Below are positions 1 through 64,000 of a DNA stretch of 64,000 bases, piece after piece. Origin of the DNA: Scenedesmus sp. PABB004 (lineage: Eukaryota); the NCBI GenBank assembly GCA_014905635.1, contig JABVCE010000031.1, forward strand, positions 248,001 to 312,000, read 5' to 3'. Under the pieces are notes generated by a model. The model did not search any database, was not told where the DNA came from, and saw only the letters and a program-made list of their open reading frames with translations. Within the stretch, counting starts at the first letter, position 1; each line of letters starts with the position of its first letter. The translations under genes and the position numbers were made by a program.

Positions 1-1995
1 CGTCGTCGCGGCCGAGGCCGAGGCGGCGGAGGCCAAGGAGCACGCGGCGAGCGAGGTGCGGCGCGCTGCGCGCTGCGCGCACGCGCTGGGCGGGGCCTGC
101 TGCGGCGCGGGCCCCACTTTCGGCGCCCGCGCCTGCTCGCCCACGCGTCCGCTGCCGTGCGCGCCCTGCAGGCCGCCAACGCGGCGCGCGTGGCGGCGGA
201 GGAGGCGGCCGCGCTCAAGGCGCGCGTCGTCGCGGCCGAGGCCGAGGCGGCGGAGGCCAAGGAGCACGCGGCGAGCGAGGTGCGGCGCGCTGCGCGCTGC
301 GCGCACGCGCTGGGCGGGGCCTGCTGCGGCGCGGGCCCCGCTTTTGGCGCCCGCGCCTGCTCGCCCACGCGTCCGCTGCCGTGCGCCCTGCAGGCCGCCA
401 ACGCGGCGCGCGTGGCGGCGGAGGAGGCGGCCGCGCTCAAGGCGCGCGTCGTCGCGGCCGAGGCCGAGGCGGCGGAGGCCAAGGAGCACGCGGCGAGCGA
501 GGTGCGGCGCGCTGCGCGCTGCGCGCACGCGCTGGGCGGGGCCTGCTGCGGCGCGGGCCCCGCTTTTGGCGCCCGCGCCTGCTCGCCCACGCGTCCGCTG
601 CCGTGCGCCCTGCAGGCCGCCAACGCGGCGCGCGTGGCGGCGGAGGAGGCGGCCGCGCTCAAGGCGCGCGTCGTCGCGGCCGAGGCCGAGGCGGCGGAGG
701 CCAAGGAGCACGCGGCGAGCGAGGTGCGGCGCGCTGCGCGCTGCGCGCACGCGCTGGGCGGGGCCTGCTGCGGCGCGGGCCCCACTTTCGGCGCCCGCGC
801 CTGCTCGCCCACGCGTCCGCTGCCGTGCGCGCCCTGCAGGCCGCCAACGCGGCGCGCGTGGCGGCGGAGGAGGCGGCCGCGCTCAAGGCGCGCGTCGTCG
901 CGGCCGAGGCCGAGGCGGCGGAGGCCAAGGAGCACGCGGCGAGCGAGGTGCGGCGCGCTGCGCGCTGCGCGCACGCGCTGGGCGGGGCCTGCTGCGGCGC
1001 GGGCCCCGCTTTTGGCGCCCGCGCCTGCTCGCCCACGCGTCCGCTGCCGTGCGCCCTGCAGGCCGCCAACGCGGCGCGCGTGGCGGCGGAGGAGGCGGCC
1101 GCGCTCAAGGCGCGCGTCGTCGCGGCCGAGGCCGAGGCGGCGGAGGCCAAGGAGCACGCGGCGAGCGAGGTGCGGCGCGCTGCGCGCTGCGCGCACGCGC
1201 TGGGCGGGGCCTGCTGCGGCGCGGGCCCCGCTTTTGGCGCCCGCGCCTGCTCGCCCACGCGTCCGCTGCCGTGCGCCCTGCAGGCCGCCAACGCGGCGCG
1301 CGTGGCGGCGGAGGAGGCGGCCGCGCTCAAGGCGCGCGTCGTCGCGGCCGAGGCCGAGGCGGCGGAGGCCAAGGAGCACGCGGCGAGCGAGGTGCGGCGC
1401 GCTGCGCGCTGCGCGCACGCGCTGGGCGGGGCCTGCTGCGGCGCGGGCCCCGCTTTTGGCGCCCGCGCCTGCTCGCCCACGCGTCCGCTGCCGTGCGCGC
1501 CCTGCAGGCCGCCAACGCGGCGCGCGTGGCGGCGGAGGAGGCGGCCGCGCTCAAGGCGCGCGTCGTCGCGGCCGAGGCCGAGGCGGCGGAGGCCAAGGAG
1601 CACGCGGCGAGCGAGGTGCGGCGCGCTGCGCGCTGCGCGCACGCGCTGGGCGGGGCCTGCTGCGGCGCGGGCCCCGCTTTTGGCGCCCGCGCCTGCTCGC
1701 CCACGCGTCCGCTGCCGTGCGCCCTGCAGGCCGCCAACGCGGCGCGCGTGGCGGAGGCGGCGGCCGCGCTCAAGGCGCGCGTCGTCGCGGCCGAGGCCGA
1801 GGCGGCGGAGGCCAAGGAGCACGCGGCGAGCGAGGTGCGGCGCGCTGCGCGCTGCGCGCACGCGCTGGGCGGGGCCTGCTGCGGCGCGGGCCCCGCTTTT
1901 GGCGCCCGCACCTGCTCGCCCACGCGTCCGCTGCCGTGCGCCCTGCAGGCCGCCGACGCGGCGCGCGTGGCGGCGGAGCAGGCGGCCGCGCTCAA
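1..1995 (+). repeat. Tandem array of about 9 exon+intron units (222/224 bp) with a 668-bp higher-order period
   Basis: Units are near-identical. Introns are 114 nt except 116-nt versions starting at 56, 724 and 1392, each 668 bp apart. Confidence 0.95.
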
Positions 1996-2618
1996 GGCGC
2001 ACAAGGGCGCGCTGGCGCGGGCCAAGGCCAAGGCGGCCAACGCCGAGGCGCAGAACGTAGCGCTGGCTGCCGAGGTCGCCGAGCTGCGCGCCGAGGCGGA
2101 GCGCCAGCGGCCCTTCCGCGAGGCCTGCGCGCACACGCAGCACGACCTGTGGGTGAGTGCGCGCGCACTGGGCTGCATGTGCGCGCGCTGCTGCAAAAGC
2201 AGCGCTGACCCTGCCCCGCGCCGTGCCCCGCCCCCCATCCACGCAGGCCAAGTGCGCCGCCTTTGAAGACATGGACGACCAGGTGGCGGATCTGCAGGCC
2301 AAGCTGGCCGCGGCCGAGGCCAAGCTGGCGCCGGCCGACGCCAAGCCGGCCGAGGCGTGCGGCAGCCAGGGCAGCCTCGGGCGCGTGCAGACGCTGCCGA
2401 AGGGCTGCAGCGCGGCCTGCGACGGCGACCGCGGCAGCGGCGAGGCGCGGCCGGCTGCGCCGCGCACGCCCAGCCGCCAGGTGTCGGGCAGCAGCGGGCA
2501 CTTTGAGGGGCAGGCGCTGCAGCAGGCGCTGGCTGCGGAGCAGCAGCAGTGGCAGCAGGCCGGCAGGCGCCGCGGCGGCGGCCGCCGCGCGAGCCGCCTG
2601 AGCGGCGGCGGCTGGTAG
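1..2618 (+). CDS. 3' part of a coiled-coil protein built from repeated 36-aa exons (5' end lies outside the window)
   Basis: 108-nt exons encoding AANAARVAAEEAAALKARVVAAEAEAAEAKEHAASE at 172-279, 394-501, 616-723, 840-947, 1062-1169, 1284-1391 and 1508-1615, plus a 105-nt variant at 1730-1834. They are separated by phase-0 GTGCGG...CTGCAG introns. Unique exons follow at 1949-2152 and 2247-2618 (GTGAGT...ACGCAG intron; TAG stop). Ala/Glu/Lys helical composition. Confidence 0.8.
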
Positions 2619-3639
2619 AACAGCAGCTGCTGTTTGACCTGCGCCGACGGCGGGACGCATGCTTGTGCCTGGGCACCGGGCTGAGGTCCTGCGGTTGTCT
2701 CGCCGGCTAGAGTAGAGTCATCTAATGCTTTCATGACTTCGTCATCACTTTCCTCTGCCATCCTGGTGCCCATCACGTCTGTGACTTCATTTCATCATTT
2801 CATGGCAAGCTGCCATTATGTCCCATCACGTCCTTGCCTTGTCACATCCTTATGTTCCGACAACCCCCGTCAGGCTGCGCAGCAGCAGCGGTTTCATCAT
2901 TTCATTACCATCCTTCTGCAGCCCCATTCCACTCCTCGCTTGCAAGCAGCCATCCCATCCCATCCCATCCACCCCATCAAGAGCATCTCTTGGGACTCCC
3001 TTGGCACCGCGGGAAATAACCGCAGCGCCGTCGCTGAGACGACGCAGCGGCGTGCTCACTGCGCGCGTGCTGTGCTGGAACACGCGCGCACGCATGCAGG
3101 GGCGGTGTGTGCGTGCCGCCGTGCGTGCTGTCGGCCGCCGGGCGCGCGGTGTGTCTGGTGTTTGAGTGTGGCGGCGTGTGGGGCTAGGTCGGCTGGCTGG
3201 CCGCTGGCTGCCGCTGTGTGCGCGGGCAGCACTTGGAGGGCTTGTGGTCGCTGCTGCGACGACGCAGCGGCCAGGGAGAGGGAGAGGGAGTCTCTGGTGC
3301 AGCTGCGATGCGCAGGCCCCGCGCGCGCGGGAGGTTGGGTGGCTTCGGAGCGCCGCCGTGCGTGCCGGCCGGCCGGTGCGTGCAATAACTGGCGTCTGGG
3401 TGCGGCTGTGTGTGGCCCCCTGGCCAGCTGGTCGCCGCCGCTGTTGTCTGTGGGGCAGCCGCTTTTGGCAAGGGGGGGACAGGGGGCAGCGGGCGGCGGC
3501 AGCGGGCGGGCGCGGTGGTGGTAAGTTGGGCCTCTTTGCAAAAGCATCACCCGCGTGCGCTCAGAGCGCCGCTCACGCCGCCGCCCGCCGCGGCCCGCCC
3601 GCTGCCGCCGCGCCCGCCGGCAGCGCCGCTCCCCCGCCC

Positions 3640-3985
3640 GCCGCCCAGCAGCCCGCCGCCGAGCCGCCCGCGTCGCACGCGCCGCCGCGCGAGCCGGCGG
3701 CCGGCGAGTGCTGCGGGCGCGGCGCGGCGCGGGGCGCGCGCGCTGCCGGCGCGGGCGGGCGGCGGCCGGCGGGGTGGCACGCCGCGCCGCGGGCCGCTGC
3801 GCGCAGGTGTGCATGTGGGACCTGTACCGTGACAAGCTGCAGGCGTACGTCGAGCACATAGCCGCGCACCACCCGGGCGTGCCGGTCCCGGACGTCGCGG
3901 CAGTCAGTAGGCGCGCGCGATGGCCGCCGGGCTGGACGCGTTTGAGGCGCTGGAGCGGCGGCTCGCGGCGCAGGGCAGGGGTGGA
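3640..3985 (+). pseudogene. Disrupted oxidoreductase-like-domain (OXLD1/Oxidored-like) gene fragment
   Basis: PPREPAAGECCGRG, an intron ending CAG at about 3806, then VCMWDLYRDKLQAY match the P-x-E-P-x(3)-CC-x-x-GC-x-x-CVWD-x-Y pattern. The tail LDAFEALERRL is in another frame after 3903-3910. No start codon was found and one expected Cys is missing. Confidence 0.45.
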
Positions 3986-4575
3986 GCTGCTGGGCAGGCC
4001 AGGTTGCCAAGACGCTCGGCACGCAGCAGCCGAGCGGGTGCCGCCGCAGTGACGCCGCCATTTTTTTCCTGCGCCTGGCCCCCCGCCCCGCTTCACGGGT
4101 TCGCTTCCGCCGCCGCCGGTCCCGGGGGGCCTCTCACGCTCGCCAGCCGCGTGTGCCGCAGAGAGCGCCGGCCGCGCTCACGCCCGCGCCGCCCGCTGCT
4201 TGCGCAGGCCTCAGTCTGATCGGCGCTGAGCTGCTGATTGAGGACCGCGGCGGCCCGGCGCGGCGCTCGCTCCACGGCCCGCACGCCGCGGAGGTCGGAT
4301 GCTGCCGCAGCCGCAGCCCGCCACCGCTGCGTGCGCCGGGAATGGGAGGGAGTTGGCCCGGCTCCAGAGCCCCGCCAGCCTCTGCCGGAGCTGCTGCGCC
4401 GGCCGCCTGACCAGACCGCGCTGCCAGGTGCGCGGGCCGCCGCCGCTGCTGCCGCCGCGCCGCTGCTGCTGCTGCCAGGCCGCCGCCGCCCCGCGCGCGC
4501 ACCCACCCAGCGCCGGCGCGGCCGCCGCCGCCACGCAGGCGGTCCCGCAGGACGACGCCGCGGGCGAGTCGCCGG

Positions 4576-4580
4576 TTACA
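4576..4580 (-). promoter_or_regulatory. Possible TGTAA polyadenylation signal (minus strand)
   Basis: TTACA on plus is TGTAA on minus, the chlorophyte poly(A) signal. It lies about 1.3 kb downstream of the bestrophin stop, so the assignment is uncertain. Confidence 0.25.
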
Positions 4581-5852
4581 GCCCTGAGCCCCCACCCCCG
4601 CGCCCCTCGGGATGCGCGGACGTGGACGCGGCCGGCCAAGCGCTGCGCACGTGCGTGACTGGCAGCCGGCCAAGTGTCAGAAACGCCCAGCGTTCGCCGT
4701 ACACAACGCGGCGGCTGGCGCGCCCGCGCGCCCTCTGTGGCGCGCCGGCTCTGTTGAGCGCTCGTTTGGGCTCTCTCGAGCCCTGTCTCTGCGGGGCGGC
4801 GGCTGGTGGTCGGCCCCCGCCGCCCTCGCTCCCTGTTTGGCCGCGCGGAGCCCCCGGCTGCGGGCTCGCGCGAGGAGTTCCGGTGCTGCTCCTACTGCCT
4901 TCAACAGCTTTGACAGCTTGAACAGTTTTGACAGTTCACCCCCGCGACAGGCGGGCTTGGTGATGGCGGCGCACACACTGCGCCCGCCTTGAGCGACTCC
5001 TTCGTTTCTTGTCAGCGCCGGCGGGCACGGCGCGGACTCCGCCTCCGTCGGCCCGGCGCGCGTGAGCCCGTCGCAGGGCCGCGCGCCGGCTTGGCCTCGC
5101 TCGCGCAGCTGCAGGCGGCGGCCGCCGCGCCTCGCTCGCGCAGCTGCAGCAGGCGGCCAGATCAGTGTCTATGGGCTGGGACGAGCGGTCCCAGTCGGCG
5201 AGCGCGCCCCAGCGTCCCCGCGCGCGCGCCTGGGCGCAGTCGCAGGCTGTCCCTCCGGGGCGGGCGCGCGCGCGGCGGAGCGGACGCTGCGGTTTGATGC
5301 GCCCCCCAGCCTTGGTCTATTGGCCTGGCCTCCCCCGCCAGGAGGTGATGCCTGCGGCGGCACGCCCAGCGGCACGGTCACCAACGGTCTCCGGCGGGTG
5401 CGGCGCGGCTGGGGGCTCGCGGCGCTGCGCGGGGCGGGCGGTGTGCGACCGGCGGCGGTGGCGGCGGCGGCGGTTTTGCCGAGGCAGCAGCTGCGACCCA
5501 GCCGACGGCTGGCAGCCCGGCAGCGAGCAGGTGAGTGCCCAGGTGAGTGCTGGGCCGGCTCGCTGGCCTGCGCCGCTGGCGCGGGATGCGCGCTGGGTGT
5601 GTGCGTGCCGCCGCCGCGGGGCTGCCGCGCGTGCGGCGCGGGGCGCGCTGGCTGAGCTGCAGCTCAGCCAGCAGCGGCCAGGGCTGAGCGACTTCACGTG
5701 GCGCGGTGGCGGCCGGCGGCGGGGGGGATGGCGGCCGGCGCCGCTGCGCGGCGGCCCTGGGGTAACGTTGCCAGCCAGTGACGGCGCAGTCCCCGCGACC
5801 GCAGCACAGGAGCAGCGCAGCCTTCAGGTTGCGCGCGCACCGCCGGGCGTAG

Positions 5853-8165
5853 CTAGCTCCAGCGTTGGTGCCACGGCGGCTGCTGCTGCTGCTGCTGCGC
5901 GTCCTGCGCCGCCACCAGCTGCTCCACGCTCAGCAGGCAGGCCGCGCTGCCAGCCAGCGACGCGCCGCCGTCGGGCGCCACCGACAGCTGCAGCGAGCGC
6001 CGCGTGTCGCGCGCCTGCGCCTCCTGCAGCGACGCACGCCGGCCGGCCTCGCCGCCGCCGGCGCTGTCGGGCTGCGCGGGCGGGCCAGCTGCGGGCGGCG
6101 CGAGCCCGTCCACCACCGGCGCGCCGGCGGCGCCGTGCATGCGCTGGATGTTGGCGATGTCACGCTGCACCGCCACGCAAAACGTGTCAAAGGCAATGAC
6201 CTGCGCACGCGCCGCGCACGGGCAGGCGGGCGTCGGCGGCGGCGGACGTGTGGGCGGGCGCGCCCGCGCCCGCGCCCGCGCCGGGGCCGGGCGCTCTGCG
6301 CGCGAGCCAGCGGCAGCGCGAGGCGAGCTGAGCCGCCGCGCTGCCGGGGTTCCCCAGGTCGGGCGGCGCACGTGGAAGGGCTCCTCCAGGAACGCCCCGA
6401 TGTTTTCCACGCCCAGCAGCAGGAACGCAATCGCGACCGCGAGCGCGGGCGACGCCCAGCCCGCCATCGGCCACAGCAGCAGCGGCAGCAGCGCGAGGTA
6501 CGCGGTGAGGAAGCGGGAGGTGTGCCTGCGCGCACGTGCGCAGGCGGCGGGCCCGCCGCGCCGTGAGGCGCGCTCGCCGCAGGGCGGCGCGCGGCGGCGC
6601 GGCCGGCGCCGCCGCGGCGCGCGCGAGCGGCTCGCCGGGCCGGCAGCGGCCGGCAGGGGCATTCGGCGCGGCGCGCGCCTGGTGTAGCAGAAAGGAATGG
6701 CCGTGTTAAAGATGCGGCCGCAGGCGCCGAACTCAAAGGTATAAAGCCGCACGTTGTCGTCAAGCGCCATGCGGACCATTGGGTCAACGCGCGCCTCCGC
6801 GACGATGCTCGACAGCGCCTGCGTGCAGGGGCCGGCGCGCGGCGCGGGCGCGGTTCGCGCGCGGGGCGGGGCGGGCCAGGCGCGGCGCGGCAGGGCCGGG
6901 CGCGGCGGCGGGGAGGGTGCAGCGTGGCCAGCGCGGCGTGAGGCGCGTCGCCCGCGCGCGCGCGCGCGCGCCCCGGACGCGCCTGCCCGAGCGCGAGCTG
7001 CTTGTGCGGCGCGGCGAGCAGCCAGTCGAGCTCGCCCGGCAGCAGCAGGCCTGCCAGCTCGGCGGCCAGGTCGGCGTCGGCGCGCACGAGCGCCTTGGTC
7101 ACCCACATCGCGGCCGCCGTCCAGCGGCACAGCGCGGCCACCAGGTGCGCCTGGTCGGCCGGAAAGTAGGCCACACCCTACGCGGCCGGCGGCGGCGCAT
7201 GCGGCAGCGCGTGGGCGGCGGCGGCGCGCGGCCGGCGGCGCACACGGCGGCGGCGCACGCTGGGGCGCGGCGGCGTGTGGGCGGCGCCGGCCGCGGGGGG
7301 GTGTGCGCCCCGCGCCCCGCGCCCCGCGCCCCGCGCCTGGCGCGCCAGGTTGTGCGCGAGCGAGACCAGCTGCCCCACGTCCTTGCGCGCCTCCCACCAG
7401 CGCGCGTAGCTGCTGTTGGTCTGCAGGGCGCGGCGCGGCGCGGCGCGGTGCGGCGCGGCGGTGTGCCGCGGCACGAGCGGCGCCCGCGCGCCGCCGACCA
7501 GCAGCCCCCCGGAGGCGCGGGCCGGCCGACGGCCGCCGACGCCGCGCCGCTGTGCTTGCGCTGCTGTGTCCCCGCGCGCCTTGAAGACCAGCAGGAGCGT
7601 GAGCGCAAACGTCACCGCGCCAAAGATCGCCTGCACGGCCTCGAGCCGCGCCATCGGCCAGTGCAGCAGCTGCGCCGCGCGGCGGCACGTTCAGCGGCGG
7701 CGGCGGCGGCGTGGGCGCCCGCCTGCCGCGCCGCGCCGGCGACGGCGCTGCCAGCAGTGTGTGCGCACCGGCACGAGTGTTGTATTGTACACACCAACAG
7801 CCACGCCCAGCAGCGCCACGCAGAGCAGCACGGACCAGTAGCCCAGCATGACGGACGCGCTGCGCGGCGCGGCGCGAGCAGCGTGAGCCGCCGCGCGCGC
7901 TGTGCAGCGTGAGCCGCCGGCGCCAGCGCCGCGCACTCACAGCTTGCCCGGCTGGGGTCGGTGGCGCCGCGCCGCGGTGCGGTGCCGCACCCACGCGGCC
8001 TGCGGGCGCCGCGGGCGCCGCGCGCGCGTTGGGGGCGGCGGCGAGCACCCGGCTGGCTGGCGCACGCGCGGCGGCGCGCACCTCGTCCATGACTCGGTCG
8101 GCGAACAGGCTCTCATGCTTGCTCGCCAGCGCCTCCCAGATGGCGCTGCGGTCACTGCCGTTCAT
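5853..8165 (-). CDS. Bestrophin-like (UPF0187/YneE, VCCN/BST-type) anion channel
   Basis: Nine exons: 8165-8082, 7999-7941, 7859-7769, 7669-7580, 7420-7337, 7177-6983, 6818-6679, 6525-6372, 6200-5853. The spliced product has the family motifs LLLVFK|TNSSYARWWEAR, IPFCYTR|HTSRFL and GVENIGAFLEEPF. Four of 8 introns have GC donors. Confidence 0.9.
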   Translation of the reverse strand: MNGSDRSAIWEALASKHESLFADRVMDEVRAAARAPASRVLAAAPNARAAPAAPAGRVGAAPHRGAAPPTPAGQAVSARRWRRRLTLHSARGGSRCSRRAAQRVRHAGLLVRAALRGAAGRGCWCVQYNTRAGAHTLLAAPSPARRGRRAPTPPPPPLNVPPRGAAAALADGAARGRAGDLWRGDVCAHAPAGLQGARGHSSASTAARRRRPSAGPRLRGAAGRRRAGAARAAAHRRAAPRRAAPRPADQQQLRALVGGAQGRGAAGLARAQPGAPGAGRGARGAGRTPPRGRRRPHAAAPQRAPPPCAPPAARRRRPRAAACAAAGRVGCGLLSGRPGAPGGRAVPLDGGRDVGDQGARARRRRPGRRAGRPAAAGRARLAARRAAQAARARAGASGARARARGRRASRRAGHAAPSPPPRPALPRRAWPAPPRARTAPAPRAGPCTQALSSIVAEARVDPMVRMALDDNVRLYTFEFGACGRIFNTAIPFCYTRRAPRRMPLPAAAGPASRSRAPRRRRPRRRAPPCGERASRRGGPAACARARRHTSRFLTAYLALLPLLLWPMAGWASPALAVAIAFLLLGVENIGAFLEEPFHVRRPTWGTPAARRLSSPRAAAGSRAERPAPARARARARPPTRPPPPTPACPCAARAQVIAFDTFCVAVQRDIANIQRMHGAAGAPVVDGLAPPAAGPPAQPDSAGGGEAGRRASLQEAQARDTRRSLQLSVAPDGGASLAGSAACLLSVEQLVAAQDAQQQQQQPPWHQRWS

Positions 8166-8208
8166 GTTGCCCCGGCCGCCAGGCAGGCGCGGTGGGCGGC
8201 TCGCCGCT

Positions 8209-8246
<38 letters not shown>

Positions 8247-8743
8247 TGCCGCTGCTGCTGCTGCTGCTGTGCTGCTGGTGCTGGTGCCGCCGCCCTCCGT
8301 GCCGCGACTCTCTGGAGCTCCTTGATAGTGGTGGCGGCGGTCGTTTGTGGGGCGGCGCCGCCGTGTCACCGACGGTGACGCCGCGCCTGCTCACCTCTGC
8401 CCACAAGAACCGCCCGCCCGCACCACCGGGCGCGTGCCCACGCCCTCGCGTGCTCACCGCTGCGGCACGGGAGAACGTGGACGGCGGGGCGAGCGAGGCG
8501 GGCGCAGTTCTAGACTCACCCGACCCGCGGGCCTCCACCCGCCCGTGCGACGGGACGCAGCGCCCGCCGTTGGGCGGCTGAAGGTGGGGCATTGCAGGAG
8601 GGAGCGCGTCGGACGGGTCGCGCCGCGCCGTGCGGCGGCGCCGCGGCCGGTGCCGCTGCTGCTGCTGGCGCCGGCCCCGCGCCGCCGGTAGCAGCTGGTG
8701 AGCTGAACCCTGCGCGCTGCCTGCACAGGCACGCTGCGACGGC

Positions 8744-10018
8744 ATGCACGGCGACGCCGAGGCGGCGGCGCGCCTGCGCCTCTGGGAGCTGCAGGCGGCG
8801 CTGGCGCGCGAGCAGGAGGCGCGCGCGCGGCTGCGCGTGCAGGAGGCGATCCTGAGCGCCATGTGTGACGTGCTCGGCGAGGTGCTGCACCGCCACGGCG
8901 TCGACGCGGCGGCGGAGGAGGAGCGGGGCTCGCCAAACGACGACGCGAGCCCGTCGGCGGCGTGCTTCAGCCGCGTGTCGGGCTGGAACGGGCCGCCGGG
9001 CGGGCCGCCGCCCCCGGCCGCCGGGGGTGCACCGGCCGCGGCCGCCTGGGCCGACAGCGGCAGCAGCAGCGACGGCGACGAGCCGCCGCCGGCGCCGACG
9101 CTGTCGCCGGGCGGCCCGCTCGCGTACCTGCGCGCGCTGTGCAAGGCGGGGCCGGCGCACGAGCTGCTGAGCGGCCCCGAGCTGCGCGCGCTCTACGCCG
9201 AGACCGTGCGCACGCTCGCCGTGCAGCTGGAGGCGCTGGACGACGCCGGCGGCCACGCACACGTGTCGGTGCGCGGCGCGGCGCTCGCGGCAATCGCCCG
9301 GTCCGTGGACCGCTACCTCGGCGCCTGGGCGGCGCTCGCGCTCGCGGGCCGCGCCGCGCTGCTGTGCGACTTTGTGCTGCGCAGCGCGGCGACCGGCGAG
9401 CGGCTGGACGTGGCGGGCGCGGCGCGCTACGCCGCCGCCGCGGAGCAGCTGCGCCTGTCGCGCGCGCAGCAGCGCTGCATGGCGAGCGTGCTGCCGGTGT
9501 TCCGCCAGCTCGGCTCGGGGCTCGCGGACGAGCTCGCCGCCCTGCAGCGCGCGCCGCCGGGCGAGGAGCCGCCGGGCAGCGTCGCGCTGCCGCTGGGCAT
9601 GCTCGCGGCGCCGAGCGGCCGCGAGCTGCGCGCGGCGCACGAGGCGCGCGCGCTGCGGCTGGCCACGCTGCTCCGTAAGCAGCAGCTCATCTCGATGTGC
9701 GCCAATGCGCTCATCCTGGGCTGCATGAGCCACGAGCAGGTCGCGCGGCTGCTGGTCGCGACGTGGCCGCAGCCGCCGCTGCCGGTGCAGCTCGCGGTGG
9801 CGGTCGCGGCGCGCCTGCAGCGCGAGCTCGCGGCGCCAGGCGGCGCCCCCGCGTGCCCGCCCGCGGACGGCGCGGCCGCACTCGACTGGGGCGCACTTGG
9901 AGCCTGCGGCAGCGCGTCGGACCTGGGCCTGGGGCTGGGCGGCGGTGACAGCGGCGCCTGCTGCTGGATGGACTTGGATGCCGCGGAGCACAGCACGCTC
10001 AGCACGGGCCGCGTGTGA
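8744..10018 (+). CDS. Intronless hypothetical protein (424 aa) with N-terminal coiled coil
   Basis: Clean ATG-to-TGA ORF with coding-like composition. It has a leucine heptad segment (LRLWELQAALAREQEARARLRVQEAIL) and a helical C-terminal block ending MSHEQVARLLVATWPQPP. Confidence 0.7.
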   Translation: MHGDAEAAARLRLWELQAALAREQEARARLRVQEAILSAMCDVLGEVLHRHGVDAAAEEERGSPNDDASPSAACFSRVSGWNGPPGGPPPPAAGGAPAAAAWADSGSSSDGDEPPPAPTLSPGGPLAYLRALCKAGPAHELLSGPELRALYAETVRTLAVQLEALDDAGGHAHVSVRGAALAAIARSVDRYLGAWAALALAGRAALLCDFVLRSAATGERLDVAGAARYAAAAEQLRLSRAQQRCMASVLPVFRQLGSGLADELAALQRAPPGEEPPGSVALPLGMLAAPSGRELRAAHEARALRLATLLRKQQLISMCANALILGCMSHEQVARLLVATWPQPPLPVQLAVAVAARLQRELAAPGGAPACPPADGAAALDWGALGACGSASDLGLGLGGGDSGACCWMDLDAAEHSTLSTGRV

Positions 10019-10700
10019 CCAGTGTCTGTGGCAACGCATTTCTTGTCGGCGGCGGTGGTGTGTGTGGGGGAACGCGGAGGAGGAGACTGGGCGCGCGCGG
10101 GCGTGCGCGCGCCAAACAGAACTCGCTGAGGCGGGGGTCCTGGGGTCATGCCGAGGCCACGCCGCATGCATGCCAGAGACGTGTGGAACCTTCTTCTTGC
10201 ACTTGCTTGCCCAACCCGGGCCCTCGGGTCCAGCTCAAACGGGAGGGGGACCGTGTTGCTGCTGCTGCTCGGCGAACAAGGGGCGGCGCAGAGGTTTAGG
10301 GTTGGCGGCGTCAGAGCTGCGGGGTTCAGGCCAGTGTGGCCACACGCATTGCTGGTGTGTCGATGGCGGGCGGGGTCTGGTGGCCAGTAACTAAACTCTG
10401 GGCTGCTCAGCAGGCCTGCGCGCCCGGCGGCCTCGAGCTCGCTCAGGCGAGGCGGCGGCCCGCCTCGCTCGGCTGCGCGCAGCGCCTCCACACAGCGCCG
10501 CGGCATCAGCAGCGCAGCTGGTGGCGCGGCCGTGACAGCAAGGCCACCACAGCGTGCATGGCGGAGCGCGGCCCCGCCCCCGCGGAAGCGCCGTGGCGCG
10601 GCAGCAGCGGTGCGGGCGGGGCGGCTGCCGCCCGCACGCGCTGGGGCCAGCAGGCGCTGCCCGGCCGGACCGGTGAGTGCGTCTGATAGCGCACGCATGA

Positions 10701-11498
10701 ATGCAGCTCAGCAGGCGATGGGCCCTCGCTGGGGGCCGGGCGCGGGCGCCGCTGTGCCGCTGCTGCTGCTGCCGGCCGCCGCGGCGCCCAGGCGCACCGC
10801 ACCGCCGCGCCGCACGCTCAGGTGATGGGCGAATCCTGCAGGCGCGCTCCAGCGGCAGCAGCGCGCTCGCCGCCGCCGCAGCGCCAGCTGCAGCGCCGCC
10901 GGCGCCGGGCGCGCTGCTGCAGCCTGGCGACGTGCTGACCGGCGGCAGCGGCGGCGGCGGCGGCGCAGCCAGCTACCGGCTGGAGACGCTGCTCCACAGC
11001 GGGCCGCGCTCGAGCGTGTGGCGGGCGCGCCCGGGCGAGGGCGGCGGCGCGGCCGCGGTCAAGGCGCGCGCGCTCGCTGGCGACGGACGGGCGGCAGCGC
11101 GGGGGGTGGTGGCCCGGCCGCTGTGTGCTCACAGCCGCCCGTTGCCTGCCGGCAGGTCCTCGAGACACCGAGCCCGGAGCGCCGCGCCGCGTCGCTGCAG
11201 GAGCTGGAGCTCACGCGGCAGCTCGCGACCGCCGCGCCGGGCGGCGGGTGCGGGCACCTGGTGCAGCTCTTGGACGGCGTGCTGATACGGCAGCGCTGCC
11301 TGCAGGCGCTGCGCCGCGCGCGCGCGGGTGCCACGGGCGCTGCGGCGGCCGGCGCGGACGCGGGCGGCGCGCCGCCCGGCGCTGCGGCCGAGGACGAGTT
11401 GGCTGCCGTCGCGCTGGTGCTGGCGCCGCTGCACCAGAGCCTGGGCTGGGTGCTGCACCGCGCGCGCAGCAGGTGCGGCTGCTGCCCGCCCGCCCGCA

Positions 11499-11529
<31 letters not shown>

Positions 11530-13191
11530 CCCCGCCCTCGCGCGCGCCGAGCGCGCCGCCGCGGCGGCGGCCGCGACCGCCGCACAGGACGGGCCGCGCG
11601 GGGCTGCCGCCGCCGGCGGTGCGGCGCCTCGCGCACCAGCTGCTGAGCGCGCTCGCGGAGCTGCACGAGCGCCAGGGGCTGCTGCACCGAGACGTCAAGC
11701 CGAGCAACCTGCTGCTGCAGCACCCCTTCATCGTTCACAAGCACAAGGTGCGCGCGGGGCTCACGCCACGCCGCAGCAGCCGCCGCACTGCGCACGCACA
11801 CGCGGCAGCGCGCGCGCCGCCGTGCCGCCGTGCCGCGGCCGAGCGCTGGCGCCCGCCCGGCGCCGCGCGCCGCAGCGCGTGCGGCGCGGCCTGAGCGCTG
11901 AGGAGCTCGCCGCCGCGCGCTGGAGCCTGGTGGACCTCGGCAGCGCCGCGCGCCTGCTACCGCCGCCGGGGCCGGCGCCGGCGGCCGGCGGCGCGGCCGC
12001 CGGCAGCGCACGGCACGGCCTGCCGGGCGCGCTGGGCTGGCTGACGGGCGGCGCGCGCGGCGGCGGCGCGGCCGGCGCCGGCGCCGGCAGCGCGCGGCAC
12101 GGCTGGCGCGTGGCGGAGGGCCCGCCGCCCTACGAGACGCCGGCCTACTCGCCGCCAGAGGTGCGTGCGGCGCCCGCTCGCCGCGGCGGCTGCGGGGCGC
12201 CGGGTGGGCCCCGCCGCCGGCCCACCCGGCCGGCCTCAACCCCGCCGCGCGCGCAGGCGGCGCTGCACCTCGCGAGCGGGCCGGGGCACGACGTGTGGTC
12301 GGCGGCCTGCGTCATCTTTGAGGCCGCCACCGGGCGCGTGCTCTTCCCGGTGGAGGCGGCGGCCGCGGCGCGGTGCGCGGGCGCGCGCCAGCTGCTGCGC
12401 CGCGGGGCCGCGCGCGGCGCGCCAGGCGGGGGTCGGCCGCGGGCGCACGCCGTGAGCGCGGCCGCGACGTGCGCCGCAGGGGCGTGCGCCTGCCGCAGCG
12501 CGGCGGCGCTGGTGGTGGCGGCGGCAGCGACGACGGCAGCAGCGACGGCGGCGAGTGTGAGTTTGACCAGGCCCACCTCGCCCTGGTCAAGGCCGTGTGC
12601 GGCCCGCCGCCGCCGCAGGTGTGTGTGCCCGGGCACCGCCGCGCCTCGCCGGGTGCTCCGCGCTGCGCCCCGCGCCGTGCCCCACGCCGCGCGCGCCGCG
12701 CCGCGCCGCAGCTGCTCGCGCGCAGCCCCGTCGCGGAGCAGCTGTTTGCCGACGCCCGCGCGGGGCGGCTGTGGGTCGAGGAGGACGCGCGCGGGGCGGG
12801 CGGCGCCGCGGGCGGCCCGCCGGCGTGGTGGGCGTTTTGGGCGCGCGAGCGCGGCGGCGCCGGCGCCGGCAGCGCGCCGGCGCGGCCGCTCGCGCACCAG
12901 CTGCTCGCGGAGCGCTCAATGTCGCCGCCGCAGGTGCGCGGGGGGCTCGCCGGCGCCGCGGCGCCGCCGGCGGCCGCCGCCCGACGCCTCGCCTGCCGAC
13001 CACCGCAGGCGCTGGAGCTGGCGGCGCTGCTCGGGCCGATGCTGGCGTGGGACCCCGACGCCCGGCCGCCCGCGGCGGCGCTGCTGGCGCACCCCTACTT
13101 TGCGCCGCTGCGCGCCGAGGGTGTCGGGGAGGGCGCACCGGGCGGCGAGGGCGCGGCGAGCGAGCGGGCCGAGGGCCCTGAACCACGATGA
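10701..13191 (+). CDS. Ser/Thr protein kinase, CMGC group, SRPK-like
   Basis: Spliced motifs: YRLETLLHSGPRSSVW, AAVK (GC donor at 11064), HRDVKPSNLL, LVDLGSA, ETPAYSPPE, HDVWSAACVIFEAATGRVLF, DQAHLALVKAVCGPPP and LGPMLAWDPDARPPAAALLAHPYF. Stop at 13189-13191. The start codon is uncertain. Confidence 0.85.
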
Positions 13192-13481
13192 CGTCGCTGC
13201 GGCCCCGCCCCCGCCGGCGCACGCAACGCTCCCAGCCGCCCACCTGGAACAGCCCACGCCCAGCCCCAGCATCCTCGCTTCCTCCGCCGCGCGGCCGCCG
13301 ACAGGCGCGGTCGCGGCCACGCTTCAGCGCGCCGCCGCGCCACCCGCGCGCCAGATCCGGCCTTCCGGGATCGCGACGCGCCCCTGAGCGCGCGCGCGCG
13401 CCCCGGGAGCGCGGCCGCGGGAGCCGCGCATCAGCGCGATGCGCGACCCGCCGCCCCGCCGCCGCCGCCGCAGGCAACAAG

Positions 13482-14100
13482 ATGGACAGTGTCAAGGCGG
13501 CGATGGACAAGGTCGCCGAGGCCGCGACGCAGGCGCGTGACGGGCGCGCGCCGCGCCCGCAAAAAGGTCGACGTCACGCTCTCCGCGCGCCGCGGCGACA
13601 TCGGCACGCACGGCGCGCCGCGGCCGCCGCCGCGCACACCCGCCGCGGCCCGCCCGCTCACGCGCCGCCCGCCGCCCGCCGCCCGCCCGCGCAGGCCAAG
13701 GACTCGGCCGCGGCCACGATCAACGAGGCCGCCAACCGCGCGAGCGAGACGATGCAGAGCGCCAAGGACAGCGCCGGGCAGGCCGCGACCGAGGCGCAGC
13801 ACCGCGCGGGCGAGGCCGTCGACAGCGCCAAGGCCACGGTCAGCGAGAACGCCCAGGCCCCGCAGCACCATGGCGCGAGCGCGGCCGACACGGCCAAGGC
13901 CAACCTGCAGGCGCGCGCGCGCACGCGTGGGCGGGCCAGCGCCGCGCCTCGCGCGCACGTGCGTGCCGCCTCGCGCCCCGCCTCACGCGCCCGCCCGCCC
14001 GCCCGCCGCTCTGCAGTCCGCCGGCGACACGGCCGCCCAGGCCGGCCACGACGCCTCGGGGCGCGCGCAGGAGGCGGCCGACTCTGCCCGCCCCTCCTGA
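13482..14100 (+). CDS. LEA-like hydrophilin (116 aa), copy 1
   Basis: Exons 13482-13532, 13695-13910 and 14017-14100 give MDSVKAAMDKVAEAATQ|AKDSAAATINEAANRASETMQSAKDSAGQAATEAQ...|SAGDTAAQ...ARPS*. Ala/Gln/Asp/Lys repeats resemble group 3 LEA proteins. Both introns are CAG|GCGCG...CAG. Confidence 0.75.
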
Positions 14101-14440
14101 GCGCGCGGCCGCCAGGCGGCTCGCGGCGCCGCAGGCCACCGTCTGCTGAGGACGGCTGCAGCGCGCGCGTGAGCGGATTGGGTTGAGGGCGCGCCGCCGT
14201 GCGCGCGTGTGTGTTGTTGATGCGCCTGGTAACTCGGGCGCCGCCAGGCACGCGTGCGCGCGGGCGCGCCCCGCCCCGGAACGGCCGGCCGGCGGGGTGG
14301 GGTGCAGCGCGCGCTCAACCGCGGGCGACGGCGGCGGGCACGTGCGCGGCGGGCGCGCGCGCGGATCGCCACATCGCCCCGGCCCGGCCCGCGCGCCAGC
14401 CCCCTCGCGGCGGCACCCGCTCCGCCAGCTGCGCGCGCCC

Positions 14441-15240
14441 ATGGCGGCGGCAGCAGCGGCGGCAGCGGCCGCCGCCCTGGACGCGGCGGCCATGTCGGTC
14501 GCTGTGTCGCTGCGCTTTGCATGCGGACGCACCATGGAGGTTCCGCTTGGCACGCTCGCGGCCAGCGACGTGCTGGCGGGCGCAGTGGCGGCGGCGGCAG
14601 CGTCGGCATCCGCTGCTGCTCCGCAGCCGCCGCCGCCGGGGCGCGCCCTGGCCCTCCCGATGCCGGTCGACGACACGCTGGAGGACTGGGAGCTGCTGGT
14701 GGGCTGGCTGGAGCACGGCGGCGCGCCGCCGGTGGCGGGCGCGCTGGAGCTCGGCAACATGCGGCGCGTGCTGCGCCTCGCGGACAAGTGGGACGTCGCC
14801 GCCGTCATCGACGCGGGCACCACCTGGCTGCTGCGGCACGCGAGCTTCACGCAGTCGCCGGTCGCCGAGGACGACCCCGCCTCGGTCTGGTCCTGGCTCG
14901 CGTTTGCCAGCCGCCTGAGCCACCCGGCGCTGCTGCAGGTGCGCGCGGCGCAGTGCCGGGCGGCGCCCGCCCGCCGCCGCGCGGCGCGCCGCGTGACGCC
15001 GCCGGCCCTGCCGCCCGCGCGCAGGCGCTGCAGGCGCGCGTGATCGAACAGCGCCTCGTCCCGCCGTCGCCCGCCGACGTGGCCGCCTGGCGCCCCGGAG
15101 ACGTCGCCGAGCTGCTCGTCGCGTCGCTGCGCGCGCACGCGGCCGATCGATTCCGCTGCCTCGGCTGCGTCGCGCTGCGGCGCGACACGGAGGTGCGGCT
15201 CTGCGCGACGTGCGCGTTTGCGCCGCACGTGCGCGTGTGA
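14441..15240 (+). CDS. BTB/POZ-domain protein with C-terminal CxxC...CxxC, copy 1
   Basis: Exons 14441-14938 and 15025-15240. BTB-like motifs are LAASDVL, DDTLEDWELLVGWL and VLRLADKWDVAAVIDAGTTWL. The tail is CLGC-x11-CATC. Confidence 0.75.
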
Positions 15241-15378
15241 GCGCGGGCGCGCCGCACACCCTCTTCTGTCTGCCGTGTACCCTCGTCGCGTCTGCCGTGT
15301 ACTCTGTACTTCTTTTTGCCGCCGCCGCCGCCAGTGTGGCTGCGTCCGCTGCGCGGCCGGCCGCCCTGTACTTGACAG

Positions 15379-16020
15379 GGCGAGTGTGAGTTTGACCAGG
15401 CCCACCTCGCCCTGGTCAAGGCCGTGTGCGGCCCGCCGCCGCCGCAGGTGTGTGTGCCCGGGCACCGCCGCGCCTCGCCGGGTGCTCCGCGCTGCGCCCC
15501 GCGCCGTGCCCCACGCCGCGCGCGCCGCGCCGCGCCGCAGCTGCTCGCGCGCAGCCCCGTCGCGGAGAAGCTGTTTGCCGACGCCCGCGCGGGGCGGCTG
15601 TGGGTCGAGGAGGACGCGCGCGGGGCGGGCGGCGCCGCGGGCGGCCCGCCGGCGTGGTGGGCGTTTTGGGCGCGCGAGCGCGGCGGCGCCGGCGCCGGCA
15701 GCGCGCCGGCGCGGCCGCTCGCGCACCAGCTGCTCGCGGAGCGCTCAATGTCGCCGCCGCAGGTGCGCGGGGGGCTCGCCGGCGCCGCGGCGCCGCCGGC
15801 GGCCGCCGCCCGACGCCTCGCCTGCCGACCACCGCAGGCGCTGGAGCTGGCGGCGCTGCTCGGGCCGATGCTGGCGTGGGACCCCGACGCCCGGCCGCCC
15901 GCGGCGGCGCTGCTGGCGCACCCCTACTTTGCGCCGCTGCGCGCCGAGGGTGTCGGGGAGGGCGCACCGGGCGGCGAGGGCGCGGCGAGCGAGCGGGCCG
16001 AGGGCCCTGAACCACGATGA
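15379..16020 (+). pseudogene. 5'-truncated duplicate of the kinase C-terminal exons, copy 2
   Basis: Starts mid-exon at GECEFDQAHL and lacks all upstream kinase motifs, including HRD and DLG. Confidence 0.85.
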
Positions 16021-16310
16021 CGTCGCTGCGGCCCCGCCCCCGCCGGCGCACGCAACGCTCCCAGCCGCCCACCTGGAACAGCCCACGCCCAGCCCCAGCA
16101 TCCTCGCTTCCTCCGCCGCGCGGCCGCCGACAGGCGCGGTCGCGGCCACGCTTCAGCGCGCCGCCGCGCCACCCGCGCGCCAGATCCGGCCTTCCGGGAT
16201 CGCGACGCGCCCCTGAGCGCGCGCGCGCGCCCCGGGAGCGCGGCCGCGGGAGCCGCGCATCAGCGCGATGCGCGACCCGCCGCCCCGCCGCCGCCGCCGC
16301 AGGCAACAAG

Positions 16311-16929
16311 ATGGACAGTGTCAAGGCGGCGATGGACAAGGTCGCCGAGGCCGCGACGCAGGCGCGTGACGGGCGCGCGCCGCGCCCGCAAAAAGGTCGA
16401 CGTCACGCTCTCCGCGCGCCGCGGCGACATCGGCACGCACGGCGCGCCGCGGCCGCCGCCGCGCACACCCGCCGCGGCCCGCCCGCTCACGCGCCGCCCG
16501 CCGCCCGCCGCCCGCCCGCGCAGGCCAAGGACTCGGCCGCGGCCACGATCAACGAGGCCGCCAACCGCGCGAGCGAGACGATGCAGAGCGCCAAGGACAG
16601 CGCCGGGCAGGCCGCGACCGAGGCGCAGCACCGCGCGGGCGAGGCCGTCGACAGCGCCAAGGCCACGGTCAGCGAGAACGCCCAGGCCCCGCAGCACCAT
16701 GGCGCGAGCGCGGCCGACACGGCCAAGGCCAACCTGCAGGCGCGCGCGCGCACGCGTGGGCGGGCCAGCGCCGCGCCTCGCGCGCACGTGCGTGCCGCCT
16801 CGCGCCCCGCCTCACGCGCCCGCCCGCCCGCCCGCCGCTCTGCAGTCCGCCGGCGACACGGCCGCCCAGGCCGGCCACGACGCCTCGGGGCGCGCGCAGG
16901 AGGCGGCCGACTCTGCCCGCCCCTCCTGA
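16311..16929 (+). CDS. LEA-like hydrophilin, copy 2
   Basis: Matches 13482-14100 shifted by 2829 bp. Confidence 0.75.
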
Positions 16930-17269
16930 GCGCGCGGCCGCCAGGCGGCTCGCGGCGCCGCAGGCCACCGTCTGCTGAGGACGGCTGCAGCGCGCGCGTG
17001 AGCGGATTGGGTTGAGGGCGCGCCGCCGTGCGCGCGTGTGTGTTGTTGATGCGCCTGGTAACTCGGGCGCCGCCAGGCACGCGTGCGCGCGGGCGCGCCC
17101 CGCCCCGGAACGGCCGGCCGGCGGGGTGGGGTGCAGCGCGCGCTCAACCGCGGGCGACGGCGGCGGGCACGTGCGCGGCGGGCGCGCGCGCGGATCGCCA
17201 CATCGCCCCGGCCCGGCCCGCGCGCCAGCCCCCTCGCGGCGGCACCCGCTCCGCCAGCTGCGCGCGCCC

Positions 17270-18069
17270 ATGGCGGCGGCAGCAGCGGCGGCAGCGGCCG
17301 CCGCCCTGGACGCGGCGGCCATGTCGGTCGCTGTGTCGCTGCGCTTTGCATGCGGACGCACCATGGAGGTTCCGCTTGGCACGCTCGCGGCCAGCGACGT
17401 GCTGGCGGGCGCAGTGGCGGCGGCGGCAGCGTCGGCATCCGCTGCTGCTCCGCAGCCGCCGCCGCCGGGGCGCGCCCTGGCCCTCCCGATGCCGGTCGAC
17501 GACACGCTGGAGGACTGGGAGCTGCTGGTGGGCTGGCTGGAGCACGGCGGCGCGCCGCCGGTGGCGGGCGCGCTGGAGCTCGGCAACATGCGGCGCGTGC
17601 TGCGCCTCGCGGACAAGTGGGACGTCGCCGCCGTCATCGACGCGGGCACCACCTGGCTGCTGCGGCACGCGAGCTTCACGCAGTCGCCGGTCGCCGAGGA
17701 CGACCCCGCCTCGGTCTGGTCCTGGCTCGCGTTTGCCAGCCGCCTGAGCCACCCGGCGCTGCTGCAGGTGCGCGCGGCGCAGTGCCGGGCGGCGCCCGCC
17801 CGCCGCCGCGCGGCGCGCCGCGTGACGCCGCCGGCCCTGCCGCCCGCGCGCAGGCGCTGCAGGCGCGCGTGATCGAACAGCGCCTCGTCCCGCCGTCGCC
17901 CGCCGACGTGGCCGCCTGGCGCCCCGGAGACGTCGCCGAGCTGCTCGTCGCGTCGCTGCGCGCGCACGCGGCCGATCGATTCCGCTGCCTCGGCTGCGTC
18001 GCGCTGCGGCGCGACACGGAGGTGCGGCTCTGCGCGACGTGCGCGTTTGCGCCGCACGTGCGCGTGTGA
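17270..18069 (+). CDS. BTB/POZ-domain protein, copy 2
   Basis: Matches 14441-15240 shifted by 2829 bp. Confidence 0.75.
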
Positions 18070-18207
18070 GCGCGGGCGCGCCGCACACCCTCTTCTGTCT
18101 GCCGTGTACCCTCGTCGCGTCTGCCGTGTACTCTGTACTTCTTTTTGCCGCCGCCGCCGCCAGTGTGGCTGCGTCCGCTGCGCGGCCGGCCGCCCTGTAC
18201 TTGACAG

Positions 18208-18848
18208 GGCGAGTGTGAGTTTGACCAGGCCCACCTCGCCCTGGTCAAGGCCGTGTGCGGCCCGCCGCCGCCGCAGGTGTGTGTGCCCGGGCACCGCCGC
18301 GCCTCGCCGGGTGCTCCGCGCTGCGCCCCGCGCCGTGCCCCACGCCGCGCGCGCCGCGCCGCGCCGCAGCTGCTCGCGCGCAGCCCCGTCGCGGAGAAGC
18401 TGTTTGCCGACGCCCGCGCGGGGCGGCTGTGGGTCGAGGAGGACGCGCGCGGGGCGGGCGGCGCCGCGGGCGGCCCGCCGGCGTGGTGGGCGTTTTGGGC
18501 GCGCGAGCGCGGCGGCGCCGGCGCCGGCAGCGCGCCGGCGCGGCCGCTCGCGCACCAGCTGCTCGCGGAGCGCTCAATGTCGCCGCCGCAGGTGCGCGGG
18601 GGCTCGCCGGCGCCGCGGCGCCGCCGGCGGCCGCCGCCCGACGCCTCGCCTGCCGACCACCGCAGGCGCTGGAGCTGGCGGCGCTGCTCGGGCCGATGCT
18701 GGCGTGGGACCCCGACGCCCGGCCGCCCGCGGCGGCGCTGCTGGCGCACCCCTACTTTGCGCCGCTGCGCGCCGAGGGTGTCGGGGAGGGCGCACCGGGC
18801 GGCGAGGGCGCGGCGAGCGAGCGGGCCGAGGGCCCTGAACCACGATGA
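18208..18848 (+). pseudogene. 5'-truncated duplicate of the kinase C-terminal exons, copy 3
   Basis: Same as copy 2, with a 1-nt shorter intronic G run near 18600. Confidence 0.85.
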
Positions 18849-19138
18849 CGTCGCTGCGGCCCCGCCCCCGCCGGCGCACGCAACGCTCCCAGCCGCCCAC
18901 CTGGAACAGCCCACGCCCAGCCCCAGCATCCTCGCTTCCTCCGCCGCGCGGCCGCCGACAGGCGCGGTCGCGGCCACGCTTCAGCGCGCCGCCGCGCCAC
19001 CCGCGCGCCAGATCCGGCCTTCCGGGATCGCGACGCGCCCCTGAGCGCGCGCGCGCGCCCCGGGAGCGCGGCCGCGGGAGCCGCGCATCAGCGCGATGCG
19101 CGACCCGCCGCCCCGCCGCCGCCGCCGCAGGCAACAAG

Positions 19139-19757
19139 ATGGACAGTGTCAAGGCGGCGATGGACAAGGTCGCCGAGGCCGCGACGCAGGCGCGTGACGG
19201 GCGCGCGCCGCGCCCGCAAAAAGGTCGACGTCACGCTCTCCGCGCGCCGCGGCGACATCGGCACGCACGGCGCGCCGCGGCCGCCGCCGCGCACACCCGC
19301 CGCGGCCCGCCCGCTCACGCGCCGCCCGCCGCCCGCCGCCCGCCCGCGCAGGCCAAGGACTCGGCCGCGGCCACGATCAACGAGGCCGCCAACCGCGCGA
19401 GCGAGACGATGCAGAGCGCCAAGGACAGCGCCGGGCAGGCCGCGACCGAGGCGCAGCACCGCGCGGGCGAGGCCGTCGACAGCGCCAAGGCCACGGTCAG
19501 CGAGAACGCCCAGGCCCCGCAGCACCATGGCGCGAGCGCGGCCGACACGGCCAAGGCCAACCTGCAGGCGCGCGCGCGCACGCGTGGGCGGGCCAGCGCC
19601 GCGCCTCGCGCGCACGTGCGTGCCGCCTCGCGCCCCGCCTCACGCGCCCGCCCGCCCGCCCGCCGCTCTGCAGTCCGCCGGCGACACGGCCGCCCAGGCC
19701 GGCCACGACGCCTCGGGGCGCGCGCAGGAGGCGGCCGACTCTGCCCGCCCCTCCTGA
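19139..19757 (+). CDS. LEA-like hydrophilin, copy 3
   Basis: Same coding sequence as copies 1 and 2. Confidence 0.75.
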
Positions 19758-20096
19758 GCGCGCGGCCGCCAGGCGGCTCGCGGCGCCGCAGGCCACCGTC
19801 TGCTGAGGACGGCTGCAGCGCGCGCGTGAGCGGATTGGGTTGAGGGCGCGCCGCCGTGCGCGCGTGTGTGTTGTTGATGCGCCTGGTAACTCGGGCGCCG
19901 CCAGGCACGCGTGCGCGCGGGCGCGCCCCGCCCCGGAACGGCCGGCCGGCGGGGTGGGGTGCAGCGCGCGCTCAACCGCGGGCGACGGCGGCGGGCACGT
20001 GCGCGGCGGGCGCGCGCGCGGATCGCCACATCGCCCCGGCCCGGCCCGCGCGCCAGCCCCTCGCGGCGGCACCCGCTCCGCCAGCTGCGCGCGCCC

Positions 20097-20896
20097 ATGG
20101 CGGCGGCAGCAGCGGCGGCAGCGGCCGCCGCCCTGGACGCGGCGGCCATGTCGGTCGCTGTGTCGCTGCGCTTTGCATGCGGACGCACCATGGAGGTTCC
20201 GCTTGGCACGCTCGCGGCCAGCGACGTGCTGGCGGGCGCAGTGGCGGCGGCGGCAGCGTCGGCATCCGCTGCTGCTCCGCAGCCGCCGCCGCCGGGGCGC
20301 GCCCTGGCCCTCCCGATGCCGGTCGACGACACGCTGGAGGACTGGGAGCTGCTGGTGGGCTGGCTGGAGCACGGCGGCGCGCCGCCGGTGGCGGGCGCGC
20401 TGGAGCTCGGCAACATGCGGCGCGTGCTGCGCCTCGCGGACAAGTGGGACGTCGCCGCCGTCATCGACGCGGGCACCACCTGGCTGCTGCGGCACGCGAG
20501 CTTCACGCAGTCGCCGGTCGCCGAGGACGACCCCGCCTCGGTCTGGTCCTGGCTCGCGTTTGCCAGCCGCCTGAGCCACCCGGCGCTGCTGCAGGTGCGC
20601 GCGGCGCAGTGCCGGGCGGCGCCCGCCCGCCGCCGCGCGGCGCGCCGCGTGACGCCGCCGGCCCTGCCGCCCGCGCGCAGGCGCTGCAGGCGCGCGTGAT
20701 CGAACAGCGCCTCGTCCCGCCGTCGCCCGCCGACGTGGCCGCCTGGCGCCCCGGAGACGTCGCCGAGCTGCTCGTCGCGTCGCTGCGCGCGCACGCGGCC
20801 GATCGATTCCGCTGCCTCGGCTGCGTCGCGCTGCGGCGCGACACGGAGGTGCGGCTCTGCGCGACGTGCGCGTTTGCGCCGCACGTGCGCGTGTGA
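20097..20896 (+). CDS. BTB/POZ-domain protein, copy 3
   Basis: Same coding sequence; the 1-nt difference lies upstream of the ATG near 20057. Confidence 0.75.
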
Positions 20897-21538
20897 GCGC
20901 GGGCGCGCCGCACACCCTCTTCTGTCTGCCGTGTACCCTCGTCGCGTCTGCCGTGTACTCTGTACTTCTTTTTGCCGCCGCCGCCGCCAGTGTGGCTGCG
21001 TCCGCTGCGCGGCCGGCCGCCCTGTACTTGACAGCGAGTCCGGCCGGACTCGCTCGCTCGGACCGAGCGCGTGAGCTGCGCGACCACCCCCGCGGCTGCA
21101 CCTGTGCCCTCCTCGCGCGCGCGCGCGGTGTACCAGACCGGATGCTCAATTGACTGACTGACAGCACGCCTGAACGCCGAGGTGCAATGAAGGACGGCGT
21201 GTGGCGCGGCGGCGCGGCCTGGCAGCGCGCGCCTTGAGCGCGCCAGCGAGCGGGCGGCGGCGGCGGAAGCGCTTCCACCCGCGCCCAGGAGCTTCTTCCA
21301 GAGCTGTTACGGCGAACCCGACCTCGCCGTGGGCGCAGCGCGAATCATGCGGCGCTTCGGCGTCCAAACCGCGCCGACAGCTCGCTCGCCCGCGCGCCGG
21401 CGCTCCGCGCCCGCGACTCCGCCGACTCCGCGGTCCCTGCCATGTCGGCCCCGCCTCCGCGCACGGCCGCCCGGCGCCCCAGCAGCGCGCTCGCGCGCCG
21501 CGCAGCAGCGTTGTGAGGCCCGGCTGCTTGCGGCCGGC

Positions 21539-22231
21539 ATGGAGGACCTGGAGGCCGACTTCCAGGCCGCCGTGGCGCTGGGGGACCGCACCAACGCCCC
21601 GGCCGCGCGCGCGCAGCAGCAGCGGCAGCCGGGCAAGCCCGCGTCGCGGCCCCTCGTGGTCACCGGGTCCGGCTTCCACGGCGCGGCCGCCAAGGCGGAG
21701 CTGGCGGCGCTCGCGGCGGCGGCCGGCGGCAGCGTGCGGGGCGAGCTCGTGCGCGGCGAGACGACGCACCTGGTGTGCCGCCGCGTGATCGACGCGGCCG
21801 GCAACCCCAAGTTCGTCCGCGCGCTGGAGTGGGGCGTGAGCATCGTGTCGGCCAAGTGGCTGTCCGACAGCGCCGCCGCGGGGCGGCCGCTGCCGGAGGC
21901 CCACTACAAGGACGACGCGCCCAGCGCGCTCGCGCCCTCGCCGCGCGCCGCGGCGGCGGGCCCGCGGCGCGAGCCGGCGGCGCCCGCGCATGCGCCCGCG
22001 CCTGCGCCCGCGCCGACGCTCGCGGAGCAGCCGCGGCAGGCTGCCAGCCCCGCGCAGCACGGCGCGCCGGGCCTGCGCCTGCAGGACCTGCCGCCCGACT
22101 GGCTGCTGCGGGGAGAGGCCAACGAGCCGGAGGAGCGCGGCGGCGAGGAGGCGCCGCTCAGCCTGAGCCTGGGCCACGACGCCGGCGGCGCAGAGCTGCT
22201 GCACGGCACGCAGCAGCAGCACCAGCACCAG

Positions 22232-22276
<45 letters not shown>

Positions 22277-25200
22277 GATGCAGCGTGGCTGGGCGGCGCG
22301 AGCGACGGCTCGCCGCTGCTGCCGCTGCCGCCAGCGCTGGGTGTGGGCGGCAGCAGCGGCGGCGAGGCTCGCGAGCCCTTCGAGTTTGGCGCGCTGCTGT
22401 CCGCCGAGCCGGCCAGCCCCCGCATGCAGCACCTTGTGCGCCTGCCGCCGCCGGCGCAGCAGGAGTCGGCGGCATTCGAGGAGCTGGCGGCCCCGGCGGA
22501 GGAGGCGCTGTCGCCGGCCCCGCCGAGCCCATCGGTGGCGGCGCTGGGGGCGCAGAGCAGCGCGCGCGACACGGACGGCGGCGGCGGCGGCGGCGCGGAG
22601 CCCATGCTGGCGTCGCCGTGCCCGGCCAGCGCGGCGGCCGCGAGCCCGGACGCGGGCGCTCGCGGCGGCGGCGACGACGCTGGCACTGGCGCGGAGCCGA
22701 TGCAGGCCAGCCCCGTGGGCTGCTTGCTGCTCATTCCCGAGACCCAGGCGGAGATGCAGCTGGACGCCTGGGACAGGGACGGCGGGCGGCAGGCGACGCC
22801 GCTCAGCCTGAGGCACTTTGCGGCGCAGCAGCGCGCCCACGCGGCCGGCGGCGGCGCGGCGGCGCTGGCGCAGGGCGGCGCGGCCGCGGGGTTTGGGGCT
22901 CCGGCGGCTGACGCCGCCGGCGCCGGCCTTGCGCCGACGGGCAGCCCGACGACAGAGGCCGTCGAGGAGCGCGGCGCTGCGGCGGCATCGCAGGCACGCA
23001 AGGAGCCAGCGTGCGAGCGGCAGCCCGAGCTGCGGCTCACGTCCAGCAGCCGCGCGAGCGGCGGCCTCGTGCGGCTGCGCCGCCGCGACGGCGCCCGGCG
23101 CGGCAGGGCGGGGTGCGTGCTGGCGTCGGAGCTGCCCGACCCCGCCGTTCTGGAGGACAGCGAGGCGGGCGGGGAGGACGACCCAGAGCTGCTGGACAGC
23201 GACTGGGAGGAGGGCCAGGAGCCAGCGCCGGGGCCGGGGCCGCAGCGGCAGGCCAGCCCGCCGGCACCGGCGTGCGCCAGCCCCGCGCACAGCTTCAGCG
23301 GCAGCAGCCTCCCCGCGACGAGCGGGGGCGGCTCCGCCCGCGCAGGGACGCCCGGCGCGGTGTCGCAGGCGACGGGCGACACGACCGGCGGCCTGCCCGT
23401 CATGCGGCTGCACTTCTCGCACGCCAGCTCAGCGCGGCCCGACAGCGCCGCCAGCGCCGCCGGCAGCGGGAGCGGCGCCGCGGCCGCCGCCACGCCCGGG
23501 CGCAGCCGCAGCCCCGGCGGCGCGAGCGGCGGCGACAGCCCCTCGTCCGAGAGCCGCTCCTTTGTGAGCGCCGCCAGCGCCGCCAGCGGCGGCAGCGCGG
23601 CGCGCGGCGCGGCGTCTGCGGTGCAGCAGCAGCAGCAGCAGCTCGGCGCACCGCCGGCACGGCCGCCCGACGGCGGCGCGCCATCGCAGGGCGCCGGCGC
23701 TCTGCTGTCGCCGCCGTCGGCCGGCAGCCTCTTCATCACACGGCGCACGCAGGGCAGGCAGGGCGCCAGCGCCGCGGCGGCGGCGCCGGTGGCGGTCAAG
23801 CAGGAGCCCGAGGAGGGCTGGCAGCAGCAGCAGCCGGCGGCTGCCGCTGCGGCGCCAGCTCCGCAGGCCGGGTGGGACGCCCGCGGCGGCGACCCCGCGG
23901 AGTCGCTGCTGCGCGACCTGCGGCAGCGCCGCGCGGCGCAGGCGCGGCAGCAGCTCGGCGGCGCTGGCGGCGCCGAGGCGGAGGGCATTGAGGAGGGCAC
24001 GCAGGCGCCGGGCGCGCTGCCGCGCGCGCCGCGGCACTCGGCCGCGAGCAGCCTCGGCGCGGCGCCGCGCAAGCTGCCGCTGCCGCTGGCGGGCGGGCCG
24101 ACCGCGCTCACGCTCTGCCCCGACGCGGAGGGCCCGCCCGGCGGCGACGCGCTGGAGCAGGCGCTGCAGGCGGCGCTCGCGGACGGCGCCGGCGCACCGG
24201 CAGGCGGCGGCGAGCCGCGCGCGGCGCCGGCGCCCGTGGTGAAGCAGGAGCCCGGCTCTGAGTGGCCGCACACGCCTGAGGAGCAGCAGCAGCCCGCCAG
24301 TCCGCTGGACCTCACGGCGGTGCCCACGGGCATGCTGGCGGCGCAGCGGCAGGTGCATCACCACCTGGGCGCCCGCCTCGCGCACCTCTCGCAGCCGGAC
24401 GGGCAGGAGCAGGTGCGGGCCGCGCCATCAGCAGGCTACGCACGGCCGGCTGGCACGCAGCGAGCCAGCCGCCGGCTGGCACCGAGCCACGGCCTGCCGC
24501 CGGCGCCGCCGCCGCCGCCGCCCGACGCGCAGGTGATCCCATTGAAGCTGCTGGCCAAGGCGCCGCGCGGCAGCACGGCCAAGGCCTTCCACGGCCTGCG
24601 CGGCTCGACGCGGCTCACGTACGCCGAGGCGGTGCAGGTCCCCTGGGCGCGCGCCAGCTTCAGCACCAAGGAGCGCAGCCGCTGCGCGATCGCGGTCGAG
24701 CCGGGCGAGCCGCCCGGCGGCGCGGGCGCGGCGGGCCGGGCGTTCCTGGCAGAGCCGGTGGCCTTTTACGCGCTCGAGTCGGGTGCGCTGCGCGGCCGGG
24801 GGTGGCGCGGGCCGTGCGGGGGTCGCACGCGCGCGGCGACAACGCGCGCCCCTCCGCTCCGCGCCCCCGCCGCCCCGCGCCAGGCGAGTGGTGGCTGGAG
24901 CTGCTGCGCTTCCACGGCGCCGCCGACCTGCGCCGCCTCGCGCGCGCGTCGGGCGCGCGGCTGCACCTGCCGCCCGACTTCCAGCTGCCGACCGAGCTGC
25001 TGCGCGGGCTGGAGCACGAGCACGTGCCGCTGCGCTGCGTGCAGGGTGCGCCGCTCGCGCGCGCGCCGCGCCTGCTGCGCGCGACGTCACCGCCGCGCCT
25101 TCTGCGCGCGGCGGCGCCGCCGCCGCCGCGCCGACGCCGCGCTGCGCCTGTCGCAGGCGAGTTCAAGCTGCCCAAGGTGCGCAAGGCGCCCGCGCCGGGC

Positions 25201-25296
25201 CGCGGGCGCGCCGCGCTGTTCTGGCGCTACTCGATCGACACGGAGGCGTGCCAGGTGCTCACCGACCGGCCCGTGAGCGACTTTGTGATGCAGTGA
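21539..25296 (+). CDS. Large nuclear protein: N-terminal BRCT domain, long disordered middle, putative C-terminal BAH-like domain
   Basis: BRCT segment VVTGSGF...GGSVRGELVRGETTHLVC...KFVRALEWGVSIVSAKWLSDS...LPEAHY. Exons 21539-24412, 24533-24782, 24884-25045 and 25157-25296. The C-terminus reads EWWLELLRFHGAADL...ELLRGLEHEHVPLRCVQGEF...FWRYSID. Confidence 0.8.
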
Positions 25297-25355
25297 GCGC
25301 GGCGGCGAGGCGCGGCGAGTGGTTCGACGCGCGCGGCACGTGGGTTAACGTTCGC

Positions 25356-25881
25356 TCACGGCGCCGGCGGCGCGTCGCCGGCCGCGCCGGCGGCCGGGCG
25401 CGGGCGCTCCGCCAGCTCCTGCCCCTCCTGCTCCTCCTCCGCCGGCTGCTGCGGCGGGCGCGGCAGGTGCGCGCCCAGCACGCGCAGCTGCTCGGAGCGG
25501 CTGCGCAGCTGCCGCGCCGCGGCCGCCATCGCCGAGAGCTGCTCCAGCTGCGGCGTCATCTGCCGGCTGGTCGCAAGCAGCTGCTGGCCGCTCGCGACCA
25601 GCCCCGCAGCGACGCCCTGCCGCGCGGCGCGTCGGCGGCGGGGCGGGCGCACGTGTGGCGCCGCGGTCAGTTCACCTGCAGCTGCTGGCGCACCGCGCGC
25701 GTGCCGCGGCCCCAACCCCCCGCACCTGCAGCTGCTGCGCCGCCGCCTGGTGGAGCAGCACGTTCTCCAGCGCGAACTCGCAGAGCTGGTGGCTCGCCAC
25801 CGCGCCCTGCTCGGTGAGCGCCTGCAGCTCGCGCCCGATCGCGGACGCGGCGGCGCAGGGCGGAGCGTCGACGTCCGCCAT
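25356..25881 (-). CDS. Small coiled-coil protein resembling BORC/BLOC-1-related complex subunit 6
   Basis: Exons 25881-25726 and 25616-25356 give ...FALENVLLHQAAAQQLQ|GVAAGLVASGQQLLATSRQMTPQLEQLSAMAAAARQLRSRSEQL. The resemblance to plant BORCS6 helices is from memory only. Confidence 0.5.
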
Positions 25882-26214
25882 CAGCGCGCCGCCGCCGCCG
25901 CTTGGCTGCGTGCCAGGGCCCGCAGCGGCCTCCGTGCGGATGCAGAGGCTGGCCGAGAGGCTGCTGGGGCGGAAGCTGCGGGGCGCCGGGGCGTGCGCGC
26001 GGCGCTGGCCGGCAGGCGGCGGCGCCGCTGCTGGCGCCCGCTGCTGCCGACGCCGCGCGCTGGCACGGGACCGCGCGGCGGTGCTGGCTGCCTTGCCGGC
26101 GCGTCTGCCAGGCGGCGGCCCCGCTCGTGACAGCGCCGCTGGACCGCGCCGCTGCACCGCCGTGGCCGCCCGTGGAGCGTCACCCGCCGTCCCGCCGCGC
26201 GGCGCAGCGCTCTA

Positions 26215-26676
26215 CTAAAGCTTGGCGAGACCGAAGTACTCGCGCGCTGTGGGCAGCCGCGGCGCCACCGCCGAGGCCTCCGCCGCCGCCGCGGCCGCGG
26301 CGCGCCGCGCGCCGCCCGCGAGCCAGCCGCGCAGCCGCGCCCACCCGCCGACGCCGGCGCCGGCGGCGGCCGCGCGCGCGCGCCGCCGCTGGGCGTGCGC
26401 GCGCGCCTCTGCGCGCGACGCCGCGCGCAGGTAGGCCTGCAGCAGGCGGCCCCAGTCCGCGGCGCGCCCGGCGTGCCGCGGCGGGGCGCGGAGCTTCGCG
26501 GCGCGCGGGTCGGCGCAGGAGGCGCGCAGCGCCGCCGCTCGGCCGCGGAGTTCCGCTCGCAGCTCGCGGAACGCCTCGTGGCGGCGGCCGGCGTCCAGCT
26601 CCGCCCGTGCGAGCCGCGCGTAGGCGCCGGACTGCTCGGCTCCGCAGCAGTCGCCGCTCACGCCCACGCCTGCCAT
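26215..26676 (-). CDS. Hypothetical protein (153 aa, single exon)
   Basis: ATG-to-TAG ORF with coding-like segments (HEAFRELRAELR, DWGRLLQAYLR, LPTAREYFGLAKL) filling the gap between two minus-strand genes. Confidence 0.55.
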   Translation of the reverse strand: MAGVGVSGDCCGAEQSGAYARLARAELDAGRRHEAFRELRAELRGRAAALRASCADPRAAKLRAPPRHAGRAADWGRLLQAYLRAASRAEARAHAQRRRARAAAAGAGVGGWARLRGWLAGGARRAAAAAAAEASAVAPRLPTAREYFGLAKL

Positions 26677-27120
26677 CGCAGCGCCTGCTGCTGTGCGCGG
26701 TCGGCGCGGCTTGCTCGAGCTCGGGCGGGCTTGCTCGAGCTCGGGCGGGAAGCTGGGCGTGCAGCGCGCGCTGCCGCGGAGCGCGCGGTGCGTCGCGAGC
26801 TGCGTTTGGCGGGCAGCGCAATGCCGGCCCCACGCCCAGCTGCAGCCCAGCCCGCACGCGCTGGGCGAGCTCTCACGGTCGCGTGAGATGGCGCCAGCTG
26901 GTCAGCTCGGCACCAGCTGAAGAGCCGCGGCCAGCGCCCGGTCAGCGGCGCGGATGCGGCGGAGCTCGCGCGTCCGCTGGCCGCCTGCTGCGGGGGACGG
27001 GCGAGAGGGGCTGGCCAGGCGGGAGTCAAGCTCGGGTGTGGGTGCTGTGCGGGGATGGGCGACGCGCGGGCCGGGCCAGGGCTTTGGCGCGCAGGTCCTT
27101 GGTTGACCCGCGCACGAGCC

Positions 27121-28173
27121 TCACCGCGCCGAGCCCGGTTCGCACGCCAGCTGCGCCGCGGCCCCCGCCCCCGCTGGCTGCGCGTCCAGCCGCCGCAGCT
27201 CGGCCGTCTCCAGCCCCCACTCGCGGTGCCGCGTCAGCGGCGCGCCGTGGAACGTCGCCTGCGGCGCAGCGCGCGCCGCGCGGACGCAGCGCGCCCTCAC
27301 TCCCCACCGCCGGTCGGGCGCCCCGGCCCGCGCGTGCCGGCGCGCGCACCTGCAGGACGCTGAGCGTGTCGCCGTGGCTGACCAGCACGATCTGGCGGCC
27401 GCTGTGCCGCGCTTCGAGCTCCTGCGGGCGCGCGCGGCGCGTGAGGGCGCGGCGCGCGCGAGCAGCGCCGCCCCCCCCCTCCGCGCGCGCGCCGGCGCGC
27501 CTCGAACAGCTGCACGCAGCGCGCCGACACGTCGGCCACGCTCTCGCCGTCATCGCCGCCGGGCGGCCTGCTGCGCGGGTCGGCTGCGTCGCCCGCCCAC
27601 GCGGGCGAGTAGTTGGCGTGCGTCGTGCGCTCGAGCGCGGCGCCGAAGAAGCGCTCGCGCAGCAGCGGCTCCTCCGTGACCGCCGCGCCAGGCTCGAGCC
27701 CCGCCGCGGCGCACGCGAGCGCCGCGGTCTCGAGCGTGCGCGAGAACGGCGACGCGACGAACGCCACCGCGCCGAGCGGCACGCCCGCCGCGCCGAGCTC
27801 GCGCGCGAGCGCGCGCCCCGCGGCGGCCGCCTGCTCGCGGCCGGCCTCGGCGAGGCCGAACTCGGGCAGCACGCCGTTGGCCAGCGAGCTCACGATGATT
27901 GACTGCGGCGCGGCGGCGGGGCGGGGCGCGGTGGTACGCGGTGACGCCAGCAGCGGAAGCCGCGGTGCTGCTGACGCCGCCGCTGCCGGGGGGTGCGCCA
28001 GGTCTGCGCGGTCTTCTCACCTGCTCGTTGGCCTTGCTGCGGCCGTGGCGCAGCACCCTGCGCGCAGCGGCGGCGTGCGGCAGCGCTCGGCGCCGCTGCT
28101 GCGCGCCGCGGCGGCTGCGCGGCTGTGCTGCTCCCCCAGCACACCAGTAGGTGTTTCGCAGCGGGTGCTGCAT
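27121..28173 (-). CDS. Histidine phosphatase / phosphoglycerate mutase family protein
   Basis: Exons 28173-28145, 28057-28021, 27902-27501, 27421-27350 and 27258-27121. Motifs are YWVLRHGRSKANE, SPFSRTLETA, LRERFFG, GESVADV and VLVSHGDTL. One GC donor at 27500. Confidence 0.9.
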
Positions 28174-28389
28174 GTCCCTGACCCGGCGCGGGGTGCTGGG
28201 GCCCCCTGCCAGGGAGCAACAGGGCGCGCTGCTCGACGGCGCCGGAGCAGGGGCTCGTGCGAGGGCGAGGGGCGGGCTGCTGGCGGCCTGGCTGGCACGT
28301 GGGGAGGGTCTTCGGCCGAGCCCGGCGGCCGGTGGAGAGGCGCGGCCGCGGCGTAACCAGCGGTTGCGGGTTTTACGGGGGCCCGCCCC

Positions 28390-31280
28390 TCACGCCGGGC
28401 CCTCGCCGTCGCCCGCCGCCGCCGCGTCTGCGCTCGCGGCCGCCGCCGTGCGCTCGCTCCAGTCGATGCCCCGCGCGGCAGCTATGGCCTTCAGCATCTG
28501 CGGCGGGCGTGACGTGCGGGCGCCGGTGAGCGCCTGCCTCGGCGGCGGCAAGTGACAGGTGCGCGCGGCCGTCGCTGGCCTTCGCTGGCCCCGCGGCCAG
28601 CGCGGCGCCGCGTGCCTTGACGTCGGCGCTGCCGTCGGCGACCGCGGCGTCCGCGGCGGCGGCAAAGCCCTCGCCCGGCGCGGCGCCGAAGAGCTGCGCC
28701 GTGACGAGCGCCGGCGGCGGCGGCACCGCGAGCGCTGAGAGCACGTTGCTGAGGTACTCGGCGTCCGCCGCGAGCTGCGCGCCGCCGGCGGGCGAGAGCG
28801 CCGCCACGGCGCGCAGGCGCTCCGCGTACGCGAGCCCCGCGCCGCGCACGACCTGCGGGCGCGGCGCGCGCACGCGCGGCGGCGACGCTCGGCGGCGGCG
28901 CGCACGGGCCCCGCGCCCGCGCGCGGCGCGGGCCCCCCGCGCTGCCCCCGAGGCGCCGCCGCGCCTTGTCCAGCCACTCGGCCGCGAGCTCGTCGCCCTC
29001 CGCCTCCTCCAGCGCCGCCGCGCCCGCGCCGTCGCGGGCGCCGCCCGCCGCGGACTCGTCCGGCATCAGCACCTCCAGCTGCTGCGGCAGGGCCATCAGG
29101 TACTCGCCTGCGCGTGGTTGGTTGTGTGTGAGGTTGTGCGTGAGTGTGTGCGTGGCTGGGCGGGTGCGTGGCGGCGGGGAGGGCGGCGCGGCAGGCGGGC
29201 GGGCGGGCTGCGCGCGCGCGCCGCCGCGCCGCGCGGGCCGTGGCCGCGGGGCTCACCCACGGCCGTGACCGCGGGCAGGGGGTAAGGGCTGAACGTCGGC
29301 ACCACCGCGCCGACGCCCGGCACGATGCCGCCCGACCCCGGCGCGGCCGTCCAGTCGGGCAGGTCTGGCAGCGGCGCGAGCGCGGCGGCCACGGGCGCGA
29401 GCAGCGCGCCGTACACGGCGTCGCTGATGGCGCCGCACAGCGCGGTGCCTGGGGCGCGGGCGGGCGGGCGGGCGGGCGGGCGGGCGGGCGGGCGGGCGGT
29501 CGCGGGAGGGCGGCAGCCGGGCGGCGGCGGCGGCCGCGGCGGCCGCGCACGAGGCACGCGGGGGCCACTGCGCGGCACGCACCGGCAGCGTTGGAGGCCG
29601 GCAGCGACATGAAGCGAGAGCTCGCCGCCGCGCCGCGCAGCTTGGCCAGCGGCTGCAGCTTGCCAGGGAACGCTGCGAGCCGCAGCGGCAGCAGCTCCGC
29701 GGCGGCCGCGGCCGCCGCCGCCGGCACGCCCGCGACGCCGTGGCCGTGGCCGCCCGCCGCCGCCGGCGCGCCGGCGCCGCCGCCCGCGAGGCCCAGCGGC
29801 GGCAGCCCGCCCGCCGCGAGCTGCTGCAGGCGCGGTATGGCGGTCGCGAGCGTGCTGCGCAGGTGCGCCTCGAGCGCGCCGAGCCGGGCGCTCACGTGGC
29901 GCGACAGCACGACGAGCTGCACCATCACGCTCACGTCCGCCGCCGGCGACCCCGCCGCGGCGAGGCGGCTGTACCTGCGGCGACACCCGCGCGGGGTGCT
30001 CAGGCGGGCCGCGGCGCCGGGCGCAGGCGCGCCTGCCGCCGCCGCGCCCGCCGCTGCGCGCGCCGCCGCCGCGCGCCGCCGCACCTCGCGCTGACGATGC
30101 CGACCGCGGCCTGCAGGCGCTGCAGGAAGCCGGCGACGGCGCGGTCGAGCTGGACCAGCAGCGACGGCAGCTCGGTGCCGCCCGTGACGGCCATGCAGCG
30201 CTCCAGCACGCCGCCGAGCACGGCAAACGCCGACGACGCCGCGGCGGCGAGCTTCTGGGCGGTGTCGCTCTCGAGCTCGTCGGCGTCGCCGCCGGCGCCG
30301 CTGGGCGCACCGGGCGGGCCGCCGGGGCGGCTCGTGCGCACGGGCAGCGCCGCCGAGAGCTCCGCAGACATGGTCGCCTCCTCGAGCGCGCCGAAGCGAG
30401 ACACCTGCTGCTCCACCGGCTCCAGCAGCAGCTTCAGCAGCCGCAGCTCCGCGGCGCCGTCGGCGGGCTGCCCGCCCAGCGGCGCGGCCGACGCGAGCAG
30501 CTCGCGCAGGCGGCGCGCGCCGACGAGCGCGTCGCTGAGCAGCCCTGCCAGGATGTGGCTGCTGTGCACGCCCGCGAGCTTCTCTCGCAGGGGCTTGTTC
30601 AGCTGCGGGGGCGGGCGCGCGCGGCGGCGTGAGCGCCGCGGCGGCGCGCGGACGGCGGCGGCCGGCGGCGGCCCGCCCCCGGCCGGTCGCGCCGCGCGCC
30701 TTTTCCAGCGCCGCGCTCGTCGCCGCGACGAGCAGCTGCTGCCGCTGCTCCGGCAGGCAGCCCGCCAGCCACGCGGCGTCGGCCTCCAGCAGGCCAAACA
30801 GGCTGTTGTAGAGCAGCAGCAGCCAGCCGCCGCCGAGGCCGCCGGCGTGGCCGCCGGCGTGGTGGTGCGCGCCCGCCGCCGCGGGCGCGCCGCCGCCGCT
30901 CGCGAGCAGCGCCGCGGCCTCGTCCCAGACGCCCGCCACGAGCGGCGCGCGGCTGGCGACAAACGCGGCCTCCAGGCTCGAGTACCGCCCGACCGCGAGC
31001 AGCAGCTGCGCGAGCGACGTGACCTCCGCGCCCGCGTTGGCCTGCGTGCGGGCGGGCGCGCGGTGGGGTGGGCGCGCCGCCCGGGGCCGCGCGCGCGCGC
31101 GCCGGCGACGCCGCAGCGCGGCGGCCGGCGGGCGGCGCGCGGCGGGCGGCCGCACCGCGAGCGCGTCGCCAAGGCGGCCCTCCACGCGGCGCTGCAGGCG
31201 GTCCTCGAGCGCTGCGAGGCGGCCGCGGCCCTCCTTGAACTCAGGGACGTCGCCCACGAGCGCCAGGCTGCGCGCGGCGC

Positions 31281-31318
<38 letters not shown>

Positions 31319-31894
31319 TCGGCGGCGTGGCGGGCGCCGCGGCCGCGCGCAGTGCGCAGCGGCCGCGCCGCGCCGCGCCGCGCCTGCGGGCCATGCTGGC
31401 AAGCATGTCTGCCACGCGCGGGAGGTCGCCGGCGGCGAACACCTCCTCAACGCGGCGGAAGGCGCCGCTGAGCTCCGCGGCCTCGCGCAGCGTCGCGCAG
31501 CCGGCCTCCATGTTGCTGCGCGCCGTGTGCAGCGCCGCGAGCGGCGCCGCCGCGGCGGCCGCCGCCTCGGCGTCCGCCGCCACGGTCGTGAGCAGGTCCT
31601 GCGCCGTCGCCTGCGCGCGGCGGGGGCCGGCGCGGCGCGGCGCGGGGTGCGGGCGCCGCCCCGCACGGCCGGCGCGCAGGCGCAGGCGGCGCCGCGCTGC
31701 TGCGCCTCGGCCGCGGCCGCGCGCGGCGCCGCACCTGCAGCGCGCGCACGTCGCCGCGCAGGCGCGACACCTCCTGCTGCGCAAACGGCACGCGCCGCAG
31801 CGCCGCGCCGCTGCACTCGCTCAGCGCCGACTCAATCTCCTCGGCGCCCAGCTGCGCGGCGCGGCGAGGCGGCGGCGGCCCGCGCGTGGGCGCC

Positions 31895-31953
<59 letters not shown>

Positions 31954-32097
31954 GGCGCGGCGCCGCGCCTGCAGCCGCATCTCCAGCTCTGCCAGGAAGC
32001 GCTCGATCGGCTCCTCCGCGCCGCGGCCCGCCACGGCGGCGTTGATCCAGGCCTTGGGGTCGAACCCCTCCTCCGCAAAGGCCGCCAGGTCGGCCAT
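28390..32097 (-). CDS. COG7: Conserved oligomeric Golgi complex subunit 7
   Basis: Eleven exons. The N-terminus is MADLAAFAEEGFDPKAWINAA...FLAELEMRLQ|LGAEEI...LRRVP. C-terminal motifs are PTFSPYPLPAVTAVGEYLMALPQQLE and QLAADAEYLSNVLSAL. Five of 10 donors are GC. Confidence 0.92.
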
Positions 32098-32558
32098 CGT
32101 GGCGGGCGCGCTCGCGCGCGGCGGTTGCCGCCGCTGCTGCCGCGCGCTGCTGCTGCCCCGGCGCGCCGCCGCCGCGGCCGCCGCGCCTGCGAGCGCGCTG
32201 CGGGCGTGCGGGGGCCGCGGGGGCTAGGGGCGGGCCGATCGGGTGCCTGCGCCGCGGCGCCGCCAACCGCCCGCGCGCCGGCGCGCTGCTGCCTGGCGGC
32301 GCGGCGGTGAGCTGGGCGTTTGCGCTGCGGGTGGAGAGGGAGGACGACAAGCTGTCTGGAGGAGCGCGCCGGCCGCGATCGGGCTTCGGAGGGCAGCAGC
32401 AGCTGGCGGGGCAGCAGACTCGCGATGCAGGGCTCAGCCCCGCGCCTGCTGGCTGGCGCTGCCCGCAATCGCAGTCACGCCACACCAGCCGGCCCGTGCC
32501 TCGCCGCTGGCCCCCCGTCGCGCGCGGGTACAGCTCCCGGAGCAGCAGCAGCAGCAGC

Positions 32559-35501
32559 ATGCGCGCCCTGTCCGCGCCCCGCGGCCTGCGGCCGCGCATT
32601 GGGCCGCCCGGCGCGCCGTCACAGCGCCGCCGCGTGTCGGCGGTGCGCTCCGCCCAGCCGGCGGTGGAGGCGGAGGCGGCGTGGCGCTGGGCGGGGCGCG
32701 ACGAGTACTCGGACCTGGGCGACCGCGTCGACGCGCCGCCGCTGCGCCTGCCCGCCATCGCGGCGCGCAAGCGCATCGTGCTGGTGCGCCACGGCCAGAG
32801 CACGTGGAACGCGGAGGGCCGCATCCAGGGCAGCAGCAACTTCAGCTGCCTCACCGCCAAGGGCGCCGCGCAGGCGGAGACGACGCGCGACATGGTGCGC
32901 CCGGCGCCTGGCTGGCCGCCCACCAGTTCCGGCAGCGCCGCGACTGCGGCGCCGCGGCGGCGAGCGGCGTCGATCGATCGCTGCCGGCGCTGCGCTGGCG
33001 CGCCGCCACCGAGCTGGCCGCGACCTGCCGAGCTGGCCGCCGCCCGCCCCCGCGCCCGCCGCCGCAGCTCAAGGACGACAGCTTCGACGCGCTGTTCGTG
33101 AGCCCGCTCACGCGCGCGGCCGAGACGGCGGCGATCGTCACGCGCGGCCGCGGGCAGCTGCGCCGCGTGGAGCTGCCGGCGCTGCGTGAAATCGACCTCT
33201 ATTCATTCCAGGCGCGCCCAGCAACACCGCGCACGCCGCACGCGCCGCGCCGCTCGGCCCGCCGCGCGGCCGGCGCAGGCGCCCGCGCCGGCGCGCCGCG
33301 CCCTGCGTCGGGCGGCAGCACACCGCGCGTGGCGCGCGCGAGCGCACAGGCGCGGCGTGAGCGGGCGCCGCCGCGCCGGCGCAGGGGCTGCTCAAGGCCG
33401 AGGGCAAGGCGCGCTACGGGGACGCGTTTGCGACGTGGCAGCGCGAGGCGGACGCGTTTGAGATCGACGACCACGCGCCCGTGCGCGAGCTCTGGCACAG
33501 GCGCGCCCGCGCAGCAGCAGCGGGCGCCCCGCAGCGCGCCGCGGCCGCGCCGCCGACGCGCCCGCGCCGCGCAGGGCGAGCCTCGCGTGGCAGGACATCC
33601 TGTCGGGCGACGGCGACGAGCGCTGCGCGCTCGTGGTCGCCCACAACGCGGTCAACCAGGCGCTCATCGCCTCGGCGCTCGGCCTGCCGCCGCGATACTT
33701 CAGGCGGCTGCTGCAGGCGCGCCGCGGCAGCGCGGCGCGGCAGCAGCGCGGCGCAAACAGCGGCGCGGCGCGGCAGCGGGCGGCGCTCGTCTGCCCCGCT
33801 AACACCCCCCGCACACGCTCGTACGCACCCGCCTGCAGAGCAACGCCGCCACGAGCGTGCTGGACTTCCAGCCGGGGCCGACGGAGAGCAGCCCGCCGCG
33901 CGTGACGCTCGACCGGCTCAACCAGGTGCGGCGCCCACGCCATGCGCACAGGTAGCGGGCTGTGGGTGCTTGCCCCGCCCAGGCTGGCCCTGCGGGCGCC
34001 AGCCCCCTGCTGCGGCGCGAGCGGGCGGGAGCGACCGCACGGCCCTGCCGCCATCATGCCGCCGCTGCCCGCCGGCCGCGCCGCGGCGCAGAGCCCCGGC
34101 CGGCCGTACGCCGCCGACGCGGGCGGGCGGCCGCCGTGCGGGCGGCTCGTGCTCGTGCGGCACGCGGCGACGGACGCCGACAGCAAGGGCCTGCTGCTGG
34201 GCAGCCGGGACGAGCCGCTGAGCGCGCTGGGCAACGTGCAGGCGGGCAAGGTCGCAGAGTTTCTGCTGGACATGAAGGCGAGCGGGCGCCCCACGCGCGT
34301 TCAAACGGGCGACAGCAGCGCCGCGCGACAGCTGGGCGCGCGCGCGGCCGCACGCGCGCGCGGCGCCGCCGCGGCGCCCGGCGGCGACGGCGCGCCCCCG
34401 CGCGCCCGCGCGCCCGCAGGTGCACACGGTGCTGACCAGCCCCGCGCGGCGCTGCCTCAGCACGGCGCAGCTGGTCGCGCAGCTGCAGGTTGAGGCGAGC
34501 CGCGCGGGCGCCGACGTCGCGGCCGGCAGCGCGGCGTCCAAGCCGCCGCGCGTGCTGGTGCTGCCGGAGCTGCGAAACCTCGACGTCGGCGTGTGGGAGG
34601 GCCAGCCCACGCGCATGGTGCGCGCACCGGCCGGTCGCCGGGTTGGGGCGGGCGCCGGGTCGGGCGCGCCGACACCGCCGCCGCCGCGCGCGCGCTGCTG
34701 CCACGCAGGTCGCCGACCGCGGGGGGCTACCCGCGGCGGCGGCGGCCGCCGCCGCCGGCGCGTCGGGGCCGGCGCTGCCGCCCAGCGATGCTGCGTATTC
34801 TCCCGGCCTTGAGGACCTGGGCGAGTTCTGGTTCCGCACGGGTGCGCCCCGCTGCAGACGCGCGGCGCTCGCGACGTGGCTCGCGCCGGGCGCGCCGCCG
34901 CCCCGCACGCGCGACCCCGCGCGCGCCGCGCCCGCGCACGCGCCCGCCCGCGCCGGCGTGCACAGAGGCGGCATGGAACAAGCTGGTGGACGCGGTGGAC
35001 CTGCACGGCGGCAGCAACGTCGTCGTCGTCTGCCACGCCGCGACCGCCGCCGCGCTCGTGAGCCACTGCCTCGGCCTCGGCCCGGAGGGCCTGCCCCTGC
35101 TCAGGTGCGCCGCACGCGCGCGCACACACGCGGGGCCTCGCGCGCGCGGGCGCTCTGCGCTCTGCGCTCCGCCGAGCGCGCGCCGAGCGCACGCCTGCCT
35201 TTTCGCCTGGCCCGCAGGTTTGACGCCGCCGGCGTGTCGATAATCGACTTCCCGGACGGCGGCCGCGGCGGGCACGGCGTGCTGCGCACGCACAACTACA
35301 CGGCGCACCTCGGGCGGTGCGCGCGCGCGCGCGCACGCGGCCGCACCCGCGCAGCCGCGCCCGCCCGCGGCGGCGCGGCCCGCGCGCGCCGCGCGTCGTG
35401 CGCTGACCGGGCGCGCCCGCCGCCGCGTGCGCAGGTGGGCCGTGCCCATCACGCGGGACGACCTCGACAACCAGGTCTGCGGCATCGACGGCTGCTTCTG
35501 A
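32559..35501 (+). CDS. CA1P: 2-carboxy-D-arabinitol-1-phosphatase-like protein (two histidine-phosphatase domains, likely plastid)
   Basis: A transit-peptide-like N-terminus is followed by KRIVLVRHGQSTWNAEGRIQGSSNFSCLT, LREIDLYSFQGLLK, HAPVRELW and VVAHNAVNQALI. A second, degenerate domain has LVLVRHAAT...VVVCH. It ends VCGIDGCF*. Eleven exons, 4 GC donors. Confidence 0.88.
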
Positions 35502-35648
35502 TTCGGCGTGTGCGTGGGCGACAGGCGCACTTGACCTTCCTTGTGCCCCAATGAAAGGCGGGCACGCCCCGCAGCGAGCTGCTCTCTAGGCAATTTTGGC
35601 GCGCGCACGCGTGTACAGAGTGAGTGATTGACCTCAAGGTTCCTGCGG

Positions 35649-35694
35649 CGTGGCAACGTGGCAACGTGGGCAACGTGGGCGGCGGCGTGGCAAC
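35649..35694 (+). promoter_or_regulatory. Tandem CAACGTGG(G)C motifs (G-box/ABRE-like) upstream of CWC15
   Basis: CGTGGCAACGTGGCAACGTGGGCAACGTGGGC...CGTGGCAACG lies about 240-280 bp before the CWC15 ATG. Confidence 0.35.
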
Positions 35695-35930
35695 GGCACG
35701 CGCCCCGAGCGCGGACAGGGCTCTGCGGAACCGCCGCCGCCGCCGCCGCCCGCGCCGGGGCCCCCGCCGCGCCGGCCGCCACTCGCCCACTCCCCGTGCG
35801 CGCCGCTCTCCCCCTCGCGTGCCGGCCGTCCTGACAGCGCCGCGTCCCGGCTGCCTCCGCTCGCTCGCCCCGCGCTGCGCCCGCCCGGAGCCGCAGCCCC
35901 TCGCGGGGCGCCTGAGGGCGGCGGGTCGTC

Positions 35931-37299
35931 ATGACGACCGCGCACAGGCCCACATGGGCCCCCGCGCGCGGCGGGGAGGAGCAGGGCGGCATGCGCATCT
36001 TTGCGCCCTCCAAGCAGGTCTCCGCCAAGAACCAGGCCTCGCACACCAAGCTCAAGTTCAGGCACGTCCCCCGCCGCGTCGCTGGGGCGCGTCGCCCGGC
36101 CGCAGGGGGGGCTGGGCGGGCGCGGGGGGCGCCTGCCGAGCCCCGGCCGCTGCTGCCGCCCCCTGCGCGCAGGCAGGAGGGCCAGAACGCGCCGCACGAG
36201 CTCAAGCACCAGGACCTCAAGGTGGGGCGCCGCTCCCGGGCGGGCGGCTGCTGCCGCGCCGCCGGCGCCCCGGGCGCGGCGCCCGCCCGCCCGCCGGCAG
36301 CAGCAGCAGCAGCGCCGCCGCCCACGCCGCCGCCGCCGCCGCCCGGCCGCTGCGCGCAGGCCAAGCTCGAGGAGAAGGAGCGCAAGCACTTCCTGAAAGC
36401 CAAGGGCATCACCTTTGAGGGTGCGCGCTGGCGGCGCGGGCGCGGGCGCGGGCGTTGTCGTTGCGCACGCGGCGGCGCGGGCTGAGAGCACCGCGCCGCC
36501 GCTGTCGGGCGCGCGCAGAGGAGCGAAAAGCCGACCTCGCGCTGCTGGAGGCGGCGCCGCCGGACGGCGGCGGCGGCGGCACGCGGGCGCTCGTGCCAAA
36601 TGCAAAGGACGCCGACGACGTGGACGCAGACCTCAGCAGCGACGACAGCAGCGACGACGTGCGCGCCGCCGCACCAGCGGCACGCCGCACGCATGCGCCA
36701 GGGCTCCGCGGCCGCGCGTGCGCGGGCCGCGTCGCGTCGCCGCGCCCCGACGCGCCGCGCCCCGGCCCTGCTGCCGGCCCGTGCGTCGCGCGCGCAGGAC
36801 GGCGACTCTGACGACGACGAGGCGGAGCTCAAGGCGGAGCTGGAGCGCATCCGCGCGGAGCGCGCGGCCGAGGCGGAGCGGCGCGCCGCGGCGGAGGAGG
36901 CGAAGCGGGCCGAGGCGGTGCGCGCCGAGGTGCTGGGCGGCAACCCGCTCATGCAGGGCGGGGGCGGCGGCGAGGTGGACTTTGGGCTCAAGCGCAGGTG
37001 CGTGCGGGCGTGCGGGCGTGGGCGTGGGTGGGTGGGTGTGTGGGGTGTGTAGAGGGTGCGCGGCTCGTGCAGGCGGCGGAGGCGCAGTGGCCGCGCGCCA
37101 CGCGCCGCCGTGCGGCGCCCTCCCGCGCCCGCCCACGCGCGCCCACACCCGCCCGCACCCACGCGCGGCTGCCAGGTGGGACGAGGACGTGGTGTTCAAG
37201 AACCAGACGCGCGGCGAGGCCAAGGTCGGGCGGCGCTTCATCAACGACACCGTGCGCTCCGACTTCCACCGCAAGTTCCTCGACCGCTACGTGCGCTGA
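35931..37299 (+). CDS. CWC15: Spliceosome-associated protein CWC15/Cwf15
   Basis: [15 protein letters not shown]...HTKLKFR|QEGQ, then [22 protein letters not shown] and [17 protein letters not shown]...[21 protein letters not shown]. Six exons; the first donor is GC (36062). Confidence 0.96.
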
Positions 37300-37722
37300 G
37301 AGGCCGGCAGCCGCCGCCGCGGGGGCGGCGAGAGGCGAGGCGTGTGGCGAGAGCAGCGCGAGCGTAAGCACAGCGCGCCTGCGACCGTGGCTCCCGCGCC
37401 GGTGCGGTCAGACCGTGCCGCCGACGCAACGCAACACGCCGAGGAGCGCCTCGGCGCGGCCGCTGCCGAGAGGCCGCGGGCGCGTCGCGGCGGCGCAGCG
37501 CCGAGCCAAGACGCGCCCGCTGCCATGCCCAGGCGCCGTGCGCTCCCCCGCCACACACGCGCCGCACGCCCGCACACACACACACCCATCGCGTCGGGAG
37601 CGGCCGCAGGCACACGCCGCACACGCCCCGCCGCTGCTGCCGCAGCGCCGCCGCCACACGCTCGCCCGCGCTCGCGGCGCGGGCTTGGGGCCGCGGAGCG
37701 ACGCGATAGCATAGCTGACGCC

Positions 37723-40945
<3,223 letters not shown>

Positions 40946-41350
40946 CGGCGCGGCGCCACACGTGTGCGGGCGGCGGAGCGGCGCGCGGCGCGCGGCGCGC
41001 GTCGGCGGCGCGCACGTGCGGGGCCGGCGGGTCGGCGAGCGAGCTGCCGAGTTGTGTGTTGGAGCGTCGCGTCGAGCTGTGTGGAGTTGACGCTTTACCA
41101 AAGCCCACAGCCGATTGGTCCGCAGCGTGCCCAGCCCTCCCGCCTGGCCGCCGCCGCCCCGCCAGCGCGCGCCCAGCCGGCAGCGCACAGCCCTGCCGCG
41201 CTGCCGTGACCCCCCTCCCCTCCAAAAAAGGCGTCCGCGCGTGCGGCCAAAGAACGGTGCTCGCGACGACGGGCGGCGCCGCCCGCCGCGGCCTCCGCGC
41301 TGCGCTCCGCGCCGCCGCACCGCCGCTGTGTGCGCGGTGCTCGTGACCGC

Positions 41351-45329
<3,979 letters not shown>

Positions 45330-45740
45330 GGCCTGCGCGGCTAGGGGCCGCGGGGCATGCACCGGCAGGCCGGAACAGCGCCCTGCGCGCGCTGCTTCGC
45401 TGTCGATGCCGCGCGCCCCGCCCCGGGCGATCAGGCAGTCTGGAGAGTCGGCGAGCCGGCGGTGGCGGTGCCGGGCGGGAGTGGCGGGCCTGCTCGGCGG
45501 GGCGGCGGGCGCGGCGCGCGAGCGGCGCGAGTGTGAGTGCTGCGTCCGCCGGGCTGCCAGCTCAGAGCTGCCAGCTCAGAGCACCAAGCGCGCGGCGCCG
45601 CCGCCTGAGCTGAGCCTACCTGCCAGCCCAGATAGATCCGGTTGTCGCCGCGCACGCACGCCGCGCGCACACACCACGCGCGGCGCGAGAGGCGGGCCGG
45701 GTGGCGGCGGGCCGAGCTGCGGCGGAGCAGCGGCGGGCGA

Positions 45741-45772
<32 letters not shown>

Positions 45773-46218
45773 TGGCAGCACTGGCGCGCGCGTGCGCACC
45801 CGCCGGACCGCCGCGCGCTGCGAGCGGCGCCAAGCCCCGAACCCCGCGCCACGGGAATCGCTGCGCCGCTGCCGATTGGATGTGTCCTGGCACCCACCTC
45901 CAAAGCTCACACAGCTCACCGCACCCACCCAGCCGCCGCCGCACGCCGCCGCACGCCGCCGCTGCTGTGCATGCGCCGCTGCTCGTGGCGCTCTCCTCCC
46001 TAGCGCCCTCGCTCTCGACGATCAGCGCGCCGCTGAGACCACGCCACGCCGACGCGCCAGGCGGCCAGCCCCCGCAGCCGCGCGCGCCGGGAGCGCCGGG
46101 GCAGCAGCATCGGCATCGCCATCACCTGCCTGCCCCCGCGCGCACGGCGCCGCGGGCGGGCGGCCAGCGGCGCGGACGCGTCGCTGAGGTCTTGGTCTCT
46201 CTGGTAGCAGCAGCAGAC

Positions 46219-47576
46219 ATGGCGGACGGCGACGACCTGGCCTTCGACTTTGAGGAGCAGCTGGATGCCCGCCCCGTCGCCCTCCCAGCGCCAGGCGGCG
46301 GCGAGGTACGGCCCCGGCGAGCCCCCAATGCGCGCAGCGGCGCCGGGCGGCTCATCTCAAGAGGCGGCGCCGCCGACGCGGCGCGCACGCAGCGCACATG
46401 CGCCGCTGCTGCTGCCGCTGCCGCGCCGCCGCCCCATGCGCGCCGCGCCGCGCCGCTCCGCAGGGCGTCGTCGGCGGCCGGGCGCTGGTGGTCGTCGAGG
46501 AGGAGCTGCCGGCGGCGGCCAAGGAGAAGAACTACCGCCAGGCGCGCCCCATCAGCTGCCGCGCCCGCGCCCGCGCCCGCCGCCGCCGCTGCCTGCCGCG
46601 CCCGCGCCGCGCCGCCGACTCGCATGCCCCGCCCGCCCGCCCGCCCGCTGCAGACGGTGTGCGCGTTCTGGCTGCGCGGCATGTGCATGAAGGGCGACGC
46701 GTGCGGCTTCCTGCACAAGTTTGACCCCGCGCGCATGCCCGTGTGCCGCGTGTGGATGAAGAGCGGCGAGTGCAAGGAGCTGGAGTGCCCCTTCAAGCAC
46801 AGCCTGGACGACGTGAAGGAGTGCAACATGTACAAGCTCGGCTTCTGCATCTACGGGCCCAACTGCCGCTACAAGCACACAAAGCAGCCCGGTGCGCGGA
46901 CCGCGCGCGCGCCGCGCACCCGCCAGCGCCGCCAGCGCCGCCGGAGCGCGGCGGAGCGCGGGCGCGCGCCTGCTCAGCTGGGGGCTCTCACGCGCGAGCC
47001 CGGCTCACGCGGGCCGCCGCCGCCGCCGCCGCGCCCGCACCCGCGCAGGCCCGCCGCCCGACCCGGAGGGCGTGGAGGCGGCCAAGCCGCGCGAGCACCG
47101 CGACTGGCGCAAGATCATGGCCGAGTCGGCGCTCGACGGCGGCAGGAGCTACGAGGCGCAGCGCCTGGGCAAGCGCGGCAGGTGCGTGCCGCGCGCGCCG
47201 CGCGCCGCGCGCTGCGCAGCGGCGGCCGGCCCGCGCTCACCGCGCTCACCGCGCTCGCCGCGCCGCGCCGCGCCGCGCCGCCGCAGGGAGCAGCCGATGC
47301 TGGCGCTGCCGGCGGCGCAGGGGCGGCCCGGCCCGCACGGGCCGCCGCAGGCGCAGCGGCCGCAGCAGGCGCAGCGCGGCGTGCCCGGCCCGGGCGGGGG
47401 CTACGGCGGGGGCGGCATGGCGCAGATGCCGGCCGCCCTGGGCGGCATGCCCGGCGCGGCGGCGGCCAACATGATGCAGCAGCAGCAGATGGCCATGGGC
47501 GGCGCCTATGGCGGCGGTGGGGGCGGCGGCATGCCCGGCGGCAACGCGGGCATGATGCAGCAGGCCATGATGATGG

Positions 47577-47610
<34 letters not shown>

Positions 47611-47701
47611 CCAGCACCAGCAGCGCATGATGATGGGACAGCAGGGCGGCATGGGCGGTCAGCACATGCAGCGCGGGCAGCAGGGCAGCGGTCGCTGGTG
47701 A
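46219..47701 (+). CDS. CPSF30: Cleavage and polyadenylation specificity factor 30 kDa subunit (three CCCH fingers, plant-type short form)
   Basis: MADGDDLAFDFE, then NYRQ|TVCAFWLRGMCMKGDACGFLHKFDPARMPVC...CPFKHSLDDVKECNMYKLGFCIYGPNCRYKH...PGPPP. The tail is Gly/Met/Gln-rich. GC donor at 46542. Confidence 0.92.
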
Positions 47702-48372
47702 GGTTGGGCTTCCCTCCCGCGAGGCTGCGTGTGACGCACCCTCGCCGCTGTCCGCACGCCAAGCACGCACTGTGGCAAGCGGCGAGCGGCAGGCCGTGCG
47801 TAACACACCTGCTTCCGGGACCGCGCGTGTCACTCGGGCGACGAGCGGCGCGGTGCAGCTCCCGCCGCTGCAGGCCCGCACAGCGCGAGCGCCCGGCGGC
47901 ATTCGCGGGCAGCAGGAGGCCAGTGGGGAGGCAGAGCGCGCGCGTGCCCGTGTGCGAGGACCGCGTGGCGGGCCTGCGGCGGCCGAGGGCGGGCTGGCGT
48001 GAGCGCAGGTGGGCGGTGCGGCAGGCACAGAGCGGGGCGGCGCCGGCGGTGCGGGCCACCGGGCGCGTGCAGGCCGGCGGCATGCAGCGGCCCACGCAGC
48101 CCCAGCGCGGCGGGGGGCGGCAGCGCGGCCCGATTCGCAGCGCTGACAGCAGCGTGGGTCATCTATCACCGCGGCGCCGCCCGATGGGCGCCACGAGGGC
48201 GCGCCCGCCGGGAGGGGCCGCCGCGCGGGGCCGCAGCGGGCGTGCGATCCCGCCGGAGCGGCCGCCGGAGAACATGCAGCCTCGCCGACGCGCGCTGCCC
48301 CGCACCACAGGTCGCCCGCGAGGGGCAGCAGGCGGGCGCGCCCGCGCGCGGGCGGGCAGGCGCGCCTGCGCC

Positions 48373-49062
48373 ATGGCGGGCGCCCCAGATCGATGGCAGG
48401 ACGTCCTCGGCCAGCTGCGTGGCCTGGACTTCAAGGCGGAGGGCGAGCGGTGCGCGGCGGCGGGCGCCGCCGTTGGGCAGCTGGCGCGTGCGCCGCGTAT
48501 ATACGCCCGCGCGGCCACCGCCGGCCGCGGCGCCCAACGACACGCGGCACGGCCGCCCGGTGCTTCGGCTGTGGCACCGGCGCAGCCGCGGCCCTGGGGC
48601 GCCGCCGCACTGCGCGGCGCGGCGCGCGCGGGAGCTGCGGCAGCTGCGCACGGGGTGACGCGGCCGCCCGACGCCGGCGCCCGACGCCGCCGCCCCTGCG
48701 ACGCCGCCGTCGCGCCCGCAGGGTCAAGGCGGTCCTCGACGCGACGCTGGCGGCGGCCGGCGCCGGCGAGGGCGGCGGCGCGGAGGCCGCAGGCGGCGCG
48801 GACGCGACGCTCGAGCAGCTGCGCGACGCGCGCGCGCGCTACGCCCGCGGCGACGTGGACGGCGCGTGGGCGGTGGTCGAGCGCGTGCTGGCGGACGTGG
48901 AGGACGCCGAGGTGCGCGCCAGCGGCGCACGGCGCTTGCAGGACGCCCGCGCGCGGCAGCCCCCGCGCCAGCGCGCGCCGCGGCACCGGCACGACCGCGG
49001 TCGCCCGCCGCCGCCGCCCCCGCAGGCGCTGCTCATGCTCATGGCGGCGCCGCCGGCGGGCG

Positions 49063-49094
<32 letters not shown>

Positions 49095-50979
49095 GGGGCC
49101 GGCGGCGGGCGCGGCGGGCGCGGCGGCGCGCCGGTCAGCCCAGGCCGCGCCATCCCGACGGCCGGCCCCGCGCGGCAGGCGCCGCGCACGTGGTTTGAGC
49201 TCCTGCAGGACCTGCTGCAGCGCCTCGCGGAGCGCGCGGGCCACCCGCACAGCGCCGCCTCGCAGCAGCGCCTCGCGGACGCGCTCGCCGCGGCGCAGGG
49301 CGACGCGGCGGCGCGCGAGGCGGGCGTGGCGGCGCTGCTGGGCGAGCTGCTGGACATGGAGCTGCTGCAGGCGGAGCTGGGCCGCGTGGTGCAGGCGCTG
49401 CTGGACCAGGTGCGCGCGGGGACGCAGGCGCCAGGCGGGCCGCCGCAGGGCAGGGGGGGGGGGGTTAAGGCAGCGCGCGCGCGGCGCACTCGCGACGCCC
49501 GCCCGCCCGCGACCACGCCCGCCGCAGGTCGTCGAGCCGATGACGGCGCGGTGCGTGCAGTGCGGCGCGCTGCGCCAAGTGCGGCAGCCGGCGCCGCCGG
49601 GCGGCTTTGCCTGCGGCAGCGCCGCCGCGCTGCACCGCAGCCACGGCTGCGGCAGCGCGCCCGACCGGCCGTGCGACTGGCGCGTCGCGGCCGACGCCCA
49701 GATCCGCCGGTGAGCGCGGCGCCGCGCGCCTCGCGGTGCAGCGCGCCCAGCGGCGGCGCCGCACCGCACGACGCTGCCGCTGTCGCCGCCGCTTCGCAGG
49801 TCGAGCATCGACCTGGCGTGGTTTGGCCGGCACGGCCTGGCCGACCTGCTCGCCACCGTCCACGGCGGCGCATCGCACACGCACGCGGGCCGCGGCGGCC
49901 GCCACCACGCGCCGGCGCCGGCGCCGTACTGGCGGCAGCAGCAGCAGCAGCCGCGCTGGCCGGGCGGCGCGCCCGGCGGCCCCGCCGGGGCGGGCGCGGG
50001 CGAAGACTTTCCCATCCCGCTGCACCTCGTGCCGCGCAAGCCGCGCACCAGCCGGCAGAGCGGCGCGGCGCCGCCGCAGGGCCCGCCCGGCCCGCACCCG
50101 GGCGCGTTTGGCGCCGGAGGCGGCGGCGACCCGGACGCGCTGATGGCCGGCTACGCGTGCCAGCCGGCGTTCCAGCAGGCGGCGGCGGCGGCGGCGGCGC
50201 AGCCCTACGCCGTCGCGGCGGGCTACGGCCACCTGGCCGGCTACGGCGGCGGCGCCCCGCACCCGGGCGCGTTTGGCGCCGGCGCCGGCGGCTATGGCGC
50301 GGAGGCGCCGCCGTTCCCGGGCGGGCCGGGCGCGCGCGGGCTGGGCGGCGCCGGCGGCGGCGAGGCGGCCGACGCGCGCGCGGCGCTCGTGGCTGGAATG
50401 TCAGACGTGCTCGGCAGGGCCTCCGCCGGCGACGCGTCGGCGGCCAAGGCGCTGTCGGAGTTCATCGCCGCCGCGGCGGAGCGCCCCGGCGGCCAGGAGC
50501 AGCTGCTGCCGCTGCTGCAGGAGGCGCACGCGGCGGCCGCGGCGGCGGCGCCGCCGCCGCCGCCGCGCCCCGCGGCGGCCGCCGGCGCGCCGCTGATCGG
50601 GCTGGGCGACCTGCAGGCGGCGCTGCGCGACGCCAACCGGCCGCTGCCGGACGCGCTGCGCGCGCTGCTGGCGGGGCTGGGCATGCCCGGCGCGGCGGCG
50701 GCGGGGGCGGCCGCTGGCGGCGCGCCGCGGCCCGCGCCGCAGCCGGCGCTGAGCGGCTCGGCGGTGGTGGACGCGCTCGCGGCGGCGCTGGGACGGCCTG
50801 GCGGCGGCGTGAAGCGCAGCGCCAGCGCGGCGGGGCTCGCAGACCTCGCGGCCGCGCTGGCGCCGCCGGCGCAGCGCGCCGGCGCGGCCGCGGCGCCCCC
50901 GCCCGCCGCACGGCAGCAGTCGGGCGTCGCGTCGCTGCTGCAGCAGCTGCTCGGCGGCGCCGGCGGCGCCGGTGCCTCT

Positions 50980-51018
<39 letters not shown>

Positions 51019-53738
51019 GCCGCCGCCGCGCGGCCCGCCAGCAGCGCGGACGCCGCCGGCGGCGCGGCGTGGCCCCCGCGCAGCAGCGCCGCGGCGGTGA
51101 TCGAGAGCCTGGGGCTGCCGTTCGACGCGAGCAAGGCGCGCCTGATCGAGAGCATCACCGCGGTGCTCCGCCAGCGCGGCGTGACGAGCGAGGCGCAGGT
51201 GGCTGCCTTCATCAGTGCCCTGCCGGCGGCCATGACCGCGCACGCCGCCGGCGCGCGCGCCGCCGCGCCGGCCGGCAGCGCCGGCGCCGGCGGGTCGCTC
51301 GGTGAGGTGCTGACGTCGCTCGACGACGCGGCGGTCGTGAGCGCGACAGAGGCGGCGATCGCCGCGGCGCTCGCGGCGCCCGGCGCGCCGCCGCGCGCCG
51401 CGCCGCTGCCCGGCGGCTCGGCCGGGCCGCAGCCGACGCGCTCGCTCGGCGCGGCGCCGCGCTCGCCGCCGCCGGCCGCGGCCGCGGCGGCGGCGGGCCT
51501 CGCGTACAAAGAGGCGGTCGCGATGGTGCAGGCGGAGCTCGCGGCGCAGCCGGGCGTCGCGGGGCTGCCGCCGGCGAAGCTCTCCGCGCTGACGTCCGTC
51601 CTCGTCAGCACGATGGCCTCCGCCGCCATCGCGGGGCAGCTCGACCGCGACGTCGTGAGGGCGCTGTTTGAGCAGGCCTCGGCGGCGGTGGCCGTGGCGG
51701 CGGCCGCGACGGGGGCGCCGGCGCCGGCGGCGGCAGCGTCGGAGGGCGAGCGCAGCGGCGGCGCGGGCGCGGCCGCGGGCGCGGGCGCGTCGCCGCGGCC
51801 GGCGGCGGGCGCGGGCGCGTCGCCGCGGCCGGCGGCGGGCGCCGCGGCCGTGGACAGCGCGGTGGCAGCGGGCACGGCCGCCGCGGCCGCGGCGGCGGCG
51901 GCCGGCACCGCCGCCGGCGCGTCGGCGGCCGCCAAGGCGCCCGCGGCGCCGGCGGACGGCGGCGAGGGCGTGGTGCAGCCGCTCGCCATCCACGGCGAGC
52001 TCTCGGCGATGCTGCTGCTGCTGGAGCCGGGCACGCTGCGGCACCAGAGCGTGCGCACCATGCTGGAGCTGCTGGAGGGCAGCGAGGCGTTCCTCCGCGA
52101 GGTGGCGGGCCACGAGGCGGCGGCCGCGGCCGACGCCGCGACCCGCGGCGAGCCGCCGGCGCTCTTCAACGGCCTGCCGCCGAAGATCCAGTTTGTCACG
52201 CGGCCGCGGCCGGCGGCGCTCGACGCGCCCCCGCCGGCGCCGGGCGAGGGCAGCGGCGGCAGCGGCGGCGCGGGCCTGGGCGGCGCGCCGAGCGGCAGCA
52301 CCGCGGCGGGCCTCGCGGCGCTGAGCGGGCAGCTGTCGTCGCAGATTGCGCAGCTGCGTGAGCTCAAGGGGCAGCTGGAGCAGCAGCAGGCCGGCGGCGC
52401 CGCGGGCGCGGCGCCGCCGGCGGGGCCCGGCGGCCAGGGGCCGGCGCCGGCGGGCGCGGCGACGGCGGCGGCGAGCGCAGGCCTGGTCGCGCCCGGCCTG
52501 GGCCTGCTCGCCGCCGGCCAGCTCGGCGGCGGCCTGCCTGCGCGCAGCCCGGGCACCGGGCCGCTCGCGCTCGGCGCGCGCCCGCCAGGCGGGGGCGGCG
52601 CGCCGGGCACGGCGGCGGCGCCGGCGGCCGCCGGCGGCACGGCCGGGCTGCTGGCGGGCTTGCTGAAGCAGCTGCACGGCGGCGCGGAGGCCGGCGCGGC
52701 GTCGACCGCGCCGCTGCACCCGCCCGCGACGCTCCCGCCCATCCGCACCGGGTCGGCGCAGTCGCAGCAGCTGCTGGCGGCGCTGGCGGCGGCCGCGGGC
52801 GTGACGCCGCCGGCGGGGCAGCAGGGCCCCGCGCCGCCGCGCGCCGCCGAGCCCGCGCCCCGCGCCGGGCCGGCGCCGCCGGCGCCGCCCGCGCCGCCCG
52901 CGCCGGCTGCGCCCGCGCCAACCGACGGTGCGGTCGCGTGGCGCGGCACGGTGGTGGCGCGCAGCCCCGCGCAGGGCGGCGGGGGCGGCGCGGACGCCGG
53001 GTTTGGGCCGGGGCTGGTCGTGCTCTTCCCGCTGGTCGGCGAGGTGCCGCCCGAGGCGGCCGCGCTGCTGCCGGAGGTGCTCGTGGTGTCGGCCAAGCAG
53101 CCGCGCAGCAGCATCACGATCGACGTGGCGCAGGTGCGCGCGGGCGCGGGCGCCGCGGCGGACGCGGCGGCGGCGCGCGCCTCGCCCCGCCTCACCCTCC
53201 GCCGCCGCCGCCGCCGCCGCAGAATGACTCGCTGCTGCTCGCGCCCGCGCCGGGCGCCTCGCCCGACCACGCGGCGGTGCTGCACTCGCTGTCGGGCGCC
53301 AAGGTCGCGCTGGTGGTGGAGCTGCCGGGCGCGGAGCTGGTACTCTGCCCCGAGGCTGCGCTCACGGGCGGCAGCACGGTCGTGCTGGGCGTGCTGAAGC
53401 GCAGGCCGAGCGCCGCCCCCGCGCCGCCCGCAGCGCCGGCGGCACCCGGGCCAGCAGCGCCCGCAGCGCCGGCGGCGACGGCGGCGACGGCGGCGGCGCC
53501 GGCGGCGCCCACGGCGCACGCGCCCACGGCGCCGGCGGCGCCCGGGGCGCGCGCACCTGCGGCGTCCGCGGCTGCAGCAAACGCGGCGACAGCGGCAACC
53601 GTGGCACCCGCGCCGGCCGTGCCTGTGCCGGCGGCGCCCGTGGCGCCCGCAGCGCCTGCTCCGGCGGCGGACGAGGCCGCTGGCGCCACTGGCACGGCGG
53701 CAGCCTCTGAAGTCGCGCCGGGGCGCGACCGAGCGTGA
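48373..53738 (+). CDS. Large low-complexity protein with a Cys cluster (CW-like Zn finger) and a putative C-terminal SPOC domain
   Basis: Six exons with GT-AG introns. Exon 49528-49709 encodes ARCVQCGALRQV...FAC...HGC...RPCD. The C-terminus AVAWRGTVV...LLPEVLVVS...|...LHSLSGAKVALVVELPGAELVLCP...VVLGVL follows the SPOC pattern. Confidence 0.65.
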
Positions 53739-54062
53739 CTGCAAGCAGATGGGGCCTGGGTGCGGCAGCGCAATGTAGGTGGGGACGATTGGTCGCGCGT
53801 GATTGGTGCATTGGGGAGAGCGGTGCGGCGTGATGGAATGGAATCGAATGGGCGCGGGCGGGCAGCATCTGGTAGCTAGCGGCTGCAGCTGCTGCGGTAT
53901 TGATGCCGTTCGCCCGCCGCGTCGTGCGGCGGCGCGTGAGCCGCCGCGGGGCGCCCCGCGCGCGGGCCGCAATGCACGCTGCGCACACAACGAGTGAGCT
54001 GACCAACGCGGGGGTGTGCACCGAGAACTGCATGTGGCGGCAGCTCGCCTTCTCAATGGTGG

Positions 54063-54067
54063 TTACA
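54063..54067 (-). promoter_or_regulatory. TGTAA polyadenylation signal of the minus-strand binding-protein gene
   Basis: TTACA on plus, about 370 nt downstream of the stop at 54437. Confidence 0.5.
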
Positions 54068-54436
54068 CCCCGCAGGCAGGGGCCTGCATAGGAAGCTGAC
54101 CGGGCGCCATCGTGCGCGCCACGCCGACCGCGGGCCAGGGCCAGGGGGAGGGGGAGGTCCGCTCGGGGCCCCGCGGGGCATGCCGGCCGACGGCCGTGGA
54201 ACCGCGTGCGTGTGTGAAACAGAGTGTGCCCGCTCCGTGCCGCTCCGTGCCGCGGCAGCCGCTGGCGCAGCCCAGCGTCGCCGCCGCCCCTGCGCAGCTG
54301 CGGCGTCGGCGGGGAGCGCTTCATTCCCCCCGCGCAAGTAAATGAGAGATGGAGCCGCCGCAGCACGCTCAACGCCCCGCCGCCGACCAATCCCCGCCGC
54401 CGCCGACCGATCCGCGCCCGCCGCCCCCCCGCCGCA

Positions 54437-56989
54437 TCACCGCCGCCGCGACGCAAAGCCGGCCGGCGTGAAGGCGGCGGCGGACGCGTTGAAGCGCAGA
54501 TAGACGTAGCTCTCCGCACTCGGCACCAGGTCGCCATACATGTCAAGCAGGATGGGGCCCGACACGCCTGTGGGGCGGGGCGGGGTTTCGGGGTTGACAA
54601 TTTGGGTTTTGGGGCTCGGGGAGGCGCCGCGGCGCGGGCGGCGGATGGCGAGGCGGGGCGTGCGCGCGCGTGGCCCGCGCGCGCGGGGCTGCGTGCGCGC
54701 GGCACCGCACCCTCCCACGCGGGGCGCGACTCGTCGGAGAGCGCGCGCGCAAGCGCCGCGCCGTCGCGCGGCGGGTCGGCGGCGGCGTACGCGCGCAGCA
54801 CCGCGACGGCGGCGTCGTACGCGGGCGCAGCGTAGGGCTCAAACTTGACGGCCGGCGTGGCCGCGGCAAACGCCGAGGTGAAGGCCGGGCGCCCCGGGTT
54901 GACGCTGATTGCGCTGAGGTCGACGCGCCCCGCGCCGCGCAGCGCCTCGCACAGCGTGGGGCTGGTGAGCACGTCGCTGCCGTAGAAGCGCGGGCGGAGC
55001 CCGCCCGGCGCCGACGCCGCGCCGCGCAGCAGCGCCGCGGCAAAGGACACGTCGTTGACTGCGACAAACACCGCGTCCAGCCCGCCCGGCGCCGCCGCGG
55101 CGGAGCGCAGCGCGGCGAGCGCGGCGGCCGCGTCGCCGCGGCCGGGCTTAAAGTCGTACTCGGCGACCACCCGCCCGCCGGCTGCGCGCGCGCGAGCGGC
55201 GGCGCGTGGGCGTGGGGGGCAGCGGAGGAGGCGAGGGCTGCCCCCGCCCGCCCGCGCGGGCGCACGGGTCCGTGGGCCCGCGCGCCAGCGCCGTGACGCC
55301 GCCCCGCCCCGCCGCCGCGGCGCACCGGCCTCAAACTCGGCCTTGAAGTTGTCCGCGAGGCCGATGCCGTACGCGTTGTCCTCATAAACGAGGCCCAGCG
55401 TGTCGCCGCCGTCGCCGCGCACCTGGCGGGCCCGGGTCGGCAGGTCGGCGTCACGGCGGGCCGGGCCCGCGCGGCGGGGTCGCGGCGAGCGCGGCGGCGG
55501 CTGCGAGGCCGGCGGCGCGCGGTGCGCGCCGCGCGCGGGGCGCACACGCGCACCAGGTTTGCGGCCGCGAAGGCCTGGTTGACGTCGGAGGGCACCGTGC
55601 GATAGAAGTAGTCGACCAGGCTCAGGCTGGGGCTCGTGGCGGCGGGGGAGATGAGCGGCACGTGCGCCGCGCGCGCCGCGCCCGCGGCGACGGCCGACGC
55701 GTCGGAGCAGACGTCGCCGATGACCGCGACTGCGCGCGCCGCGGCGGCAGGGCGCGCGGGCGGTGGCGAGGCGGGCGGCGGAGCGGCGGCGCCAGCGTGA
55801 GGGCGGCGGCGGGCCCCAGCGCGCGCCGCGCCGCGCCGCGCCGCGGCGCGGCGGCGCACCCGCGCCCTCGCTCGCGAGGCGCTGCATGCCCCGGAACGCG
55901 TCGCCGCCGGCGCAGCGCGAGTTGAGGCAGGTGAGGTTGACGTCCACGCCCGGCAGCAGCGCGGGCAGCTCGGTGCGCAGCGCGAGCAGCACCGCCGCGA
56001 GCACCGCGGACGCGACGCTCTTGTCCTCCGCCGCGGAGCCGGGGCCGAGCGGCAGCACGCAGCCGACGCGGATCAGCCGCTCCGCGCCCGGCTGGCGGAA
56101 GATGTATGGACCCAGCCCGCCGCCGCTGACCGCGACGGCGCCGCCGCCGCCGCGCGGCGCCGCGGCCGGGCCGCGGCCGGGGCCACGGGCGTGGCCGCGC
56201 CGCGCGCCGCCGGCGGCGGCGCGCGGTCGTACGCGGGTCCCCCGCCGGGCGCGGCCGCGGCAGGCATCGCCATCGCGCGCGGCAGGCCGCCCGCCGCCGC
56301 GCGGGCGGGCCCGGGCGCGGCGGCGGCCTTCGGCGCCGCCGCCGCCGCGGGCGCGGCCGCGCCGGCCGATGCGGGCGCGGCCGAGGCAGCGGGCGGCGCG
56401 GCCGTTGGGGGCGCGGGCGCCGCGTCAGGCGGCGCCTCCTGGACGATGGCGTCGTCCTGCTGCCCGTCCTCCTCGTCCGTGGCCACCTCGTGGGGGACGC
56501 TGTCGTGGTCGTCGTCACAGCCGTCGTCGCCGTCGGCCGCCGGCGGCGCGGCCGCCGGCGCGGCGGCCTTCGCGGCAGCCGGCGCTGCGGGCGCGGCGGC
56601 CTGCACCTGCACGGCCGCCGGCGCGGCCGCCGGCGCGGCGGCCTTCGCGGCAGCCGGCGCTGCCGGCGCGGCGGCCTTTGAGGCAGCCGGCGCTGCCGGC
56701 GCGGCGGCCTGCACCTGCATGGCCGCCGGCGCGGCCGCCGGCGCGGCGGCCTTCGCGGCAGCCGGCGCTGCCGGCGTGGCGGCCTGCACCTGCACGGCAG
56801 CCGGCGCGGCGGCCGGCGTGGCAGCCGGCGGTGATGCCAGCGTGGCCTCCGAAGCTGCCGGGGCTGGCACCGCGGCCGGCGCTGCTGCGAGCGCTGGCGT
56901 GGCGGCCTGGACCGGCACAGCCGCCGGCGCAGCGGCCGCCGGCGGCGGCGGCGCCGCCGCCGAGGTTGCCGCCGAGGTCGCCGCCCTAA

Positions 56990-57045
<56 letters not shown>

Positions 57046-57435
57046 GCAGACGCCGCTGCCAGCAGCAGGGGCAAAAAGAAGAAGTTCTGGGAGTCCCGGC
57101 GATCCGCCGCGTTCACTGCGGCGGGCAGCGGCGCGGGTGGCGGGTGACGCCGGTGACGCGCAGCGCGCAGCTCGCGGGGGAGGCGCGCCAGCAGGCGGGA
57201 TGGCGGCACTCGGCGCGCGGCTGGGCGCGAGGCCCTCCCCGGCCAGGGCCGGCGCAGCAGCGCAGCAGCAGCCGCCGCAGCCTGGGGGCCCCCCGCCCCT
57301 CGCCGCAACGGCGCAGTACTGCATGGAAGCACGTCCCCGCCACGCACCTGAGTTCCTGGCGCCCTCAGCGGCGGAGGCGAGCAACAAGAGCAGCGCCACG
57401 AACGCGCCCGCCACGCAGGCCCCTCCTCGCGCCAT
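54437..57435 (-). CDS. Secreted protein: signal peptide, poly-Gln, Ala/Pro stalk and C-terminal type I periplasmic-binding (LivJ/ANF-receptor) domain
   Basis: Signal-like start MARGGACVAGAFVALLLLLASAAEG. The domain reads IRVGCVLPL, VAVIGDVCSDAS, VPLISPAATSPSLS..DYFYRTVPSDVNQA, LVYEDNAYGIGLADNF, YAAPAYDAAVAV and EGVSGPILLDMYGD, with the stop soon after. The stalk-domain join relies on an inferred intron at 56126-56232. Confidence 0.8.
56540..56960 (-). repeat. Coding tandem repeats (AAPAAAPAAVQVQAAAPAAPAAAKA-like)
   Basis: Three to four degenerate units of about 75 bp in the stalk-encoding exon. Confidence 0.85.
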
Positions 57436-57790
57436 GCCTCCAGTCCGGGACGGCCGAGGGCCACGCTCTAACCGATCGCGTGTCACTGCTGCGCCTGCGC
57501 GTTCGATGCGCGGCGCGGCCGCTGGCGCGCGGGGGGCCGGCGGGACCGCGAGGACGGGAGCATCGCGAGGAGCTCGCCCTGAAGCTCGACGCGCGCGCCG
57601 TGAAAAGCTCGGCGCGCGCGCGCCACGGAAAGGAGCGTCGACAGCCTGGATCGCCGCAACGCCGGTTGCTTGCAGCTCAAATGCTGAGCGCCGCACGGCG
57701 TCCGCCACCGCTGCCTGCGCGCCGCCGCGCCAGCCCTGCACATCCTGCATCGCCCCCCCCTGCCCCCGCCCGCTCTCTCTACACCCCGCC

Positions 57791-60671
57791 TCAGACCGCC
57801 GCCGGCGACGCGGCGGCCGCGCTGCCGCTCTCGCTGCCGCTCTCGCTGGCCTCGAAGAGCGGCGCCGTCGCGCCGCCGCCCAGCGGCTCGTCGGCATCCA
57901 GCGACGCCGACGGCGTGGCACCGAGCGCCGCGAGCTGCGCCTTGAGCGCCGCGACCTCGGGCGAGCTGCCGCCGCTGCTGCGGCCGTTGGCGGCGCCAGC
58001 GCTGCCGCGGTCGCCGCCGCCGCCACCGCTGCTGCTGCTGCCGCTGGTGCTGCCGCTGCTGCCGCTGGTGCTGCCGCTGCTGCCGCTGGTGCTGCCGCTG
58101 CTGCTGCCGCTGCCGCTGGTGCCGCTGGTGCTGCCGCTGCCGCCGGCGTCAGCGGGCATGCGCAGGAGCATCTCGATCGCCGCCTGCGAGTACGCGCCCG
58201 ACGCGCCCTCCAGCGTCGCCAGGCGGTCCAGCACCGCGAGCAGCAGCGCCTCGAGCTTGGGCAGCTGCAGGCGCTCAAACGTCGGCCCCTGCGCGGCGGC
58301 GGCGGCAGCGCGTCGGCGCGCCGCGCGCGGCGGCCGGCCGCCGCGTGCGGGCGCCGCAGTCCCTCCCGCCGCGCGCCCCCCGCGCCCCTCCCGCGCCGCC
58401 CCGGGGCCCCGGGCACCTGCAGCGCGGCCGCGAGCTGGCCCAGGTCGACTGCGTTCATGCGCGGCAGCGCCGCCGCCGCGGCGTCGGCCCAGTGGTAGAG
58501 CCACGCGGGCGGCGGCTGCAGCCCGAGCTCCCCGAGCGACCAGACCATGGTCGCCAGGCCCTGCGCGCGGGGCGTGTGGTGTGTGTGGGGTGTGTGTGGG
58601 GGGGGGGGGGGGGGCGAGGCGCGGGCAGAGGGGCAAGCGCGGCGCCGCGGGCAGCGATCCAGCCCGCCGACGCAGCGCACGCGCCGCCGCAGGGCCGTGC
58701 GCCGCAGGTCACGCCCCGCGCACGCACCTGGGGGTTTGCGACGTGAAGCTTGTGGTAGCTGGCCTGCAGGAACTGCTCCCACCACGCCTTGCCCGGAACG
58801 ACGCGCAGCTTCGCGAGCGCCCACACCAGCTGCGCGAGCTCCTGGGGCTTGAACCCCGACAGCCGCGCCGCGCCGCCCGCCGCGAGGCCGCCCGCGTCCG
58901 CGGCGCCGCCGCCGCCGGCGCCGAGGCCGGCGCCGCCGCCGCCGCAGCCGTCGCCGCCCGCGCCGACGCCCTCCCAGAGCGCCACGAGCAGCATGGCGGG
59001 CGGGCGCTGGCCGAGCTTGGCGTACGCCCAGAGCAGGTTTGAGACCTCCTGGGGGTTGAAGTCGTGCACGAGCGCCTCGGCCTGCGCGCCAAAGAGCGCC
59101 ATCCAGGGCCGCCCCGGCGGCGCGCCGAGCGCCGCGAGCGCCCACAGGCTGTTGGCGAGGTCGCGCGCGTTGGCGTCCTGCGGCGCGGCGCGGCGGCGGC
59201 GCGCGCGGCGCGCGGCGCGCTCGGCGACGCGCCCGGCGCAGGGGCGCCGGCACTGGACGCCACGCGGCCCGCCGTCGGCGCGCCGAGCCCCCGCCCGGCC
59301 GCACCTGCATGCCATACTTGAGGCAGCCGAGCAGCGACTGCAGCACGCGGCCCTCCGGCGCCACGCCCAGCTTGCCGTGCGCCCACAGCACGTTTGACAC
59401 CTGCGCGGCGGCGGCGGCGCGGCGGGGCTCGCGGCCGGCCCGCGCAGGCGCCAGGCTCGGCCCGGCGGCCACGTGCGGCGCCGCCGCGGCGCGCGGCGCG
59501 CACCTGGCGCACGGTGAGCCGCGGCGCGACCGCGCCGAGCGCGCGCGAGTGCGCGGCGAGCCAGCCGTCGGGCGGGCGGTAGTCGAGCGCGGCGAGCGCA
59601 TAGAGCAGCACGGCGAGGTCGGACGGCGACGCGCCGCCGCGCAGCGCGGGCTGCACCGTGCGCAGCGCCGCGGCGGTGAAGCCGGCGCCAGGGCGGTGCC
59701 CGAGGCGCGCGAGGGACCAGAGGCAGATGCCGAGCGAGTGCGGCGAGTAGGCCGCAATGCCGCGCAGCATGCACGCCTCGGCGGCGTCCAGCCACGCGGC
59801 GCCGCTGGCGCCGCCGGCGCCGGCGCCACCGCGCGCCGCGCCGGGCGCGGCGGTGGCGGCGGCCGCCGCCGCGGCGAGCGCGCCGTCCTGGCGCTCCTCG
59901 ATGCGCGCGGCCGCCCAGAGCACCATGGCCATGCCCTGCGGGCCGAGCCAGTCCATGCGCCGCGCCGCCGCGGCGCGCCAGGCGGCGGTCCAGCCGTCGG
60001 GCGGGCGCAGGCGCAGCGACGCGACCGCCCAGCCCAGCTGCGCGAGCTCCACCGGCTTGAACCCGCCGATGCAGGCCGCGCTCGCCGAGAGCAGCTGCCC
60101 CGACAGGCGCGGCCCCGGGCGCACGCGCAGCGACGCGAGCGCCCAGGCCATGTTGGCGAGGCCCTGCGGGTCAAACGCGCTGAGCCCTAAGCCCTCCGCC
60201 GCCGCGAGCAGCGCGCCAATGAGCTCCCGCTCCTCGCCCAGCTCCAGCGTGGCGAGGCCGTGCAAGACGTTGCTGATCGCGCGCGGGTCCATGTCCGGCA
60301 CGGCGCCCGACACCAGCACCAGCACCTGCGGCGGCGGCGGCGGCGGCGGCGGCGGCAGCGGCCCGTCGGATCCCCGCGCGGGGCCAGCCGGCCGGCCGCG
60401 CGGCGGCAGAGCCCCGCCCGCCGCGGCCGCGCCTGCGTGACCACGCCCGACAGGCCCAGCAGCTCCTTGGGGCGCAGGCTGCGCCCCGCCACGAGCTTGA
60501 CGACGCGGCAGAGCAGCGCGTTGGCGTGTATGGCGTTGAACGCGCCTGCGGGGCACGGCACGCCGCGGCGTGGCGCGGGAGGGCGGCGCGGGAGGTCGGC
60601 CGCTGCGTTGCGGCGCGGCGCCGCCGCGCGCCGCTGCTGCCCGCTGCTGCTGCGCCTGCTGCCCCGCTCAT

Positions 60672-60711
<40 letters not shown>

Positions 60712-61560
60712 ACCTTCGTACTGGCGCAGCACCTTGCGCAGCGCGGCAAGGTCCTGGCAGGCGGTGATGCGCCGCGTGAGCCGCTTGTTCGCGGCGTCGC
60801 GGTACCACTGCACCGTGCGCAGCGCGGCGCTGCTGAGCTCCGCCTGCTGCGCGAGCGCGGCCTGGCGCGCCGCCTCCTGCTGCGCCGCCGCGAGCGCCGC
60901 GAGCGCCGCCTGCTGCGCGCCGGGCGGCGGCGGCGGCGGCGGCTGCGGCTGCTGCAGCTGCTGCTCGTACGCCGCGCGCGCGCCGGCGGCGCCGGCGCCG
61001 TCGCTGGCGCGGCGGGCCCGGGCCGCGCGCTGGCCCGGCTGCTGCTGCTGCTGCACCGGCCCGCCGACGCCGTTGCCGCTTGGCTCGGCGGCGGCGTCGC
61101 CGCTGAACAGGCGCTGCCGCCGCAGGCGCTGCGCCGGGCGCGCATCGCCGCCGTCCAGGCTGCTGCCCGCGCTGCTGGGCGGCCCCAGCGGCAGCGGCGG
61201 CGACGCGGGGCCGTCAAACGCGGCCGGGTGCGCGACGTCGGCGGCCTGCGGGCGCGGCGCGGCACGGCGCGGCGTGGGCCGCGGCCGCCGGACCAGCAGC
61301 GACGGCAGCGCGCGCTGCCGCGGCCGGGGCGGGGCGCCCCCGGCCGCGCCGCGCCGGCCAGGGGCGCCCGCATTGGCGCCGGCCGAGCGGCTGCGCGCCC
61401 GGCCGCGCGCTGCGCGCGAGCGCGCGTGGCGCGGCAGCAGCGGCGCACCCGCGGCGCGCGCCGCCGCCGGCAGCAGCTGCTCGGCGGTGCGCCCCAGGGG
61501 CAGGCCGGCGGCGCGGGGTGCGGGTGCGGCGCGACGGGGGCCCTGGAGAGGCGGCTCCAT
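57791..61560 (-). CDS. Octotricopeptide repeat (OPR, TBC2-like) RNA-binding protein
   Basis: About 12 degenerate repeats of about 38 aa, e.g. FDPQGLANMAWALASL, FKPVELAQLGWAVASLRLRPPDGW, FNPQEVSNLLWAYAKLGQRPP, FKPQELAQLVWALAKL and ANPQ|GLATMVWSLGELGLQPPPAW. Seven exons with a Gly/Ser tail. Confidence 0.9.
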
Positions 61561-61876
61561 GGCGCCGGGCGCGCCTCCAGCGCGCTGCGCCCGCCGGCGC
61601 GCATGCGGCCGGCCCTGCAGCGCGGCCGGGCGGGCCCGCGGGCCGGCAGCTACGGCGCCACGCCTAGCACAGGGTGCGTGCGCGCTGTCACGCTGGCGCC
61701 GCCAATCAGGGGAGCCCGTGCGCGCTCGCAGCGGGCTCGCGAGCTGTTCCGCGCCTCGCTGGCTGCTGCCCGCTCGCACGCGTGGCGGGTTTGCTCTGTG
61801 CGACCTTGCGCCACGCGGGGCATTGCTGCGGGCGCGCGTGCAACTTTAACACGCGCACCTTGGTGGCCGCGCTGCG
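61561..61876. promoter_or_regulatory. Short divergent (bidirectional) promoter region with a CCAAT box
   Basis: Only 316 bp separate the OPR ATG (minus) and HA ATG (plus). GCCAATCAG lies at 61701-61709. Confidence 0.45.
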
Positions 61877-63629
61877 ATGGCGCCATTCGTCGCCCTCTGC
61901 GCCGTGGCCAGCACGCCCTGCGGGGTGGAGGCGGGGCGCCACGACGCACGCTGGCAGCAGCGGCGGCAGCAGCGGCAGTGGCAGCAGCGGCGGCAGCAGC
62001 CAGCACGCCGCCGGCCGTCCAGCATGCAGCAGCGCCTGCCCGGCCACGCCGACGCTGCGGCGCGGCCGGCGGCGCTGCGCGCGCTCGGGCGGTGGCGCCC
62101 GCCGGTGCTGCGCGGCCGCGGCGCCACGCCGCGGTGCGGCGCGGCCGCCGCGCAGCAGGCGCGGGGGGAGCCGTCGCGGGAGCAGGGCGAGCAGGCCTTT
62201 GAGCAGCAGCTGGCGGCGCTGGCGGCGTGGCGCGACGCGCACGGCAGCTGCCACGTGCCGCGCACGGCGGCCGACGCGGCGCCGCTGGCGGCCTGGGTGG
62301 CGTGGGCGCGGCGCGCGGGCGCGCGCGGCGGCCTCGCCCCGCACCAGCGCGCGGCGCTGGACGCGCTGGGCTTCGTGTGGCGCCCGCCCGTGGTGCGTCG
62401 TCGGCGGCCGCCCGCCGGGGCGCGGCGCCGCCGGGGCACCAGCGCCGGCTCACGGTGCGCCCGCCGCCGCCATGCCGCCGCCGCCGCCGCAGCTGGAGGC
62501 GCAGTGGCACGCAACGTACCACACCCTCCGCCTGTGGCTGCAGCGCGGCGGCAGCCTCGAGGCGCTGCGCGCGCACGCGGCGCAGGCCGCGGCCGACCGG
62601 CTCGCCGCGCCGCTGCAGGGCGCCGCGGCGGCGGGCGCCGACGGCGCCGAGCAGGCGCAGCAGCCGGGGGCCGCCGCCGCGGCGCCGCCGCCGCCGGGCG
62701 AGGCGCACGAGGCGGCGCTGTGGCTGGCGCGGCAGGAGGCGCTGTACGGCAAGCTCAAGCTGACGGCCATCAAGGTCGCCATGCTGCGGCGCCTGGGTGA
62801 GACCGCCTGCGCAAACGACGCCGGCGGCGCCGCGCGCCAGCGCGGGGCGCAGGCCCCGCGCGAGCCCGCCGCCCCGCCGCGCCGCGCCGCGCCGCGCAGG
62901 CGTGAGGCTCCGCCGCCAGGCGGGGCTGGCCAAGCCCGACCTGCACCCCGTGCTGCGCGGCGTCGATCCCGACACCTACCAGCGGCGCCCGATCGTGGTC
63001 GCGCCCGCGACGCGCGAGGGCCGCCGCGCAGTGGGGCGCCTGCTCGCGCGCCACGCGGCGCTGCAGGCGGCCGGCGGCGGGCGCCGCGCGGCGGCCGGCG
63101 GCGCCGCGGCGGCGCCGCCCAGCCCCGGCGAGGCCGCGGCGCGCGGCGACGCCGCGTGTGAGTTCGTGGTCATGCTGGCGGAGCTGCAGCGCTGGAAGAA
63201 GCGCCACGGCACCGCGCTCGTGCCGCCGTCCGCGTTTGACCGCCCCCGCCTCGCCGCGTGGGTGGCGCACCTGCGCGCGCTGCGCGCCGCCGAGCTGTCG
63301 GAGCGGGGGCAGCAGCAGCAGCAGCTGCTGCCGCCGCTCGAGCAGCAGCAGTCGCGCGAGCTGGCGGAGCAGTCGCGTGGGCCGGAGCAGCAGCTGCTGC
63401 TGCAGCAGCAGCAGCAGCAGCAGCAGGAGCAGCAGGAGCAGCCGCAGGCGGGCCCCGTCGCCGAGCTGGGCCCGGAGCTGGCGCTCGCGGCGCTGGAGCG
63501 CTGGCACGTGCGCGAGCTCGACGCCGTGGGCTTTGTCTGGCGGCCCAGCCCGGTGGGTGGGGGAGGCCGGGGGCGAGCTGGGGCGCGGCCGCGCGCGGCG
63601 CGCGGCGGCGGCGCAGCAGCAGCCGACGC

Positions 63630-63660
<31 letters not shown>

Positions 63661-63898
63661 GCAGGACGCCGCCGCGTGGCACGCCCGCTTCCACGAGCTG
63701 CGCCGCTTCAAGCAGCTGCACCACCACACGCGCGTGCCCGAGGCGGCCGGCGAGTGGGCGGGGCTGGCGGCCTGGCTCGCCGAGCAGCGGCGCGCGCTCG
63801 CGGGCGCAAGCGCTTCGTCGCCGCGGCTCAGCGCCGCGCAGGCGCGCATGCTGCGCGTGCTCGGCGTCGCGCCGGCCGGCGCCGCCGACGACGGCTGA
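61877..63898 (+). CDS. Helicase-associated (HA) repeat protein without a helicase domain
   Basis: About four repeats, e.g. FEQQLAALAAWRDAHGSCHVP...LAAWV...LDALGFVW, LQRWKKRHGTALVP...LDAVGFVW and WHARFHELRRFKQLHHHTRVP...LAAWLAEQR. Four exons; TGA at 63896-63898. Confidence 0.85.
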
Positions 63899-64000
63899 CG
63901 CGAAGGTGGCGCCTGACGGGCGTTGAGCCGGGGGTCTCCGGCCGATGGGGCGCCGGCGAGGCTGGATTCGCTGCCGCCGCCGCCGCGCGTTCGAGCGCTG

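Follow-up and report, generated by a model that had tools for sequence, protein, structure and literature searches.

Sequence evidence for abundant GC-AG introns in a GC-rich genomic window of the green alga Scenedesmus sp. PABB004

Genes and candidate GC donors in the window

The window, by which we mean the whole 64-kb stretch of DNA analysed here, has a GC fraction of 0.767-0.837 per 4 kb by composition count, and the published table for the Scenedesmus sp. PABB004 genome gives 78.5% GC (PMC12571836). Other Sphaeropleales are less GC-rich, at about 57% in Tetradesmus and Scenedesmus NREL 46B-D3 and about 72% in Raphidocelis and Monoraphidium minutum. It carries genes for a bestrophin, a kinase, LEA-like proteins, a histidine phosphatase (HP), COG7, a CA1P-like phosphatase, CWC15, a cytochrome P450, CPSF30, a FAST/OPR-like protein and a glutamate dehydrogenase. 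The original prediction assigned 21 GC donors to all of these genes except the last, and all 21 positions do read AG/GC on the appropriate strand, where the slash marks the exon-intron junction. The predominance of AG/GCGCG that it described holds for 18 of the 21, the exceptions being GCACG (28615 and 36062) and GCGAG (34278). Support is strong for 13 donors, which were examined by protein-to-DNA spliced alignment (bestrophin 4, COG7 5, CA1P-like 4), good for three that fall within Pfam or PDB alignments (HP 27500, CWC15 36062 and P450 39972), moderate for kinase 11064, and weak for the four given by ab initio prediction alone (LEA 13533, LEA 13911, CPSF30 46542 and OPR 60432). Removal of the intron restores a continuous conserved protein in the predicted translation at the first 13 sites and, by Pfam or PDB alignment, at three more.

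Four GC-AG introns interrupt the bestrophin gene on the minus strand, and each of their donors is picked by five of five homologs. They lie at 7421..7579 (aag/GCGCGCG ... CCCTGCAG; 19 of 19 residues at the junction identical to homolog P0205), 7178..7336 (cag/GCGCGGG ... CGCGTAG, with a TAG acceptor; 14/19 identical), 6819..6982 (cag/GCGCGTC; the coding segment of a composition HMM stops at 6983) and 6526..6678 (phase 2, cag/GCGCGCG; 17/19 identical). The COG7 gene, also on the minus strand, has five such introns, at 31852..31968 (cag/GCGCGGC; picked by 3/3 homologs, 16/19 residues identical), 31268..31383 (phase 2, cag/GCGCGGC; 2/3, 18/19), 30603..30699 (aag/GCGCGCG; 3/3, 15/19), 28853..28964 (aag/GCGCGGC; 3/3, 18/19) and 28498..28615 (aag/GCACGCG; 2/3, 14/19). 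Two of the three COG7 homologs pick all five GC donors, and the third picks three of the five. On the plus strand, the CA1P-like gene contributes the introns 33212..33384 (cag/GCGCGCC), 33501..33574 (phase 2, cag/GCGCGCC; 18/19 identical to homolog P0122), 33717..33838 (cag/GCGCGCC) and 34278..34419 (aag/GCGAGCG; 17/19 identical), with each donor picked by all five homologs.

Three further introns fall within alignments to known domains or structures. In the HP gene (27422..27500, minus strand, gag/GCGCGCC), position 131 of the Pfam His_Phos_1 profile is the last residue of the upstream exon and position 132 the first residue of the next, and the intron is 79 nt long, so that its retention would shift the frame. 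Splicing of the CWC15 intron (36062..36172, plus strand, phase 2, cag/GCACGTC) yields a product reading ...HTKLKFRQEGQ, compared with ...HTKLKFRQTGQ in PDB chain 8xi2_P, and a GT alternative at 36056 would remove the F and R; the short second exon had no match in Pfam and PDB searches. In the P450 gene (intron 39972..40124, plus strand, aag/GCGCGCG), the Pfam p450 profile (up to position 359) and PDB P450 chains can be aligned with the upstream exon as far as its final residue (...VVPK). This intron contains an in-frame stop, and the GT alternative at 39963 loses VPK. When the whole second P450 exon was searched against PDB the matches were dominated by a Gly-Ala repeat, and a shorter piece gave a weak match to a P450 (E=0.086).

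The remaining five sites come from ab initio models. At the kinase intron (11064..11155, plus strand, aag/GCGCGCG), the best consensus-like GT rival, at 11016, loses 16 residues ending ...AAAVK, including a lysine that we take to belong to a kinase motif and to support the donor at 11064; the flanking exons gave no Pfam or PDB kinase match. The first LEA-like intron (13533..13694, plus strand, cag/GCGCGTG) recurs in tandem copies at 16362 and 19190; it is 162 nt long and open in frame, so that its retention is possible. The second (13911..14016, plus strand, cag/GCGCGCG) recurs at 16740 and 19568; the HMM coding segment stops at 13910, and a consensus-like in-frame rival, cac/GTGCGTG at 13959, would leave an intron of 58 nt. 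For the CPSF30 intron (46542..46653, plus strand, cag/GCGCGCC), the HMM has 46460-46557 as coding in the correct frame, a GT-only model skips this 78-nt exon, and the exon that follows the intron shows homology to CPSF4. The FAST/OPR-like intron (60326..60432, minus strand, cag/GCGCGGC) begins where the HMM coding segment stops (60433), and a GT alternative at 60441 makes a difference of three residues. In-frame GT alternatives are present at all eight sites outside the set verified with homologs, and two of these eight introns are open in frame.

Spliced alignment and the frequency of GC donors

The spliced aligner used homology only, and its sole splice constraint was a GT or GC donor with an AG acceptor. 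Under these conditions it recovered every one of the 13 GC donors claimed for bestrophin, COG7 and the CA1P-like gene, with junctions free of gaps and with 13-19 of the 19 flanking residues identical to homologs. When GC was disallowed, scores fell by 179-194 units for the CA1P-like gene, 225-237 for COG7 and 120-237 for bestrophin, and the GT-only models resorted to donors that depart from the verified GT consensus, for example cgc/GTTTGAG and ctc/GTCTGCC. In none of the three genes did a decoy donor (GG, CG, CC, GA or AT) score as high as GC. Nine of the 13 verified GC introns are not a multiple of three in length, and their retention would therefore disrupt downstream homology. All 40 verified introns, including the 13 with GC donors, end in AG.

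The glutamate dehydrogenase gene (41354..45329, minus strand), which has 12 introns, all GT-AG, served as a control. Its protein, P0005, maps to the window at 100% identity, and the aligner picked GT at 12 of 12 introns even when GC or decoy donors were permitted. In the four genes together, AG precedes 77 of 2711 sense-strand GC dinucleotides (2.8%), compared with 13 of the 13 GC donors chosen by homology.

Among homology-verified introns, GC donors make up 13 of 40 in four genes of the window, three of which were picked for their GC claims; per gene the counts are 4/8, 5/10 and 4/10, with 0/12 in the dehydrogenase. An ab initio pass guided by a PWM, which served as a consistency check only, predicted 133 introns, and every one of the 21 claimed sites was recovered. 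These predictions contain three tandem copies of the same unit as well as 11 GC calls that lack a preceding AG and resemble gap-bridging artefacts, their 'introns' being 192-689 nt long (one 67 nt) and mostly spanning gaps between genes. By rough deduction, about 21 of some 105 distinct introns would have a GC donor, in agreement with the fraction of about one in five originally put forward. A second ab initio run, free of any motif, merged genes and was discarded as evidence; it placed GC at 68 of 104 donors on the plus strand and 47 of 87 on the minus strand because GC dinucleotides are common, and in the four verified genes they outnumber GT about 5- to 9-fold. Codon score alone, used to rank junction candidates, failed to tell GT options apart from GC ones.

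Of the 21 GC sites, at least 16-17 are probably real. Their frequency lies far above the 1-2% or so that is usual for GC donors: the survey consulted gives GT-AG a share of 97.9-98.7% of the junctions of plants, animals and fungi (PMC7072748), and GC 5′ splice sites are put at about 1% in humans, in an account that mentions compensatory signals (PMC3167603).

Donor consensus and the exonic AG

The two kinds of donor share one local consensus. The verified GT donors (n = 27) have G at +3 in 27 cases, C at +4 in 18 and G at +5 in 26, and the verified GC donors (n = 13) have the same bases in 12, 12 and 13 cases respectively, so that GTGCG and GCGCG are alike apart from base +2. GC introns are shorter than GT introns (median 122 versus 166 nt) and have a higher G+C content. 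They resemble ordinary major-class (U2-type) GC-AG introns in combining a GC donor and an AG acceptor with a major-class consensus strengthened around the site, but their frequency in the window is more than 10-fold above the ordinary level of about 1%. They differ also in the local consensus, which is GCGCG here, whereas the usual consensus of GC donors is GCAAG. Introns of the U12 type carry an extended donor box that is ATCC-like after the first two bases; we rejected this class, as all 13 verified GC donors read GCGCG, GCACG or GCGAG and lack the extended box. U11, U12, U4atac and U6atac had no match in the 64-kb window, which is a small sample, and Rfam at gathering score gave no matches there at all and thus no snRNA.

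The two kinds of donor differ in what precedes them. All 13 verified GC donors follow an exonic AG, compared with 13 of the 27 GT donors (Fisher p=0.0011); the claim that GC donors always follow AG, with other exon ends tolerated before GT, thus holds throughout the verified set. Expressed the other way, GC is found at 0 of 14 donors without exonic AG and at 13 of 26 with it, and GC donors here follow the classical compensation rule for such sites. Intron cores contain C 0.46, G 0.39, A 0.08 and T 0.07, giving C/(C+T)=0.87. Because the GC share at AG-preceded donors falls below this value, the counts suggest weak residual selection for T at +2, and the AG rule could serve as a gauge of the strength of selection for T at the second base under extreme GC pressure.

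Two observations on these donors weigh against the composition-driven reading preferred below. At +4, the 40 verified donors have C in 30 and G in four, a preference that canonical U1 pairing does not predict and that makes a modified U1 or U6 possible. The sequence AGGC[GA]CG occurs 20 times in the four verified genes, and eight of these sites, five of them exonic, are not donors, which means that definition of a GC donor needs more than the heptamer.

Relatives, precedents and the origin of the GC donors

Comparison with related loci could be expected to expose switches from GT to GC. The 78 metagenome loci available are mostly intron-less or bacterial relatives, and five of them (L039, L048, L049, L055 and L064), picked because their best segment was highly identical and their matches were split, were aligned; clean junctions were obtained only for L039 and L064. 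Locus L064 (62-64% GC) has cag/GTGAGCA at the exact protein position of the CA1P-like donor 33212 (P0122 residue 161), and locus L039 (70% GC) has cag/GTGTGGC at that of donor 33717 (residue 248). Lower-GC relatives thereby carry GT at two of the four CA1P-like positions, and the other two have no clear matching intron in the five aligned loci.

High frequencies of GC donors have precedents in other algae. In the haptophyte Emiliania huxleyi, GC-AG is reported for 56% of 241 manually mapped junctions, 13 junctions, nine with a GC donor, were confirmed by RT-PCR and sequencing, and the authors ascribe the GC donors to a genome GC content of 65% (PMC4028052). As described there, GC donors are likewise very frequent in Emiliania and its AG acceptors entirely canonical; it differs in belonging to another supergroup and in a GC-donor share of about 56-60%, compared with about 20% in the window, although the GC content is higher here (about 80%). 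For the pelagophytes, predicted GC-AG introns are given as 14-17% in Aureococcus anophagefferens and about 14% in Pelagomonas calceolata, a rate similar to that of the window, and the preprint ascribes them to high genome GC, with 0.32% in a lower-GC relative (bioRxiv 10.1101/2024.10.30.620910). Unlike these stramenopiles, for which 0.14-0.9 introns per gene are reported, the present organism is a green alga with 8-12 introns in the verified genes. The abundance of GC donors is thus already known from GC-rich algae, and Scenedesmus would join the haptophyte and pelagophyte examples as a green-algal, intron-rich case. Our literature search found no report of GC-AG introns for this organism or for the genus Scenedesmus.

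We consider it the most likely explanation, with a probability of roughly 0.7, that these are ordinary U2-type GC-AG introns made unusually common by GC-biased T-to-C change at base 2 in a genome of about 80% GC. There would be a single donor consensus, (A)G/G(T/C)GCG, that varies only at the second intron base. The same strong GC-biased substitution pressure that leaves about 7% T in introns would convert T to C at this base, and the C would survive only where pairing with U1 is good elsewhere, through an exon-final AG and G at +5; donors lacking the exonic AG would remain GT. The GT found at two matching positions in lower-GC relatives is consistent with this direction of change, which, like the role of U1 pairing and the sufficiency of a standard spliceosome, we infer from sequence comparison.

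An adapted spliceosome, in which changes in the U1 5′ end, the U6 ACAGAGA box or U1C/Luc7/Prp8 allow C at +2 and +4 so that GC donors accumulate, was suggested with the original prediction; it is improbable, though marginally the strongest of the alternatives. The excess of C over G at +4 (30 versus 4 of 40) would fit such changes, and GC at half of the AG-preceded donors (13/26) would be a large share were GC donors no stronger here than those of animals. The exonic AG is still required (13/13), however, which is the classical mark of a weakened site being compensated and not of one that pairs well; T at +2 is over-represented relative to the intron-core C/(C+T); and the authors of the algal studies cited above ascribe their cases to composition only. 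As the consensus is shared, the compensation rule kept and the algal precedents attributed to composition, the GC-donor data here require no adapted spliceosome.

It is also improbable that reading of the 5′ splice site itself has shifted, with a changed U1 5′ end or U6/Prp8 contact making C at +2 near-neutral after exonic AG, and with a further signal parting true AG/GCGCG donors from unused exonic heptamers. The U1 base opposite +2 might, for instance, pair with both U and C, or that opposite +4 with C.

Equally doubtful is the proposal that the GC donors, though genuine, are weak by design and function in regulated splicing or intron retention, instead of being neutral by-products of composition. 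Emiliania is described as combining its high GC-donor share with frequent intron retention (PMC4028052), and the shorter, more GC-rich GC introns and their clustering in three genes, as against none of the 12 in the dehydrogenase, would agree with such a role; but retention would shift the frame for most GC introns, and the clustering may merely mirror local composition or expression level.

That the GC junctions are often misplaced, the true donors being nearby GTs or the 'introns' retained coding insertions, with a GC rate near normal, is very improbable: the surplus of GC dinucleotides, the GC picks of the motif-free run, the GT alternatives at the eight sites outside homolog verification (that at 13959 being consensus-like) and the two introns open in frame speak for it, but disallowing GC at the 13 homology-verified sites costs 120-237 score units and brings in donors unlike the verified consensus, the control gene picks no GC, AG precedes every homology-chosen GC donor against a 2.8% background, and the HP, CWC15 and P450 alternatives remove residues aligned with Pfam or PDB relatives.

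In this genome, gene prediction built around GT donors will fragment or miss genes, and in Emiliania GC-AG introns are reported to cause gene-model errors in GT-centred predictors (PMC4028052). The Scenedesmus sp. PABB004 genome is listed with 7,092 genes, compared with 13,000-17,900 in relatives (PMC12571836). From three genes, GC donors may be linked to missing gene models: queries with CA1P-like and COG7 exons found no identical deposited protein, and the all-GT glutamate dehydrogenase has an identical deposited protein, intact, from Scenedesmus sp. PABB004.

Homology support for the GC donors

The original prediction had placed GC donors directly after an exonic AG at 21 junctions, and the sequence reads AG|GC on the stated strand at 21/21 of them, with AG|GCGCG at 18/21. 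GC dinucleotides are ~5-9 fold commoner than GT in the tested genes, a gene model free of splice motifs placed GC at 68/104 and 47/87 donors by chance alone, and codon score ranking of junction candidates did not separate GT from GC options. Therefore, the junctions were tested by protein homology with controls. We used our own protein-to-DNA spliced aligner (BLOSUM62, affine gaps), in which introns can be opened by any GT or GC and closed by any AG, and which is blind to all other splice information. The dinucleotides GG, CG, CC, GA and AT served as decoy donors for comparison. Homologs were obtained from three single-exon searches (CA1P-like phosphatase, bestrophin and COG7). Some CA1P-like homologs lie on contigs with no room for introns, such as P0134 (535 residues on a contig of 2,235 nt), and are probably transcript-derived.

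Thirteen of the claimed donors were verified in this way. In the CA1P-like gene (32598-35498, +), donors 33212, 33501, 33717 and 34278 were picked with 5/5 homologs; when GC was forbidden, 179-194 score units were lost and the alignment had to fall back on cgc|GTTTGAG, ctc|GTCTGCC and similar donors. Bestrophin (5865-8123, -) gave donors 7579, 7336, 6982 and 6678 with 5/5 homologs and lost 120-237 units. All five claimed donors of COG7 (28393-32097, -) were picked with 2/3 homologs and three with the remaining one, and 225-237 units were lost. Decoys recovered part of the score by landing a few bases off the same boundaries, and GC ranked top in all three genes (for CA1P-like, GC 1970, CG 1922, CC 1921, GG 1892 and GT-only 1789). 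The 13 junctions align without gaps, with 13-19 of 19 flanking residues identical. We left uncounted a small number of GC calls outside conserved sequence (for example ggc|GCGCCGG and acc|GCCGCCA), which are homolog-dependent and lack the AG, and counted as GT the junction at 34842/34844, where GT and GC options two bases apart score almost equally.

Glutamate dehydrogenase (41354-45329, -) served as a control. With the non-identical homolog P0047 and GC permitted, the aligner recovered 12/12 GT-AG introns and no GC donor, and none of the GG, CG, CC, GA or AT decoys was picked. A query with one exon of this gene matched the deposited protein P0005 ('hypothetical protein HT031_006212 [Scenedesmus sp. 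PABB004]'), which maps to 45329-41354 (-) at 100% identity in 12 exons. The homolog alignment places a 10-nt micro-exon at 41953-41962 (-), flanked by two GT-AG introns, which explains two P0005 residues left unplaced by the exact mapper.

The other eight claimed sites were examined individually. At histidine phosphatase 27500, the last residue of the upstream exon is His_Phos_1 position 131 and the first residue of the next is 132. The intron at CWC15 36062 is open in frame, so the read-through product was searched; PDB 8xi2_P aligned as far as ...HTKLKFR and itself goes on with QTGQ, the post-intron exon starts (R)QEGQ, and the closest GT option would remove F and R. Pfam and PDB P450 chains align through the exon-final ...VVPK at 39972, where a stop codon lies within the intron and a GT option would remove VPK. 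At kinase 11064, a consensus-like GT option would remove 16 residues ending ...AAAVK, which we take to include the conserved lysine of kinase subdomain II; the flanking exons gave no Pfam or PDB match. LEA 13533 and 13911, CPSF30 46542 and OPR-like 60432 are predicted donors, called from composition and ab initio only. A serious rival to 13911 is the in-frame cac|GTGCGTG at 13959, which may instead be the true donor.

Donor anatomy and frequency

The four homology-verified genes hold 40 introns, 27 GT and 13 GC, a 33% GC share that is biased upward because three of the four were picked for having GC claims. When these introns were used to train a PWM for ab initio prediction, 21/21 claimed sites were re-predicted among 133 introns (92 GT, 30 GC after AG, and 11 GC without a preceding AG, nearly all long and gap-bridging), a total that includes a 2,829-bp repeat unit three times. 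Removal of repeats and artefact calls leaves, by rough deduction, ~21 GC introns among ~105 distinct ones, and the original figure of about one in five is a fair one for the 64-kb window.

The second intron base, +2, is the sole difference between the two donor classes. In the verified set, GT donors carry +3 G in 27/27, +4 C in 18/27 and +5 G in 26/27 cases, and GC donors in 12/13, 12/13 and 13/13. Exonic AG precedes 13/13 GC donors versus 13/27 GT donors (Fisher p=0.0011), the latter tolerating other exon ends too (gcg, cac, cga, ccg, tgg, atg, gct, caa and cgg), a tolerance already noted with the original prediction. AG precedes just 77 of 2,711 sense-strand GC dinucleotides in these genes and, as the aligner is blind to exonic AG, its presence at 13/13 GC donors is independent support. 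The heptamer AGGC[GA]CG is insufficient to make a donor: by homology, its 20 sites in the four genes comprise 12 donors and 8 non-donors (5 exonic, 3 intronic). AGGTGCG has no occurrence within exons or intron interiors on the sense strand of the same genes, and exons seem to avoid this GT form and to tolerate the GC form. GC introns are shorter than GT introns (median 122 versus 166 nt) and even lower in T. The bestrophin GC intron with its acceptor at 7178 (-) ends in TAG; CAG is usual, with C at -3 in 39/40 verified acceptors.

Probable origin of the GC donors

The genome of Scenedesmus sp. PABB004 is tabulated at 39.8 Mb, 78.5% GC and 7,092 genes (PMC12571836). Given this and the 100% match of P0005, the window belongs to the nuclear genome of a chlorophycean alga with extremely high GC; G+C is 76.7-83.7% in all of its 4-kb bins. 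The simplest reading is that the GC-AG introns are ordinary major-class introns made common by GC pressure. Intron cores contain 7% T, with C/(C+T)=0.87, and the pressure behind this composition would also drive T-to-C change at +2, which may be tolerated just where exonic AG and +5 G keep the donor strong. We infer both the direction of this change and the part played by U1 pairing. Among AG-preceded verified donors 13/26 are GC, a share lower than 0.87 that suggests a weak remaining preference for T at +2.

Intron positions in relatives were compared by scanning the CA1P-like alignment against metagenome contigs. Among 78 loci, mostly intron-less or bacterial, five were aligned and two yielded clean junctions. 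GT donors at the matching positions were found for two GC introns: locus L064 (62-64% GC) has cag|GTGAGCA at the exact position of donor 33212 (...YSFQ^GLLK...), and L039 (70% GC) has cag|GTGTGGC at that of 33717 (...RRLLQ^SNAAT...). A third GC intron, 33501 (codon 200 of homolog P0122), has no exact counterpart among the five aligned loci, three of which carry a GT intron five codons upstream.

The original prediction had also raised the idea that the spliceosome of this lineage is itself adapted. The strong preference for C at +4 (30 C versus 4 G among 40 verified donors) and the exonic AGGC[GA]CG heptamers unused as donors leave room for such adaptation, and nothing requires it. Rfam searching found no snRNA within the 64-kb window.

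Across plants, animals and fungi, 97.9-98.7% of junctions are GT-AG, and genome GC shows a weak relationship with the GC of splice sites (PMC7072748; see also PMC6310983). High GC-donor shares in GC-rich algae are already on record. In Emiliania huxleyi, GC donors make up 56% of 241 curated junctions, a set backed by RT-PCR checks (~60/40 overall; PMC4028052), and shares of 14-17% in Aureococcus, ~14% in Pelagomonas and 0.32% in a lower-GC relative are given in bioRxiv 10.1101/2024.10.30.620910; the authors of both studies hold GC content responsible. Our literature search found no paper on GC-AG introns of Scenedesmus sp. PABB004 or its genus. Queries with CA1P-like and COG7 exons turned up no deposited protein of identical sequence, and the neighbouring all-GT dehydrogenase is deposited intact. 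These three genes and the low number of genes listed for the genome suggest that GC donors cost public annotation many genes, and GC-donor genes may be missing from it or mis-modelled.

Gene content and repeats

According to a three-periodic composition model, both strands of the window carry short coding segments, ~90 in total. Pfam searches with single-exon references confirm the gene list first proposed, namely bestrophin, protein kinase, histidine phosphatases, COG7, CWC15, P450, glutamate dehydrogenase, a CPSF30-type zinc-finger gene, ANF-receptor, a FAST/OPR-like gene and helicase-associated-domain repeats.

Several repeats accompany these genes. A tandem array at 1-2000 (period 222/446 bp, 9 or 4.5 copies, 98% matches) overlaps coding-like segments whose translation is a repeat rich in alanine and glutamate. 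The 2,829-bp unit, which contains kinase 3′ exons, a LEA-like gene and one more gene, occurs three times in tandem over at least 12550-20356, with 100% identity in all compared 300-nt samples; either the unit was triplicated very recently or the copies are an artefact of assembly. The P450 region has a long CAG run at 38144-38233 (+), poly-Q-like, and in the penultimate P450 exon (40125-40598, +) a long run of Gly-Ala dipeptides separates the PERW motif from the haem-binding region. At 61886-63895 (+), four exons each encode one helicase-associated (HA, PF03457) domain in a repeat architecture.
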